Assembly (NCBI GenBank): GCA_002269645.1
Contig: NIVC01001098.1
Coordinates: forward strand, 62,001 to 126,000
DNA: 64,000 bases
Direction: 5' to 3'
Origin: Macrostomum lignano
Lineage: Eukaryota
Both the position numbers and the translations under genes were made by a program. Below the pieces are notes generated by a model. That model worked only from the letters and a program-made list of their open reading frames with translations, had not been told where the DNA came from and did not search any database. Positions within the stretch are counted from its first letter, which is position 1. Every line of letters starts with the position of its first letter. This document shows positions 1 through 64,000 of the stretch, in pieces.

Positions 1-2063
1 TGGTTTATTAATAGCAATAGTCCTTGGCTTATCGAGTGCAGTAATCCTTGGTTTGCCAAGAGCAATAGTCCTTGGCTTATCGAGTGCAGTAATCCTTGGT
101 TTATTAATAGCAATAATCCTTGGCTTATCGAGTGCAGTAATCCTTGGTTTGCCAAGAGCAATAGTCCTTGGCTTATCGAGTGCAGTAATCCTTGTTTTGC
201 CAAGAGCAATAGTCCTTGGCTTATCGAGTGCAGTAATCCTTGGTTTATTAATAGCAATAATCCTTGGCTTATCGAGTGCAGTAATACTTGGTTTATTAAT
301 AGCAATAATCCATGGCTGATCGAGTGCAGTAATCCTTGGTTTGCCAAGAGCAATAGTCCTTGGTTTATTGAGTGCAGTAATCCTTGGTTTATTAATAGCA
401 ATAGTCCTTGGCTTATCGAGTGCAGTAATCCTTGGTTTGCCAAGAGCAATAGTCCTTGGCTTATCGAGTGCAGTAATCCTTGGTTTATTAATAGCAATAA
501 TCCTTGGCTTATCGAGTGCAGTAATCCTTGGTTTGCCAAGAGCAATAGTCCTTGGCTTATCGAGTGCAGTAATACTTGGTTTATTAATAGCAATAATCCA
601 TGGCTTATCGAGTGCAGTAATCCTTGGTTTGCCAAGAGCAGTAGTCCTTGGTTTATTGAGTGCAGTAATCCTTGGTTTATTAATAGCAATAGTCCTTGGT
701 TTATTGAGTGCAGTAGTCCTTGGTTTATTAATAGCAATAATCCTTGGCTTATCGAGTGCAGTAATCCTTGGTTTGCCAAGAGCAATAGTCCTTGGCTTAT
801 CGAGTGCAGTAATCCTTGGTTTGCCAAGAGCAATAGTTCTTGGTTTATTGAGTGCAGTAATCCTTGGTTTATTAATAGCAATAATCCTTGGCTTATCGAG
901 TGCAGTAATCCTTGGTTTGCCAAGAGCAATAGTCCTTGGCTTATCGAGTGCAGTAATCCTTGGTTTGCCAAGAGCAATAGTCCTTGGCTTATCGAGTGCA
1001 GTAATCCTTGGTTTGCCAAGAGCAATAGTCCTTGGCTTATCGAGTGCAGTAATTCTTGGTTTATTAATAGCAATAATCCTTGGCTTATCGAGTGCAGTAA
1101 TCCTTGGTTTATTAATAGCAATAATCCTTGGCTTATCGAGTGCAGTAATCCTTGGTTTATTAATAGCAATAATCCTTGGCTTTTCGAGTGCAGTAATCCT
1201 TGGTTTGCCAAGAGCAATAGTCCTTGGCTTATCGAGTGCAGTAATCCTTGGTTTGCCAAGAGCAATAGTCCTTGGCTTATCGAGTGCAGTAATCCTTGGT
1301 TTATTAATAGCAATAGTCCTTGGTTTATTGAGTGCAGTAGTCCTTGGTTTATTAATAGCAATAATCCTTGGCTTATCGAGTGCAGTAATCCTTGGTTTAT
1401 TAATAGCAATAATCCTTGGCTTATCGAGTGCAGTAATCCTTGGTTTGCCAAGAGCAATAGTCCTTGGCTTATCGAGTGCAGTAATCCTTGGTTTGCCAAG
1501 AGCAATAGTCCTTGGTTTATTGAGTGCAGTAATCCTTGGTTTATTAATAGCAATAGTCCTTGGTTTATTGAGTGCAGTAGTCCTTGGTTTATTAATAGCA
1601 ATAATCCTTGTCTTATCGAGTGCAGTAATCCTTGGTTTATTAATAGCAATAATCCTTGGCTTATCGAGTGCAGTAATCCTTGGTTTGCCAAGAGCAATAG
1701 TTCTTGGTTTATTGAGTGCAGTAATCCTTGGTTTATTAATAGCAATAATCCTTGGCTTATCGAGTGCAGTAATCCTTGGTTTATTAATAGCAATAATCCA
1801 TGGCTTATCGAGTGCAGTAATCCTTGGTTTATTAATAGCAATAATCCTTGGCTTATCGAGTGCAGTAATCCTTGGTTTGCCAAGAGCAATAGTCCTTGGT
1901 TTATTGAGTGCAGTAATCCTTGGTTTATTAATAGCAGTAGTCCTTGGTTTATTGAGTGCAGTAGTCCTTGGTTTATTAATAGCAATAATCCATGGCTTAT
2001 CGAGTGCAGTAATCCTTGGTTTGCCAAGAGCAATAATCCTTAGCTTATCGAGTGCAGTAATCT
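1..2063. repeat. 24-bp minisatellite with 48-bp higher-order alternation (runs off the left edge)
   Basis: Monomer CTTGGCTTATCGAGTGCAGTAATC alternates with CTTGGTTTATTAATAGCAATAATC or CTTGGTTTGCCAAGAGCAATAGTC. The ORFs 53..319 and 341..2065 are products of this repeat. Confidence 0.97.
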
Positions 2064-2718
2064 AAGTGTTTTATTTAGTCCTTTAGTAAAGGCTTTTAAT
2101 AAAAAATTTTACACTACTACTTAGATTCGAACCCAGGTCGCTGCATTAGCAGTCTGGTCTGCTCAGCTCTAGGCTAGCTCTCATCGAAGTTATCAGTGAA
2201 TTTGTACCACTTATATAATTCAACACTCACACCAAGTCAGGTAGAGTAAAAAGTTACGCGAAGCAGTTATGACATAATCAATTTCTTAGGCAAGTCAGTA
2301 TCATGCAGTGTCTATTAAAGCTAACAATATGGTTACGTAATATAAATTCAGTACTGCACTATACTTTCACACTCAAAGCTGTGACGCAATTCAATTGAGT
2401 GTCAAATTTAGCCAGTACACAGACGATAAATAAAGTGTATTGTGATGCAATCTATTTCAGAATCAGAATTCAACAAGTCAGTTTTTTCTCTAGCATTTTT
2501 ACAGTGCGTTTCAAGTCGAAATAGCTGCTTGACCTTTGCAAAAAAGCATGTTTTTCGAATATTTAATCCCTTTAGCATCGAGCAATTTCTTAGCAACGAT
2601 GCATGTACCGTCACGGAAAAATTTCTGATCGAATGGTGCAAATTAGAAGAAAATCGGTTGAGCCGTTTTTGCTAAAATCGATCACACACATACCGACAGA
2701 CCATTTTTAGTATATGGA
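1..2718 (-). mobile_element. Non-autonomous Helitron-like element H1 (5' head plus 24-bp array; 3' end outside window)
   Basis: Minus strand starts TCCATATACTAAAAATGG at 2718. The ~650-bp head (2064-2718) is homologous to the heads at 10814-11417, 14770-15399 and 19120-19701. Confidence 0.8.
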
Positions 2719-4022
2719 CGAGGCCAACTCCTCCTCTGGAGGAGAAAGGGGAAGAATTCCCATCACCGGAACTCCATTCCCTGAAATGCCATTCCATGAA
2801 ACCCATCATCCAACTCCTCTCCGCGAAACTGAACATCATCGAAATCCTCTCCGTAAAAGAGAACTCCATCAAACACCTCTCCGTGAAACTGACATCCATT
2901 AAAATCGTCTCCGCGAAACAGAAATTCTCTCCATAAAACTGGACTGAATCGAAATTTTCTCCGTCAAAAAGAATCAACTCTCAGGATTCAGTGGTTAGGG
3001 TTAGGGTTAGGGTTAGGGTTAGAGCTACACGCAGCAGTGTGTTGAAAGGCGTCGATAAAAAATTGAACTAATTGAATCAATTCATTGCGCAACCGATTTC
3101 ACAGTCAGTCAGTATCTGTCTCAGTTAAAGTTAACAAAAAGATTGCGCAAACTAAATCAACCCTCCAATACACAGCGACTGCAATTAAAAGTTGAACTCC
3201 CCTCCAACTGTTGGGGGGTTGGTCGAACCCCCATTGAACTCCAAAATGAGTACACTGCCGAAAGTTAAAAGTATGGAAATCGTTTTTTAAATGCTGTGCT
3301 TTTTGTTTTCACATTTAAAGCAAACAACTTATATCCCCGAACTCAGTATTGCAAGATCTTTCCAGTAATATAAGTCTCTCCTCTGAAAGTTTAAAAATCG
3401 AGGAACAGTTAGCGCTTGAAATTTCCTGATTTAAAGCATTAAAGTATCGAGTGTACGTTCACAGCCTTCTAAAGAGGCTCGCAAGTTTATTCATTAAATT
3501 TTACTGCCCAGCAAATACACATGGCTGCCTATTGAATGCCGCCGATAATAAAACCAATTAAATCTCGACACAGTCCTAGCTATCTCCTTACACTGTACAA
3601 CTGCTATGTACACTCAGCCCAAGCCCAACCCCCATTCCGGGGGAATCGTTAAATTTAATTGAACCCCCCAACACGCGGGGGTTTTGCATTTAACGCAGAA
3701 CACGCGCACCCACCCCCCAAAACACAGCGACCCGCGGGCGCAGGTTGGGGTGGCTATTTTTACAAACAGACTGCAACCCCTCCACTGGAGAGGCAGAGTG
3801 GCCACAGAAGGGCCAAAGAAGGTTAGGAAATCAGTTTTCTGCTTTTTTAGGGATCTTAAAATGTATAAATGAAAGATTAAAATTGCTATAAACCCAGTCC
3901 GGAAAATTTGCAGTTTACCCATATAAGTTTCAACGCTGACTTGCCAGTAGTTTAGGAGAAAAATTGCAACACACATACATACAGACAAACAAACAAACAT
4001 CGCACCACTTTTAGTATTAAGA
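2719..4022 (-). mobile_element. Non-autonomous Helitron-like element H2
   Basis: 5' TCTTAATACTAAAAAG at 4022 followed by a (TTTG/TCTG/TATG) microsatellite. 3' hairpin CTCCTCC-AGA-GGAGGAG then CTCG, abutting the TC of H1. Contains a degenerate 30-bp repeat and TTAGGG. Confidence 0.72.
2995..3022 (+). repeat. Interstitial telomeric repeat (TTAGGG)4 within H2
   Basis: Direct reading of the sequence. Confidence 0.95.
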
Positions 4023-4139
4023 CGAGTGGAACTCCTCCTCTGGAGGAGAAAGGGGAAGAACTCCCATCACCGGAATTCTGAAGGGGAAGAACTCCTATCA
4101 GCTGAAATTCAATGAATTGAATCCCATCTTCCAAATCAT

Positions 4140-5160
4140 CTCCAAATCCTCTACAATCTATCAACTCCCATCTCTCATCTCTTGCGCCCTGCGCTCTGAT
4201 TTTTATTTTTACTCTCTTCTTTCTCCTCACTAATTACTCCTCTCTACACTTTCATCTCTCTCATCTCTGATCTTTCATCTCTCTTCTCCCTCCTCTCTCC
4301 CTTCTCTCGCTTCTCTCTCTCCTCTATTCCTACTCTTCTCGCTTATCTCTTCTCTCTCATATCTCATCTCTACTCCCTTATTTATCTCTTCTCCCTCGCC
4401 TTTCGTCTGTACCCTCTCCTGTCTACTCTCATATCTTCTCTCTTATCTCTCCCCTTTTCTCTCCTCTCTCATATCTCATCTCTACTCACTTATCTATCGT
4501 CTCCGCTCTACTTTCTCTCTTCCCTTTTCTCTCTTCTCTCTGCTTTCATTACTCGTATCTCTTATACGCTCTCACCCTCTCCTTTCTTATCTACCATCTT
4601 TCTTCCCTTTCTACTGCATCACCTGTCTCCTCTCCTCTCTTTTCTCTCCTCTCCATTCCCTCTTCTCTCCTCTTATCTCCCCTCATCTCTTCTCTAATCT
4701 CTCCTCTCTCCTCTCTCATATCTCTTCTCTACTCACTTATCTATTCTCTCTCCCCTTTTACACTTTCCTATATGCTCTCACTCTCACCCTCTCCTTTCTT
4801 ATATCCTGTTTTTTTACACTCTTTTCTATCACCTGTCTCCTCTCGTTTCTCTCCTCTCTGCACTCTCATCTTTACCCTCTTCTTTCTCCTCACTACTTTC
4901 TTCTCTTGAATCTCTGATCTCTGATCTTTCATCTCTCTCCTCTCACCTCTCACCTCTCTCCTCTCTTTCCTCTCTTCTATTGCCTCTGTACGCTCTTCAT
5001 CTCCTCTCTCCTCTTCTCTTTTCTCTTCCTTCGTTCCCGCCTTACTCCCCTCTTCTCTCCCATCTGTCATGTCTAATCTCTCCATTCATTTCTACTCTGT
5101 TTTCTATCATCTCATCTCTCTTCTCTTTTCATTCTTCTCTTTACTCTCTTCTCTGACTGA
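4140..5160. repeat. Polypyrimidine (CT-rich) low-complexity tract inside H3
   Basis: About 1 kb of almost pure C/T on the + strand with internal degenerate duplications; absent from H2. Confidence 0.9.
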
Positions 5161-5199
5161 TTGAAGATGCCAAATCCATCAAGATCCTCTCCGCGAAGC

Positions 5200-5560
5200 A
5201 GAAAAATCCTGTCCGTGCAACTGAAAACCATCGAAATCCTCTCAGTGAAACTGGACTCCTTCGAAATCCTCTCTTTGAAACTTAAATCCATCAAAATGGT
5301 CTCCATAAAACAGAAATCAATCATAAATTATCTCCGCGAAACAGAAATCCTCTCCGTGAAGCTGAACATCATCGAAATCCTCTCCGTGAAACTGAACATC
5401 ATCGAAATCCTTTCCACGAAAGTGAACGCCATCGAAATCCTCTCTACGAAAGTGAACGCCATCGAAATCCTCTCCACGAAACAGAAATCCTCTTCGTCAA
5501 AATTAAAACATTGAAATCGTCTCCGCTAAACTGGACTCAATCGAATTTTTTCCGTCAAAC
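5200..5560. repeat. Degenerate 30-bp tandem repeat (ATCGAAATCCTCTCCGTGAAACTGAACATC)
   Basis: About 10 imperfect copies, with a related shorter array at 2780-2970. Explains ORF 5161..5514 (IEILSVKLNI repeats). Confidence 0.85.
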
Positions 5561-5584
5561 AACTCAACTCTCCGGATTCATTGG

Positions 5585-5612
5585 TTAGGGTTAGGGTTAG
5601 GGTTAGGGTTAG
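5585..5612 (+). repeat. Interstitial telomeric repeat (TTAGGG)4 within H3
   Basis: Direct reading; same flanks as 2995-3022. Confidence 0.95.
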
Positions 5613-6353
5613 AACTACGCACAGGTTTGTGTTAAAAGGCACTGATAAAAATATTGAACTAATTGAATCAATTCATTGCGCAACTGATTTCACAGTCAGT
5701 CAGTCAATCTAAATCAACCCTCCAATACACAGCAGCAGTGAGAAGTTGAACCCTCCCCCAACTTTATCTATTACGTCTCGCAAAACTGAGTACAATCTTT
5801 GCAGAAAGTTAAAAGTATGGAAATAGTTTTTCAAATGCTGTGCTTTTTCTTTTCATATTTAAAGCAAACAACTTATATCCCCGAACTCAGCGTTGCAAGA
5901 TCTTTCCAGCAATATAAGTTTCTCCTCTCAAAGTTTAAAACTCGAGGAACAGTTAGCGTTTGAAATTTACCGATTTCCCGACTTCTTGCTAGAGAAGCTC
6001 GCAAGTTTATTCATTGAATTTCACTGCCCAGCTAATACACAGGGCCGATAATAAAACCAATTGAATCTCGGCACAGTTCTATCTATCTTTTTACACTGTA
6101 CAACAGCTATGTACACTCAGTCCAAGCCCAACCCCCCGATACGGGGGAAGCATTAAATTTAACTCAACCCGCCAACACGCGGGGGGTTTTATTTGCATTG
6201 AACGTAGAACACGCGCACCCACCACCCCTCAAAACACAGCGGCCCGCGGGCGGAGGTTGGGGTGGCTATTTTTACAAACTGGCTGAAGCCCCAGGCAGAG
6301 TGGCAAAAGAAGGTTATTGGGGGTCAAAAAAGCAGTTTACACTGCGGTGATTC

Positions 6354-6624
6354 TGTTAGGCTTTGGCGGGGCTTCGCACTGTTTATTATTTGATTGCTTA
6401 TTTCACTGGTGCTTGTACTTTTGTTCAGTCTGAGTGTACGTATCAAATTATTATTGTCATCGTGCTCTGATGTGCAGTGCGGTGAGTTTTAGTCCTGGGT
6501 TGGGGGGTTGTCGCGGGTTCGTGCTTTATCGTTGATAATAAATAGTTTCGCACGGAGCGTGGGCTCAGAGCTATCGTTTTCTCGTCTCATAGCAATTGCT
6601 CGCCTTAGCTTGTCATTTCTAACA
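6354..6624 (+). repeat. 5' LTR (271 bp)
   Basis: TGTTAGG...CTAACA; differs from the 3' LTR by one G in a G-run as far as I can read. Confidence 0.96.
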
Positions 6625-6627
6625 TTT

Positions 6628-6645
6628 TGGCGTCGCAAGCAGGAT
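6628..6645 (+). promoter_or_regulatory. Primer-binding site, probably complementary to a tRNA-Ser 3' end
   Basis: TGGCGTCGCAAGCAGGAT, 3 nt after the LTR. The complement ATCCTGCTTGCGACG-CCA has a G discriminator and a CCTGC T-stem as in eukaryotic tRNA-Ser. The isoacceptor assignment is inference. Confidence 0.8.
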
Positions 6646-6652
6646 CGCATGC

Positions 6653-9600
6653 ATGTCTATCAAGCTACGAGACCCACTGCCACTGGAAAGCATTGAAGAG
6701 CTGCGGGCATGGGTCGAAGTTTTCGATGCTCAAGCGAGGTCAAAAGGAGTGCAGGACACCGACGGCAACCTGGCACTGACAGACGCTTTTCTGGGCTGTC
6801 TGGGCGTGGCTCAGCTAATCAAAGTGAAGCAGCTGGTGGCACCGAGCCAGCTTTCTAAGATGAAGTGGGCCGACATCAAAGCGTGCCTGATTCGGTTTCT
6901 GGAACCGCAGAAAAGGCTGCTGATTTCGGAGCGGGCGGCCTTCATGTCCATGCGCCAGGGCGAGGTGAGAGCATCACCGGCTTCGCTGCCCGTCTTCGAG
7001 AACAGGCAGTGGTGTGTGAGTTCGAGAAGCTAAAGGACGAGGGTGCGAACCCAGCAGAGCAGCTGATCAAAATGCGACTGATTGCTGGCCTCAGCAATCA
7101 GGACATCAGAAGCAAAGTGCTCGAACGTGAGGTTTCGTCGGAGCTTTCGGTGGACCAGATTTCAGACTATGTGCAGCAGCTACAGATGGTGAGCACCTTC
7201 TTGACTGGGCCGCTGACTGCGTTAGGCCAGGCTCAAGTTGGTTCAGCGGTGCACCAGACGGCGCCTAGCCACGATGCGCCACGCCGGGACCTCGAAGACG
7301 CGGCCGGTGTCAATGCGGTGGAGAAGTCGAGACCGAATGTGAGTGGAAGCCAGATCTGCCAGCGCTGCGGCCAGAAGTCTCATCGCAAGCCAACTGACTG
7401 CTGGGCGCTGAAAGCCACCTGTCGTCAGTTCGCCCACTTCGCCCGAGTCTGCAGGAGCGCCAAAACTCACTTCGCTGCAGAAAAAGCAATGTCTGCAGAT
7501 TCTACCAGTTATGAGCCCGTCTTCTACTGCGGTGAGGGCACCCCGGCTGCTTTCTGCATGGTCAAGATCAACGGCAAGCAGGTGAAGATGGAGAAGGATA
7601 GCGGTGCGGCGTGCTCGCTGATATCAAGAAAGATCTGGGAAGATCTTGGCAGACCGCCACTGAAATCGGCGAAGTCCCGGATGCTGGCCTACGACGGTCA
7701 TGTGATGAAGCAGCTCGGCATCCTGGAGTGCCTGGTGGAGACTGACGGCACGGACGGTCGCTTCATTGCCGCTGAGTTGCCTGTCATCGACTGCCAGCAA
7801 AAGTTTGGACTGCTAGGCCGGGATTTGCTCAACTCGCTGCCAGCTCACCATTCTGATGAGGCCAAGGCACCCAGCAGCAACAGGTATGAGAGCTTACTGG
7901 GTATTAAGGGAGCAGTCGGAGAGATTCGGTTGAAGACAGGAGCCGGGCCGATCTTCCAGCCAGCCAGAGAGCTGCCATTGGCGCTGCGTCCGTTAGTAAA
8001 AAAGGAGCTGGACTTGATGGAGAAGGCGGGAATAGTCGAGAGAGTGACATCGTCGGAGTGGGGCAGCCCGATTGTGGTGACGGTGAAGTCAGACAAGGCG
8101 TCAGTGAGGATTTGCGGAGACTACACAGCAGTCAATCAGTGGGTGCAAGATCAGACATACCTGACTCCATCAATAGAGACAGCGTTTTCCAAGATGGCCA
8201 ACAAGAAGCTGTTTTGCCGTCTTGACCTTTCTGATGCCTATTATCAAATACCGCTGGACAGTGAGTCTAAAGACATTACCACCATCAACACTCCATTTGG
8301 CTGTTATCGTTTCAATAGGCTGCCGTACGGCATCAAGGTCTCTCCGTCTGTGTTCCAGCGTGAGATGGAGAAGCTGCTAGGCGAACATCCAGGTGTCATT
8401 GTGTACCAAGATGACGTCCTCATGGGTGCGGTGACGAAGGCAGAGCTGGAGAACATTCGCACAGGAATACTCGACAAGCTGAGAGCGGCAAATGTTAAAG
8501 TCAATGAAGCAAAGTGCATCATGGAAGCACCCAGTTTGAAGTTTCTTGGCCACATAATAGATGAGGAAGGGATCAAGCCAGATCCTGGCATGGTTCAGCG
8601 GATTCAGGATGTGGAAGCTCCAAAGAACAAGAAGGACCTCGAGCGGTTTCTGGGACTGGCCCAGTTCTACGGTCGGTTGGTCCCCAATTTTGCTGAGAAG
8701 TGCCGGCCTTTGCAGGAACTTCGCCGGGCGGACCGGGTGTTCGAGTGGAGTTCTGTGGCCGAAGCCGCGTTTGCCTGCGTGAAGCAGAGCCTGAGTTCGA
8801 ATCCGTGCGTGAAACCATTTGATGTCAGCTCTCCTGTCTGTCTCCGCGTGGATGCTAGTGAGCAGTCATTGGGTGCTGTTCTGGTGCAGTCAGGTCATCC
8901 GGTTATGTACCTGTCACGTGCTCTGACGAAGTCTGAAGCAAATTACTCGAACATTGAGAGAGAGGCCCTTGCAATTGTTTGGGCAGTGGAGAGAGCTCGA
9001 AAGATGCTGCTAGGCAAGAGGTTTACTCTCCAGACCGACCATGAGCCGCTAAAGTATATTTTCAATCCGAGCAAAAACCTTCCCAAAACGGTGTCAGCAA
9101 GACTAATGCGCTGGGCTTTGAGACTGTCGGCTTTCGATTACGTGGTCGAGTACGTGCCTGGGAGGCTGATGACGGATGCTGATGCTTTGTCACGTTTGAG
9201 CTTTGCCGAGCTAGATGCACAGAATGATTTAATTCACCAGCTGGAGTCTGAGGTCGTCACTGAAGGGGCTCTGGTGACCTTGCAAGAGCTACGTGAAGGA
9301 ACTCGGAGGTGTTCGCTGTTGACACGGCTCCGGCAGAGAATCAGAACCGGCAGGTGGGGCCAGGTGTCGCAGGTGGAGAGACCGTACAAGGCGTGTCGTG
9401 AGGCTCTGTCAGTCGAAGATGGCCTGGTGATCCATGGAACCAGAATTGTGCCGCCACCCATTCTCCGCAGGCGCATCCTGGAGGCGGCCCATGACGAAGT
9501 ACACCCGAGTGCTGACAACACCAAGGCGCACATCTCCAAGGAATTCTGGTGGCCTGGCCTGGATCGCGAGGTGCGGACTTTTGTGGAGCGCTGTCCGCAG

Positions 9601-10467
9601 TGCTCAGAAACTCGACCGGTGCTTCAGCGGAAAATCGACATCTGGCCAGCCGAGAGTGAGCCTTGGGCGCGAGTTCACATGGACCACTGTGAGATCTCTG
9701 GTGTTGGGCTTCTCCTGTTGTTGTCCGACTCCTATTCAGGGTGGCCGGAGGCGATTCAGGTGCCTGATCGATCTGCAGAAAGTGTACTGCGTGTTCTAAG
9801 AGCGGTTTTTGCGAGGAATGGAGTGCCTCAGACGCTGGTGTCGGACAATGCGCCGGAGTTTAAGTCGGAGAAGGTCTCGCAGTGGCTGCGCAGCATTGGT
9901 TGTCGTGAACTGCACACCCCGCCGTATCATCCCGCCTCGAATGGTCAAGCTGAGAGACTGGTGCGAATCATTAAGGATGGTCTCAGAGCGTGGACTAAGG
10001 TGGTGCCGTTCGACCATTTTCTGCAAAAGCTGTTGCTGACGATAAGGACCAGCCGGCCAAGCGGCAATCGCGCAGCCTCTCCAGACATCCTCATGTGGGG
10101 CCGTCGGCTTCGACACCCGCTGACAATGACGGAGCAAGCTGGCGATCCAATCTGGCTGAGGATGCGACCTGGAACTCCTCCGGTGCCAGCCAAGTTCGTA
10201 GTGCAGCACGGCCTGAACACGGCGCTTGTCACTCCGGCCAATCAGCCTGGCGGTGGCCTGCGGCTGGCGCACTCAAATCAGTGGACCGGCCGGCCGGACT
10301 CTCCTAAGCGGCTTGAGACACCTGAACCCGATGGTGCGCTGACTGACCCGGTGGTTGCCGTGGAAGACGACCCGCGGCTCGACCTGGAGCGCCAGGAGCC
10401 CGGAAACATTTGCCACCGGGAGCCGTACGAGTTTCGTCCTCGGCAGCCTGTTTGCTACAAGGACTGA
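6653..10467 (+). CDS. Gag-Pol polyprotein (gag, CCHC knuckle, aspartic protease, RT, RNase H, integrase) with one frameshift near 6965
   Basis: ORF 6653 (MSIKLRDP...FMSMRQGE) joins ORF 6865 frame (GESITGFAARLREQA) if one G is added at GAGGTGAG. Motifs: CQRCGQKSH knuckle, protease DSGA, RT YQDD, RNase H DAS/TDH, integrase HHCC zinc finger and D..D(SDNA)..E. Confidence 0.93.
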
Positions 10468-10526
10468 TAGTGAAATTGACTGTGGGGATTTCAAGTGACT
10501 GTCTTTGAATTTTGTTTGCTTTTTGT

Positions 10527-10535
10527 GGGGAGCAG
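10527..10535 (+). promoter_or_regulatory. Polypurine tract
   Basis: GGGGAGCAG immediately before the 3' LTR. Confidence 0.75.
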
Positions 10536-10805
10536 TGTTAGGCTTTGGCGGGGCTTCGCACTGTTTATTATTTGATTGCTTATTTCACTGGTGCTTGTAC
10601 TTTTGTTCAGTCTGAGTGTACGTATCAAATTATTATTGTCATCGTGCTCTGATGTGCAGTGCGGTGAGTTTTAGTCCTGGGTTGGGGGTTGTCGCGGGTT
10701 CGTGCTTTATCGTTGATAATAAATAGTTTCGCACGGAGCGTGGGCTCAGAGCTATCGTTTTCTCGTCTCATAGCAATTGCTCGCCTTAGCTTGTCATTTC
10801 TAACA
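10536..10805 (+). repeat. 3' LTR (270 bp)
   Basis: Near-identical to the 5' LTR; followed by TSD GATTC. Confidence 0.96.
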
Positions 10806-11417
10806 GATTCATTTCCTATATACTAAAAATGAGTTGTTTGTTTGTACGCAATTGATTAGAGAAAAAATGGCTGGACCGATTTTCATGAGACTTGCACTGT
10901 TCGATCAGAAATTTTCCCGTGACGGTACATGCATCGTGGCTAAGAAATTGCTCGATGCTAAAGGCATTAAATATTCGAAAAACATGCTTTTTTGCAAAGG
11001 TCAAGCAAACTTTTCGACTTGAAATGCATTGTAAGAATGCTAAGAGAAAAATTGACTGGTTGAATCTGATTCTGAAATAGATTGCATCATAACTGAATTG
11101 TAACTCCAACTTGAATTGCGTCACAGTATTGAAAATGCAGTGTGGAAGCATAGCACCAGACTTGATTTAGATTGCATAACCATATTCTCAACTTTAATTA
11201 AGACTGATGCTGACTTGCCTAGGAAATTGATTATGTCATAACTGCTTCGTGAGTGAGTGTTGAATTATATGAGTGCTACAATTTCATTTATAATTCAATA
11301 AGATCTAGCCTAGAAGTGAACAGACTGGACAGCTAATGCAGCGACCTGGGTTCGAATCTTAGTAGTGAAAATTTTTTTATTAAAAGCTTTTATTAAAAAA
11401 ACAATAAAGGACTAAAG

Positions 11418-11761
11418 GCGTCATGTAAAAAATCATAGAAGCGTCTTGTAAAAATCATAAAAGCGTCATGTAAACAATCATAGAAGCGTCATGTAAACAA
11501 TCATAGAAGCGTCGTGTAAAAATCATAGAAGCGTCATGTAAAAAATCATAGAAGCGTCATGTAAAAATCATAGAAGCGTCATGTAAACAATCATAGAAGC
11601 GTCATGTAAACAATCATAGAAGCATCATGTAAAAATCATAGAAGCGTCATGTAAACAATCATAGAAGCGTCATGAAACAATCATAGAAGCGTCATGTAAA
11701 AATCATAGAAGCGTCATGTAAACAATCATAGAAGCGTCATGAAACAATCATAGAAGCGTCA
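11418..11761. repeat. 22-23-bp minisatellite (CATGTAAACAATCATAGAAGCGT), left part of the H4 array
   Basis: About 15 tandem copies. Confidence 0.97.
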
Positions 11762-11983
11762 CTAGCAATCTACGCCCCCCGTTGGGGAGCCAAAGAAATG
11801 CAATACACGTTTTTTTAATAAGCTACATGTATCCTTAAAATCTTAAAAAATCTCCTGTCAAACCTTGTAAGCCTTGACATGTCAGTTATCCCCCCCACAA
11901 GCTTTAACATATCAACTTCCCCCCTTGACATCTCAGCAATGCCCCCAATAAGCCTTGGAAATCTAAAAATATCTGTCAACCTT

Positions 11984-12028
11984 CTAACCCTAACCCTAGC
12001 CTAACCCTAACCCTAACCCTAACCCTAA
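11984..12028 (-). repeat. Interstitial telomeric repeat (CCCTAA)n within H5
   Basis: About 7 imperfect copies; mirror of 26978-27033. Confidence 0.93.
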
Positions 12029-12085
12029 AGCATTGAAATTTCAGTAATTCTCTCTAAGAGTCATTATAGCACTACTACAGCATTA

Positions 12086-12423
12086 CAGGGGCGTAACCAG
12101 AGGGGGGCAAGGGGGGCCGTGGCCCCCCCATAATCACCAACTCTGGCCTTGGCGCCCCCCCCCTAAAAGAAACTGGCGCCCCCCTTAAAGAAACTGGCGC
12201 CCCCCCTCCTAAAAGAAACTGGCGCCCCCTATAAGAAACTGGCGCCCGCCCTAAAATAAACTGGCGCCCCCCTAAAAGAAACTGGCGCCCCCCTAAAAGA
12301 AACTGGCGCCCCCCTAAAAGAAACTGGCGCCCCCCCTACAAGAAACTGGCGCCCCCCCCCTATAAGAAGCTGGCGCCCCCTAACTCAAGGCCCCCCCAAA
12401 CAAAATTCCTGGCTACGCCCCTG
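12086..12423. mobile_element. hAT-type MITE (338 bp) inserted in H5
   Basis: TIRs CAGGGGCGTAACCAG / CTGGCTACGCCCCTG (14/15 match), 8-bp TSD CAGCATTA (12078-85 and 12424-31), internal ~21-bp repeat CCCCCCTAAAAGAAACTGGCG. The empty site is present in H4 at ~26925. Confidence 0.9.
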
Positions 12424-13269
12424 CAGCATTATAGCGATTCCTTGCAAGCCTCAACATCGTAGGGATTCCCAAATGAATCTCTTAACTTCGACATGAAGCT
12501 TCTTTTATTTTTTACATTACGCTTTTTTATCAGCGATCCCTCCCCTGAGGAGGCATCAAATAATGTAATAAAAAGTTTTCAATAAACTACATGTAGCTTC
12601 TGACTTTAGCCTTGATATCTCATTTATACCCCCGTGAGCCTTGACATCTCAGCTATTCCCCCCGTAAGCCTTAACATGTCAGCGATGGCCCCCATAAACC
12701 TTGAAATCTAAAAAATCCCCTGTTAACCTTGAAACCCGATAAAATATAACCCTCAACCCACACCTGACCTAAACCTAACTTTAACCCAGCCTAAAGCCTT
12801 GAAATCTCAGCAATTCTTCTCCCCTAAGCCTTGACATTTTAGTGATTCTTTCTTTAAGAATCACAGCACTATAACGATTTCCACCAAGCTTTGACATCGT
12901 AGCAATTCCCAAATGAATCTTTTAACTTCGACATGACTTTTCTTTATGTATACATAGTGCTAATTTTATTTTTTACATGACTTTTCTTCTATCAGCGCCC
13001 CCCCGTGACGAGCCAACAAAGAATGCAATAAAAAAATGGAGTAAAGTACATGAACTTTGAAGTAGCTTCTGACTTTTGCTTTGACATCTCAGAAACCCCC
13101 CCCCGTAATCTCAGTTATTCTCTGTGAGCCTTGACGTCTCAGTTTTTCTCCCCAGCACAGCATTATAGTTGCATTTAATTTTTACATGAACCCTTTATGT
13201 CTGACATGACGTTTCTTTTATTCTACCGTGACGCTTCTTAATTTTTTAAATGACACTTTCATTAGTTTT

Positions 13270-14767
13270 AAATGAGGCTTCTATGATTTTTTCTTGACGC
13301 TTCTATGATTTTTACATGACGCTTCTATGCTTGTTTACATGACGCTTCTATGATTGTTTACATGACGCTTCTATGATTGTTTACATGACGCTTCTACGAT
13401 TTTTTACATGACGCTTCTATGAGTTTTATATGACGCTTCTATGATTGTTTTCTTGACGCTTCTATGATTTTTACATGACGCTTCTATGATTGTTTACATG
13501 ACGCTTCTACGATTTTTTACATGACGCTTCTATGATTGTTTACATGACGCTTCTATGATTGTTTACATGACGCTTCAATGATTTTTACATGACGCTTCTA
13601 TGATTGTTTTCTTGACGCTTCTATGATTTTTACATGACGCTTCTATGATTGTTTACATGACGCTTCCATGATTGTTTACATGACGCTTCTATGATTGTTT
13701 ACATGACGCTTCTATGATTGTTTACATGACGCTTCTATGATTGTTTACATGACGCTTCTATGATTGTTTACATGACGCTTCTATGATTGTTTACATGACG
13801 CTTCTATGATTGTTTACATGACGCTTTTATGATTGTTTACATGACGCTTCTATGATTTTTACATGACGCTTCTATGATTGTTTAAATGACGCTTCTATGA
13901 TTGTTTACATGACGCTTCCATGATTTTTTAAATGATGCTTCTATGATTTTTAACATAACGCTTCTATGATTTTTTACATGGCATTTCTATGATTTTTAAC
14001 ATAACGCTTCTATGATTTTTTACATGGCATTTCTATGATTTTTTACATGACGCTTCTATGATTGTTTACATGACGCTTCTATGATTGTTTACATGACGCT
14101 TCTATGATTTTTTAAATGACGCTTCTATGATTTTTTAAATGACGCTTCTATGATTGTTTACATGACGCTTCTATGATTGTTTACATGACGCTTCTATGAT
14201 TGTTTACATGACGCTTCTATGATTTTTTACATGACGCTTCTACGATTTTTTACATGACGCTTCTATGATTGTTTACATGACGCTTCTACGATTTTTATAT
14301 GACGCTTCTATGATTGTTTACATGACGCTTCTATGATTGTTTACATGACGCTTCTATGCTTTTTACATGACGCTTCTATGATTGTTTACATGACGCTTCT
14401 ATGATTGTTTACATGACGCTTCTATGATTGTTTACATGACGCTTCTATGATTTTTTAAATGATGCTTCTATGATTTTTAACATGACGCTTCTATGATTTT
14501 TTAAATGACGCTTCTATGATTTTTTAAATGACGCTTCTATGATTTTTTAAATGACGCTTCTATGATTGTTTACATGACGCTTCTATGATTTTTTAAATGA
14601 TGCTTCTATGATTTTTTAAATGACGCTTCTATGATTTTTTAAATGACGCTTCTATGATTTTTTAAATGACGCTTCTATGATTGTTTACATGACGCTTCTA
14701 TGATTTTTTAAATGATGCTTCTATGATTTTGTAAATGACGCTTCTATGATTTTTACATGACGCTTCT
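13270..14767. repeat. 22-23-bp minisatellite (CATGACGCTTCTATGATTGTTTA) in H5
   Basis: About 65 tandem copies; reverse complement of the H4 array. Confidence 0.97.
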
Positions 14768-15540
14768 TTTTAAAAAGTCTTTTAGTTTTCCTGACGTTGA
14801 AAAGCTTTAATTAAAAAAATTATACTCTATGAAAATTCAAACCATCGTCACTGCATTTAGCAGTTCAATTTGTTCACCTTTAGGCTAGCTCTCATCGTTT
14901 TGATAACATCAACTTTTGCACTTATATAACTCAACACTTTTAAATCCAAGCATAGAGTAAATCACACGAAGCAGTTATGACATAATCAGTTTCTCAGTCA
15001 GTCAGTATCAGTTAACAATATGGTTACGCAATTTAAATCAAGTCTGGTGCTACGCTTCCACACTGCATTTTCAATTCAAGTCGGAGTTACAATTCAGTTA
15101 TGATGCAATCTATTTCAGAGTCAGAATTCAACCAGTCATTTTTTTCTCTAGCATTCTTACAATGCATTTTTCAAGTCAAAAAGTTTGCTTGACCTTTGCA
15201 AAAAAGCATGTTTTTCGAATATTTAATGCCTTTAGCATCGAGCAATTTCTTAGCCACGATGCATGTACCGTCACGGGAAAATTTCTGATCGAACAGTGCA
15301 AGTTCGAACAAAATCAGTCCAGCCATTTTTTCTCTAATCGATCACATAGATAGATAGATAGATAGATAGACACAGACAGACCATTTTTAGTATATAGGAC
15401 TAGCAATCTTCGCCCCCCGATGGGGGACATCTGGATAGAATCTCTGTTTTCTACAAGTAACAAAAAGACAGCCAAAAATCCTTCAAAAAGACAACAGACA
15501 AACTGCTCAAATGAAGTGCATTGCAAAAAGAAATCATCCC

Positions 15541-15943
15541 AAGACTGCAAGCATCCACCAGATAGCAAGCATCCCCAAGATGGCAAGCATCCCCCAGATA
15601 GCAAGCATCCCCCAGATAGCAAGCATCCACCAGATAGCAAGCATCCCCCAGATAGCAAGCATCCCCCAGATAGCAAGCATCCCCCAGACAGCAAGCATCA
15701 CCCCAGATTGCAAGCATCCCCAAGATAGCAAGCATCCCCCAGATTGCAAGCATCCCCCAGATAGCAAGCATCCCCCAAGATAGCAAGCATCCCCCAGATA
15801 GCAAGCATCCCCCAGATAGCAAGCATCCCCCAGATAGCAAGCATCCCCCAGATTGCAAGCATCCCCAAGATAGCAAGCATCCCCCAGATAGCAAGCATCC
15901 CCGAGATAGATAGCATCCCCAAATAGCAAGCATCCACCAGACA
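15541..15943. repeat. 18-19-bp minisatellite (GCAAGCATCCCCCAGATA) in H6
   Basis: About 22 copies; explains the KHPPDS / GGCLLS ORFs. Confidence 0.95.
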
Positions 15944-16029
15944 ATAAGTAGCTAGTGCGACAATTTCCTTAGCATTATAGCGGCTCCTTTAAAATTCGCT
16001 TACTTTTACGTTTGAAATTGTGTATCTTT

Positions 16030-19000
16030 TATGTTTGATACGGTGGCTTTTCAATGTCTGACATAGTGGCTCTTCTATGTTTGACATGGGGCTCTTCTAT
16101 GTTTGACATGGGGGCTCTTCTATGTTTGACATGGGGGCTCTATTATGTTTGACATGGTGGCTCTTTAATGTTCGAAATGGTGGCTCTTTAATGTTCAAAA
16201 AGGTGGCTCTTTTATGTTTGACATGGTGGCTCTTTAATGTTTGACATGGTGGCTCTTTTATGTTCGACATGGTGTCTCTTCAATGTTTGACATGGAGTCA
16301 TGTATATGTTTGACATGGTGGCTCTTGTATTTTTAACATGTTGGCTCTTTAATGTTCGACATGGTGGCTCTTTAATGTCTAACATGGAGTCACGTATATG
16401 TTTGACATGGAGTCATGTATATGTCTGATATGGTAGCTCTTTAATGTTTTACATGGAGTCACGTATATGTTTGACATGGTGGTTCTTAAATGTTCGACAT
16501 GGTGGCTCTTTAATGTGTTACATGGTGGCACTTTCATGTTTGACCTGGTGGCTCTTTAATGTTTGACATAGTGTCTCTTTAATGTTTGACATGGAGTCAT
16601 GTATATGTTTGACATGGTAGCTCTTGAATGTTAGACATGGTGGCACTTTCATGTTTGACCTGGTGGCTCTTTAATGTTTGACATGGTGGCTCCTTAATAT
16701 TTGACATGGTGGCCCTTTAATATTTGACATGGTGGCCCTTTAATGTTCGACATGGTGGCTCTTCAATGTTCGACATGGTGGCTCTTTTAGGTTTGAAATG
16801 GTGGCTCTTTAATGTTTGACATGGTGGCTTTTTAATGTTCGACATGGTGGCTCTTTTATGTTCGACATGGCGTCATGTATATGTTTGACATGGTAGCTCT
16901 TGAATGTTCAACATGGAGTCATGTATATGTTGGACATGGTGGCTCTTTAATGTTTGACATGGGGGCTCTTCTATGTTTGACATGGGGGCTCTTCTATGTT
17001 TGACATGGGGCTCTATTATGTTTGACATGGTGGCTCTTTAATGTTCGAAATGGTGGCTCTTTAATGTTCAAAAAGGTGGCTCTTTTATGTTTGACATGGT
17101 GGCTCTTTAATGTTTGACATGGTGGCTCTTTAATGTTTCACATGGTGGCTATTCAATGTTAGACAAAGTAGCTCTTTAATGTTTGACATGATGGCTCTTT
17201 AATGATAGACATGGTGGCTCTTTAATTTTTGACATGGTGACTCTTTAATGTTGGACATGGTGGCTCTTTAATGTTAGAAATGGTGGCTCTTTAATGTTCG
17301 ACATAAAGTCACTTATATGTTTGACATGATGGCTCTTTTATGTTTAACATGGTGGCTCTTTAATGTTTGACATGGTAGCTCTTTTATGTTCGACATGGTG
17401 GCTCTTTAATGTTCGACATGGTGGCTCTTTTATGTTCGACATGGTGTCGCTTCAATGTTTGACATGGAGTTACGTATATGTTTTACATGGTGGCTCTTTT
17501 ATGTTCGACGTGGTGGCTCTTTAATGTTTGACATGGGGTCTCTTCAATATTTGACATGGAGTTACGTATATGTTTTACATGGTGGCTCTTTAATGTTTTA
17601 CATGGTGGCACTTTCATGTTTGACCTGGTGGCTCTTAAATGTTTGACATGGTGGCTCTTTAATGTTTGACATGGTGTCTCTTTAACGTTTGACATGGAGT
17701 CATGTATATGTTTGACATGGTGGCTCTTGATTGTTCGACATAGAGTCATGTATATGTTTGCCATGGTGGCTCTTTAATGTTAGACATGGTGGCTCTTTTA
17801 TGTTTTGCATGGTGGCTCTTTTATGTTCGACATGGTGTCTCTTCAATGTTTGACATGGAGTCATGTATATGTTTGACATGGTGGCTCTTGTATTTTTAAT
17901 ACGTTGGATCTTTAATGTTCGACATGGTGGCTCTTTAATGTCTAACATGGAGTCACGTATATGTTTGACATGGAGTCATGTATATGTCTGATATGGTAGC
18001 TCTTTAATGTTTTACATGGAGTCACCTATATGTTTCACATGGTGGCTATTTTATGTTTGACATGGTGGTTCTTAAATGTTCGACATGGTGGCTCTTTAAT
18101 GTGTTACATGGTGGCACTTTCATGTTTGACCTGGTTGCTCTTTAATGTTTGACATGGTGGCTCTTTAATATTTGACATGGTGGCCCTTTTATGTTCGACA
18201 TGGTGGCTCTTTAATGTTTGACATGAAGTCATGTATATGTTTGACCTGGTGGCTCTTTAATGTTTTATATGGTGGCACTTTCATGTTTGACCTGGTGGCT
18301 CTTTAATGTTTGACATGGTGGCTTTTTAATATTTGACATGGTGGCACTTTCATGTTTGACCTGGTGGGTCATTAATGTTTGACATGGTACCTCTTTTATG
18401 TTCGACATGGTGGCTCTTTAATGTTTTACATGGTGGCTCTTTACTGTTTGACATGGTGACTCTTTTATGTTCTACATTGTGGCTCTTTTATGTTCGACAT
18501 GGTGGCTCTTTAATGTTTGATAAGGTGGCTCTTTAATGTTTGACATTGTGGCTCTTTAATATTTGACAAGGTGGCTCTTTAATGTTTAAAATGGTGGCTC
18601 TTTAATTTTCGAAATGGTGGCTGTTTTATGTTTGACATGGTGGCTCTTTAATGTTCTTAATGGTGTCTCTTTAATGTTTGCCATTGTGGCTCTTTAATGT
18701 TTGACATGGTGGCTTTTTAATGTTCGACATGGTGGCTCTTTTAGGTTTGAAATGGTGGCTCTTTAATGTTTGACATTGTGGCTCTTTAATGTTCGACATG
18801 GTGGCTCTTTAATGTTTGACATGGTAATTCTTTTATGTTTGATATGGTGGCTCTTTTATGTTCGACATGGTGGCTCTTTAATGTTCGACATGGTGGCTCT
18901 TTTAGGTTTGAAATGGTGGCTCTTTAATGTTTGACATGGCGGCTCTTTAATGTTTGAAATGGTGGCTCTTTAATGTTTGATATGGTGGCTCTTTTATGTT

Positions 19001-19117
19001 CGACATGGTGGCTCTTTAATGTTCGACATGGTGGCTCTTTTAGGTTTGAAATGGTGGCTCTTTAATGTTTGACATGGTGGCTCTTTTAGGTTTGAAATGG
19101 TGGCTCTTTAATGTTTA
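16030..19117. repeat. 23-bp satellite (GACATGGTGGCTCTTTAATGTTT, variant GACATGGAGTCATGTATATGTTT) in H6
   Basis: About 3.1 kb, ~130 copies, two interspersed monomer variants. Confidence 0.97.
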
Positions 19118-20205
19118 GAATTTTGTGTTTTTTAAGGTGTTTTAATAAAAAAAACATTTTTCACTACTAAGATTCGAACCAAGGTCGCTACATTAGCATT
19201 CCAGTCTGTTTGCATCCGGCTATCTCTTTTCAATTGGAGAACATGACTTGTGGCCCTTATAATTCAATACTTATAGCAAGTCGGTTAGAGTAAAAAGTTA
19301 TGACATAATCAATTTCTCAGTCAGCCAGTATCAGTCTGAATTTAAGTTAGCAATATGGTTACGCAATTTAAATGAAGTCTTGTGTGCATTTCTTCGGCAC
19401 TGTTTTCAACTGGTTGTGATGCAATCTTTATCACAATCGGAATTCAGCCAGTCAGTTTTTTCTCTAGCATTCTTACAATGCATTTCAAGTCAAAAATTTT
19501 GCTTGACCTTTGCAAAAAAGCATGTTTTTCGAATATTTAATCCCTTTAACATTGAGCAATTTCTTAGCCAAGATGCATGTACCGTCCCAGGAACATTTCT
19601 GATCGAATGGTGCAAGTTTAAAGAAAATCGGTTGAGCCATTTTTTCTGAAATCTATCGCATAGCTAGTTAGTTACAGACATTTCATTTTTAGTATATAGG
19701 ACTAGCCATTTAGCCCCCCGCTGGGGAGCCTTGAAAATGACACCAATTGGTTTTTATTTTGGCACAAGAGCAACCTTACTATAATAATTTTTCAAAATGT
19801 TGATTTCCATTAATCAAAAGTTACCTTTTCTCGTTTTGGCAAAAATAAATTGCCATGAATCCGAACTTTCATCAGCCCAAAACCCTTTCTCAATCAGCAA
19901 ATAGTGCTTTTCCTTTCAAGCACAAACTCTGTGAATATCGTCACTGGCTGGGGCATATTCTGATTCGCAGCAGGAGCTCAATATGCAAATCTCTGACGGC
20001 ATTCGACCCTCTCTCTTTATTAGCCTAAATCAAAGAATCAAACCTTTAATAAATGCGCTGCTGGTATTTCCTATTAGCAGAAATCAGCATCACTTGTGTG
20101 TACTACTTCATTATCTGAACTACATGAGCTACTTTAGCCGTACTACCTGACTATCTGACAATCGCCCAACAACCTAACACACCCAAACAATTCAGCCATC
20201 GTCCA

Positions 20206-20640
20206 TGAGCCTTGACATCTCAGCAATTCCCCCAGTAAGCCTTGACACCTCAGCATTCCCCAAGTAAGCATTGAGATCTCAGAAGTTCCCCCAGTAAGCC
20301 TTGAGATCTCCGAAGTTCCCCCAGTAAGCCTTGAGATTTCAGTAATCCCCCAGTAAGCCTTAACATCTTAGCATTCCCCCAGTAAGCTCAGCCTTACATC
20401 TCAGCAATTCCCCCAGCAAGCCTTGACATCTCAGTAATTCTCCCAGTAAGCCTTGACATCTCAGTAATTCTCCCAGTAAGCCTTGACATCACAGCATTCC
20501 CCCAGTAAGCCTTAACATCCCAGCATTCCCCCAGTAAGCCTTGATCTCAGCAATAACCATAGTAAGCCTTCACATCTTTGCAATGCTCCCAATAAGCTAT
20601 GAAATCTCAGCATTCTCCCAGCGCAGTAAGCTTTGACATC
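20206..20640. repeat. Degenerate ~30-bp repeat (AGTAAGCCTTGACATCTCAGCAATTCCCCC)
   Basis: About 14 copies; the same motif is scattered in the H4/H5 tails (e.g. 12630-12700). Confidence 0.85.
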
Positions 20641-21356
20641 CCAACAACCCAACTGCCCTCTCCCAAGAATTCAGCAGTCCTCTTATGAGCCTTGATAACT
20701 CAGCAATTTCTTTGTGAGCCTTGTCAACTCAGCAATTCCCCATGAGCTTTGATATCTTAGCAAGTCTTTAATTGATGGTTGACAGCGGTTAATCTTTGAT
20801 TGAACCGAAACTCACCTAAGCCCCTAACCCTAAACCATAAGTGAGTCTTGGCATGTTAGCAACTTCGACCATGAGCCTTGAGCCTCAGCATTACGCGCTC
20901 GTAAAGTAACTTCCTCATAAGCTTTGTAGTTAAGTAGTTTAAGTAGCTCAAGTAGCTTAAGTAGTTATCTCTACGAGCGTATAGGCCTTGACAGCAAAGC
21001 ATTTTTAATGAGCCTTGATACCCCAGCAATTTCACAAATGAACCTTGAAATCAAAGCAATTCTCCCCAGAATGACATAATTATAGCAATTCCCCTTGAGT
21101 CTTGAGATCTTATAAATTCTCCCATGAGTCTTGATATCACAGCAATTTCCTATACCAGCATTGTGCTCGTAGCAATAGTCTTAGCAGTCTTAACAGTCTT
21201 CATAATTCCCAATGAGATTTTTACATTCGACAGAGCGCTTCTTTTATGATTGACATGATGATTCTTGTTTGCTTTTTCTTGCGTTGCGTTTTATTCTCTT
21301 TAGAAGAAGTTTTATTAAAATATTACAATATTTCTCCATAGCTTTCTGCAGTTTAG

Positions 21357-21600
21357 CAACGGTTCACCAGCATTTCAGGAATGGTTCACCAGCATTTCAG
21401 GAATGGTTCACCAGCATTTCAGGAATGGTTTACCAGTATTTCAGGAATGGTTCACCAGCATTTCAGCAATGGTTCACCAGCATTTCAGGAATGGTTCACC
21501 AGTATTTCAGGAATGGTTCACCAGCATTTCAGCAATGGTTCACCAGCATTTCAGCAATGGTTCACCAGCATTTCAGCAATGGTTCACCAGCAGTTTAGCA
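21357..21600. repeat. 22-bp minisatellite (AATGGTTCACCAGCATTTCAGG)
   Basis: About 11 copies inside the first copy of a local duplication. Confidence 0.93.
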
Positions 21601-22509
21601 ATGACTCACCAACTTGAAGTTTGAAGTTAACCCCCCCCCCCACCCAGAAATCGGTAGTTATCTCCACAACAACCTGAAATTAGCTATCCCTTCTAATCCC
21701 GCAAACAGACTGCAGACATATTCTTAGCAGCCTGCAGTCTTCCAGTTTGCCTTCCAGTTGCGTTTTATTCTCTTTAAAAGAAGTTTTTATTAAAATATTA
21801 CAATATTTCACCATAGCTTTCTGCAGTTTAGCAACGGTTCACCGTTTACTGGTTTACCAGTATTTCAGGAATGGGTTCACCAGCAGTTTAGTAATAGCTC
21901 ACCAACTTGAAGTTTGAAGTTAACCCCCCCCCCAGAAATCGGCAGTTATCTCCACAACAACCTGAAATTAGCTATCCCTTCTAATCCCGCAAACAGACTG
22001 CAGTCATATTCTTAGCAGCCTGCAGTCTTCCAGCTTGCCGTCTACAACTTTCATTAGCATCAGCAAAACTACAATAATTAACTCAGCAATCCGCAGTTAT
22101 CCCCTCAACAACTTGCACTTAATTCTTCACAGTTATTATTCACTTAAAACTCTGTAGATAGTTATCTCCTTGGCAGTTTGCAGCTATACACTCATAAGTG
22201 TGAAGGAACTACCTCAGCAATTTTTTTCAATTTTTCCCTTTGCACTCTGCATGAATGATCCCTTCGACAATCTGCAGTTCCCCTCAGCATCTGCAGTTCT
22301 CCTCTCCAATATCTTCCAATAATCTAAAAATGTGCTCAGCATTTTACGGCTCACTAATCAATTTTCAATTTGATAAGTGGCTTGGGCCAAGTAGCAAAAA
22401 TTATTTGCTAAATAATAAATAATTTTGCAATTAAAATTAATAAAAAATATGTTATATTTAGTCGAGTCACAAGCTACAAATGAATGAATCTATTTATTTT
22501 AATTATTCA

Positions 22510-22588
22510 CCGGGGAGGCGGACTCGAACCTTGGACCTTACGCCTAGCCTAAACCTAGTCCTAGTGCCTACACTGCGGCTATTCCGCC
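22510..22588 (-). other. tRNA-like / SINE-head-like relic (not a foldable tRNA)
   Basis: Minus strand reads GGCGGAATAGCCGCAGTGTAGG ... GGTTCGAGTCCGCC: A-box-like and B-box motifs at tRNA-like spacing, but poor stems. Confidence 0.35.
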
Positions 22589-23455
22589 TACTGATGGAAG
22601 GGTGCAAAAATCAGACATATATGCTTCGGCACTGCAGTCAAATACATACCAGTGATAGCCTGCATGCTCAGTGTGCACAGTTTTGGTGCTGGCAGAGCCA
22701 TTGCACAGTTAAGTAAATCTCTCAATTTCAATACTTTTTAAATGCACTGGCTGATTTCTCTCTCCTTCCAGAGTGCCTGCGCAATCCTTTGCACACTGCC
22801 TCCTGCTGAAAAGCTCAGAGTCAGTTTATAGCGAGACTATGCAGTACGCAGTTGTGGCGCAATCATTTAGAATTGAAATTCAGCCAGTCAATAATTCAAC
22901 GTTGCTTGGCCTTCCATTAAAAAACATTTAGAAAAACTTGAAAAACTTCGAATATTTAATACCTTTAGCATTGAAGCAGATTAAAGAAAATTTAACTGTC
23001 TTCTTTCCAGATTACAAATCTTTTGGCGAAAACGCGATCAAATTTGGTCAAGAATTGCAGTCTGTAAAGCGTTTTACACGGACATAAATTAGAGATTTAG
23101 AATATGCCCAGTATTCAGAGCAATTTTTTTACCCCTGGTATGGTTGCGCAATTTAAATAGAGTAATTATCTGGGCAGTGGGGCCCAGTGAGTTTTCTTAT
23201 CAGTTGGCTCTGGCGCAATCATTAAAATTGGCTGCGAAGTTTCTCGCTGATAAAATTTTGCATTGAAAAAGGCCATTTAAAACAGTTTTTCGAATATTTA
23301 ATCCCTTTAGCATTGAAGCAGAGTAAAGAAATTTTAACTGTCTTCTTTCCAGACAATTTTAAATCTTTTGGCGAAAACACGATGAAAATCGGTGAAGAAT
23401 TGCAATCTGTAGAGCGTTATGGACATACAAATATTAGAGATTTAGTATATTTAGA

Positions 23456-23805
23456 CTAGCTATTTAGAGCTGGCTGCCAGCAGCCAGAATAATTTTTTTA
23501 TTGCCCCCCTTTAAGTGGAGCGGAGTGAGTTTTCTTATCAGTTGGCTCTGGCGCAATCAATTAAAATTGGCAGTGAAGTTTCTGGCTGATAAAATTTGCA
23601 TTGAAAAAGGCCATTTAAAACAGTTTTTCGAATATTTAATCCCTTTAGCATTGAAGCAGATTAAAGAAATTTTAACCGTCTTCTTTCCAGACAATTTTGA
23701 ATCTTTTGGCGAAAACGCGATCAAAATCGGTGAAGAATTGCAGTCTCTAGAGCGTTATGGACATTCATTCAAACATACAAACCTTAGAGATTTAGTATAT
23801 TTAGA
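23456..23805 (-). mobile_element. Mini-Helitron H8 (350 bp)
   Basis: A|TCTAAATATACT start; hairpin CTGGCTGC-TG-GCAGCCAG + CTAG end joined to the TC of H7. Confidence 0.8.
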
Positions 23806-23815
23806 TAGAAGAAGA

Positions 23816-24169
23816 CTAGCTAATTAGAGCTGGCTGCCAGCAGCCAGAATAATTTTTTTATTGCCCCCCTTTAAGTGGAGCGGAGTGAGTTTTCTTATCA
23901 GTTGGCTCTGGCGCAATCAATTAAAATTGGCAGTGAAGTTTCTGGCTGATAAAATTTGCATTGAAAAAGGCCATTTAAAACAGTTTTTCGAATATTTAAT
24001 CCCTTTAGCATTGAAGCAGATTAAAGAAATTTTAACCGTCTTCTTTCCAGACAATTTTGAATCTTTTGGCGAAAACACGATCAAAATCGGTGAAGAATTG
24101 CAATCTCTAGAGCGTTATGGACAAGCAAGCATTCAAACATACAAAGCTTAGAGATTTAGTATATTTAGA
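23816..24169 (-). mobile_element. Mini-Helitron H9 (354 bp), near-identical to H8
   Basis: A|TC start at 24169, same hairpin + CTAG end; 10-bp spacer (TCTTCTTCTA) to H8. Confidence 0.8.
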
Positions 24170-26065
24170 TGTAAAAATCATAGAAGCGTCATGTAAAAAA
24201 TCATAGAAGCGTCATGTAAAAAATCATAGAAGCGTCATGTAAAAATCATAGAAGCGTCATGTAAACAATCATAGAAGCGTCATGTCAAAATCATAGAAGC
24301 GTCATGTAAACAATCATAGAAGCGTCATGAAACAATCATAGAAGCGTCATGTAAACAATCATAGAAGCGTCATATAAGCAATCATAGAAGCGTCATGTAA
24401 AAATCATAGAAGCGTCATATAAGCAATCATAGAAGCGTCATATAAGCAATCATAGAAGCGTCATGTAAAAATCATAGAAGCGTCATGTAAACAATCATAG
24501 AAGCGTCATATAAACAATCATAGAAGCGTCATGTAAAAATCATAGAAGCGTCATGTAAAATCATAGAATCGTCCTGCCAAAATCGTAGAAGCGTCATGTA
24601 AAAAATCATAGAAGCGTCATGTAAAAATCATAGAAGCGTCATGTAAAATCATAGAATCGTCCTGCCAAAATCGTAGAAGCGTCATGTAAAAAATCCTTGA
24701 AGCGTCATGTAAACAATCATAGAAGCGTCATGTAAACAATCATAGAAGCGTCATGTAAACAATCATAGAAGCGTCATGTAAACAATCCTAGAAGCGTTAT
24801 GTAAACAATCCTAGAAGCGTCATGTAAACAATCATAGAAGCGTCATGTAAACAATCCTAGAAGCGTCATGTAAACAATCATAGAAGCGTCATGTAAACAA
24901 TCATAGAAGCGTCATGTAAACAATCATAGAAGCGCCATGTAAAAATCAAAAAAAACGTCATGTAAACAATCATTCAAGCGTCATTTAAACAATCATAGAA
25001 GCGTCATGTAAACAAGCATAGAAGAATGTAAACAATCATAGAAGCGTCATGTAAAAATCATAGAAGCGTCATGAAACAATCATAGAAGCGTCATGTAAAA
25101 AATCATAAAAGCGTCATGTAAAAATCGTAGAAGCGTCATGTAAAAATCATAGAAGCGTCATGTAAAATCGTAGAATCGTCCTGTCAAAATCGTAGAAGCG
25201 TCATGTAAAAAATCATAGAAGCGTCATGTAAAAATCATAGAAGCGTCCTGTAAAATCATAGAATCGTCCTGCCAAAATCGTAGAAGCGTCATGTAAAAAA
25301 TCATCAAAGCGTCATGTAAAAAATCATAAAAGCGTCATGTAAAAATCATAGTAGCGTCATGTAAAAAATCATAGAAGCGTCATGTAAAAATCGTAGAAGC
25401 GTCATGTAAAAATCATAGAAGCGTTATGTAAAAATGATAGAAGCGTCATATAAAAAATCATAGAAGCGTCATGTAAAAAATCATAGAAGCGTCATGTAAA
25501 AAATCATAGAAGCGTCATGTAAACAATCATAGAAGCGTCATGTAATGAATTATAGAAGCGTCATGTAAAAAATCATAGAAGCGTCATGTAAACAATCATA
25601 GAAGCGTCATGTAAAAAATCATAGAAGCGTCATGTAATGAATCATAGAAGCGTCATTTAAAAAAGCATAGAAGCGTCATGTAAAAAATCATAGAAGCGTC
25701 ATGTAAAAATCATAGAAGCGTCATGTAAAAAATCATAGAAGCGTCATGTAAACAATCATAGAAGCGTCATGTAAAAAATCGTAGAAGCATCATTTAAAAA
25801 TCATAAAAAGCGTTATTTAAAAAAATCATAGAAGCGTCATGTAAACAATCAGAGAAGCGTCATGTAAACAATCATAGAAGCGTCATGTAAAAAATCATAG
25901 AAGCGTCATGTAAAAATTATAGAAGCGTCAAGAAAAAGTCATAGAAGCGTCATGTAAAAAATCATAGAAGCGTCATGTAAAAATTATAGAAGCGTCAAGA
26001 AAAAGTCATAGAAGCGTCATGTTAAAATCATAGAAGCGTCATGAAAAAATCATAGAAGCCTCATT
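24170..26065. repeat. 22-23-bp minisatellite, right part of the H4 array
   Basis: About 80 copies of CATGTAAAAAATCATAGAAGCGT and variants. Confidence 0.97.
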
Positions 26066-26977
26066 TAAAAACTAAGGAAAGTGTCATTTAAAAAATTAAG
26101 AAGCATCATGGTAGAATAAAAGAAGCGTCATGTCATACATGAAGGGTGTCATGTAAAAATAAATGCAGCTATAATGCTGTGCTGGGGAGAAAAACTGAGA
26201 CGTCAAGGCTCTCAGAGAATAACTGAGATTACGGGGGGGTTGCTGAGATGTCAAAGCAAAAGTCAGAAGCTACTTCAAAGTTCATGTACTTTACTCAATT
26301 TTTTTATTACATTCTTTGTTGGCTTGCCACGGGGGGGGGTCGCTGATAGTAGAAGAGTCATGTAAAAAATAAAAGTAGCACTATGTATACATAAAAGAAA
26401 AGTCATGTCGAAGTTAAAAGATTCATTTGGGAATTGCTATGATGTCAAAGCTTGGAGGGAATCGTTACAGTGCTGTGATTCTTAAAGAAAGAATCACTAA
26501 AATGTCAAGGCTTAGGGGAGAAGAATTGCTGAGATTCAAGGCTTTAGGTTGGGTTAAGTTAGGTTTAGGTCAGGTGTGGGTTGAGGGTTATATTTTATTG
26601 GGTTTCAAGGTTAATGGGGGATTTTTCAGATTTCAAGGTTTATGGAGGCCATCGCTGACATGTCAAGGCTTACGGGGGGAATAGCTGAGATGTCAAGGCT
26701 CACGGGGGTATAAATGAGATTTCAAAGCTAAAGTCAGAAGCTACATGTAAACAATCATGTAAAGTTTATTGAAAACTTTTTATTACATTATTTGATGCCT
26801 CCTCAGGGGAGGGATCGCTGATAAAAAAAGCGTAATGTAAAAAATAAAAGAAGCTTCATGTCGAAGTTAAGAGATTCATTTGGGAATCCCTACGATGTCG
26901 AGGCTTGCAGGAAATCGCTATAATGCTGTAGCAGTGCTTTAATGACTCTTAGAGAGAATTACTGAAATGTCAATGCT

Positions 26978-27033
26978 TTAGGGTTAGGTTAGGGTTAGGG
27001 TTAGGGTTAGGGTTAGGCTAGGGTTAGGGTTAG
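26978..27033 (+). repeat. Interstitial telomeric repeat (TTAGGG)n within the H4 tail
   Basis: About 9 imperfect copies. Confidence 0.93.
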
Positions 27034-27699
27034 AAGGTTGACAGATTTTTTAGATTTCCAAGGCTTATTGGGGGCATTGCTGAGATGTCAAGGGGGGGAG
27101 TTGATATGTTAAAGCTTGTGGTGGGGAATTACTGACATGTCAAGGCTTACAAGGTTTGACAGGAGATTTTCTAAGATTTCAAGGATACATGTAGCTTATT
27201 AAAAAAACGTGTAGCTATTGCATTTCTTTGGCTCCCCAACGGGGGGCGTAGATTGCTAGTATTTAATCTCAATATTATCTCCAGCCAATCACTCAATATG
27301 AAAATCAGTCTATAGCCCATGCACCTCCCCAAATGCACAGGGAGAGTCTAGGCTTGTGCATTGCACAGTCAGAATTGAAATTAATGAAACCCCTCCTCAG
27401 CCACTTAACGTTTTCACAATTGAAATCAAGAAATTTTCTATGACAAATTGCTCTGATGCAGTTGAGATTTCGGAACAGAAAATTATACCATTCTGTTCAG
27501 TTTTTCAAACTCTTTCCAACGGTGTGATTCACTTTTCTGTAGCTTGAAAATTAAAAGCAGAAATTAAGGTGCAAGTTTTCCCGTTTCTTACTTGCAGAGC
27601 GCAATGTACACTCTGTGATGAGTTAAAAAATCAAGCCATCCATTCTCGCGCAGTGTGCACCTTCACCCCTTTTTAACACTGAGCAAGTAGGCCGCCAAT

Positions 27700-28044
27700 T
27701 CTCAAGTGCCGGCGACCCTCCCCCAGCTGAAATGAAATACACTGCAGAGATAGGAGAAAAGTTGTGGCGCAACCATACAAAATAGCGTCAAGTGGGAAGT
27801 CCATGGAATGCGATATATAGACATCTGGTCTGGCTGTCTGGTTTGTGCTGTTTTCTGCTTTTTTGAAGCACTTAAAATTGAAATTTGAAAATGAATTTTA
27901 AATTGTAGCATCGTCGGGACATTTGACATGTTTTGGTACCGGTTTGAAAGTTGAGTTGCAAGAATCCTAGGAGGAGATCGTCGACAAACCCGGCCCACCG
28001 GCCCACCCTACCACCGGACCACGACGTCAGCTTTAGTATATAGA
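27700..28044 (-). mobile_element. Possible 5' end of another Helitron family (3' end not found)
   Basis: A|TCTATATACTAAAG at 28044 on the minus strand, matching the TC-TATATACTAAA start of the other elements. The left boundary is arbitrary. Confidence 0.4.
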
Positions 28045-29639
28045 TAAAGAGAGATATCAACGCCAGGCCAATATTTTCTAATGTATTCGCTGCATTCTAG
28101 TTTGCATCGGTACTTACTCTTGTAATTAGGCTCGTGCGCTTTGTAATAAGAACCTGGAGAGACAACTGGAAACATTTTTAGAGAAAATTTAATTTTTTTT
28201 CAAAGGGTAAGGACCCTGGGTTGATGATTTAAAGTCTTAGGGATCTGGTTTCAACGCTTCGCGTTGCGAATTGAATGTGGGGAGAAGAATGCAGATTTTT
28301 TTCTGATTGTTTCGAAGATGCTATGGGTGGATGTTAGTGGATGATGTAGGACACTTGTTATGCTCTGATTCTGTCGTGGAGGAAGGAGGATAGGTTAAGA
28401 GGATTATGGATGACGTTTTGTGAGCGAGTGCGACACCTGTTATGCTCTGATTCTGTCAGGGATAATATGGATGGATTTAATGGAATTACGGAGGACGTTT
28501 TTTGAGCGAGTGCGACCCCCCTTTTTTTCTGATTCTGTGGGGGATAATATGGATGGATTTAATGGGATTATGGAGGATGTGAAAAATTTTGTCCCAAAAG
28601 CCCCCTCATGCCTTCTACTGGTGTGCTTCAACTTGGCTCGCGAATCTTGCACTATGGCTCTCTAGTGGAAAGTACTCTTACTTGTGCTGGTTGCGGGTGA
28701 TTGTAAGGCTTTCTGCTTGACTTCTTTAGTTTACTTGATGGATAAATGAGGAGTGGGAGCTGACGCACCTACCTCGGGGGGAGGAATGCAGCCCCGCGGT
28801 CTGATGCCGCGCTTTCTGTTACCCCTCTCAGTCCGCACTGTATTTGGTCTCCGCTAGGATCACCCCTTGGTGTTAAGAGTGGGCGGGCCCTTTGTACTCG
28901 ACCCTGGGTTAAAAACTCGCATTTGGAGGCTCTGGGGAGAGTTGCAGTGGAGTTCAACAAATTTCTGATAAGATCTCTTGCGGGGGCGCGACACTCGTCT
29001 CGAAATAATAAAAACCTGAACAAGTGCTGGATGCCCTTACTAGTTGGCGGGTTGTTACCTCTACAATTGTGCACTATTTCTGTCAATATTTTCCCCCTGC
29101 ATTATGTCAATATGTGCTACAGTGTGTCATAATATGATACTTTACGCACTAATATGTATCATAATAATTTTCCTGCATTATGCCTGCTTCTGCCTCTACG
29201 ATGTGTGTATTTTAGCCTATGCATCTACATAATTCGAATCTTACAGTGTGTGCATAAGCACCTGCATTATACTTGTATCTACTGTGTGTATGTGTATTTC
29301 AACCTATGTTTTACAATATACTAGCATCTAAAAGCGCCTACTACACTAATGAGTAGGTGCTGTGTATTACACCTACTATTTTGTCTATTTCACCTACTTT
29401 TCTGCCAAAATATCGATAAAATGCACCTACATTGTGTGTTTTTTTGCTGCCCATATGCTTAATTCTATATGTCCGTACACCTATATGTTTCGTAATATGT
29501 ATTATGCACCGACATTTACACCTACTGATGTGATTAATATGTGTTTTGCTTACTTTTTATGTAAATATACGCAATTTCGCCTACTATAAGTAGTTTTCAC
29601 TAGCCTAATTTTGTGTTAATAGGTATTGTTGATTACAAA

Positions 29640-29960
29640 TCGGTGTACACACATATCGGGAGAGTGTAAACTCATATCGGGAGAGTGTACACTCATATTG
29701 GGAGAGGGTACACTTGTATTGGAAGAGTGTACACTCATATTGGAAGAGTGTACCATCGGCTCGGGAGGGGGCGCCCGCGGCGTACATTTCGGGGGGCCCG
29801 GACGGCGCTTGGCACCTGTGGCTCGAGTGCCATATGGTAGGGTGTACATGTGGGAGACATGTCGGTGGGGTCGCCTGCGACATACATGTTGGGGTACATG
29901 TCATGAGGGTCGCCTGCGGCATACATGTCGGGAGGGTTGCCTGCATCATACATATCGGGG
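29640..29960. repeat. 21-bp / ~28-bp composite minisatellite (CATATCGGGAGAGTGTACACT family)
   Basis: Tandem copies; paralogous to 32245-32630. Confidence 0.85.
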
Positions 29961-31129
29961 CGCCTGGACGGGGCTCGAGTGGTGTACTCTTTGTGTGAAT
30001 GTATTCTTGGTGTGTAACTCCTGACCATCCCTTCCCTCCGGGAGCACTGCAAGTAGACTAGTATGGCTTGGTATTTGGAGTTGGCGTGTGTACGTAATAT
30101 ACTCTTTGTAATATTTACCGGACCTGGGTTGGTAAGGTCTAATAACATATAAATGACTACTGCTAACTAGTTGACGCATCTGGATGGTGTGATAAAAACT
30201 AGTAACGTACCGAGATTTCGAGAGAAATCCTAGCACAATACTGTTCTGTCTGGCATGTGGAAAAGTAATTGCCCCGCCTTCGCTTACTCATACTGCACAC
30301 AAATAAAGCTTATCTCTACTAGCAATCTGTTCGTGGTGGTTTAGAAGGATACTGTCTTCCTGTATATAGCTCTCTATCCCTTCATCACTCGTAATAACTT
30401 CATAAATGCTCGCTTGACCAATGGCTGGTACTGAACTAATAATTCATACGATACATAGTTACTTTCTAACTCCGTACAGCTCACAAGTTTCTACTCTCTA
30501 CCTTATCAGTAACATTAAAATAAAAAAGATAAAATTTGCTGGTTTTGTGCCTTGTTTGCTTACTTTTCTATTAAAATACTTGCGGTTTATAATGGAAAAT
30601 GTCTGCTTTTTATTCAATTTTAAGTGGTTTGAAGGTTTATTTTTGCTAAAATGCCTGGTTTCTTATAAAAATTTCTACTCTCGACAATGATTGTGTCAGC
30701 TATTTCATTAAAATAACCTACTTTTTGAATAAAACGTTGTACTTAAGCCCCTAGTTTTTTTCAAAACATAATGGAAACCCTCTCAACGCCCTTGGAACCT
30801 CCTCAAGCAGCTTACATAGAGCATGCAGACCCCGAAACCCCCTCTAGTGTGCCCTGATTTCAGCGGTCTAACGGTTAACATCTGTATTTTTACACTATAT
30901 TTTCCTTCATACAGCAATACAGGAGGGTTTGGAAGAGTGAGTCTGGCGGGAGAGGGGGCTTGTGGGGTGATGAGGATGCGTACACACAGTTTAGCCTGTT
31001 TTAGCTTACCTTTTGGGCTAATATACTTACTATTATTACTACTATTATACCTACTATGTACATACTACCCACTATTAAATATGTTGCACTAAACCAACTT
31101 TTGATAATACATAGCGTGTTTTGGTCGAT

Positions 31130-32160
31130 TCTCCCTCACGTCTCTGTCCCTACACATGTGCTCTGCTCGCTTTGTTCTCTGTTTGTGTACCTCTCTGTAA
31201 CGTCTCTGTACGCTCAGACTGGTTTCTCCGTCCCCGCACGCACCTCTACTAAAGTTTGCTGTTACCTACCCCTACACACTGCTCTCTGTCTCCCTCCGCG
31301 CACACCTCTCTGGCCTTGCATGCAACTTGCATGTCTACTCCCCTGTCCTGCCCTCGCGTGGGTCCCTGTCTATACATGGCTACCTGACCCTACCTCTCTG
31401 TGCCTTGCTCGGAACTCTGTCCCAGGCCCCCTTCACACTTCTCTGTCCCGGGCTGCAACTGGCTGACACGCACCTCTCTGTTCCCCAGCCTGCGTGGCTG
31501 CCTACCCCTGCACACTGCTCTCTGTCCCTCCTCTCCGCGCCTCTCTATCATCCTATTCCTGCAGCTGACCGTGCCGTTCAGCTCTGTCCACGCACGGCTC
31601 CACCCCTGCCCGTGTCTCACTGTACCGCCCTGTGTGGCTCCCTTACCCAGCGCGTTTGCTTCCTATCTCCCTCCTGCTCCATATGTTTCTGTTCCCTCAC
31701 ACTACGCACGCGTGGCCGGCTCTCTGTCCATACACATCTCTGCTCCTCCACTCTATCCTTGCGTGGCCCCTTGACTGTTCGCGTGCCCCTGCATACCCTG
31801 CCTGCCTCTCTGTCCCCTGCAACTGGGGAGGGAGCTCTCTATCCTCTGTACGGCTCTCTCTGTGGGGGTGTGTGACTCACACTGTCTCTCTGTCCTAGCA
31901 TGCGCCTCTCTATCCGGCTCCTGCAGCAGGCTGTGTTATTCACATCTCTTTCCACCCACCCTCTGCCCGTACACGCTCACCGTACAGGGCTGCGTCAGCA
32001 TCGGGGTTAAAACTTCTCGCTCCCTATGCTTCAACAGTATAACAACCTAGTGGCCGTCTCTCTGTCCACCCACCCCTCTCTGCCCGTACATGCCTCTCTG
32101 TACAGGGCTGCGTCAGCGTTAAGGTTGAAACTTCTCGCTCCCTATACCCCACAACCGTGT
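31130..32160. repeat. Degenerate CT-rich repeat (CTCTCTGTCCC motifs) ending in a ~110-bp direct duplication
   Basis: Recurrent CTCTCTGT motifs; 31955-32065 resembles 32068-32170. Confidence 0.6.
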
Positions 32161-32244
32161 AGTGGCCTAGTATGGGCGCGACCTGGGTTCGATTTCGCTA
32201 GTTAAGATGTGGGTGAGAGAGGGGAAGAGGCACATATCGTTGAC

Positions 32245-32630
32245 TACATATCGGTGTACACGCATATCGGGAGAGTGTACGCACGTATTGGGAGAGTGTA
32301 CACTTATGTCGGGAGAGTGTACACACTTATCGGGAGAGTGTACCTCTGGCTCGGGAGGGTGTAAATATCGTGAGAGTGTACCTTTGGCTCGGGAGAGTGG
32401 GGTGCCTGCTGCATACATATCGGTGTACATATCGGGAGGGTGCGCCTGCTGCATACATATCGGGGTACATATCGGGAGGGTGCGCCTGCTGCATACATAT
32501 CGGGAGGGAGAGTGCGCATACATATCGGGAGGGTGTACATATCGGGAGGGTGCGCCTGCTGCATACATATCGGGAGGGAGAGTGCGCATACATATCGGGA
32601 GGGTGTACATATCGGGAGGGTGCGCCTGCG
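32245..32630. repeat. 21-bp plus 28-bp composite minisatellite (ATACATATCGGGAGGGTGCGCCTGCTGC)
   Basis: Tandem copies; explains the PPDMY / HIGRV ORFs. Confidence 0.9.
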
Positions 32631-32768
32631 GCATGGGCACCTGATTGGCGCCACGCGCCTGCGGCGCGCGCGCGCGCCAGCCAATGAGAGGCGAGGTGGG
32701 TTGACACCCACCCCACCTCCAAAACCGACGGAAAAATGCGTCCATAGTAGTAACCAGACTGTACATAC

Positions 32769-33390
32769 CTCGGAACAGTCGGACGCGCGTTTCTATTGGC
32801 ATGCGCATTTGCAGTTGCTAACTGGGCTGCATCAGTCAAACTGATGTTGTCGACGTCGTCGTCATACAAATTTGGCAATGAGCTACCAATAGACGAGGAG
32901 TCAATCGCCGCCGCCTGTGTCGCAGTCGCTGCAGTCGAAGTCGCCGCATTCGCCGACGCCGCATTTGCCGATACAACTAAATGCGTTGACCTCGATCTCA
33001 TCACCGCCGCATTCACCGCTGCTGCCGCCGCAGTCGCTGTTTGTACCGCTGTTTTTTGCGAACTAACGGCGCTGCTAGAGGCACTGCCGCTGCTGCTGCT
33101 GCTGCTATGCAATCTAGTCCGACTTGGTACACCGCGGACGGACGATTTGGTCCGAATGGGCGCGCCTATTGTACTGGACGCGTCAGACTGCTGCTGTTGC
33201 TGCTGCGTATCGTCTGGCGACTGTCCAGTGTGCCGTTGCTGTGGCGGCGGAACTGCGATCGACAACTGGGACGATGAAGATGTATCCGAGACAACTTCGC
33301 AATCGGAGCGCCTCATCTGTTGACGTCGCCTTTTACGACACGGTTTGTTTGTCTGCGAAGCAAACGACGCGCCATCTTGAACACGCGGTC
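32769..33390 (-). CDS. Putative internal exon of a low-complexity nuclear protein (basic KPCRKRRR, Ser/Ala/Gln-rich)
   Basis: Acceptor CCCAG|GA at 33390, donor GAG|GTATGT at 32769, open frame PRVQDGASFASQTNKPCRKRRRQQMRRSDC...NARPTVPR. Phase-compatible with the upstream donor at 33653. Confidence 0.5.
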
Positions 33391-33476
33391 CTGGGATAGA
33401 TAGTTATTTATAAAAAAGTGCACTAATTTATACATTTAAAGCATACAATAATTGTTTCATTAAACCAGTCAACCAG

Positions 33477-33477
<1 letters not shown>

Positions 33478-33556
<79 letters not shown>

Positions 33557-33557
33557 A

Positions 33558-33595
<38 letters not shown>
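33478..33595. repeat. (TCAA)n microsatellite in the predicted intron 33391-33652
   Basis: Direct reading of the sequence. Confidence 0.95.
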
Positions 33596-33652
33596 GTTGA
33601 CTTCATTAAGCTTAGATATATCGACGATAAAATATAATCGCTTTCTACTTAC

Positions 33653-34396
33653 TCTTACTGTCATTATTGTGGGCCGAGTCTATATCGCACATGACGTCAT
33701 CGTTGAATAACAGCTGACTGTTGCTAATCGACGAGATAGACGCATTGATATAGTCACTCGCCGCGGCTGACGCTTGTTTTGGAGTCGATGGCAACAATTC
33801 CGGTCGCATGTTCGTCCTCGTCAGTGGTGCTGTCACGCAACATAAACGGTGTATGAGCGGACACATCTGGCGTAGGAGTGTGCGACTTTGGCACTTTAGA
33901 CGGTTCAGCAGCAGCATCAGCATCAGCAGTATCAGCATCAGCAGTAGTAGAACTACCAGCAGCAGTAGAGCCATCACCATCAGCAGCAGACAGAGACTGG
34001 TTTAGCAAGACGATACGTTGATTGACATCGTCAGCGTTAACACAGTCTGTATTCGCAGCGTCGTTATTGGATGGACTGCTCGGCGCGGTCGTATACGAGT
34101 CCGGCGTCGACACGCGAGTATCAGCAGCAGTAGAAGCACCACCAGCAGCATCAACAGCAGCAGCAGCAGCAGTAAAAGCAGCAGCAACATCAGCAACAAC
34201 AACAACATTGACAGCATCGGCATCTAGATCGCAATCGGCAGCCGTATTGCACAATTCAATAGCAACATCTTGTTGTACATTGTTGGCGGCCGACGTACAT
34301 GTATCTGATGCATGCAATAGTTTTGCGTACAGGTCGTTTACGATGGTGTCTAGTCGATTCGCTGTAGCTCGCGTAGCACCATCTCCACAACCGGTA

Positions 34397-34455
<59 letters not shown>

Positions 34456-34552
34456 TGCGGTGCCACTCATACTAAGATCTAACGGTTGATCATAGAAGAC
34501 GGCAGCATCAGCAGCAGTAGCAGCATCACCAACAGTGTCGTTGTCGCCACCG

Positions 34553-34602
<50 letters not shown>

Positions 34603-34623
34603 ATTGTTGTTGATTCGTTGCAT
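33653..34623 (-). CDS. Putative first coding exon of a PLDLS-motif, poly-Asn/poly-Ala protein (possible CtBP-binding regulator); frame discontinuity near 33760-33980
   Basis: ATG at 34623, poly-N, PLDLS at 34471-34485, poly-A. The 289-aa frame stops at 33754, but the +1 frame (TPKQASAAASDY...HNNDSK) ends at a strong donor AAGA|GTAAGT that is in phase with the next exon. Confidence 0.5.
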
Positions 34624-35398
34624 ATTAAATGACTGATTAATTGACGATCGTCAATATCAAAAGTTTAGAAAATTAGAGCGATATAGCGAGCGAGAGAGAG
34701 AGAGAGAACGAGAGAGGGGGAGGATTCAGATTGATTAATCGAGCTTTAAGTAGAGGATTGATTTCAAAAACTAGTCAAAAATATGTTTATGTGTTAACAT
34801 AGTCTGATAATAAACTGTCTATTTTGTACAGTGTGCACTTGATAAATCGAGCGCGCATGTAACAAGGAGTTTTATAGCTAATATACTGGATTGGAATCTG
34901 GCTGTACTTTAATATGCAATACTATTTGCAAATATAGAATGCAACTGACTAACAGACAATAGTCTATGGTTCAACCTGCGATAATTCCTCCCCAGAGTGT
35001 ATATTATAGCATTCCATGAGTGTATGCGCACTGTATAGAAACTTGTGTCTTTGGGTGGAATGGAAATTTTTCAATTCTAAGCGTTCTAAGTACAGTTTAA
35101 ATTTGAAGGTCAAGTGAAATAGTATAGCTGCACTTGTATACTGAATCGATTAATGGTGTCTATGCCTTGTACTGATTTACTACTGCCTACAAGATTGCAT
35201 CAGACAGATTTCCAAGAAAGAAAGCAACCTGCTATTCCCCAGACAGATTAGCAGAGGGACACTTTGCGGTTTCCCCAGACAGATTTTCCAAGAAAGAAAT
35301 TCCGAGATAAGTTACCTCCTGAGACATCAACAATCAGGCCCCTCTAACCCTCCCTCCAAGATAAATTATCCACAGGCAGCATCATGCAGTTTATGAAG

Positions 35399-35416
35399 AC
35401 AGACAGACAGATAGAC

Positions 35417-35513
<97 letters not shown>

Positions 35514-35606
35514 TTAGAAATCAACATGCTATTCCTCGGACAGATTTTCCAAGAAAACTAAATGCGCTTTCCTTGGACAGAATGGCAGTGCGATGAGACA
35601 ATTTTG

Positions 35607-35662
<56 letters not shown>

Positions 35663-35665
35663 TGA
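35399..35665. repeat. Two (GACA)n microsatellites with a duplicated GACATTAGAAATCAACA flank
   Basis: 35399-35511 and 35608-35665. Confidence 0.92.
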
Positions 35666-35950
35666 CAGACATTAGAAATCAACAGGCCGTGAGACAGTTT
35701 GCGCAAACAGCAGCATACGTTTAATTAGACGAAATGGAAGAAAAAAATTTTTGTCAGCGAATTTTCTAAGTCAGAATTATTTTGTCATAGTTGTCATAGA
35801 CAGTTGCAGCGGACGCGAAATGAAGTCAATCTTATAGAAGCGAAGGTCTTTTTGTCATAGACAGTTGCAGCGGACGCGAAATCTCATTCCAGGCCCACAG
35901 ATCCTAAAAACACTGGATGTGCGAACTCAATATATAGATATACCATGGTA

Positions 35951-36014
35951 TCTATGCTTCCTAGGGCCGAAACGGCACAAATACGAGGGCCGTCCCGGCC
36001 CGAGGAAGCATAGA
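35951..36014. repeat. 19-bp inverted repeat (TCTATGCTTCCTAGGGCCG)
   Basis: Arms 35951-35969 and 35996-36014, 18/19 match. Confidence 0.8.
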
Positions 36015-36250
36015 CATATTTCTATTGTGTCATACTTCGCGGGCCACATCACTTCATTTTGGCCCGCTCCTAGATGCAGGGCTAAGCAAAGTATGCAGTT
36101 TTCGATATTCCATCTTTACCATAGACTATAATCCCGGGCCAAATCGTTGTTTCTGCCCGCAGCGTGGCTGAGTGCAAAAACTGGGGTGGGGGGCTTCGCC
36201 CCCACATTTTAACCATAGATAAAATTAACCAGAGTCTGACTACAGTTAAG

Positions 36251-36478
36251 TACACCTTTTCACGTTCAATTTTGAACAAAGTCCAGTTCTAAAAAAACTA
36301 GCGGAAATTCAATTCAGACAATTCAGACTGGGGCAACAAACCCCAGTTCAAAACATTCTGCTACGGAAGCGAGGTTTAGCCATAGACAAAATTGTCCCCA
36401 GTCTGAATTGTCTGAATTGAATTTCCGCTAGTTTTTTTAGAACTGGACTTTGTTCAAAATTGAACGTGAAAAGGTGTA
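36251..36478. repeat. 83-bp perfect inverted repeat with 62-bp spacer
   Basis: Arms 36251-36333 and 36396-36478 are exact reverse complements as read; the spacer contains CCATAGAC. Confidence 0.93.
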
Positions 36479-36545
36479 GTGGATATCAGAATTCTTTTCA
36501 TTCTGAATTTAACTTCGTTTTTGTGAACCTACTGAGCTAGAGAAA

Positions 36546-38014
36546 ATGATCAATTTGTCAAGAATTGCGACTGGAGATATCTCCGGACTTGAACAGCAAG
36601 AGTACGAGTTTATCTCACGACTGTCTATGAGCCCTGATGTGGCTGGATTGATTAACTAATACACCGGTGTGTCATTGGAGGACACTGAGGCCTTGGATAA
36701 ATTCTTGTCTGAGGTTGATTCCGACGCGGATACCTGTGTGCAAACAACACTATTGGATCTGGATCAAGCTGATATGGACTTTACATAAAAAATTGAGGAG
36801 GAGTCCAAGTCTCCCGCAACCGTGGCCCAGACGAAAATGCACGTAGCTCGCTTGAAAGAATTTCTTCGTTTGAGAAAACTACCGGATTGCATCGAGACCA
36901 TGCCGCTTAGGTATGTAGATAGTTACCTGAGACTCTGGTATGTGAATCTCAAGATTGTTGACGAAGAAGGAGAGCGCCACTATGCCCCCGACACTTTTCG
37001 CTGTTTTCGGGCAAGTATTCATCGTTACCTTGTGGAAGTTCGTGGATCAAAAGTGATTGGGGAAGACGCGTTTCGCCTTAGCAATCAAACGTAGAACGGC
37101 ATGCTGCGTCTGTGCTGTAAGCATCGCAAGCGCACAATTGGCGAGAGCTCTGGATATGTGGTCATTACTGAAATCGACATGGAGAAGCTGAGCAAGTACT
37201 TTGACGAAAGTGATCCGCAAAGGCTTCAAGACGAAGTCTTCTTTTTGGTTATGTACCACTTCGGCTTCCGTGGTAGAGAGACAATCCGGGGGCTGAAGAA
37301 GTCTGACCTGATTGTCTCGTCGGTGAACGGCGTTAAGTGTGTTGACCTGATCAAGGATGGAGCAGAGAAAACCATCACAGAGAGGGACTGGACTGACGGC
37401 AAACAGATCCGTCTTTTCGCAACCGACGACAACAGATGCCCTGTCGCGTCCGTGGAGAAGTACCAGGTACCTGTCTAAGATTCCGGAGCAGGTCAGTGTG
37501 CTTTTTCCGAAACCTATGAAGATCAAGCCTGGGGCAGCTAATTGGTATTCTTCAACCTGTGTTCTTGGAAAAAACACGCTTAATGATATGATGAAAAGGT
37601 ATCTGAACGTGCTGGACTCAGTCGTGTCTATACTAATCATTGCGTAAGAGCTACGACCGTGACGAACTTGGCTGACAGCGGACACTCTATGGATGAAATC
37701 AAGGCTGTAACGGGTCAGTGTTAGTTGTTTTTGTAGTGTGCTAAGTTATAGAGATTATAGCATCACTCTAAAGAAACCGATTTTTTGTAGGTTATCGCCG
37801 CGATGAATCCGTCAATCGATACACCAAGCGCATCTCTAAGAAGAGAAAGATCCAGGTTTCTCGCAGTCTCACGGAAGCATTGCACTCAGAGTCGAAGATG
37901 TCGAATGTGGTTTCAATTGAGCACCGCCAGACGGAGTACAATGAGCCTGGCCCGTCGCGCAACCCAATAGCTACTCTGGAGAAGGATGGAGCTAAAATTA
38001 GCTTCTTCTTGTAA
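36546..38014 (+). pseudogene. Crypton-like (DUF3504-type) tyrosine recombinase, inactivated
   Basis: Motifs FGFRGRE, RCPVAS.EKY, YTNHCVRAT, VTG(Y)...VNRY. Stops at 36657, 36786 and 37092; 7-nt insertion ~37464; 1-nt deletion ~37600; GT-AG intron 37714-37790. Confidence 0.85.
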
Positions 38015-38230
38015 GAGGCAAGCGGTGAATGGAAGCAAGATGTGAACCTGTAACGGACAATGAATTTTGCTAGCAATGTTTGTGACAATTACATTTAATG
38101 GTTATTTGTTGCAACTTTTAAGTATACGTTAATTACGATTAGCCTAAAGAAAGTGCATTTCTCGCCTCTTTCGCAGTCTCATCCTTTTCCCGAGGAACAA
38201 CAACTTCTATGGTAATTTATCGGTTGTACG

Positions 38231-38288
38231 AGGACTGAGAACCATTTCTCAGTCCCCAAACGAGGCCTGAGAAATAGTTCTCAGTCCT
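38231..38288. repeat. Nested palindrome between the two recombinase genes
   Basis: AGGACTGAGAACCATTTCTCAG ... CTGAGAAATAGTTCTCAGTCCT (21/22 inverted); each arm is itself a hairpin. Confidence 0.88.
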
Positions 38289-38369
38289 GCTATAAACAGT
38301 TGTATTTAACAAATGTAAACCAACAACAGGAAGTTCAAATAGTAAGATTTAGAAGCGTCTTGTAAGCAC

Positions 38370-39688
38370 TCACTCGAAAACGATTTCAACGGTGTTGGTG
38401 TTACCATTGATGTTAAGCCTCATTTTCTTTGCAGGATTAGCAGTCACTACGTTACTTTGTTCCATAGCTTCAACAGAGCGTTCAGGCTCGGTGTCAATAG
38501 ACAGACTTGATGACTGACCACCAGATTGAAGAGCATGCGATACTTTAACATGGTCTTGTACGTCAAACTGAATATAGCGCTCAATAGCTGTCGAAGAGTG
38601 TCCTGTAACACGAGCGATGTCCTCTCTAGCAAAGCCAGCACGGTGTAGAGTACTTGCGCAAGTCTTGCGTAGAGACTGATTAGTGTACCTTTCAGTCACT
38701 CCAGTTAGGGGAGCCGTTAATTCACGAACAATACCGTCCAAGCTGTGCCGGCCGACGGGTGCGTTTTGGTACCACCTGCCTTGCTGGATGCTGGCATCGC
38801 TACGCATCCAAGCCAGGAACAAATTCTGAACCGTACAGTTTTCCGGTCTTTTGTCCACATACAGCTTGTAGATGCAGGGTAGACATCTATCATGATCAGC
38901 AGTATGAGATGCTTTAACGGTTTTCAATGGAACAAAACGTCGCTTTATGCCAGCGTTGTTGGTCTTCGTGGCTCTGTTCTCACAGTAAACTAGAAGTTCT
39001 TGACCGTCTTCATGCTGCAACTGGATCTCACAGCTATATCTCAGACCATGCAGCTCCGTGCCTCCACGCAAAGCGAACCAAGGTAGAACACAAGCGTAAA
39101 CAGCAGTAATTTCGGCGACGTTGTTGCAAGACGTCCTTTCTGCCACAACTCCTCCTCCAGAGTTGCGGGAATTGGGCTAGACGCATTTGTCCTTGGAACT
39201 AGGCCCTCTCTAGTAGCTTCTTTCATGGCAGCATCCAATGCCATTCTTGCATCCCTGCACGCAGCGTCCTTCCAGAGATTCAGTTCTTTCTTGAGCGTGT
39301 ACTGCAGATAGTGTTGCATCATGGAAAATATGTCCCTAAGGGTCGTAGCATTGTATTTAGTGCCATCGACTTTTCGCACCTCGAGAATGAACATCTTTAA
39401 TAGATAGTTCCAATCGCAAGCGTTCCATTCATGACGCTCCTTCAACACGAGAAGGCCAGTTGTATCACCATGTAGAATTCGATTGTGTCGCTGCTCAAAC
39501 CACTGGTCAAAAATTCTTACAGCCCATAGTTCCTTCCTTCGCGTATTTGGTGGGATAGCAGCGTCCAGCTTCCCTTGTATTTCGTCAGTCGAGAGCGTAG
39601 CGAATCGATCACTACCAGCAGCAGGATTCGTTGCAGCGGATTCTTTACTTTCAAAATATCGTAGCACTAGATCTAAGTCGTCTTCCAT
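38370..39688 (-). pseudogene. Second Crypton-like (DUF3504-type) tyrosine recombinase, frameshifted
   Basis: ORF 39688 (IPPNTRRKELWAV, RKVDGTKY, VFYLG) continues in ORF 39146 frame (FALRGGTE, RCLPCIYKLY, YTNQSLRKT, VTGHSS...RY) via a frameshift near 39075. HxxR His appears as Gln. Confidence 0.85.
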
Positions 39689-42032
39689 GGTTCTATTATA
39701 TATGCAAATGGATGGACTGCTCAGTGCTCCATCTAGGTAGACGATTTATAACACTTTAGCCAGTCAGTCACATAGCTTGTGCCATAGACTAACTGTACTG
39801 GATATTGATGCGTATTTTGCTTTCAGTAGGTTAAATATTTTCTCCTCCTTTTTCCAAATGATATACATATGTTATACTCAATCGTTCTGGCAAAAGTTTG
39901 GCCATAGACTAGCCTCACATATCCTCATTTCGGCCCGCGATGTGGCCTGCGAAATCTAGACACAATATAAAACGTGGTCGCCTCAAGATTTCTGCACTAG
40001 GCTGATAAAATTTATGTCTGTTGCGCATTTGATCTGCTGACAATGCTATCTTCTTTATATTTCTAAGCTTATTCAATTAGTATATGGTTCCTAGGGACTC
40101 AATGCAACTGTATCTTTCTTTTGTGTTAAGATTCGATAGCTTCTTTTATTAAAAAAGGAATACAAGCGCTACGAGCCGCTGCAGAAAATAAAAAAACTAC
40201 AATTCAAATCGGTCTAAATCTTCCTCTTCAAATTTTTCTACAAACGTAACAATGTCTATGTCTAAAATCGTTGCAGGATAAACTATTTTTAGGACCTCCG
40301 ATCCGAGTGTTCGTTCCCGCTCTGTGGCTCTGTTATGCCATAAAAATCTTTCTGCCGAACTAAGCAGCTTATCCATATTGGTATACTCTTTCCCCATTCG
40401 TACAGCTTTGATGAAGCTAAAGAGCTTGGTTGCTTTCGACTACTACTTATACGACGTATTAGTCGAAAACTACTGTCGATTACAACTTATACAACTTTCT
40501 GATTCAAACTAAGATTCACTCTCTCAAGTAGCCCCCTCGCTACATGTAGTCTCAAAACCGGACTTAACGTTTCAAGGGAAATAAAAAATACAACACGCCA
40601 TTTGAAATTACAATTTTTCTAAATTTCAAACGTGCTACTCGATTTTCTGATGTTTGTCTGTGTTAACGGGGAATTTTAAATTGGTGCTTGTAAAATTTAA
40701 AACGTCATGGCGTGCAATAACCGCGTATATTGGGGTGTCTGCCTTCTTGGAGTTTTTCGAGTCCTAAAACGCAAAAATCCGATTCGAATCCTAGCGATCT
40801 GATTTTGCGTGAAAAAAAAACTTTTTTCAATTTGAAAATGCCTGGTCTACGGACTTGACTGAGTCAATAGAACATTTCTGCGCACCTTCATGGCTCTGAT
40901 TAAAAGAAGCTCGTGCGAACTCCTTAGCTGATCGAACCGTCTTATCAGTGTTCAGTTGCAGATTCTAGAATGATCTCAAATAGCAGTAGGGCGCGGTGGG
41001 AAGATAAGGAGACAGCAAAAAGCTGCCGAGATCGGCGGCGGATCGAGAAGAAAAGGAGACTTTCGAGCTGATAAGACGCGACTGCTGCCTGTAAATATAG
41101 GAATTGCCTTGGAGACGATTTCGAACTTTCGACTCGACTAAAAGCCGAAGAATGCGCATTTTCATTGATTAGACAAATTTAATGCTAGTATCAGTGAGTC
41201 GCAACGTATTCGCATCGTCGTTGGTCTTCGGTACTGCTTTATGCTTTAAAGTGCATGCAAATGTACACGCAATGTATATTAGGGTGGCTGGTAGGGGATT
41301 CCATAATTATACGAGTAGCTTTTGATGCTTATAGCAGCGATGGGTCGAACCGCCCCGAATTGAATCGTTCAGCTCCATGTACGGTTCTGGGCTCGCTTGC
41401 TTGTGTTGCTGTGCTTCACTTTGCTTCACCTGTCGCCCACCATTCTCGGTACATGTAAGAAAATCTTACCATAGCAACGGTAACAATTTGATGAAAGTGA
41501 AAGCCGTTTCTGCGATCTCTTTTTGTCTAAACAAGCTTCTAATCTTCAATTTGATTTTTAACTTTCGTGGCGAGGCAGGTGGGTGAAGTCGCTGGTTTCG
41601 CCCGCATGGTGATAAAAACCATAGCGCCACTTTTTCAAGCAATGCATTCAAGTTGCAGATAGCAAACTCGAAAGTGAAGATAAAAGATTCCAGTGGCATT
41701 ATGTGGCTGGCGCTATCAGCTGAGCAGCAGGTGATCAGAGCTGCCCCGCTCGGGCAACCAGTCAAAAAGTTCAAGTGCCGGTGGCTGCGCCGCTCACCCC
41801 TCTCTGCAATGCGTTGACGCACGCTCAAAATAATTTTCAGACAGCCAAAACTCACCTGGCCTGGCCTCGACCAGTGCCAGCTGGCAGCGAGAGGCGTTCA
41901 CCGCACGGCCTATTTGTTGTTCCGTCGTCATGGCAGCCGCGATAAAACCCCAACAGCAGCTGATAAATGTCGCCCAAGCCGCGAGTCCGAACTGCGAATC
42001 AGTTTTTTGGCGACCTCTAACCCACTGGGAAA

Positions 42033-43142
42033 ATGAGGCCGCTCCAAGCAACGCTGGCTGCAGTCCTGCTGCTGGCCTTCTGCGCCGGCTTCAATGCCGA
42101 ATCAATCATCGGAACCGTTCAAGTGATGTACTCCGGCTACAAGTTCAATGGCTTGAAGGTGAACGCCTCCGGAGTAAACGAGTCGAAAGAAATTCATCGA
42201 TTCCTCAGCATTCCATACGCTCAGCCGCCCACCGGAAACCGGCGGTTCGCCAAGCCCGAAGCGCTGGACTTCAGCAGAGACGTCGAAATCGATGCCTCAG
42301 AGCAGCCTCCGCTGTGCCCACAGGACAACTCCACCAAGAGCCTGCCGTACAGCGAGGACTGCCTGTACATGAACATCTGGTCGCCTGACACCACCTCGGG
42401 TACCAAGTACCCCGTGCTGGTCTACATCCACGGTGGACGCTTCGAGACTGGCGGCATCGCTGAGCCGGAGTACCAGGGCGAGACCCTTGTGCGAAATCAG
42501 AATATCGTCTTCGTGACCATCAACTACCGACTGGGCGCCACTGGCTTTCTCTACCTGGATTCGACACTGATGCCAGGTAACTTTGGCCTGCTGGATCAGC
42601 GCCTGGCTCTGAAGACGATCACTGATATGATAAGTGCTTTCGGCGGAGACCCGAACAGAATCACCCTGGCCGGCCACGGAACCGGCTCCGCTTCTGTCGG
42701 GTTCCACATCGCCACTCAAGATGTCCCGGTCACCCGTGCGGTGATGATGGGCGGCTCGCACCTCATGCCCCTGGTCTGGTCGAACGACATCGATGCAGTG
42801 AGGGGCGTTAGTGAGCGCTTCGCGAACATTCAGCTGAACTGCGCTCGTGGGGAGGGCAAGCTTCAAGAGGTGATCGAATGCCTGCGAAATGACATCTCCA
42901 TTGAGAGGCTGATCGAAGAGCAGAAGAACTACGAGAAGCTCTACATTTCGCTCGAGTTCATGCCCGTGCTGGACAAAGAGTTTTTTAACTTTATGGACCC
43001 GCTAATAACTTGGGGCGAGCGCCGTAAGAACGTCACTTTGCTGATGGGCGTCACCGCTGACTCCGGAATCGAGTTCGCCCTCAACTCGCTGCGCACTCGC
43101 AACCTCACCACCGACATCCTCAACCGCGATGTGTACTACGAG
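42033..43142 (+). CDS. Exon 1: signal peptide plus esterase-like domain 1 (type A), N-part
   Basis: ATG at 42033; donor GAG|GTGAGT, phase 0; nucleophile elbow GHGTG. Confidence 0.92.
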
Positions 43143-46100
43143 GTGAGTAGCTTTTCCTATGCTAGGCGAATGTCCCCGCGGATATTGTTCATCCGGCTAT
43201 CCAAGACCACCTGCTCTGTTGCAACAGTTGTTGCGACATTGAGCAAACTCAGCAGTTTTAAATTATTGATCGTTGTAGGACTGACTTTAGGCTCAATATA
43301 CTTAAATCCATGTACATTAAAAACCAGAAACCAAATCTGAACATTCAACTTTCTCACAGTGGTGCGGGCCATTTACTCAAGGTATTCTAAGTGAAGGCAC
43401 AACCCGATCATTGTACTCGCAATCTCTGCTCACTTACTCTGAACATTCTGCCCCTGATATGCCCTTGGACTGTACAGTAAACATTTGTTCTCTATTTATC
43501 TCTTATAAAAGTTGTTGCGTGAGTGAAAATACATCAGAACCTGAAGATGGCCCTTGTTGGACCGAAACGCTTTGGAAGAATTTAATCTAACCTAATCTAC
43601 GAGCTATGTTGATTTTCACATTTATTTTCAATTGTTCGTTTACTTGTAAATCAATAAGCCTCATCCTCACCCCGCCTTGCCCGTCCCGCCGCAGATCCTG
43701 CGCCAGCAGTTCGTGCACTACCCCCGCTTCCCCACCGAGCTGGACGACACCGGGCTGAAATTCCTCCAGCTGTCGCACACCGAGTGGAACGACGCCCAGA
43801 ACAAAGAGCTGCTGCTGAAAAAATGGTCCGAGGCTCTGGGCGACTTCAGCTTTCTCTGCCCGACCCTCTACGCCCTGTTCGATGATGACAGGCCGCAGCC
43901 GGGAGAGGACATGAACGCCTACCTGTACTACTTCGGTGCTCCGGACCCGTTTAGGGACAACGAGGCGCCCGGACACGTCAACGATGTGCGCTACTTCCTT
44001 GGCGTCCCGGACGGCCCTGGCCTCCCGTACCCGAGCGAGCACAACGAGCTGGCCAAGCGCATGATGGAGGATCTGGCCAACTTTGTCACCACCGGAAGGC
44101 CGAGTGAGGAAATTGTTTAGAATATGAATTTCAAAGGAAACAGCCCATTCCAGTAAATGTCAAATCCTCTAAGAATGAACTGAATTTCCTGCCATTCCTA
44201 CAGCAGTGGGTAATCCAACTCATACCCACTCTCATTGCCTCCTTTGCATTCTTATGATGAATTTTTCGCGGACTCTCAGCCCAGTCAAACCCAGCGCTAA
44301 ATGGCTACCCCGGGATTTCACACACAGACAACAACTGGCGCAGCGTGATCGCCGGGGACTGGAACTACAACAGCTACCTGCCGGTGCAGGACCCCGGCCT
44401 CTACGACTTAACTGGCGGCTTCGCCATCCGCCGCTGCCGCTGGTGGTACGACACCCTCAGCTTCGTGAACCGCCTCGTGCCGGGCGACTCTGCGAAGCCG
44501 ATGAGCCCGCTGCGGCAGGACCCGTTTCTGCTGGACGGCAGCACCATCGGTGCGGCGCCGGCCCGCTCGAAGCCGCAGCAAGAGGCTGCCGCCAACAATT
44601 TCCAGCCCACATCCGCGCAAATCATTGACAATGCCACTGTGGAGCTCACCGAGGTCGGCGCCACTGTCAGGGGGCACCGGCTCTCCGCGAACGCGAACGG
44701 GAAGGAGATTGAGCGATTCCTCGGCATTCCGTACGCGCAGCCGCCAACCGGCGATCTGCGATTCGCGAAGCCGGCTCTGAAGGACATTGCAAACGGTGAG
44801 TTACATTAAACATTGCAGCTGCAAGAAAAAGAGGCAGATCAAGGTTTTCGGTCCGAAAGTCAAACCCACAAGCAAAGATGAGAAAAAATATTCTGACAAT
44901 TCAGCAGAATAAGCCAGCTCATTTTTTTATAAAACAGTTTGCAGACTACAAAATTGCGCTTAGCCAAATCCAACGAAATTTCGTTACATCCAACGAAAGC
45001 CTTCTACTGCCAAAATGCTATTAAATAATTGCTAGCAATTATTTCCTATCTTCCTATATCTCATATTTCCCATATCTTCCTATCTCGCCATATCTCGAAA
45101 TTTGGAGGATTTTCATGTGTAGCGTCCCGCTGCTGCAGTTGTCCATGTACCTGTGCAATATGAACAGTTGTTCATGTACCTGTGCAATATTAACAGTTGT
45201 TCATGTACCTGTGCAATATTAACAGTTGTTCATGTACCTGTGCAATATGAACAGTTGTTCATGTACCTGTGCAATATGAACAGTTGTTCATGTACCTGTG
45301 CAATATTAACAGTTGTTCATGTACCTGTACAATATGAACAGTTGTTCATGTACCTGTGCAATATGAACAGTTGTTCATGTACCTGTGCAATATGAACAGT
45401 TGTTCATGTACCTGTGCAATATAAACAGTTGTTCATGTACCTGTGCAATATGAACAGTTGTTCATGTACCTGTGCAATATGAACAGTTGTTCATGTACCT
45501 GTGCAATATGAACAGTTGTTCATGTACCTGTGCAATATGAACAGTTGTTCATGTACCTGTGCAATATGAACAGTTTTTCATGTACCTGTGCAATATAAAC
45601 AGTTGTTCATGTACCTGTGCAATATGAACAGTTGTTCATGTACCTGTGCAATATTAACAGTTGTTCATGTGCCTGTGCAATATTAACAGTTGTTCATGTA
45701 CCTGTGCAATATGAACAGTTGTTCATGTACCTGTGCAATATTAACAGTTGTTCATGTACCTGTGCAATATGAACAGTTGTTCATGTACCTGTGCAATATG
45801 AACAGTTGTTCATGTACCTGTGCAATATGAACAGTTGTTCATGTACCTGTGCAATATTAACAGTTGTTCATGTACCTGTGCAATATTAACAGTTGTTCAT
45901 GTACCTGTGCAATATTAACAGTTGTTCATGTACCTGTGCAATATTAACAGTTGTTCATGTACCTGTGCAATATTAACAGGTGTTCATGTACCTGTGCAAT
46001 ATGAACAGTAGTTCATGTACCTGTGCAATATTAACAGTAGTTCATGTACCTGTGCAATATTAACAGTTGTTCATGTACCTGTGCAATATTAACAGTTGTT

Positions 46101-49100
46101 CATGTACCTGTGCAATATGAACAGTTGTTCATGTACCTGTGCAATATTAATCAAGGACCACTAGCAGTATATATACTCAGCAACATCGAAAAGTCGCCAT
46201 CACAGATCCGTCTGTGATCGCCGCTTTTGAGAGTGCAGGTAGTCTCTCAATCTTTGCGAGTGACGCAACTTAAATACGCCGCGGCAGACTTGAGTTGAGA
46301 AATGAAGTGGGGGAGCTGTGTGCGAGGGTTGGACGGATTAAAGCTACCCCGATGAGTTTTCTCGCATCTTTTATTTCAGAATGGTCCAAGAGAAATTGCT
46401 CACTGACGCATAGAGTGGCGACTTTTCAATGTTGCTGAGTCTTAGAACATGAAATGTAACATGAAATGTATAAAGAACATGAATGTTCTTAGAACATTTG
46501 AATTTTGCTCCAATGTTAGAAAAATTTCAAGCGCGCAGCGACACAAACTCAGCTGGCCCGCAGGCATAAAAACCCTTCGAGAGAGGGGGGTGGGCGCAAG
46601 CCGGGGGGTTGGCGGTGTACACAAAACCCGGTTAGTGCTGGCAGCACAAACCAGTTCAGAAGGTCTGTGCAGAGGACGGCGTGTGGCTGAGGCTGACTCA
46701 AGCCAGACAACTGTCTCAGTCTGCCTGCGCGAGGTTTGACCCCCACTTTTAGTGTGTCACAAGACACCTTCAAAACAGAAAAATTCGTCGAAATAAATTT
46801 CTTAGGAAAAATCACAAATAAAAATCACAATACCAACAACTTGTAAAGCCGCATTGGATAAAAGCATGCTGGCTTCAATTAATTTATCACCGGTAGTATG
46901 GAAGGTACGCTCGTAGTTTTGGGCTACAGGCTCTTAATGACTCCATCATTAGTTTGAAATGGCCCTGGGTCTTCAAGTAAATTTATTAAAGCCTTTCGAT
47001 TTACGCTCAAAACAGAAAAATGCACTTTTAGATTTTATCAGCGACCTCAAATGTCAGAATCTTCCAGATAGTTCCGACTTCTGCCCCTTCTGCAAGCTGT
47101 AGAAGTCCTTTCCTCAATTCCAAAAGCACTCCTGTTGAGCATCGCATAATTCTTATTTCTTCAATTTACTTTGCAGCTACCATCGATGCGCAAACGATGC
47201 CTAAGGCGTGTCCGCAGGCGTGGAATACGACCTTGGAAGAGGACGAGGACTGCCTCTACCTCAACATCTGGACTCCGAGACCTAGCCTGACAGCCAATGA
47301 GTCTCAGCAGGTCCCCGTACTGGTGTACTTTCACGGTGGCTTCTTCGAAGTCGGAGGCATCAACGATCCGTACCGGAGTGGCGAGAAGATTGTCGAGCTG
47401 CAGGACGTCGTCGTGGTTACCATCGGCTACCGACTGGGAGTTCTAGGATTCCTGCCCTTCTCGGCCGAGGGCAGCCGCGGAAACTTTGGCCTCTTCGATC
47501 AGGAGATGGCGCTCAAATGGGTGGAGGCGAATATTCACCACTTCGGTGGCAACGCCAGTCTCATCACCGCCGTGGGCGACGACGCCGGAGCCGTGTCCAT
47601 TGGCTACCACCTGATCCGCAACGAGACCCGGATCTCCAGGGTGATTCTCCAGACGGGCAGTCCGTCTATGGCCTATCCCCTGAACAACGACACCGATGGC
47701 ACCCGCATGCGCATCGAACAATACCTGCAGCTAATGGGATGCAACAACAGCACCACGGACGCCCAGTTGGCTTGCATGCGGGCCAAGTCCGTGTCGGATA
47801 TCAACAGTGTCTACACTAACGAGTTCGCCAACAAGTTCGGTCCGGAGGCCCTGGTCACAGTCGACGGAGACTTTCTCAAGGAGGACCCGTGGCATTCGGT
47901 GCAGCAGGGCGACATGTCCCAGGTGCCCATGATCGTCGGATTTGTCGACAGGCCGGGAAATGAGATCATCAACCGCAGGATTCGCTTCGGCGAGCTGGAC
48001 TTGGCAAACATTTCTTATGACGAAGTGCTGCAGGTAAGCCTCTAAAATATGTGGGTGAGTTTTATAAGTACTCGTAGATGAATAATTCACTATGCAACCA
48101 TAAACACTTGCAGAACATCGTTAACGCATCATACTACAACCCGAGGCTACCTAAGGAGCTGAAGCAGCCCGGAGCCACGCTGATCGGGATGCAATACCGA
48201 CCGCCGCTTCTGCATAGGCAGGTGCTGATTGACAGCCTTAGTGAGGCCTATAGTGACCGTTTCTACACCTGCGGAAACAACGAATACCTGCAGCAAGTGA
48301 TCTCTAAGCGGCATCCGCTTGATGCATTCCTGTATCACTATGTGTTCTCCGAGAAGTCCAATGTTGAAAATATTACATCCGATGGAGCAAGCTTGTGTAG
48401 GTGCCATTTTATTGCATTTTTATTAGTAGCCGATAAAAAATCAATCCAAAAAAGCCAAATAAATCAATATATATACACAAATCTACTCTACAGCCGAGGA
48501 CACCTTCTATCTCTTCGGAAATCCTTTGCAAGGACCTGAGTGGAACGATGAACAGAAGAGTCTGTCTGAAAAGATGATCGAATTATTCACGCACTTCGCC
48601 GAGACAGGAAATCCCAATCCTGAAAACAGTCTCGACCTGTGGTGGGAGTACACAGCAAATCTAAAGCCCTACCTTGTGCTCGATGCGCAGGTGCACAATG
48701 TGTCGGTAAATTGGGGCTTCCGGATTAACGACTGCGGATTCTGGCAGGAGGTTCTTCCCTACGTCAATGAGCTGAAGGAGCCGCCGGAACCAACCAGGCC
48801 TCCGATCGGACCAGAGGGAGAAATTATCGATGAAATCATCATTGAAATCGACCTCGGAAGAACGCAAAACAGGATCAGCATCGCCGGAGACTTGGTGCGA
48901 CTGCCAAACGGAAAGATCATCAAGCGATTCCTGGGTCTGCCCTACGCGGAAATGCCACTCACTCGGTGGAGCCAGGCTTCATTTCCGAAGGGTGGCAACT
49001 ACACAGCGAAGTCTATGCCACCAGCCTGTCCGCAAACCATCAATCCAGTTCCGGGAGGAAGCATGTCAGAGGATTGTCTGTACATAAACGTATTTTTTCC

Positions 49101-52100
49101 TAACGATACTTCAAATACGTACCCGACAGTAGTGTTCCTGCATGGCGGCAACTACACGAGTGGAGCTAACAGTCTGCCAGAGTATCGAGGTGAGCAGCTT
49201 CTCGAGAACGAGGACGTTATTCTCATCACGGTCAACTACCGACTGGGCGCGCTCGGCTTCCTGTTCCTGGACGATGAGAAGCTGCCCGGAAACTTCGGTC
49301 TGATGGACCAACGGCTCGCTCTCGACTTCATCCAAAGAGCGATCCCCTTTTTTGGAGGCAGCAGGACGCAGATCACTCTGATGGGTCACGGGACGGACGC
49401 CGCGTCGGCCGGCTTCCATGCTGTCACGGATTCGAAGGACTTCTTCGACCGGATGATCTTGATGGGCGGATCTCCGTCGATGCCGCTGGCTTGGTCGAGC
49501 TCGACTCAGAATGTTCTTGAAGATAGCGAGCATTTCGTCAATGTTCAACTCGAATGCGCAAGAGGCCCACTTGATTCGGTTTTGGAATGTCTGAGAAACC
49601 TTACATTGGATAAGATCATGACGGAACAGCTGAACATGCAGCACTCGAGAGATCACTTGGTATTCCTGCCCGTGTTCAACCAGTCGTTTTTTAACTACAC
49701 GCACCCGTACGACGCTTGGTCCAAGGGTGAGATGGACAAGCCATACATGACAGGCGTGGGCTCAGACTCTGGTCGCTACTACATCGAGCAGTCGCTGGCT
49801 CGACGGAACATCTCCTGGGAGTCGCTGAACCGAACTATTTTCGAAAGGGTAAGAAAAACTAACTGTTTTGAGCTATTTAAAATAACGGAAAACATAATAA
49901 CTCATTGAGAATATGATTGAAATGCAAATGGCAAACGTTCCAGATCGTGGAGCTGCAGTTTAACTACTTCCCCCGCTTCCCGGAGAGGAACACGGCTACC
50001 GGAATTCAATTCCTCAAGCTGGCCCTCACTGAGTGGAACTACTACGACTACAACAAGCGGATCAAGGCTATCTGGTCCAGGGCGATGGGTGACTTTAACT
50101 TCCTGTGCCCCATCTGGGAGGCCACGAGCGACCTACTGAGGGCCAAGCAGCACGACATTCACATGTACTACATAGATGTGGAGGACCCGTTGCGGGTACA
50201 GGAGGATCTGATCGGCGCTGACCACTGGGGCGACATCCGCTACCTGTTTGGCGAGCCGCTCAGGAAGGATTTGTACCCGGAGGTTCACAAGAACCTTTCC
50301 CGACTGATGATGCACGACTTTGTCCAGTACATTGGGGGATCAGGTGAGAGCCAAAAAACGTTAGGGAAGCGTAGTACGATTTTATTTTCAATTATTTCCT
50401 ATTTTTTCCTATTTCAAAGAAAGACTTTCGTCAGCAGAATTTCTGCATAAGAAGAAAAACAGAAGATAGGAGTAAAGAAAACCTGGACCACTGACTTTTA
50501 AACCGAAATGCATATTTTGTCCATCTTAAATGATTGGTTGGCCATAAATTCAATTTAAGCATCGTACTCGTAGCGTAGTTTTAAACAGTGTTTTAATCAA
50601 AGTTTGAAAAAATCTTTTTGTACGAGCTAGCTATTGACTACCAATATGCAAGAAAAGTTAAAAAAATCAGACATATCGATCATGCTGTTCTGTAGAGTTT
50701 GTTTAAATGACCACTTGATAGTGCTCATATTAAGTGCTGTTTTCATGTACAGAGCAAGCTGTCTTCCCAATTTGCAGCACCATCTCACTGGAATGCAACA
50801 AGCCAGGAGACGTCAGACTTTCTACTGTACGACATCCTGCAAACGGACTCCGGCGGTCCGGGAAACCTGGTCTCTGTCATGGTGCCGGACGGTTTCGGCC
50901 TGAACACTGGCCGGTGCCCGCTCTGGAAAAACGAGCTGCCCTACGTCAAATCGTTTGTCAGCGCCCCCTTCCAGGAAGAAGAGACTTCGAAAATAATCGC
51001 CAGTGCAAGCAGAAAGCGACCAGCAATCGGAAAGACCAGCAGCGTAAAAGACGAATCGGAGTTTAATCTCTACGAAGTCGTGTCGAACTATACTGTGGAC
51101 GTTCCCGGCTTCGGCAAGGTGACGGGGCAGACCATCATGACTCTGTCGAACAATATCACCATGTCCCAGTTTCTCGGAGTTCGGTATGCGCAGCCGCCTG
51201 TCGGAAATCGTCGATTGGCAAAGCCAGTGAAGCCACATACAACATCAGGTGCACATTTTCATTAATTTTGAGCCAAATTTATAATAGTTACTCCATATAA
51301 AACAATGCATTTAACCTAAACATTTTTATATCTCAATTCCAGACTCAAAGCATTTGGCACTGACAATGCCGCCAATGTGCATCCAGAGAGAGCATCACAA
51401 CCGGAACATGTCTGAGGATTGTCTCTACCTCAATATTTGGACTCCAAGACGCGCTGGCAGGAACGTGAATGACATCCCCGTGCTTGTTTTTATTCATGGA
51501 GGCTTTTTTGAAGTCGGAGGTATTAGCGAGGATCGCTGGCAGGGAAGCATGATCTTGGATCACTACGATGCAGTCGTGGTTACCATGAACTACCGACTTG
51601 GAGCTTTCGGCTTCCTGTCACTCGACAACAAGGAAGTGATCGGAAACTACGGTCTGTGGGATCAGGAGATGGCTTTGCAGTGGGTGGCCGATAACATTGA
51701 GAGCTTCGGCGGCAACAAGAACCGCATCACCCTGATGGGCGTGGAGGCTGGCGCCGTGTCGATCGGTTACCACATGGCCAGGCCAAAGCAAAACCGGTTT
51801 CACCAGGTCGTCCTCATGACCGGCTCTCCGTACATGTCCTACCCGCTGTCGGATGACATTGAGGAAGTGCGTGACCTGCAATACAGCTTTTTGCGAAGAC
51901 TGCGATGCCCAGTCGACCCAGCTGAAGCTCTAGAGTGCATTCGTAGTCAACCGGCTGATTCAATTAATGAGCAGCAGGACGTGTTCCAGCAACTGTTCCA
52001 GCGGCTTGAATTCCCACCCATTATTGATGGCGACTTCATCAGGTTGGATCCTTGGACGATGGACCCGAGCACACTGATGCAGGTGCCCATGATATTCGGA

Positions 52101-55100
52101 GGAGTGGACCGACCTGGAAACACGTTTATCGAAAGACTGGTGGACACTGAGATCCTTGTGCCAGAGAACTTTAGTCATAACGCGTACTTAACGGTGAGTA
52201 ATTATCTTTAAAGTTTTATGCAATCTGAAAATTCAATTGTGTCAGGAATTTCACTCACGTATTTTTTACCTATAAAGACAACATTTATCAAAGTTTTCTT
52301 ACGTACGAGCTATCATTAAATAAAAAGTAATGGATGCCCTTAAATAGCTCGTACTCATAATGTTAATATTTTTTGCTCAGGACGTCTCAAAAACCGCACA
52401 CTTTAATTCAATCCAAAAGAACAAGTCGGTACTCTGAACTTTTAGATTCTGCAAAGCATGAACGAATTCTTCCCGAGATACCCCAAGAGCATGACTGTGT
52501 CCGGGCGGACGGGCCTGCGCAACCACTTCATGCAGTACAACGGACAGGGCAATTTTGAGCGGGATCTCAGAGACCTAGGACTAGCGCTCAGCGATCGCTA
52601 CTTCACCTGCGCGAATAACAAGTTCCTTGATGCGTACTCCAAAGCCTCGAGCAAGCCTGTTTACAATTATCTGTTCACTGAGGGCAAGGAATACAAGGGA
52701 GACACAGAGCTTCCCCTGCAGCATGCAAGTCTTTGTGAGTCGAAAGCTGCAGTATTGATTTTCGTTTTCTCTCACAGCATTTTAAAGTCAAACTGCTTAA
52801 GCTCGTAAACTTAAAAGCTTAAGAATCTGCAACACTTATTAATTTTTCCCTTTCAGTCGAGGACGCATTCTATGTGTTCGGCAATCCCTCCAGCCCCGGT
52901 CCAATTGTGCCAGACCAACAGCGGCGGCTGTCCGACGCCATCATGCACGCCATCGTTCAGTTTGCTCGAACCGGCCGTCCATCTGACCTTTTGAAATGGG
53001 ACCCGTACGACTCTGAGAAGAAGTCACATCTGCTGCTCGACGCCGACCATCTCCCTCCGACGATGTATCCTGATGGGTACAGGAGACAGGAGTGCGGCTT
53101 CTGGGACCACACTTTACCGTTCGTCGACAGCCTGAACGACACTGCGCCGCCGCCGACCAGACCTCCGATCGGTCCCGATGGCGGCATTATTGAGGAAATC
53201 ATCATTGAAATCGACCTCGGAAGAACGCAAAACAGGATCAGCATCGCCGGAGACTTGGTGCGACTGCCAAACGGAAAGATCATCAAGCGATTCCTGGGTC
53301 TGCCCTACGCGGAAATGCCACTCACTCGGTGGAGCCAGGCTTCATTACCAAAGGGTGGCAACTACACAGCAAAGACAATGCCACCGGCCTGTCCACAAAC
53401 CATCAATCCAGTTCCGGGAGGAAGCATGTCTGAGGATTGTCTGTACCTGAACATTTGGGCACCGCGCGACACGTCCAGAAGTTATCCAACAGCAGTGTTC
53501 CTGCATGGCGGCAACTACACGAGTGGAGCTAACAGTCTGCCAGAGTATCGAGGTGAGCAGCTTCTCGAGAACGAGGACGTTATTCTCATCACGGTCAACT
53601 ACCGACTGGGCGCGCTCGGCTTCCTGTTCCTGGACGACGAGAAGCTGCCCGGAAACTTCGGTCTGATGGACCAACGGCTCGCTCTCGACTTCATCCAAAG
53701 AGTGATTCCCTTTTTTGGAGGCAGCAGGACGCAGATCACTCTGATGGGTCACGGGACGGACGCCGCGTCGGCCGGCTTCCATGCTGTCACGGATTCGAAG
53801 GACTTCTTCGACCGGATGATCTTGATGGGCGGATCTCCGTCGATGCCGCTGGCTTGGTCGAGCTCGACCCAAGAGGTTCTCGAAGATAGCGAGCATTTTG
53901 TCAATGTTCAACTAGACTGTGCAAGAGGCCCACTTGATTCGGTTTTGGAATGTCTGAGAAACCTTACATTGGATAAGATCATGACGGAACAGCTGAACAT
54001 GCAGCACTCGAGAGATCACTTGGTATTCCTGCCCGTGTTCAACCAGTCGTTTTTTAACCACACCCATCCATATGATCGCTGGTGGAATGGCGAGATGAAC
54101 AAGCCGTACATGACAGGCGTGGGCTCAGACTCTGGTCGCTACTACATCGAGCAGTCGCTGGCTCGACGGAACATCTCCTGGGAGTCGCTGAACCGAACTA
54201 TTTTCGAAAGGGTAAGCAACTGACCATACTTCTGTTTCACTATAAAAAGTGAAACAGCTTGCACTATAAAATCCAAAAATCCTTTATTAAACGAAAGAAG
54301 CATCGATGCCATGCCTTTTCTTGAATACCTTTCAGATCGTGGAGCTGCAGTTTAACTACTTCCCCCGCTTCCCGGAGAGGAACACGGCTACCGGAATTCA
54401 ATTCCTCAAGCTGGCCCTCACTGAGTGGAACTACTACGACTACAACGAGCGTATCAAAGCCATCTGGTCCAGGGCGATGGGTGACTTTAACTTTCTGTGC
54501 CCCATCTGGGAGGCCACGAGCGACCTACTGAGGGCCAAGCAGCACGATATTCACATGTACTACATAGATGTGGAGGACCCGTTCAGGGCGCAAGAGGGTT
54601 TGATCGGCGCTGACCACTGGGGCGACATCCGCTACCTGTTTGGCGAGCCTATGAGGCGAGACGGATATCCGGAGGTTCATAAGGATCTGTCCCGACTGAT
54701 GATGGACGACTTTGTTCAGTATATTGGTGGATCAGGTGAGCTTTCCTAGGATCAATAAATGGTTTTTTTACTGTTTTTTGGTGCTTCATTTTTTTCTTGC
54801 TCTAAAACTCTGTTTTTTCTTTAGCTCCTGCCCGCTGGAACCGAACGAGCTTCCAAAACTCAGACTTCCTGCTGTACGACGTTGTTCTGCCAGACTCAGG
54901 CGGTGCTGGAAACGTGATCTCAGTCATGGTTGGCGACGGCTTCGGTCTAAACAGTGGCCGCTGCCCAGTCTGGAAGAATGAGCTGCCCTACGTGAACACG
55001 CTAGTCCCGACTACGACAGCAAGCGAGGAAGAAAACTTTGTCAAACTGCTCTCTAGCAGTGGCGAGCGGCCGGCCAGGACACCCAACTTGCAGCCTCAAC

Positions 55101-58100
55101 GCGCCACACCGTTCAATGTGCACGAAGTCATTGCGAATTACACTATTCAGGTTCCTGACTTCGGGCACGTTCGTGGACACACCATAAGAACAATCTCAAA
55201 TGTCACAATGTCTCACTTCCTTGGAATTCCGTTCGCACAGCCGCCCGTAGGAAATCTTCGGTTGGCTAAGCCGGATAAGCCCTCCACTACATCAGGTGGG
55301 ATTTCAAGCCTTTATTATGGTTTATAAATAATCAAGCGTGTAGGTTTACAGACTGTCTAATTCTAAAATTATTTTTCAGATACACAGCACATTGCACAAC
55401 AGATGCCGCCAGCTTGTATGCAGATGCAGAATTACAATTTCACAATGTCCGAAGACTGCCTCTATCTCAACGTCTGGACTCCAAAACGAGAGGGTAGAGA
55501 TGTCACCAATCTGCCTGTGCTAGTTTTCCTTCACGGAGGTTTCTTTGAAGTTGGAAGCGTTGGCGAAGATCGCTGGCAGGGAAGCATGATCTTGGATCAC
55601 CAGGACGCAGTCGTGGTTACCATCAACTATCGTTTAGGTGTGTTTGGCTTCCTGTCACTCGACAACAAGGAGGTGATCGGAAACTACGGTCTGTGGGATC
55701 AGGAGATGGCTTTGCAGTGGGTGGCCGATAACATTGAGAGCTTCGGCGGCAACAAGAACCGCATCACCCTGATGGGCGTGGAGGCTGGCGCCGTGTCGAT
55801 CGGTTACCACATGGCCAGGCCAGGGCAGAACCGGTTTCACCAGGTCGTCCTCATGACCGGCTCTCCGTACATGTCCTACCCGCTGACGAACGATACTGAG
55901 GAGGCGCGAGAGTTGCAAGTGACCTTTGTTCGAACCAGGCTCCGCTGCCAGGGGGCTGAGCTGCTGTCTTGCATTCGCGGCCTGTCCGCCAATGAGATTA
56001 ATGAGCAGCAGGGAGTGTTCCAACAGTTGTTCCAACGAATTGAGTTTCCACCAGTGGTCGATGGTGATTTCATTACAAGTGATCCTTGGACTGTAAACCC
56101 GAGCTCACTGATGCAGGTGCCCATGATCTTTGGTGGAGTAGACCGACCCGGAAATTTCCTTCTGGAGAGAGCCACTGACGGTCTTCTTTTGACACCGAGG
56201 AACTTCACTCATAATGTTTATCTCCAGGTTTGTACTTGACTTGAGCTTAACCATATTAATTATCATTATTTTGTGATCTGTAACTTTCGAATTTTCTTTC
56301 TGTTTTTCAGACTCTACAGCGCATGACCGAGTATTTTCCGCGGTTTCCGAAGTCAATGACGACTGCCGGCAGAAATGGCCTGCGCAACCACTTCAGGCAG
56401 TACAACGGACAGGACAATTTCGAGCGTGATATCAGAGACCTGGGCCTCGCCATCAGTGACCGCTACTATACATGCGCTAACAACAAGTTCCTTGACGCCT
56501 ACTCCAAGGCTTCCAGCCAGCCAGTCTACAACTATCTGTTCACAGAAGGGAAGGAATATGAGGAGTCAGAACTTCCACTGCTGCACGCTAGCCTTTGTGA
56601 GTTGAACCTTCGGATTATAAAGCGTATGAATGCATTTTAGATATTTACTATTGTGGTATCTTCAAGAGTGTTAATTTCCCAAAACCAAAATAAAAAATGT
56701 AATCGTACATTAGAAAAATCTACAAGAAAGTACTTTTATTATAGAATACTAAAAAATACATATAAACTCTGCTAATTTCAAATTTTCGATGTTTAATTAT
56801 TTCTATTAAAACTGATACCGGGTAAAGAAGTTTAAATTTTCGAGCTCAAATTCTCTTGCACGTCCATAAATTAATTTTAGTCGAGGACGCGTTCTACGTG
56901 TTTGGCAATCCGTCAAGCCCTGGCCCTGCACGACCTGATGAGCAGCGCGAGCTGTCTGACGAAATTATGCGGTCGATCGTCAATTTTGCTAGAAACGGCG
57001 AGCCTGGCGGCGGGATCCCTTGGGAACGGTACGACGCGTCCAACAAATCGCATCTGCTCCTGGATGCTGACAACCTACCACCAAGGATGTACAAGGACGG
57101 CTACAGGCGACAGCAGTGCGGATTCTGGGACGAGATACTGCCGTATGTGAACAGCTTGAATGACACGGGCACCACGCCGCCACCAACTGCACCACCAACG
57201 CGGCCTCCAATCGGACCAGACGGCACAGTTGTCGGAAATGCCACGGCTTCCATCACTCCTGACCTTTCCATCGTCGGACATCGCGTTCTCACACCAAACG
57301 GAATGAAGAACATCTCTCGATTTCTGGGCGTGCCGTATGCGGAACCTCCTGTCGGAGACCTCCGATTTGCTCCGCCGAGAGCTATTCCCAATAGTCCGGG
57401 CAAATTCATTGCGCAAACGCTGCCTCACGCCTGCCCACAAGACAATCGCACTCTTGGTGTAGCATACTCTGAAGACTGTCTGTACCTAAACATCTGGACG
57501 CCCGATGCAGTTCAAGGACGCAACTACCCAGTGATCGTTTACCTTCACGGCGGGAACTTTGAATCCGGCTCCATCAGTCAGCGCGAACTGTTCGGTGAGA
57601 ATCTTCTCTCGTACGAGGATGTTGTTCTAGTCACTGTGGCCTACCGGCTGGGCGCATTCGGCTTCCTATATCTTAGCGATAGCGAGCTTCCTGGAAACAT
57701 GGGTTTGTTGGATCAGCGTCTGGCGTTGAACGAGGTGAAGAGGTACATCAGCATGTTCGGTGGAGACCCCGAGAACATTGCACTAGCTGGCCACGGCATC
57801 GGAGCAGCAGCCGTTGGATTCCACAGCATCACCGCATCGAAGCAGAATTTCAAGCGAGCGATCATGATGGGTGGCTCGCCAACAATACCAATGGCCTGGT
57901 ACGACAGCAACGGAGGCAAGGAAAACACCCGAGAGCTGAACCTTGCATTCGTGTCCCTCGCGCTTGGCTGCCCAAGTACTACTATCTCCGAGGCCATCAC
58001 CTGCCTTAAAACCCTGGATACTAAAAATATTGTGGACGCGCAAACTCCATTCTTGCAGCTACTTCTCACTCTAGAGTTTAGACCTGTGCTGGATAGTGCC

Positions 58101-61100
58101 TTCTTCAACAACCGCGACCCACTTGAGGCTTGGAGGCACCAGGAGCAAGGCTCGTCAAACACTGAAATGCTAATGGGATTCACAACTGACACCGGTGGAA
58201 GCTATGTGGAACAAGCCCTGGTGAACCAGAATCTAACCCTCGCTGACATTGATACAGAAACCTACAAGGAGGTAGAGTAATTTTGACCAAATTTTTGTGC
58301 GTTTTCTACAAATACCAAACGTTTAAAATTAATGATTGGAATCGTACTTCATTTTCAGCTTCTCAACCGAACTTTCCCTTACCACCCGCGATTCCCTCGC
58401 AAACTGAGCGAAACTGGCACGGACTTTATCAATCTGTACTTCGACGACTACATCGGCAGTCCCGACAAGCAGACTCTGCTTAACACCTGGGGCCAGGCAG
58501 TCGGAGATCGCTATTTCCTTTGCCCTGTGTGGGAGACAATCGTGCAGAAGGGCCGGAACCAGACTAGCACTGAGACCTACCTGTACGTGTTTACTGCTCG
58601 AGACCCATGGGATACTGACCGAATGCAACTGGGCTCAGACCATCAGGCCGATCTGCGCTACTTCTTTGGCATTCCGGCGGGCACTGGCATCGCCTACCCA
58701 GAATCGCACAGAAACCTTTCCGTTCGCATGATGCGCGACATTGTCAAGTTCGTAAAGGACGGCAAGCCAAGTGAGTAAAAAGGACAAACTTTCTTAAAAA
58801 GTAATTTTCATGGATAGGTAAATAAGGCAAACTACGCACCAAACATTTTAGACCCATCCTGGCAGACAACAAAACTCGGAGTATGGGACTACGCCGACTA
58901 CAACAACCTCTATAGTGATCGCTACAATGCCACCGAAGGAGCCAGCACTATTCAACGCTGCGGAGTCTGGTACTATGATCTGCCGTATGTCGATGGCCTG
59001 GTGAAAAGTGCAAAGAAGTCGCCCGAACCACTGCGACGAAAGTCCGCGCTGTCTCTGCCTGACGTGACCACCAATGAGGCTCCCAAATCTGACAGCATCA
59101 TCCCGAGAAGAACGAGGACTGCAATTCGGAACTATAATGTCTCAGTAAGCGGCTATGGCACAGTTGTTGGAAGCACAGTGCTGACCACGGACAATAACAC
59201 AATATCGGAGTTTTTGGGTGTGCGATACGCCCAGCCACCGTTGGGAGATCTGCGTTTTAAGAAGCCCGAGCCGTTGAGGGACGCTGGTGATGGTAAGTCA
59301 GTTTTGCGTTACTACGAGCTAATGGAGTATTTGCTTAGACAATTAACTAATCAATCTTGTACTGATGCTTAGGTGTGACTCATCTGGCACTGGAAATGGG
59401 ACTTCCATGCTATCAAAGGAATTACTACAATTTCGCGAACATGAGCGAAGATTGCCTCACTCTAAATATCTGGACACCAAGAACCGAAAGCAACCCTAGC
59501 GGCACGTACCCGGTGATTGTGTTCATTCACGGTGGCTTCTTTGAAGTTGGATCCTCGGCGGAATCACGCTGGAACGGAGAGAATATCCTGGACCACGAGC
59601 AAGCTGTGATCGTTACAATCAACTATCGACTCGGCGCCTTTGGCTTCTTGGCTCTGAATAGCTCGATGGCCAGCGGCATTACCGGAAATATGGGCTTGTT
59701 CGACCAGGAGGCTGCCATCAGCTGGGTGGCGAAGAACATTGAAGCATTCGGTGGCGACAAGAATGCCATCACACTGGCGGGAGCTGAGGCCGGCTCCATC
59801 TCTGTTGGATACCACCTCCTCAGAGAACCGACTGCAAACAAGCCGTTCCACCGAGTCATCATGATGACTGGCAGCCCGATCCAAAGCTACCCGCTCAGCG
59901 ACAAGCCAGACTTTGTGAAGCAGTACCATGCCGAGTTCGTCAGGACTTTGAACTGCAGCTCTGATGTGGTCAACTGCCTGCAGTCTCTCTCAGCCGACGT
60001 TATTAACGAGAAGCAGGAAGATTTCAACCAGATTTTCACGGGCATTGAGTTCCAGCCCATCATTGACAATGACTTCTTTACCGCTGACCCATGGGTTCTC
60101 GTCCGGGATGGCAAATTTGCGAAGATGCCGATGATCATCGGCCAGACCAGCAGCCCAGGAAACTTCCTGCTGGAGCGCATTGTAGGCAACATTATTTTGA
60201 ACAAGGAGAACTTTACTCTGGAAACGTACCGACAGGTAACTGTCACTTTGATACTGACTACTTGGCTTCGAAAATTTGCTTTGTTGCTACCAAAATAATA
60301 AATAAAATATTCCCGATTTCCGCATAACCTCAGGCCCTGGTCGAGTCCAACACTTTCTTCCCAAGGTTCCCGACTCAAATGACAACCAGCGGACAGGAGG
60401 CTCTCAAACTATTCAAATCCCCATGGGCAAACCTGGAAAGCTTCGAGCTCAAGATTCGCGAGTGGGCGGAGGCGCTGAGCGACCGCTATTTCACTTGCGA
60501 CATCACCGAGTTTACCGAGAAGTTTGTCGAGAAAAACCCTACCAACTCCACTTATTACTATCTGTTTGACGAGAAGGCTCTGTTCCAAGGGGAAAGCCTG
60601 CCCCTGTTGGGCGCGACGCTGTGTAAGTTACAATGAGTTTTTTCCCATTGCGAATCGCCAGGTCTTTGCACTACTAGACCAAGCTAGCACAACCCGTCTG
60701 ATATTTCCAGTCGAAGACGCCTTCTTCTTCTTCGGAAATCCAACAAGCCCGGGCCCTGCCGAAACCGTTGAGAGAGCCAACCTCTCTGAATCCATCATGA
60801 GGCGCTTCGTCAAGTTTGCCAGGGACGGAAACCCGAATGCCAATCCCAGCTCCCCTACCTGGAGGCCATACGAGCTGGGCTTCAAGAAGACCAAGTACTT
60901 CCGGGCTCTCGGCATTGACAGGTTCCCAGAGCTGAACTTTGGCTTCCGCAGGCAGGACTGCGGCTGGTGGGAGAAAGTCCTGCCCTATGTTGACGATCTG
61001 GTCTACCCTGCGACTACAACTGCTACGAGTCCGACGGCCACACCGACGACGACCTCGACAACTGCACCGCCGACTACGACCATCTCAGCCACTAGTCCGA

Positions 61101-61516
61101 CTACGATCACCTCGACCAGTACTTCGGCTACGACCACCACAATGACTCCAGAGCCGACAACGATGACCACTCAGGCGCCGAGCAGCAGCACGAGGCCACC
61201 GATCGGTCCCCAGGACAGCCCAGACTCTGGCTTCTACGCTCTTGTTACCGTGATCCCGATCCTTGGCGTTGCCCTGATCGGTCTCGCCATCTTTGTGGTC
61301 GTTAAGGTGGTGATGGGCGCTAGCTCTGTGGTGGCTCCCACCGCCGCTGCAGCCGGAGGCGGCGCAGCAGCCTTTGGAGCGGCCGAGGCCGGCACTGCAG
61401 CTGCCCCCGCCTCCGCTGCTCCAGCCTCCGCCGAGAACCCAACCAGCGCAGAGGTGGTCAACGAGGCCTACGAGGCAGACGGGGCCGATGGAGAGGAAGG
61501 CTCAACGGACCTGTAG
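42033..61516 (+). CDS. Giant type I membrane protein (~4,700 aa, 21 exons) with 8 tandem catalytically inactive carboxylesterase/cholinesterase-like domains
   Basis: Signal peptide MRPLQATLAAVLLLAFCAGFNA. Eight repeats of FLG(I/V)PYA.PP / SEDCLY(L/M)N / HGG / NYRLG..GFL / GNxGLxDQ (slightly varied in some domains). All 20 predicted introns are GT-AG and phase-consistent. CDS sums to 14,103 nt with exon 3 starting at 44280. TM at 61232-61303; ends STDL-stop. Confidence 0.88.
43695..44103 (+). CDS. Exon 2: domain 1, C-part
   Basis: CAG|ATC acceptor; A|GTGAG donor, phase 1; contains GHVNDVRY. Confidence 0.88.
44280..44795 (+). CDS. Exon 3: end of domain 1, linker, start of domain 2 (acceptor could be 44328)
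   Basis: In-frame through CRWWYDTL to FLGIPYAQPP; donor G|GTGAGT, phase 1. Confidence 0.8.
45137..46150. repeat. 29-bp minisatellite (AACAGTTGTTCATGTACCTGTGCAATATG) in intron 3
   Basis: About 35 near-perfect copies. Confidence 0.97.
46175..46440. mobile_element. Probable MITE in intron 3 (25-bp TIRs)
   Basis: ACTCAGCAACATCGAAAAGTCGCCA vs TGGCGACTTTTCAATGTTGCTGAGT (24/25 inverted); no clear TSD. Confidence 0.6.
47177..48033 (+). CDS. Exon 4: domain 2 (type B) core
   Basis: TTGCAG|CT acceptor, CAG|GTAAGC donor; elbow GDDAG. Confidence 0.9.
48114..48396 (+). CDS. Exon 5: domain 2
   Basis: CAG|AAC acceptor; T|GTAGGT donor, phase 1, at the same position as in exons 10, 15 and 20. Confidence 0.85.
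48494..49848 (+). CDS. Exon 6: end of domain 2, PTRPPIGP linker, domain 3 (type A)
   Basis: A single open frame crosses the domain boundary; elbow GHGTD; AGG|GTAAGA donor. Confidence 0.92.
49944..50343 (+). CDS. Exon 7: domain 3, C-part
   Basis: CCAG|ATC acceptor, CAG|GTGAGA donor; contains GADHWGDIRY. Confidence 0.9.
50778..51248 (+). CDS. Exon 8: end of domain 3, linker, start of domain 4
   Basis: TTGCAG|CA acceptor in phase; CAG|GTGCAC donor. Confidence 0.85.
51343..52193 (+). CDS. Exon 9: domain 4 (type B) core
   Basis: Elbow GVEAG; ACG|GTGAGT donor. Confidence 0.9.
52446..52734 (+). CDS. Exon 10: domain 4
   Basis: TTTAG|ATT acceptor; T|GTGAGT donor. Confidence 0.87.
52857..54211 (+). 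CDS. Exon 11: end of domain 4, linker, domain 5 (type A)
   Basis: Single frame; elbow GHGTD; same length (1355 nt) as exon 6. Confidence 0.92.
54336..54735 (+). CDS. Exon 12: domain 5, C-part
   Basis: 400 nt like exon 7; contains GADHWGDIRY. Confidence 0.9.
54825..55295 (+). CDS. Exon 13: end of domain 5, linker, start of domain 6
   Basis: 471 nt like exon 8; TTTAG|CT acceptor, CAG|GTGGGA donor. Confidence 0.86.
55380..56227 (+). CDS. Exon 14: domain 6 (type B) core
   Basis: Elbow GVEAG; CAG|GTTTGT donor. Confidence 0.9.
56311..56596 (+). CDS. Exon 15: domain 6
   Basis: TTCAG|ACT acceptor; T|GTGAGT donor. Confidence 0.87.
56881..58271 (+). CDS. Exon 16: end of domain 6, linker, domain 7 (type A)
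   Basis: Single frame; elbow GHGIG; GAG|GTAGAG donor. Confidence 0.9.
58359..58770 (+). CDS. Exon 17: domain 7, C-part
   Basis: Contains GSDHQADLRY; A|GTGAGT donor. Confidence 0.88.
58852..59292 (+). CDS. Exon 18: end of domain 7, linker, start of domain 8
   Basis: TTTAG|AC acceptor in phase; G|GTAAGT donor. Confidence 0.85.
59373..60235 (+). CDS. Exon 19: domain 8 (type B) core
   Basis: Elbow GAEAG; CAG|GTAACT donor. Confidence 0.9.
60334..60622 (+). CDS. Exon 20: domain 8
   Basis: CTCAG|GCC acceptor; T|GTAAGT donor. Confidence 0.87.
60711..61516 (+). CDS. Exon 21: end of domain 8, Thr-rich stalk, TM helix, cytoplasmic tail
   Basis: CGWWEKVLPY, T-rich stretch, FYALVTVIPILGVALIGLAIFVVV, tail ending EEGSTDL-stop. 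Confidence 0.92.
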
Positions 61517-62439
61517 CCGAGAGTGACCGGGGACTCGAAATTCTGAACTAGCTCTGCCAATTTTGTGTAGACTTTGAGCAACAATTTTCTAGCAACTTGA
61601 ACTCTTGACCCGATACCTGTAGAAATATTCGCACTCTGCACTCTTCGAAAAGCTCTTCGATCTTGGCAGGGGATTATTTTCTCCTTGCCTGTTTTGATAA
61701 GCCCGGCCAGCCGGAAGCCGCAACAAAAATCTGCCTGTCGCGAAAGATATGCTGAAAGAAAATTAAAAATAAAAATAAAAAATACGAAATATTATGCCCC
61801 GAGAAATGAAGCCTCTAGTATTGCGATCTGCAGGCCGCCGTCCTGGCTGGGCTCCAAGCTTCTTCTACCCCACATCTGATGTGTTTCTGCCTTCTATCCG
61901 ACACACTTTGTAACACAGGACTCAGCAACTCTTCCCTGTCTCTACTCTACAAATTACTCTTATCAATTTCACGGCTTTCAGAGTGCCACCGTTGATTAAT
62001 CAATGATGCTTTACTTTTCTAATTATAAATATACTTTTTGAAACTATATCGCTACGACTTAAAGTTTACTGTAACATCTGAAATAGCTCCCTGAGTTGTG
62101 CTTTGTCTCGGTTATTGGCGTGGAGCTGAAGCTTCAATCAGAGCTGGAGTGATTAAAAACACCCGAATTGAATCTCTATGACTGAGCAGGAATTACAAAA
62201 AACAGTTAGTCACTAAAATAAATTTTAAGCCAACAATTAAATACTCAAAATGAGGCTTATTACGCTCGTAATAAGTTTTTATTGCAGCTCCAAGCGACAG
62301 TGAACTCTGGATCCACACTTATTTACTCTGAATTCTGAATTCTGAAATATTCTGGATTCACTACGCATGCATAGCAACTGCTGGACACTGGACACAAAAA
62401 GTTGTGTGAAAAATAGCTCGTAGTGGCTTGACATCTGTA

Positions 62440-62625
62440 GCAGCAGTCAGCAGTCAGCAGCACGCAGTCAGCAGCACTTAGTCAGCAGCAGTCGGTCAGC
62501 AGTCAGCAGTCAGCAGCACTCAGTCAGCAGTCAGCAGTCAGCAGTCAGCAGTCAGCAGTCAGCAGCAGGTAGCAGCAGTCAGCAGTCAGCAGTCAGCAGC
62601 ACTTAGTCAGCAGCAGTCGGTCAGC
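62440..62625. repeat. (CAGCAGT)n-type microsatellite
   Basis: Imperfect 7-bp repeat at the end of the MFS-like ORF. Confidence 0.9.
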
Positions 62626-63297
62626 AGTCGTTGTCATTTGGCATTTGTCGAATCAGAAGCAGCAGAACGCTCAGCTGAGCGGCTGCCAGCAGTAGCAGCA
62701 GGCGGAGGAGTATCCGCTGATCTTGCAGGCTGGCGCCGCCAATCGGCAGGGCCTGACGAACCTCCAGCTCGACGGCGATGGCCAACCCGCCAGCCAGCCG
62801 GCTGAAGGCGTAAACGGACCGCGCCGGGACGCCAGTAGCAGCCTCTCCGGCGGCATAGGCGCAGCTGCCGATGCCGCCGATGCCGAAGCCACCTGCCCAG
62901 GCCAGCAGCAGCTCGGCGTTGCGGAGCCGGCTCGAGCCGAGGACGGCTGACCAGCCGAGGAGGGAGCAGCCGGTCAGCAGCGCTGAGGCCGCGTGGCCAA
63001 TCAGAAGCCGCCGGCCAGGCAGCAGGCAGCCGATCACCGCGCCGCTCAGGTAGGAGGCCGTGGAGCCCGCCGAAAACAGCAACGCCGGCAAGGCGCCGTC
63101 GGCCGACAGCAGCTGCTGCGGAGGGGCGGGCCTCGAGCCTGCGAACTCGGCGGAGTGGCGAGCAGCGCCAGAACGGACGAGCAGGAACTGGAAGACGCCA
63201 TCGGAGACCAGAGAGGCCAGCAGCCGTTCGAGCAGCCACAGCAACACGGTGCGGCTCGAGCTGAGTTCGAACTGATTGTGGACGATGAGGGAGGAGC
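62621..63297 (-). CDS. Last coding exon of a probable MFS-type (monocarboxylate-transporter-like) membrane protein
   Basis: Several Gly-rich hydrophobic helices (LLFSAGSTASYLSGAVIG, WAGGFGIGGIG, LLLLLAAAQLSVLLLL); candidate acceptor TGTAG|GC at 63297. Confidence 0.55.
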
Positions 63298-63512
63298 CTA
63301 CAGACACGCAGTGCAGCCGAGGACAAAATATGTTTATCTATTTAGAGGAGTTCAGAAAAGCTGGATTGCTGGAGTCGCGAATGATCTCAGCACTATCGAA
63401 TCCTTAAACGGCAAACACCCAGAACCAACGTGAGCACATGGAGTACTTAAATATTTTCATTTTATACTTTAGTCAGACATAATTATAGTCACAGAGCGCT
63501 GCAATTAATCAC

Positions 63513-63986
63513 CTGAGAGAGGCTCAGAAGCCGTCTGTTCCACTCGCCAGGACTACACAGGGAGTCAATAGGGCTGCCGCTGGTTTCCATGGAAACTGAG
63601 GGTCGCACGGGACGTCGGTCGGGAAAGACGGCCGCGCCAAGCAGACCGAGGCCGGCCGCGCAGCCGCCATGTAGGAGGAGGGCCGCCCGCCAGCCGAGAC
63701 GCAGGGCGAGGGCCGTCTGGGCCTCCACAAGGAAGAAACCGGCAAAAGCGACGCCCTGTGGAAAATGTGGACGGCTTTCTGAGCTCAGGGAACTCTGAGT
63801 TTGCAGAGCTTCTGCAACTGACAGGTGATGCCGAACAGAGCAACAGCAGAGACAGCAGGCTGAGTACCACATGTAATCCCAAGTGAAAGCGTCACTAGCT
63901 ACCTGCACCAGGGTGGTGGCCAGAGTTCGAATCCCGGAGTCAGCCGGGAAGCAGTCGTCGGTGGCCAGCAGGACAACGGACAGCAC
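63513..63986 (-). CDS. Upstream coding segment of the same MFS-like gene (5' end outside window; exon structure unresolved)
   Basis: LGWRAALLLHGG resembles the GWR motif of SLC16/MFS transporters; donor CAG|GTGATT at 63513. An internal intron is possible. Confidence 0.55.
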
Positions 63987-64000
63987 GAGGCTGGCGCTCA

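What the first reader, a model, noticed from the sequence alone, without database searches (positions are those of the whole stretch)
42660..60640. Strict A/B alternation: the repeat unit is a two-domain module with asymmetric active-site decay
Odd domains (A) have a G-H-G elbow, as neuroligins have Gly at this position, and keep the triad His (GHVND, DHWGD, DHWGD, DHQAD). Even domains (B) have an acidic residue at the nucleophile position (D/E-A-G) and no His (ASL(S/F)ED). The five-intron phase pattern 0,1,1,0,1 repeats four times. An A-B pair therefore arose first and was then multiplied. Cholinesterase-fold proteins dimerise through a four-helix bundle, so each A-B pair could be a covalently linked heterodimer with two different ligand pockets.
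Basis: partly seen in the sequence, partly recalled or inferred. Interest (0 to 1): 0.72.

Follow-up and report, generated by a model that had tools for sequence, protein, structure and literature searches.

The report
Eight-domain dead-esterase membrane protein gene
A flatworm (Macrostomum lignano) gene encodes a giant cell-surface protein made of eight inactive cholinesterase-like domains of two strictly alternating types; this is an unusual, undescribed build of a known kind of adhesion-type protein, and its function is untested.

Summary
Window 42033-61516 (+) holds one 21-exon gene. All introns are GT-AG, and their phases run 0,1,1,0,1 four times. It encodes about 4,700 aa: signal peptide, eight full-length carboxylesterase/cholinesterase-fold domains in the order A-B-A-B-A-B-A-B, a Thr/Pro-rich stalk, one membrane helix and a short tail ending -STDL.

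All eight domains lack the nucleophile Ser, the acid and one oxyanion Gly. A domains have G-H-G and keep the His. B domains have Asp/Glu at the Ser position, Pro at the acid and Leu at the His.

A and B form two clades (98% and 96% bootstrap). These clades also contain the A and B halves of single-module A-B paralogs in the same species. One paralog carries all five module introns at the same positions and phases. An A-B unit therefore came first and was multiplied.

The window is Macrostomum lignano. The gene is already in UniProt as an uncharacterised, fragmentary model (A0A1I8G704).

The covalent-heterodimer idea is not supported by two AlphaFold2 runs (pTM 0.55-0.56, disordered A-B linker). 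It is not excluded either: linker asymmetry and class-specific residues in the dimer helices fit it.

The most likely role is non-catalytic cell-surface binding or adhesion.

The parts
42033..61516 (+). Whole gene: 21 exons, 4,700-aa type I membrane protein. Exons: 42033-43142, 43695-44103, 44280-44795 (alternative start 44328), 47177-48033, 48114-48396, 48494-49848, 49944-50343, 50778-51248, 51343-52193, 52446-52734, 52857-54211, 54336-54735, 54825-55295, 55380-56227, 56311-56596, 56881-58271, 58359-58770, 58852-59292, 59373-60235, 60334-60622, 60711-61516.
   Evidence: all introns GT-AG, no internal stop, phases 0,1,1,0,1 four times; 96-99.6% identical to UniProt A0A1I8G704 (P0328). No RNA evidence was examined.
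42033..42098 (+). Signal peptide (aa 1-22)
   Evidence: Second most hydrophobic 19-mer of the protein, directly after the start Met. Inferred from sequence.
42099..44467 (+). Domain A1 (aa 23-569): elbow GHGTG at 42672-42686, His motif GHVND at 43971-43985
   Evidence: Pfam PF00135, E=1.4e-97. Six Cys. A clade 98%.
44468..44614 (+). A1->B1 linker, 49 aa, poorly conserved
   Evidence: pLDDT 29-43 in the model of this module.
44615..48765 (+). Domain B1 (aa 619-1149): elbow GDDAG at 47575, His position ASL|SED split by the intron at 48397-48493. Contains the 2.4-kb intron 3.
   Evidence: Pfam PF00135, E=6.9e-108. B clade 96%.
48766..48825 (+). B1->A2 linker, 20 aa, with the conserved PTRPPIGPEG motif, lying inside one exon
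   Evidence: The domain junction lies within exon 6.
48826..50947 (+). Domain A2 (aa 1170-1700): elbow GHGTD at 49384, DHWGD at 50220
51068..53125 (+). Domain B2 (aa 1741-2270): elbow GVEAG at 51738, ASL|FED at 52725-52864
53189..54994 (+). Domain A3 (aa 2292-2822): elbow GHGTD at 53747, DHWGD at 54612. 92% aa identity to A2.
55115..57149 (+). Domain B3 (aa 2863-3390): elbow GVEAG at 55775, ASL|FED at 56587-56888
57219..58991 (+). Domain A4 (aa 3414-3948): elbow GHGIG at 57789, DHQAD at 58638
59109..60991 (+). Domain B4 (aa 3988-4526): elbow GAEAG at 59780, ATL|FED at 60613-60718
60992..61231 (+). Thr/Ser/Pro-rich (69%) mucin-like stalk that ends with the same TRPPIGP motif as the B->A linkers
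61232..61312 (+). Single transmembrane helix (most hydrophobic 19-mer at aa 4611-4629)
61313..61516 (+). Cytoplasmic tail of 67 aa, Ala/Gly/acid-rich, ending -STDL, which fits the class I PDZ-ligand consensus S/T-x-hydrophobic; followed by the stop codon
   Evidence: The motif reading is inference from general knowledge.

Best explanation
This is one Macrostomum lignano gene for a giant, heavily glycosylated type I membrane protein. Its ectodomain is four tandem copies of a two-domain module, and each module is a pair of catalytically dead cholinesterase-fold domains of two old, separately conserved subtypes (A and B).

Shown here:
- The single open reading frame, in which the domain junctions lie inside exons.
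- The eight complete COesterase domains, each with the three canonical disulfides.
- Loss of the Ser nucleophile, the acid and oxyanion Gly122 in all eight domains.
- The A/B clades.
- Single-module A-B paralogs in the same species with the same five introns.
- Purifying selection on the domains.

Inferred history:
- An ancestral gene had the layout signal peptide, A, B, stalk, membrane helix, with five introns of phases 0,1,1,0,1.
- It underwent internal tandem duplications. The breakpoints lay just after the signal peptide and just after the juxtamembrane TRPPIGP motif. This is why that motif now ends every B->A linker and also the final stalk.
- A2 and A3 were later homogenised, probably by gene conversion.

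Inferred function:
- The protein is not an esterase. It most likely works like the cholinesterase-like adhesion molecules (neuroligin, gliotactin, neurotactin).
- The fold is used as a binding surface, held away from the membrane on a mucin-like stalk.
- The two pocket types, A (His202-Gly203 ... His447) and B (Phe122, Glu203, Tyr236, Pro334, Leu447), offer two different conserved sites, repeated four times.
- The -STDL end may couple the tail to PDZ scaffolds.

Whether A and B of one module pack against each other is open.
For: - Gene model and phases.
- Pfam PF00135 over the full length.
- Closest solved structures are AChE/BChE (E 1e-60 to 1e-68), with residue-level triad mapping. Foldseek TM-score 0.84-0.85 to AChE/BChE.
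- Six Cys per domain, 64 N-glycosylation sequons (all extracellular), one membrane helix, stalk 69% T/S/P.
- Identity matrix.
- Trees: family 98-100%, A clade 98%, B clade 96%.
- Single-module paralogs P0095/P0096/P0097 score 850-1300 bits, against at most 728 bits for any protein from another species.
- The paralog gene has all five module introns at the same positions and phases.
- dN/dS is 0.14-0.43 for the seven domain pairs where dS could be estimated.
- Class-specific conserved sites concentrate in the old active site.
- Species assignment: the retrotransposon pol ORF is 99% identical to an M. lignano protein, and the gene product is 96-99.6% identical to UniProt A0A1I8G704 of M. lignano.
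Against: - No transcript evidence was examined. Three splice choices differ from the UniProt model, though none changes a phase.
- No expression, localisation or binding data exist in the searched literature.
- Function is inferred by analogy only.
- The family forms its own clade and is not nested in the neuroligins, so the adhesion analogy is not orthology.
- The A and B trees are not fully congruent. B4 groups with B2/B3 (61%), but A4 does not group with A2/A3. The single-module paralogs nest inside the module radiation. The order of duplications is therefore unresolved, and a single-module gene could instead derive from a multi-module one.
Confidence: 0.8

Rival explanations
1. Each A-B module is an intramolecular, covalently linked heterodimer. 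It would be held together by the alpha3(7,8)/alpha10 four-helix bundle that cholinesterases and neuroligins use for homodimers, so the protein would be four compact didomain beads.
For: - ChE-fold proteins do dimerise through this bundle (PMC5943944). L380 and F535 are its hydrophobic core in human AChE (PMC6856767).
- Both helices are present in all eight domains.
- The A->B linker is long (39-49 aa), variable and disordered. The B->A linker is short (20-23 aa), Pro-rich and conserved.
- The A-B order and pairing are conserved in the single-module paralogs.
- Bundle positions differ by class. At the L380 equivalent, A has Leu in 6/6 domains and B is variable (M, N, N, L, R, L). At the F535 equivalent, A has E/D/T and B has V/I/T. 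The residue before the alpha10 Cys is Arg in all A domains and Asp/Glu/Gln in all B domains.
Against: - Two AlphaFold2 runs gave pTM 0.56 and 0.55 with well-folded domains. There is thus no confident relative placement.
- Very few alignment rows span both domains (about 3-7 per run), so covariation signal is weak.
- No coordinates or PAE were available.
- The same helices could equally serve A:A and B:B contacts between two chains, or contacts between neighbouring modules.
Confidence: 0.3
2. The 4,700-aa protein is a gene-model artefact: a tandem array of separate esterase-like genes wrongly joined, as in the Lineus longissimus 2,475-aa model.
For: Fused models of tandem carboxylesterase genes are common in databases. 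P0329 (Lineus) has four near-identical active domains, each preceded by its own signal peptide.
Against: - Here there is one signal peptide and one membrane helix only.
- Seven domain junctions lie inside continuous exons (exons 3, 6, 8, 11, 13, 16, 18), with no stop codon or start context between domains.
- An independent UniProt model also joins the domains.
- The single-module paralog shows that A and B belong to one polypeptide.
Confidence: 0.03
3. The locus is a decaying, non-functional remnant: inactive esterase pseudodomains drifting apart.
For: All eight catalytic triads are broken. No protein from this locus appeared in the two word-indexed searches.
Against: - The 14.1-kb ORF is intact across 21 exons.
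- dN/dS is 0.14-0.43.
- All 48 disulfide cysteines are kept.
- The replacement residues are conserved within each class across paralogs that are only about 30-45% identical.
Confidence: 0.04
4. B domains keep a hydrolytic or other catalytic activity that uses the Asp/Glu at the nucleophile elbow, as Asp-nucleophile alpha/beta hydrolases do.
For: Asp/Glu at the elbow is invariant in all six B domains. Glu at this position occurs only in this family among the 100 domains sampled.
Against: B domains also lack the His (Leu in 6/6), the acid (Pro) and oxyanion Gly122 (Phe). No general base remains.
Confidence: 0.05

Closest known systems
Cholinesterase-like adhesion molecules (neuroligins, gliotactin, neurotactin, glutactin)
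   Same: - Cholinesterase-fold ectodomain without a working triad. Gly at the Ser position in A matches neuroligin-like proteins in the sample (for example GSGAG in hagfish neuroligin-4-like).
- Type I membrane topology.
- Ser/Thr/Pro-rich stalk.
- Short tail with a possible PDZ-ligand end.
   Different: - Eight domains instead of one, in two alternating subtypes.
- The family is a separate clade (100% bootstrap), not nested in the neuroligins.
- B has an acidic residue at the elbow and no His.
- No neurexin-binding or junction data exist.
Acetyl- and butyrylcholinesterase (closest solved structures)
   Same: Same fold and the same three disulfides. About 28-30% identity, Foldseek TM-score 0.84-0.85, and both bundle helices alpha3(7,8) and alpha10 are present.
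   Different: The triad, oxyanion Gly122 and nearly all gorge and peripheral-site aromatics (W86, Y124, W286, Y337, Y341) are replaced. The protein is multi-domain and membrane-anchored.
M. lignano single-module paralogs (BOX15_Mlig025559g1/g3 = P0096/P0095; A0A1I8I8B.. = P0097) and the single-domain BOX15_Mlig028046 (P0010)
   Same: Same family (100% clade). The single-module paralogs share the layout signal peptide, A (GHG), B (G-x-E-A-G with Leu at the His position), stalk, membrane helix. The five introns sit at identical positions and phases.
   Different: They have one module (or one domain) instead of four, and only about 30-45% identity. The A domain of Mlig025559 has also lost its His.
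Uncharacterised multi-COesterase membrane proteins of other phyla (Styela clava XP_077968891.1 with 4 domains; catshark scyTo_0000838 with 3; Lingula LOC106179609 with 3; Asterias LOC117293354 with 2)
   Same: Signal peptide, several tandem COesterase domains, stalk and membrane helix. The membrane-proximal domain often has Gly at the Ser position (GHGAG, GHGSG, GQGSG).
   Different: Their outer domains keep the Ser (Lytechinus excepted). There is no A/B alternation and no B-type domain. They do not group with this family.
Thyroglobulin C-terminal ChEL domain
   Same: A non-catalytic ChE-like domain used for folding and dimerisation inside a very large secreted protein (PMC5943944).
   Different: It is a single ChEL domain that follows Tg-type repeats. 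In module 1, the only part of this protein scanned against Pfam, the only other matches were alpha/beta-hydrolase families overlapping the COesterase region.

Membership tests
Carboxylesterase type B / cholinesterase fold (Pfam PF00135) | Full-length match to the family profile above the curated cut-off | tested here: met
   A1 scores 328 bits and B1 362 bits against a cut-off of 27, covering profile positions 19-487 and 7-515 of 515. The other six domains align end to end with these two.
Carboxylesterase type B / cholinesterase fold (Pfam PF00135) | Three conserved disulfides (AChE C69-C96, C257-C272, C409-C529) | tested here: met
   All six Cys are present in each of the eight domains.
Catalytically active cholinesterase/carboxylesterase | Ser-Glu/Asp-His triad plus the oxyanion hole (G121, G122, A204) | tested here: not met
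   At Ser203, A has Gly and B has Asp/Glu. At Glu334, A has Ser/Thr and B has Pro. His447 is kept in A only. Gly122 is replaced in all domains.
Neuroligin / CLAM type adhesion proteins | Non-catalytic ChE-like ectodomain on a type I membrane anchor with an O-glycosylated stalk | tested here: met
   Judged by sequence features only: signal peptide, dead domains, stalk 69% T/S/P, one membrane helix.
Neuroligin / CLAM type adhesion proteins | Phylogenetic placement inside the neuroligin (or gliotactin) clade | tested here: not met
   The family is its own clade (98-100%) and sits apart from the neuroligin-like sequences in the sample.
Neuroligin / CLAM type adhesion proteins | C-terminal PDZ-binding motif | tested here: inconclusive
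   The tail ends -STDL, which fits S/T-x-hydrophobic. The paralog ends -GYTG, so the motif is not conserved in the family.
Neuroligin / CLAM type adhesion proteins | Binding of a partner (neurexin or similar) and a role in cell contacts | not testable with these tools
   No data. The literature searches found nothing for this protein.
ChE-type four-helix-bundle dimer (here proposed as an intramolecular A:B pair) | Helices alpha3(7,8) and alpha10 present, with a hydrophobic L380/F535-type contact | tested here: inconclusive
   The helices are present. Leu at the L380 position occurs in all A domains but only some B domains. A hydrophobic residue at the F535 position occurs in four of the six B domains (Thr in the other two) and in no A domain.
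ChE-type four-helix-bundle dimer (here proposed as an intramolecular A:B pair) | A defined A-B interface in a structure or a confident model | tested here: not met
   AlphaFold2 gave pTM 0.56 (paralog) and 0.55 (this gene's A1-B1), with a disordered linker. Caveat: no PAE or coordinates were returned.
Macrostomum A-B didomain family (Mlig025559 type) | A (G-H-G) followed by B (G-x-D/E-A-G, Leu at the His position) in one chain, with shared intron positions | tested here: met

The most novel reading that the evidence does not exclude
The A-B module is an obligate, covalently fused heterodimer of two cholinesterase-fold domains packed through an asymmetric alpha3(7,8)/alpha10 bundle. This would be the first intramolecular version of the ChE/neuroligin dimer. 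Four such units on one stalk would make a multivalent receptor with two conserved, non-catalytic pocket types. The family is found so far only in Macrostomum.
Probability: 0.25. Interest if true: 0.6.

Novelty: new variant of a known kind. Interest (0 to 1): 0.45.

Why it matters
Non-catalytic cholinesterase-fold proteins (neuroligins, gliotactin, the thyroglobulin ChEL domain) show how an enzyme fold becomes a binding and dimerisation module. This gene adds three things:
- Two subtypes that have stayed paired in a fixed order through several duplications.
- A separate, conserved set of replacement residues in the old active site of each subtype.
- An eight-domain array, which is more than the 2-4 real tandem domains found in other phyla in these searches.

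If A and B pack through the classical dimer helices, the module would be a natural single-chain heterodimer of this fold. That would be useful for understanding how the bundle interface encodes partner specificity.

Macrostomum lignano is a laboratory model, and transgenesis has been reported for it (PMC5730564). RNAi and in situ methods are also in use there, to my knowledge. The function is therefore testable.

The practical gain for annotation is a corrected 4,700-aa model for a locus that UniProt holds as a 3,380-aa fragment.

Tried and rejected
I worked around this with exact exon translations and with substrings of returned proteins.

2. The two word-indexed homolog searches did not return the gene's own UniProt entry. 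For a while this suggested that the source was a species other than M. lignano. The retrotransposon search and the exhaustive search corrected this.

3. The mixed fragment alignment A3 misplaced A exons onto the B half and was not used. The B-only profile A4 kept only 211 positions because most rows were fragments. Its sensitivity was therefore low, and 'restricted to Macrostomum' is a weak negative.

4. The Rfam scan of the window found nothing.

5. Literature searches for tandem ChE-like domains, or for Macrostomum with carboxylesterase or neuroligin, found nothing relevant.

6. I considered and rejected three readings: a fused gene model, a pseudogene, and an Asp/Glu-nucleophile enzyme (see rivals).

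7. I tried to read the order of module duplications from tree congruence. The A and B topologies disagree for modules 1 and 4, and support is low, so I make no claim.

8. Foldseek of the didomain model against the PDB only re-found AChE/BChE for one domain. It says nothing about domain packing.
Full report
**What is there.** Three-frame translation of window 41-64 kb shows a run of long open segments on the + strand with carboxylesterase motifs.
- Joining them at GT-AG sites that keep the frame and the paralogous alignment gives one 21-exon gene, 42033-61516. The CDS is 14,103 nt (4,700 aa) with no internal stop.
- The product starts with a hydrophobic signal peptide.
- It then has eight domains of 528-547 aa.
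- A stalk that is 69% Thr/Ser/Pro follows.
- After it comes the single strongest hydrophobic segment of the protein (aa 4611-4629).
- It ends in a 67-aa Ala/Gly/acid-rich tail with the terminus -STDL.
- All 64 N-x-S/T sequons are extracellular.

**Identity of the domains.**
- Pfam PF00135 (COesterase) matches A1 and B1 at 328 and 362 bits over almost the whole profile.
- The best solved relatives are acetyl- and butyrylcholinesterases (E 1e-60 to 1e-68). A predicted model superposes on them with TM-score 0.84-0.85.
- Each domain keeps exactly the six cysteines of the three canonical disulfides.

None of the domains can be an esterase of the usual kind. In rat/human AChE numbering:

| Position | A domains | B domains |
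|---|---|---|
| Ser203 (nucleophile) | Gly | Asp (B1) or Glu |
| Glu202 | His | Val/Ala/Asp |
| Glu334 (acid) | Ser/Thr | Pro |
| His447 | His | Leu |
| Gly122 (oxyanion) | Arg/Asn | Phe |

The gorge and peripheral-site aromatics are gone in both classes. The only slip is that B4 reads ATLFED rather than ASLFED.

**A and B are two real classes.**
- Identity within a class is 37-48% (A2/A3 92%, B2/B3 75%). Between classes it is 27-36%.
- In a neighbour-joining tree of 100 COesterase domains, the eight window domains plus three M. lignano domains form a clade with 98% support.
- In a focused tree (33 taxa, 500 bootstraps) the family has 100% support, the six A domains 98% and the six B domains 96%.
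- Eight alignment columns are conserved within A, conserved within B and different between them. Four of these are active-site or adjacent positions (203, 229, 236, 447). Three others (403, 405, 414) flank Cys409.
- B is the more conserved class: 162 of 493 columns are conserved, against 115 for A.
- The picture is two fixed alternative states of the old pocket, not uneven decay.

**Source and database status.**
- The Ty3/gypsy pol ORF upstream (window 7600-10467) is 99% identical over its full length to a Macrostomum lignano protein.
- The exhaustive HMMER search put a 3,380-aa M. lignano entry at the top: UniRef100_A0A1I8G704, 'COesterase domain-containing protein', with 8 matched stretches and 811 bits.
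- That entry is 96-99.6% identical to my model, in three blocks, with pieces skipped and the C-terminus missing.
- The window is therefore M. lignano. The gene is already deposited as an unreviewed, incomplete model, and no paper in the searched library mentions it.

**The A-B unit is ancestral.**
- A profile of the four modules finds full-length single-module proteins in the same species. P0095 and P0096 (BOX15_Mlig025559, 1,232 and 1,234 aa) score 1,299 and 1,278 bits, and P0097 scores 849 bits. The best protein from any other species reaches 728 bits.
- P0095 and P0096 read: signal peptide, A (GHGAA), B (GAEAG, VDSPG, GASL|SDD), Thr/Pro stalk, membrane helix, tail.
- P0097 is an incomplete model with the same A (GHGNA) then B (GVEAG) order. 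Its ends are missing.
- Mapping P0095 onto its genomic locus gives eight introns. Five sit at exactly the positions and phases of the module introns here (0,1,1,0,1). Two more lie in the B core and one in the stalk.
- The halves of these paralogs fall in the A and B clades respectively. The A/B split and the five introns therefore predate all the duplications.
- The paralogs nest inside the module radiation. Monophyly of window A1-4 alone has 11% support, and of B1-4 alone 9%. The A halves of the paralogs group with A2/A3 at 86%. The A and B topologies also disagree for modules 1 and 4. The order of events is therefore unresolved.

**How the multiplication probably happened (inference).**
- No intron separates a B domain from the next A domain. 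Exons 6, 11 and 16 run from the B tail through a 20-23-aa linker into the A core.
- Those linkers all contain PTRPPIGP. The same TRPPIGP motif ends the final stalk, just before the membrane helix.
- This fits tandem duplications with one breakpoint just after the signal peptide and the other just after a juxtamembrane TRPPIGP.
- Modules 2 and 3 are mosaics. The A2/A3 exons are 90-98% identical in DNA (dS 0.26). B2/B3 have dS 1.22, and the introns are about 50-60% identical. This suggests later gene conversion of the A part.

**Is the gene functional?** The ORF is intact, all cysteines are kept, and dN/dS is 0.14-0.43 for the seven domain pairs where dS could be estimated. These results argue against a decaying remnant.

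**Is it a fused gene model?** A fused model is also unlikely.
- There is one signal peptide and one membrane helix.
- Domain junctions lie inside exons.
- An independent database model joins the domains.
- In contrast, the Lineus 2,475-aa hit carries a signal peptide before each of its four active domains and is a fused model.

**The heterodimer hypothesis.** Cholinesterases and neuroligins do dimerise through a parallel bundle of helices alpha3(7,8) and alpha10 (PMC5943944). L380 and F535 form the hydrophobic contact in human AChE, and L380R/F535K is monomeric (PMC6856767).

Features that fit an A:B bundle:
- Both helices are present in all domains.
- The intramodule A->B linker is long, variable and predicted disordered. 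The intermodule linker is short, Pro-rich and conserved.
- Bundle positions are class-specific. A has Leu at the L380 position in 6/6 domains, but Glu/Asp/Thr at the F535 position. B has Val/Ile/Thr at the F535 position and a variable L380 position.
- The residue before the alpha10 Cys is Arg in all A domains and Asp/Glu/Gln in all B domains.

Results against it:
- Two AlphaFold2 runs were made, one on the paralog's A-B ectodomain and one on this gene's own A1-B1 module (taken from the UniProt allele).
- They gave mean pLDDT 81 but pTM only 0.56 and 0.55. That is the value expected when two equal domains are each confident but not placed relative to each other.
- The tool returns no PAE or coordinates, and very few alignment rows span both domains.

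The hypothesis is therefore unsupported rather than refuted. I give it about 0.3.

**Most likely function.** By analogy, not orthology, this is a cholinesterase-like adhesion or receptor protein.
- It has a non-catalytic ChE fold on a glycosylated stalk with a short tail.
- The -STDL end fits a class I PDZ ligand, but this is not conserved in the paralog.
- The array would display two conserved pocket types four times each.
- No partner, tissue or phenotype is known.

**Comparison with what is known.**
- Real tandem COesterase membrane proteins exist in a tunicate (4 domains), sharks (3), Lingula (3) and echinoderms (2). In these the membrane-proximal domain often carries Gly at the Ser position. 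All are uncharacterised.
- None has a B-type domain or A/B alternation. Co-occurrence of A-like and B-like elbows was seen only in M. lignano proteins.
- Only M. lignano proteins, plus the fused Lineus model, passed E < 1e-30 in the exhaustive search. The profile used there was short, however.
- I rate this a new variant of a known kind, of moderate interest.

**Uncertain points.**
- Splice sites rest on sequence and paralogy only.
- Exon 3 may start at 44328 instead of 44280. This is the UniProt model's choice. It removes 16 aa and fits the other A domains better.
- The UniProt model differs at two more places, where my choice keeps conserved segments.
- None of these changes an intron phase.

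Noticed in passing
window 6865-10467 (+): Intact-looking Ty3/gypsy-type pol ORF with protease, RT, RNase H and integrase domains by Pfam. It is 99% identical to M. lignano BOX15_Mlig032217g3. I used it only to identify the species.
   Followed up: partly
window 45136-46147 (inside intron 3 of the gene): Minisatellite of a 29-bp unit, about 35 copies, 97% matches. It accounts for much of the only long intron (2,381 nt).
   Followed up: no
window 48785-50340 vs 53150-54735: The A2 and A3 exons are 90-98% identical in DNA (dS 0.26). The neighbouring B2/B3 exons (dS 1.22) and the introns between the exons (about 50-60% identity) are far more diverged. The mosaic pattern suggests exon-biased gene conversion.
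   Followed up: partly
window 44279 / 44327: There are two usable phase-1 acceptors for exon 3. The UniProt model uses the downstream one, which removes 16 aa (QSNPALNGYPGISHTD; the junction codon also changes from Thr to Asn) that the other A domains lack. This could be alternative splicing or simply the correct site.
   Followed up: partly
window 37047-39688 (-): ORFs with DUF3504, QRICH1 and weak phage-integrase matches, the kind of domain set left by Crypton-type tyrosine-recombinase elements. A frame break lies between the two main ORFs.
   Followed up: partly
window 341-2065 (+), 15451-15944 (-), 29600-33300: Long ORFs made of short tandem repeats that translate to hydrophobic or low-complexity peptides (for example LGLLSAVILGLLIAI repeats). 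They are almost certainly satellite DNA, not genes. Some repeats at 2838-6211 are 67-79% identical to repeats near the paralog locus L002.
   Followed up: no
window 62441-62629: A (CAGCAGT)n / 28-bp tandem repeat and Ser/Gln/Arg-rich ORFs lie downstream of the gene. There were no Pfam matches, and I could not tell whether another gene starts here.
   Followed up: no
P0330 (Styela clava XP_077968891.1), P0001/P0002 (catsharks), P0005 (Lingula), P0017/P0018 (echinoderms): A scattered, uncharacterised set of proteins with the layout signal peptide, 2-4 tandem COesterase domains, stalk, membrane helix. Their last domain repeatedly has Gly at the Ser position (GHGAG, GHGSG, GQGSG, GTGSA). This looks like a separate, wider family worth its own study.
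   Followed up: partly
P0010 (M. lignano BOX15_Mlig028046, locus L001 10001-12526): An intronless single-domain family member with an Asp-Glu-His arrangement (GLDAG, NDEG, ASHG), a Thr-rich N-terminal region, and the same EPPIGP motif before its membrane helix. It groups with the A clade (91%). It may retain a triad-like site with an Asp nucleophile.
   Followed up: partly
P0329 (Lineus longissimus XP_064631732.1): This 2,475-aa 'protein' is four near-identical active esterases, each with its own signal peptide. It is a fused model of a tandem gene array, not a multi-domain protein.
   Followed up: yes

What the first reader, a model, noticed from the sequence alone, without database searches (positions are those of the whole stretch)
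42033..61516. Giant eight-domain pseudo-cholinesterase membrane protein: a 'poly-neuroligin'-like architecture
The sequence shows one signal peptide, eight esterase-fold domains, one TM helix and a single stop. Exons 3, 6, 8, 11, 13, 16 and 18 each read in one frame across a domain boundary with no stop or new signal peptide, so this is one ~4,700-aa polypeptide rather than a gene cluster. The residue at the GxSxG nucleophile position is G (42678), D (47581), G (49390), E (51744), G (53753), E (55781), G (57795) and E (59786), never Ser. The triad Glu position also appears lost, while the HGG oxyanion loop and the SEDCL cysteine are kept. Established cholinesterase-like adhesion molecules (neuroligin, gliotactin, neurotactin, glutactin) have ONE such domain; I know of no described eight-domain form. 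By inference it is a very long adhesion, junction or ligand-scavenging surface protein.
Basis: partly seen in the sequence, partly recalled or inferred. Interest (0 to 1): 0.92.

Follow-up and report, generated by a model that had tools for sequence, protein, structure and literature searches.

The report
Eight-domain dead-cholinesterase membrane protein
A flatworm (Macrostomum lignano) gene encodes one 4,700-residue cell-surface protein made of eight catalytically dead cholinesterase-like domains in a row, twice as many as in any other protein found in the searches here; it is already in GenBank as an unnamed, shortened "hypothetical protein" and nobody has studied its function.

Summary
Window 42033-61516 (+) holds a 21-exon, all GT-AG gene. 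Its CDS is 14,103 nt (4,700 aa): signal peptide, eight Pfam COesterase domains, a Ser/Thr/Pro stalk, one TM helix and a 67-aa tail.

The triad Glu is lost in all eight domains. The triad His survives only in the odd domains.

The domains alternate as two types, (A-B)x4.

The window is M. lignano contig NIVC01001098.1. The gene is already annotated from RNA-seq as BOX15_Mlig018316g1 (PAA72303.1, "hypothetical protein", 3,558 aa). That CDS lacks exactly one A-B unit, and the break abuts a 150-nt tract identical between exons 9 and 14, so it is probably a transcript-assembly collapse.

A second genomic copy keeps all 21 exons and the intact ORF. dN/dS between the copies is 0.12, and 0.05 for the "missing" unit.

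Multi-COesterase membrane proteins with two to four domains are predicted in sea stars, sea urchins, acorn worms, a tunicate and a nemertean. None is characterised, and none has more than four domains.

Verdict: a real gene, and a new multi-domain variant of the non-catalytic cholinesterase-like surface proteins. Its function is only inferred.

The parts
42033..61516 (+). Whole coding span of the gene: ATG to TAG, 21 exons, 14,103-nt CDS, 4,700 aa. It is the GenBank gene BOX15_Mlig018316g1 on NIVC01001098.1.
   Evidence: L001 positions 10001-29484 are identical to window 42033-61516.
42033..43142 (+). Exon 1: signal peptide plus the N-terminal two thirds of domain 1.
   Evidence: Donor GTGAGT. 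Conserved in the second copy.
43695..44103 (+). Exon 2: middle of domain 1.
44280..44795 (+). Exon 3: end of domain 1, the A-to-B linker and the start of domain 2. The GenBank CDS uses a later acceptor and lacks aa 507-523.
47177..48033 (+). Exon 4: core of domain 2.
48114..48396 (+). Exon 5: middle of domain 2.
48494..49848 (+). Exon 6: end of domain 2, the TRPPIGP linker and the N-terminal two thirds of domain 3.
49944..50343 (+). Exon 7: middle of domain 3.
50778..51248 (+). Exon 8: end of domain 3, linker and start of domain 4.
51343..52193 (+). Exon 9: core of domain 4.
52446..52734 (+). Exon 10: middle of domain 4.
52857..54211 (+). Exon 11: end of domain 4, the TRPPIGP linker and the N-terminal two thirds of domain 5.
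54336..54735 (+). Exon 12: middle of domain 5.
54825..55295 (+). Exon 13: end of domain 5, linker and start of domain 6.
55380..56227 (+). Exon 14: core of domain 6.
56311..56596 (+). Exon 15: middle of domain 6.
56881..58271 (+). Exon 16: end of domain 6, the TRPPIGP linker and the N-terminal two thirds of domain 7.
58359..58770 (+). Exon 17: middle of domain 7.
58852..59292 (+). Exon 18: end of domain 7, linker and start of domain 8.
59373..60235 (+). Exon 19: core of domain 8.
60334..60622 (+). Exon 20: middle of domain 8.
60711..61516 (+). Exon 21: end of domain 8, stalk, TM helix, tail and stop.
42033..42098 (+). Signal peptide, aa 1-22 (MRPLQATLAAVLLLAFCAGFNA).
   Evidence: Hydrophobicity scan. 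It is the only such segment apart from the TM helix.
42099..44467 (+). Domain 1, type A, aa 23-569. The Ser position is G216 (42678), the Glu position is S344 (43062), and His464 is kept (43974).
44516..48765 (+). Domain 2, type B, aa 586-1149. Ser is replaced by D814 (47581), Glu by P938 (47953) and His by L1058 (48393).
48805..50947 (+). Domain 3, type A, aa 1163-1700. Ser is replaced by G1358 (49390) and Glu by S1484 (49768); His1604 is kept (50223).
51065..53125 (+). Domain 4, type B, aa 1740-2270. Ser is replaced by E1935 (51744), Glu by P2058 (52113) and His by L2180 (52731).
53168..54994 (+). Domain 5, type A, aa 2285-2822. Ser is replaced by G2480 (53753) and Glu by S2606 (54131); His2726 is kept (54615).
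55112..57149 (+). Domain 6, type B, aa 2862-3390. Ser is replaced by E3057 (55781), Glu by P3179 (56147) and His by L3300 (56593).
57201..58991 (+). Domain 7, type A, aa 3408-3948. Ser is replaced by G3606 (57795) and Glu by T3738 (58191); His3859 is kept (58641).
59115..60991 (+). Domain 8, type B, aa 3990-4526. Ser is replaced by E4187 (59786), Glu by P4310 (60155) and His by L4432 (60619).
60992..61231 (+). Mucin-like stalk, aa 4527-4606. A 76-residue sample of it is 72% Ser, Thr or Pro. It ends in TRPPIGP, the motif that also follows domains 2, 4 and 6.
61232..61312 (+). The single transmembrane helix, aa 4607-4633.
   Evidence: Kyte-Doolittle 19-residue window score of 2.83, the highest in the protein.
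61313..61513 (+). Cytoplasmic tail, 67 aa, rich in Ala, Gly and Glu. It ends in -STDL, which fits the class I PDZ-ligand consensus S/T-x-hydrophobic (motif match only).
   Evidence: The PDZ consensus comes from general knowledge and was not tested.
51636..51785 (+). A 150-nt tract in exon 9 that is 100% identical to 55673-55822 in exon 14. The break in the GenBank 3,558-aa CDS lies at its edge; 51635|55673 is the only GT-AG-compatible junction.
55673..55822 (+). The partner of the identical tract, in exon 14. This is a gene-conversion tract inside exons that are otherwise about 74% identical.
45136..46147 (.). A 29-bp tandem repeat of 35 copies inside intron 3, the only long intron (2,381 nt).
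   Evidence: The length differs between the genomic copies.

Best explanation
This is one expressed gene of the flatworm Macrostomum lignano. It encodes a 4,700-residue type I membrane glycoprotein.

The order of parts is: signal peptide, four tandem copies of a two-domain unit (A-B), a Ser/Thr/Pro-rich stalk, one TM helix, and a short acidic tail ending in -STDL. Each A and B is a complete cholinesterase-fold domain with its three disulfides.

No domain can work as a serine hydrolase. A domains have Gly at the nucleophile and Ser or Thr at the acid position; only the His is kept. B domains have Asp or Glu at the nucleophile, Pro at the acid position and Leu at the His position.

The array grew by in-frame tandem duplication of the whole ectodomain unit of an ancestral one-unit A-B membrane protein. 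Paralogues of that one-unit form still exist in the same genome. The duplication of units 2 and 3 is the most recent, and part of it has been homogenised by gene conversion.

Inferred, not shown: the protein acts as a non-enzymatic binding, adhesion or spacer molecule of the cell surface, like the single-domain cholinesterase-like adhesion molecules, but it projects much farther from the membrane.

My confidence is about 0.85-0.9 in the architecture and the loss of catalysis, and about 0.4 in the adhesion or scaffold role.
For: Gene structure and domains:
- The gene model has uniform GT-AG introns and the intron-phase pattern [0,1,1,0,1] repeated four times.
- Pfam gives eight COesterase matches.
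- Mapping against AChE shows the triad changes.
- There are 49 Cys: one in the signal peptide and six per domain, at the three cholinesterase disulfide positions.
- All 64 N-x-S/T sequons lie in the ectodomain.
- There is one signal peptide and one TM helix.

Expression and constraint:
- The GenBank gene PAA72303.1 has the same start and stop, and comes from an annotation built only from RNA-seq.
- The second genomic copy (NIVC01000581.1) keeps all 21 exons, their splice sites and a 14,100-nt ORF.
- dN/dS between the copies is 0.12 overall and 0.05-0.24 per domain.
- Exons are 98.3% identical with one in-frame indel. Introns are 94.7% identical with 532 gap columns.
- Within the gene, dN/dS is 0.20 for D3/D5 and 0.17 for D4/D6.

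Origin:
- The one-unit paralogues PAA79323.1 and PAA79327.1 have signal peptide, A (GHG...), B (GAEAG), stalk and TM.
- Their B domains are the closest relatives of this gene's B domains, and their A domains the closest relatives of its A domains.
- TRPPIGP follows every B domain and also sits just before the TM helix.
Against: - No full-length 8-domain transcript is on record. The only transcript-based CDS has six domains.
- I found no expression pattern, localisation or phenotype; four supplement searches were empty.
- No binding partner is known.
- The closest sequence relatives are active cholinesterases, not known adhesion molecules.
- The structure prediction of a paralogous A-B pair gave no usable inter-domain geometry, because the A domain scored pLDDT below 50.
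- The PDZ-type C-terminus and the O-glycosylated stalk are motif or composition matches only.
Confidence: 0.72

Rival explanations
1. The real product has six domains (3,558 aa, as in GenBank). On this view one A-B unit (aa 1889-3010) is removed by splicing from inside exon 9 to inside exon 14, or the expressed allele carries only three units.
For: The RNA-seq-based CDS PAA72303.1, and the copy PAA80450.1, both lack exactly this unit. One GT-AG-compatible junction exists at 51635|55673.
Against: - The junction sits at the edge of a 150-nt tract identical in exons 9 and 14. Short-read and de novo assemblies collapse at such tracts.
- The would-be acceptor has no pyrimidine tract.
- The skipped unit differs between the two genomic copies at 65 synonymous against 12 non-synonymous sites, giving dN/dS of 0.05 and no frame damage.
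- An independent assembly's gene model (A0A1I8G704) contains pieces specific to domains 5 and 6.
Confidence: 0.15
2. It is a shed or membrane-tethered ligand sponge, or a storage or precursor protein, rather than an adhesion molecule. On this view the dead active-site gorges bind small molecules or peptides without turnover, in the way BChE scavenges toxins, or the protein acts like thyroglobulin.
For: The oxyanion-loop HGG and the gorge-lining framework are kept in all eight domains. The A-to-B linkers carry basic clusters (SRKRP, RPAR, RRTR) that could be convertase sites. The ectodomain is far longer than a junctional cleft; this is inferred from the domain count.
Against: Covalent scavenging needs the missing Ser. 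The TM helix, the stalk and the PDZ-type C-terminus point to a retained surface protein. There are no Tg-type repeats or any other Pfam domains.
Confidence: 0.15
3. Some domains are still enzymes that use unusual residues. Examples would be Asp or Glu at the nucleophile elbow of B domains, as in dehalogenases and epoxide hydrolases, or the His-Gly elbow plus the retained His in A domains.
For: An acidic residue sits at the nucleophile position of all four B domains. A His precedes the elbow Gly and the triad His is kept in all four A domains. Both patterns are conserved in the paralogues.
Against: B domains lack both the His (Leu) and the acid (Pro). A domains have no nucleophile side chain and no acid. 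So no domain has even two compatible triad members in place.
Confidence: 0.05
4. It is an artefact: either a cluster of separate esterase genes wrongly read as one, or an assembly duplication or pseudogene.
For: Many multi-COesterase database entries are fusions of tandem genes, each with its own signal peptide (Lineus XP_064631732.1, and the Ostrea and Venturia models). The M. lignano assembly is highly redundant.
Against: - There is no internal signal peptide or stop, and seven exons span domain boundaries.
- The units are 30-47% identical apart from D3/D5 and D4/D6, and those differ mainly at synonymous sites.
- Two genomic copies keep the whole ORF under purifying selection.
- The RNA-seq annotation makes a single gene.
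Confidence: 0.03

Closest known systems
Neuroligins (cholinesterase-like adhesion molecules, CLAMs)
   Same: Both are type I membrane proteins with an extracellular cholinesterase-fold domain that lacks the catalytic Ser. According to general knowledge of neuroligins, they have Gly there, as do the A domains here. Both have a Ser/Thr/Pro-rich stalk, one TM helix and a short tail with an S/T-x-hydrophobic C-terminus.
   Different: This protein has eight domains instead of one, of two alternating types. Its best sequence matches are AChE/BChE: no neuroligin is among the 120 best database hits or the 60 best PDB chains. Nothing here bears on neurexin binding. The ectodomain is inferred to be too long for a synaptic cleft.
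Gliotactin, neurotactin and glutactin (insect CLAMs)
   Same: All are non-catalytic cholinesterase-like domains used as extracellular binding modules in junctions or basement membrane (general knowledge; glutactin in bioRxiv 10.1101/2022.11.30.518525, listed).
   Different: Each has a single domain. Neurotactin is type II and glutactin is secreted. Orthology was not tested directly, and nothing among the best hits points to them.
Acetylcholinesterase / butyrylcholinesterase
   Same: These are the closest relatives by sequence (E 1e-60 to 1e-68, about 30% identity). They share the three disulfides, the HGG loop and SEDCLYLN. The modelled B domain of a paralogue superposes on them with a target-normalised TM-score of about 0.82.
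   Different: The catalytic triad is destroyed in all eight domains. This protein is multi-domain and has a TM anchor instead of a tetramerisation or GPI tail.
M. lignano one-unit paralogues PAA79323.1 / PAA79327.1 (BOX15_Mlig025559g3, Mlig007046g1) and A0A1I8I8B3
   Same: They share the A (GHG elbow) then B (G-x-E-A-G elbow) didomain. The two GenBank paralogues also have the Thr/Pro stalk and a single TM helix. They are the nearest relatives of the respective domain types.
   Different: They have one A-B unit instead of four. Their A domain is more degenerate, with HGG lost. The tails differ.
Predicted multi-COesterase type I membrane proteins of other phyla
   Same: Each has one signal peptide, two to four COesterase domains in a single frame, a stalk and a C-terminal TM helix. 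At least the membrane-proximal domain lacks Ser. Examples: Styela clava XP_077968891.1 (4 domains); Acanthaster XP_022079595.1, Saccoglossus XP_006825066.1, Glandiceps XP_077983973.1 and Diadema XP_071500051.1 (2 domains each); Lineus XP_064622620.1 (2 domains, elbows G and D). All are 'uncharacterized'.
   Different: They have at most four domains. In the deuterostome proteins, apart from Diadema (elbows G and G), the outer domains keep Ser. The origins appear independent: the two Lineus domains are each other's best match, and beyond M. lignano the flatworm domains match ordinary cholinesterases best.
Thyroglobulin
   Same: It is a very large secretory-pathway protein with a non-catalytic cholinesterase-like domain (general knowledge; PMC13078365 was listed but I did not read it).
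   Different: It has one C-terminal ChEL domain preceded by Tg repeats, and it is secreted. Here Pfam finds only alpha/beta-hydrolase-fold models: COesterase plus the overlapping BD-FAE and Abhydrolase_3.

Membership tests
Carboxylesterase type B / cholinesterase fold (Pfam PF00135) | Significant match to the family profile over the whole ~515-position model | tested here: met
   Eight stretches, 2,691.8 bits, E = 0; the best stretch covers model positions 5-515.
Carboxylesterase type B / cholinesterase fold (Pfam PF00135) | Three conserved intradomain disulfide pairs | tested here: met
   Six Cys per domain at the aligned AChE positions; 48 in total plus one in the signal peptide.
Active cholinesterases / carboxylesterases | Ser-Glu-His catalytic triad | tested here: not met
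   Ser is replaced by G/D/G/E/G/E/G/E and Glu by S/P/S/P/S/P/T/P. His is kept only in domains 1, 3, 5 and 7.
Cholinesterase-like adhesion molecules (CLAMs) | Cholinesterase-fold domain without the catalytic Ser, exposed extracellularly | tested here: met
   Triad loss. N-terminal signal peptide, C-terminal TM helix and 64 N-glycosylation sequons in the ectodomain. The topology is predicted, not measured.
Cholinesterase-like adhesion molecules (CLAMs) | A single cholinesterase-like domain per polypeptide | tested here: not met
   Eight domains.
Cholinesterase-like adhesion molecules (CLAMs) | Demonstrated heterophilic binding or cell adhesion | not testable with these tools
   Needs binding or cell-aggregation assays.
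Neuroligins | Closest sequence relatives are neuroligins (orthology) | tested here: not met
   The 120 best database hits and the 60 best PDB chains for both domain types are AChE, BChE or carboxylesterases; none is a neuroligin. No explicit tree with neuroligins was built.
Neuroligins | Stalk, single TM helix, and a tail with a PDZ-binding C-terminus | tested here: inconclusive
   A stalk sample is 72% Ser/Thr/Pro, there is one TM helix, and the C-terminus is -STDL. These are matches of composition and motif only.
Neuroligins | Binds neurexin LNS domains | not testable with these tools
Flatworm A-B didomain membrane pseudo-esterases (defined here, not a published family) | A domain (G-H-G elbow, His kept) followed by B domain (acidic elbow, His lost), then stalk and TM helix | tested here: met
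   There are four such units here. The one-unit paralogues share the order and the elbows and are reciprocal nearest relatives by domain type.
Thyroglobulin | Tg type-1/2/3 repeats upstream of one ChEL domain | tested here: not met
   Pfam finds only COesterase and the overlapping alpha/beta-hydrolase models.

The most novel reading that the evidence does not exclude
The gene is the extreme member of an unrecognised class of 'poly-cholinesterase-like' type I membrane pseudoenzymes that arose several times in invertebrates: flatworm, nemertean, echinoderms, hemichordates and a tunicate. In this reading, each A-B pair folds back into an intramolecular pseudo-dimer that mimics the four-helix-bundle dimer of AChE and neuroligin. 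The result would be a rigid rod of four beads that holds membranes or matrix tens of nanometres apart, or presents several binding sites. That would be a new way to build a giant surface receptor from an enzyme fold.
Probability: 0.25. Interest if true: 0.7.

Novelty: new variant of a known kind. Interest (0 to 1): 0.52.

Why it matters
Cholinesterase-like adhesion molecules, such as neuroligins, are textbook examples of an enzyme fold recruited for cell contact. As far as my searches show, every described member has a single such domain.

This gene shows that the fold can be strung into an eight-domain, 4,700-residue receptor that is kept under strong purifying selection. Unnamed proteins with two to four domains are also predicted in several other phyla.

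M. lignano supports RNAi, in situ hybridisation and transgenesis (PMC5730564; general knowledge). The function of a multi-domain CLAM could therefore be tested directly.

There is also a practical point. The public CDS (3,558 aa) probably lacks 1,122 residues because a repeat was collapsed in the transcript assembly.

Tried and rejected
- **Spliced protein as search query.** I used an alignment of the three boundary-spanning exons instead.
- **Word-indexed homology searches with single exons.** These returned only short proteins and missed the gene's own long models. Every listed hit was shorter than about 1.75 times the query. A full-length query then retrieved PAA72303.1.
- **AlphaFold2 of the paralogous A-B protein A0A1I8I8B3.** I used 60 sequences, including exon pieces from the window. 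The B domain was confident (pLDDT above 90) and the A domain was not (below 50). The idea of an intramolecular A:B pseudo-dimer therefore could not be assessed. Foldseek only confirmed the AChE/BChE fold of B.
- **Literature searches.** I searched for multi-domain cholinesterase-like proteins, for M. lignano esterases and for 'Mlig018316'. Nothing relevant turned up.
- **Supplement searches of four M. lignano expression papers for Mlig018316.** There were no occurrences, so no expression data.
- **Deep homology between the flatworm A-B unit and the two-domain proteins of echinoderms, hemichordates and Lineus.** Rejected: the domain-level BLAST shows no cross-phylum pairing.
- **Assembly duplication of units 2 and 3.** Rejected: they are 74-90% identical at the DNA level, and both units are present in a second contig.
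- **Other COesterase genes in the window.** None.

Full report
**What is in the sequence**

The + strand between 42033 and 61516 contains long open stretches that match Pfam COesterase piecewise. I joined them using splice-site consensus, frame continuity and the paralogous exon boundaries.

The result is a 21-exon model in which every intron is GT...AG. The CDS is 14,103 nt, giving 4,700 aa and one stop. Intron phases repeat as [0,1,1,0,1] four times.

The whole protein gives eight COesterase matches (2,691.8 bits, E = 0). tblastn finds no further copy elsewhere in the window.

Only two segments are hydrophobic enough for a signal peptide or a TM helix: aa 1-22 and aa 4607-4633. The protein has 49 Cys, one in the signal peptide and six per domain at the three cholinesterase disulfide positions. 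All 64 N-x-S/T sequons lie before the TM helix.

Between domain 8 and the TM helix lies a Ser/Thr/Pro-rich stalk of about 80 residues. The 67-residue tail ends in -STDL.

**Catalytic residues**

I aligned the eight domains with fish, frog and abalone AChE and mapped the positions back to the genome.

| Domain | Type | Ser position (codon start) | Glu position | His position |
|---|---|---|---|---|
| 1 | A | G216 (42678) | S | kept |
| 2 | B | D814 (47581) | P | Leu |
| 3 | A | G1358 (49390) | S | kept |
| 4 | B | E1935 (51744) | P | Leu |
| 5 | A | G2480 (53753) | S | kept |
| 6 | B | E3057 (55781) | P | Leu |
| 7 | A | G3606 (57795) | T | kept |
| 8 | B | E4187 (59786) | P | Leu |

HGG and (S/D)EDCL are kept in all eight domains. 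No domain has a workable triad.

**Two domain types and how the array arose**

Odd domains (type A, elbow G-H-G) are 39-43% identical to each other. Even domains (type B, elbow G-x-[DE]-A-G) are 37-47% identical to each other. A and B are 30-36% identical. The protein is therefore (A-B)x4.

A-to-B linkers are roughly 40-60 residues. B-to-A linkers are roughly 15-20 residues and contain TRPPIGP. The same motif sits just before the TM helix. This suggests that the whole ectodomain, up to the juxtamembrane motif, was duplicated in frame.

Units 2 and 3 are the youngest pair. D3/D5 are 91% identical (dS 0.28, dN/dS 0.20) and D4/D6 are 72% identical (dS 1.26, dN/dS 0.17). A 150-nt tract is 100% identical between exon 9 and exon 14, which indicates gene conversion.

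**Source organism and existing annotation**

A 304-aa UniProt entry from Macrostomum lignano is a scrambled model of this locus.

A full-length query retrieved PAA72303.1 (BOX15_Mlig018316g1, UniProt A0A267FF20, 'hypothetical protein', 3,558 aa). Its gene span on NIVC01001098.1 is base-for-base window 42033-61516.

According to the genome paper, that annotation was built only from RNA-seq. It used StringTie and TACO plus a mapped de novo transcriptome, and gene ends were set by trans-splice and poly(A) signals (PMC5730564). This is transcript-level support for one gene running from the signal peptide to the TM helix.

The GenBank CDS equals my model minus three pieces:
- aa 507-523, through an alternative acceptor in exon 3;
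- aa 1467-1470;
- aa 1889-3010, which is exactly one A-B unit.

The break of the large gap lies at the edge of the 150-nt identical tract. The only GT-AG-compatible placement is 51635|55673, and that acceptor has no pyrimidine tract. I read this as a repeat collapse in the transcript assembly. A genuine 6-domain isoform or allele is not excluded.

**Independent genomic copy**

The assembly holds two more copies: g3 on NIVC01000581.1, and g2 on NIVC01003818.1, which is cut by the end of its contig.

The g3 locus is collinear over the whole gene. It keeps all 21 exons with their splice dinucleotides and an intact 14,100-nt ORF.

Comparison of g1 with g3:
- There are 176.5 synonymous and 70.5 non-synonymous differences (dS 0.056, dN 0.0065, dN/dS 0.12).
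- Every domain has dN/dS of 0.05-0.24.
- The unit missing from the GenBank CDS has 65 synonymous against 12 non-synonymous differences (dN/dS 0.05).
- Exons are 98.3% identical with one 3-nt indel. Introns are 94.7% identical with 532 gap columns.

An independent assembly's model (A0A1I8G704, 3,380 aa) also strings domains 1 to 8 and includes pieces specific to domains 5 and 6.

Together these results exclude a gene cluster, a pseudogene and an assembly duplication. They make the eight-domain reading the most likely product.

**Relatives**

A profile of the three exons that span a B-to-A boundary was run against 1.84 billion representative proteins. Of the best 150 hits, 64 are 900 aa or longer and about 50 have at least two COesterase domains.

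Some of these are fusions of tandem genes, each with its own signal peptide: Lineus XP_064631732.1 and the Ostrea and Venturia models.

About a dozen have one signal peptide and one C-terminal TM helix. These include:
- Styela clava XP_077968891.1, with four domains (elbows S, S, S, G);
- two-domain proteins of Acanthaster, Saccoglossus, Glandiceps and Diadema, in which the membrane-proximal domain has Gly or Lys at the elbow and the outer domain has Ser, except in Diadema (Gly);
- Lineus XP_064622620.1, with elbows G and D;
- the M. lignano one-unit paralogues PAA79323.1 and PAA79327.1, with A-B, stalk and TM.

All are unnamed, and none outside M. lignano has more than four domains.

Domain-level BLAST pairs this gene's B domains with the paralogues' B domains (33-38% for PAA79323, 38-43% for A0A1I8I8B3; domain 2 only 32%). 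It pairs the paralogues' A domains with this gene's A domains. The two Lineus domains match each other best, and no cross-phylum pairing appears. The multi-domain state therefore seems to have arisen more than once.

By sequence, both domain types are nearest to AChE/BChE (E 1e-60 to 1e-68). No neuroligin appears among the best 60 PDB chains or the 120 best database hits.

**How it probably works**

Shown:
- The protein has the sequence hallmarks of a secretory-pathway, single-pass membrane glycoprotein.
- Its entire large ectodomain consists of eight folded cholinesterase-type domains, each of which has lost the Ser and Glu of the triad.
- It is conserved as a coding sequence.

Inferred:
- Like the single-domain cholinesterase-like adhesion molecules, it uses the fold as a binding surface rather than a catalyst.
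- With eight domains of about 60 kDa each plus a mucin-like stalk, it should reach several tens of nanometres from the membrane. That fits a surface coat, a matrix link, a spacer or a multivalent receptor better than a narrow synaptic or septate cleft.
- The -STDL end fits a class I PDZ ligand, as in neuroligins, which hints at a cortical scaffold.

I tried to test whether A and B pair as an intramolecular pseudo-dimer. I modelled a paralogous A-B protein, but the A domain came out with pLDDT below 50, so nothing can be said.

**Novelty and limits**

Five literature searches and one search for the gene identifier found no description of any multi-domain cholinesterase-like protein or of this gene. 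Four supplement searches gave no expression data.

The gene itself is already in GenBank and UniProt as an unnamed, probably truncated model. The finding is therefore a new variant of a known kind, not a new kind of system.

The decisive checks are read coverage of the unit-3-specific exons in existing RNA-seq, a long-read cDNA, and localisation and RNAi in the animal.

Noticed in passing
window 42033-61516 versus GenBank PAA72303.1: The public CDS of this gene (3,558 aa) lacks 1,122 residues, one whole A-B unit. The break lies at the edge of a 150-nt tract identical in exons 9 and 14. The same gap is copied into the annotation of the second locus (PAA80450.1). This is probably a repeat collapse in the transcript assembly.
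   Followed up: yes
window 51636-51785 and 55673-55822: A tract of 150 nt with perfect identity sits inside exons that are otherwise about 74% identical. This is a gene-conversion tract between domains 4 and 6.
   Followed up: yes
window 6354-10805: A young LTR retrotransposon. Its LTRs of about 270 nt (6354-6624 and 10536-10805) are 98-100% identical. They flank an intact 1,202-aa ORF (6859-10464) with aspartyl protease, reverse transcriptase, RNase H and integrase domains.
   Followed up: partly
window 38373-39745, minus strand: Two overlapping ORFs match DUF3504 and QRICH1, with a weak match to Phage_integrase. This looks like a Crypton-type tyrosine-recombinase-derived sequence whose frame is broken.
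   Followed up: no
window 1-2062, 11418-11761, 13229-14767, 16003-19116, 24169-26133: Large satellite arrays. One is a 48-bp unit in 43 copies at the window start. There are several 23-bp arrays, and the unit at 24169-26133 is the reverse complement of the unit at 13229-14767. About a sixth of the window is satellite.
   Followed up: no
window 45136-46147 (intron 3 of the gene): A 29-bp tandem repeat of 35 copies. Intron 3 is 2,381 nt here but 1,628 nt in the second genomic copy, so the array length varies between copies.
   Followed up: partly
protein aa 1701-1760, 2823-2880, 3949-4010 (window 50948-51125, 54995-55166, 58992-59175): The A-to-B linkers of units 2, 3 and 4 carry basic clusters (SRKRP, RPAR, RRTR) that resemble minimal proprotein-convertase sites. 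The ectodomain might therefore be cleaved into pieces.
   Followed up: no
window 62441-63430: A GC-rich region downstream of the gene holds a CAGCAGT heptamer repeat (62441-62629) that reads as SAVSSQQ repeats. It also holds ORFs on both strands with no Pfam match. This may be another gene.
   Followed up: no
loci L002 (NIVC01000581.1) and L003 (NIVC01003818.1): The assembly carries three copies of this 20-kb gene at 95-99% identity. That fits the recent genome duplication reported for M. lignano (PMC5730564; PMC10733133 abstract). Both full-length copies are intact.
   Followed up: yes
database proteins P0122, P0134, P0135, P0138, P0143, P0147, P0148: Unnamed type I membrane proteins with two to four COesterase domains in a tunicate, sea stars, sea urchins, acorn worms and a nemertean. 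In most of the deuterostome proteins the outer domain keeps the catalytic Ser and the membrane-proximal one has lost it. I found no description of this pattern.
   Followed up: partly
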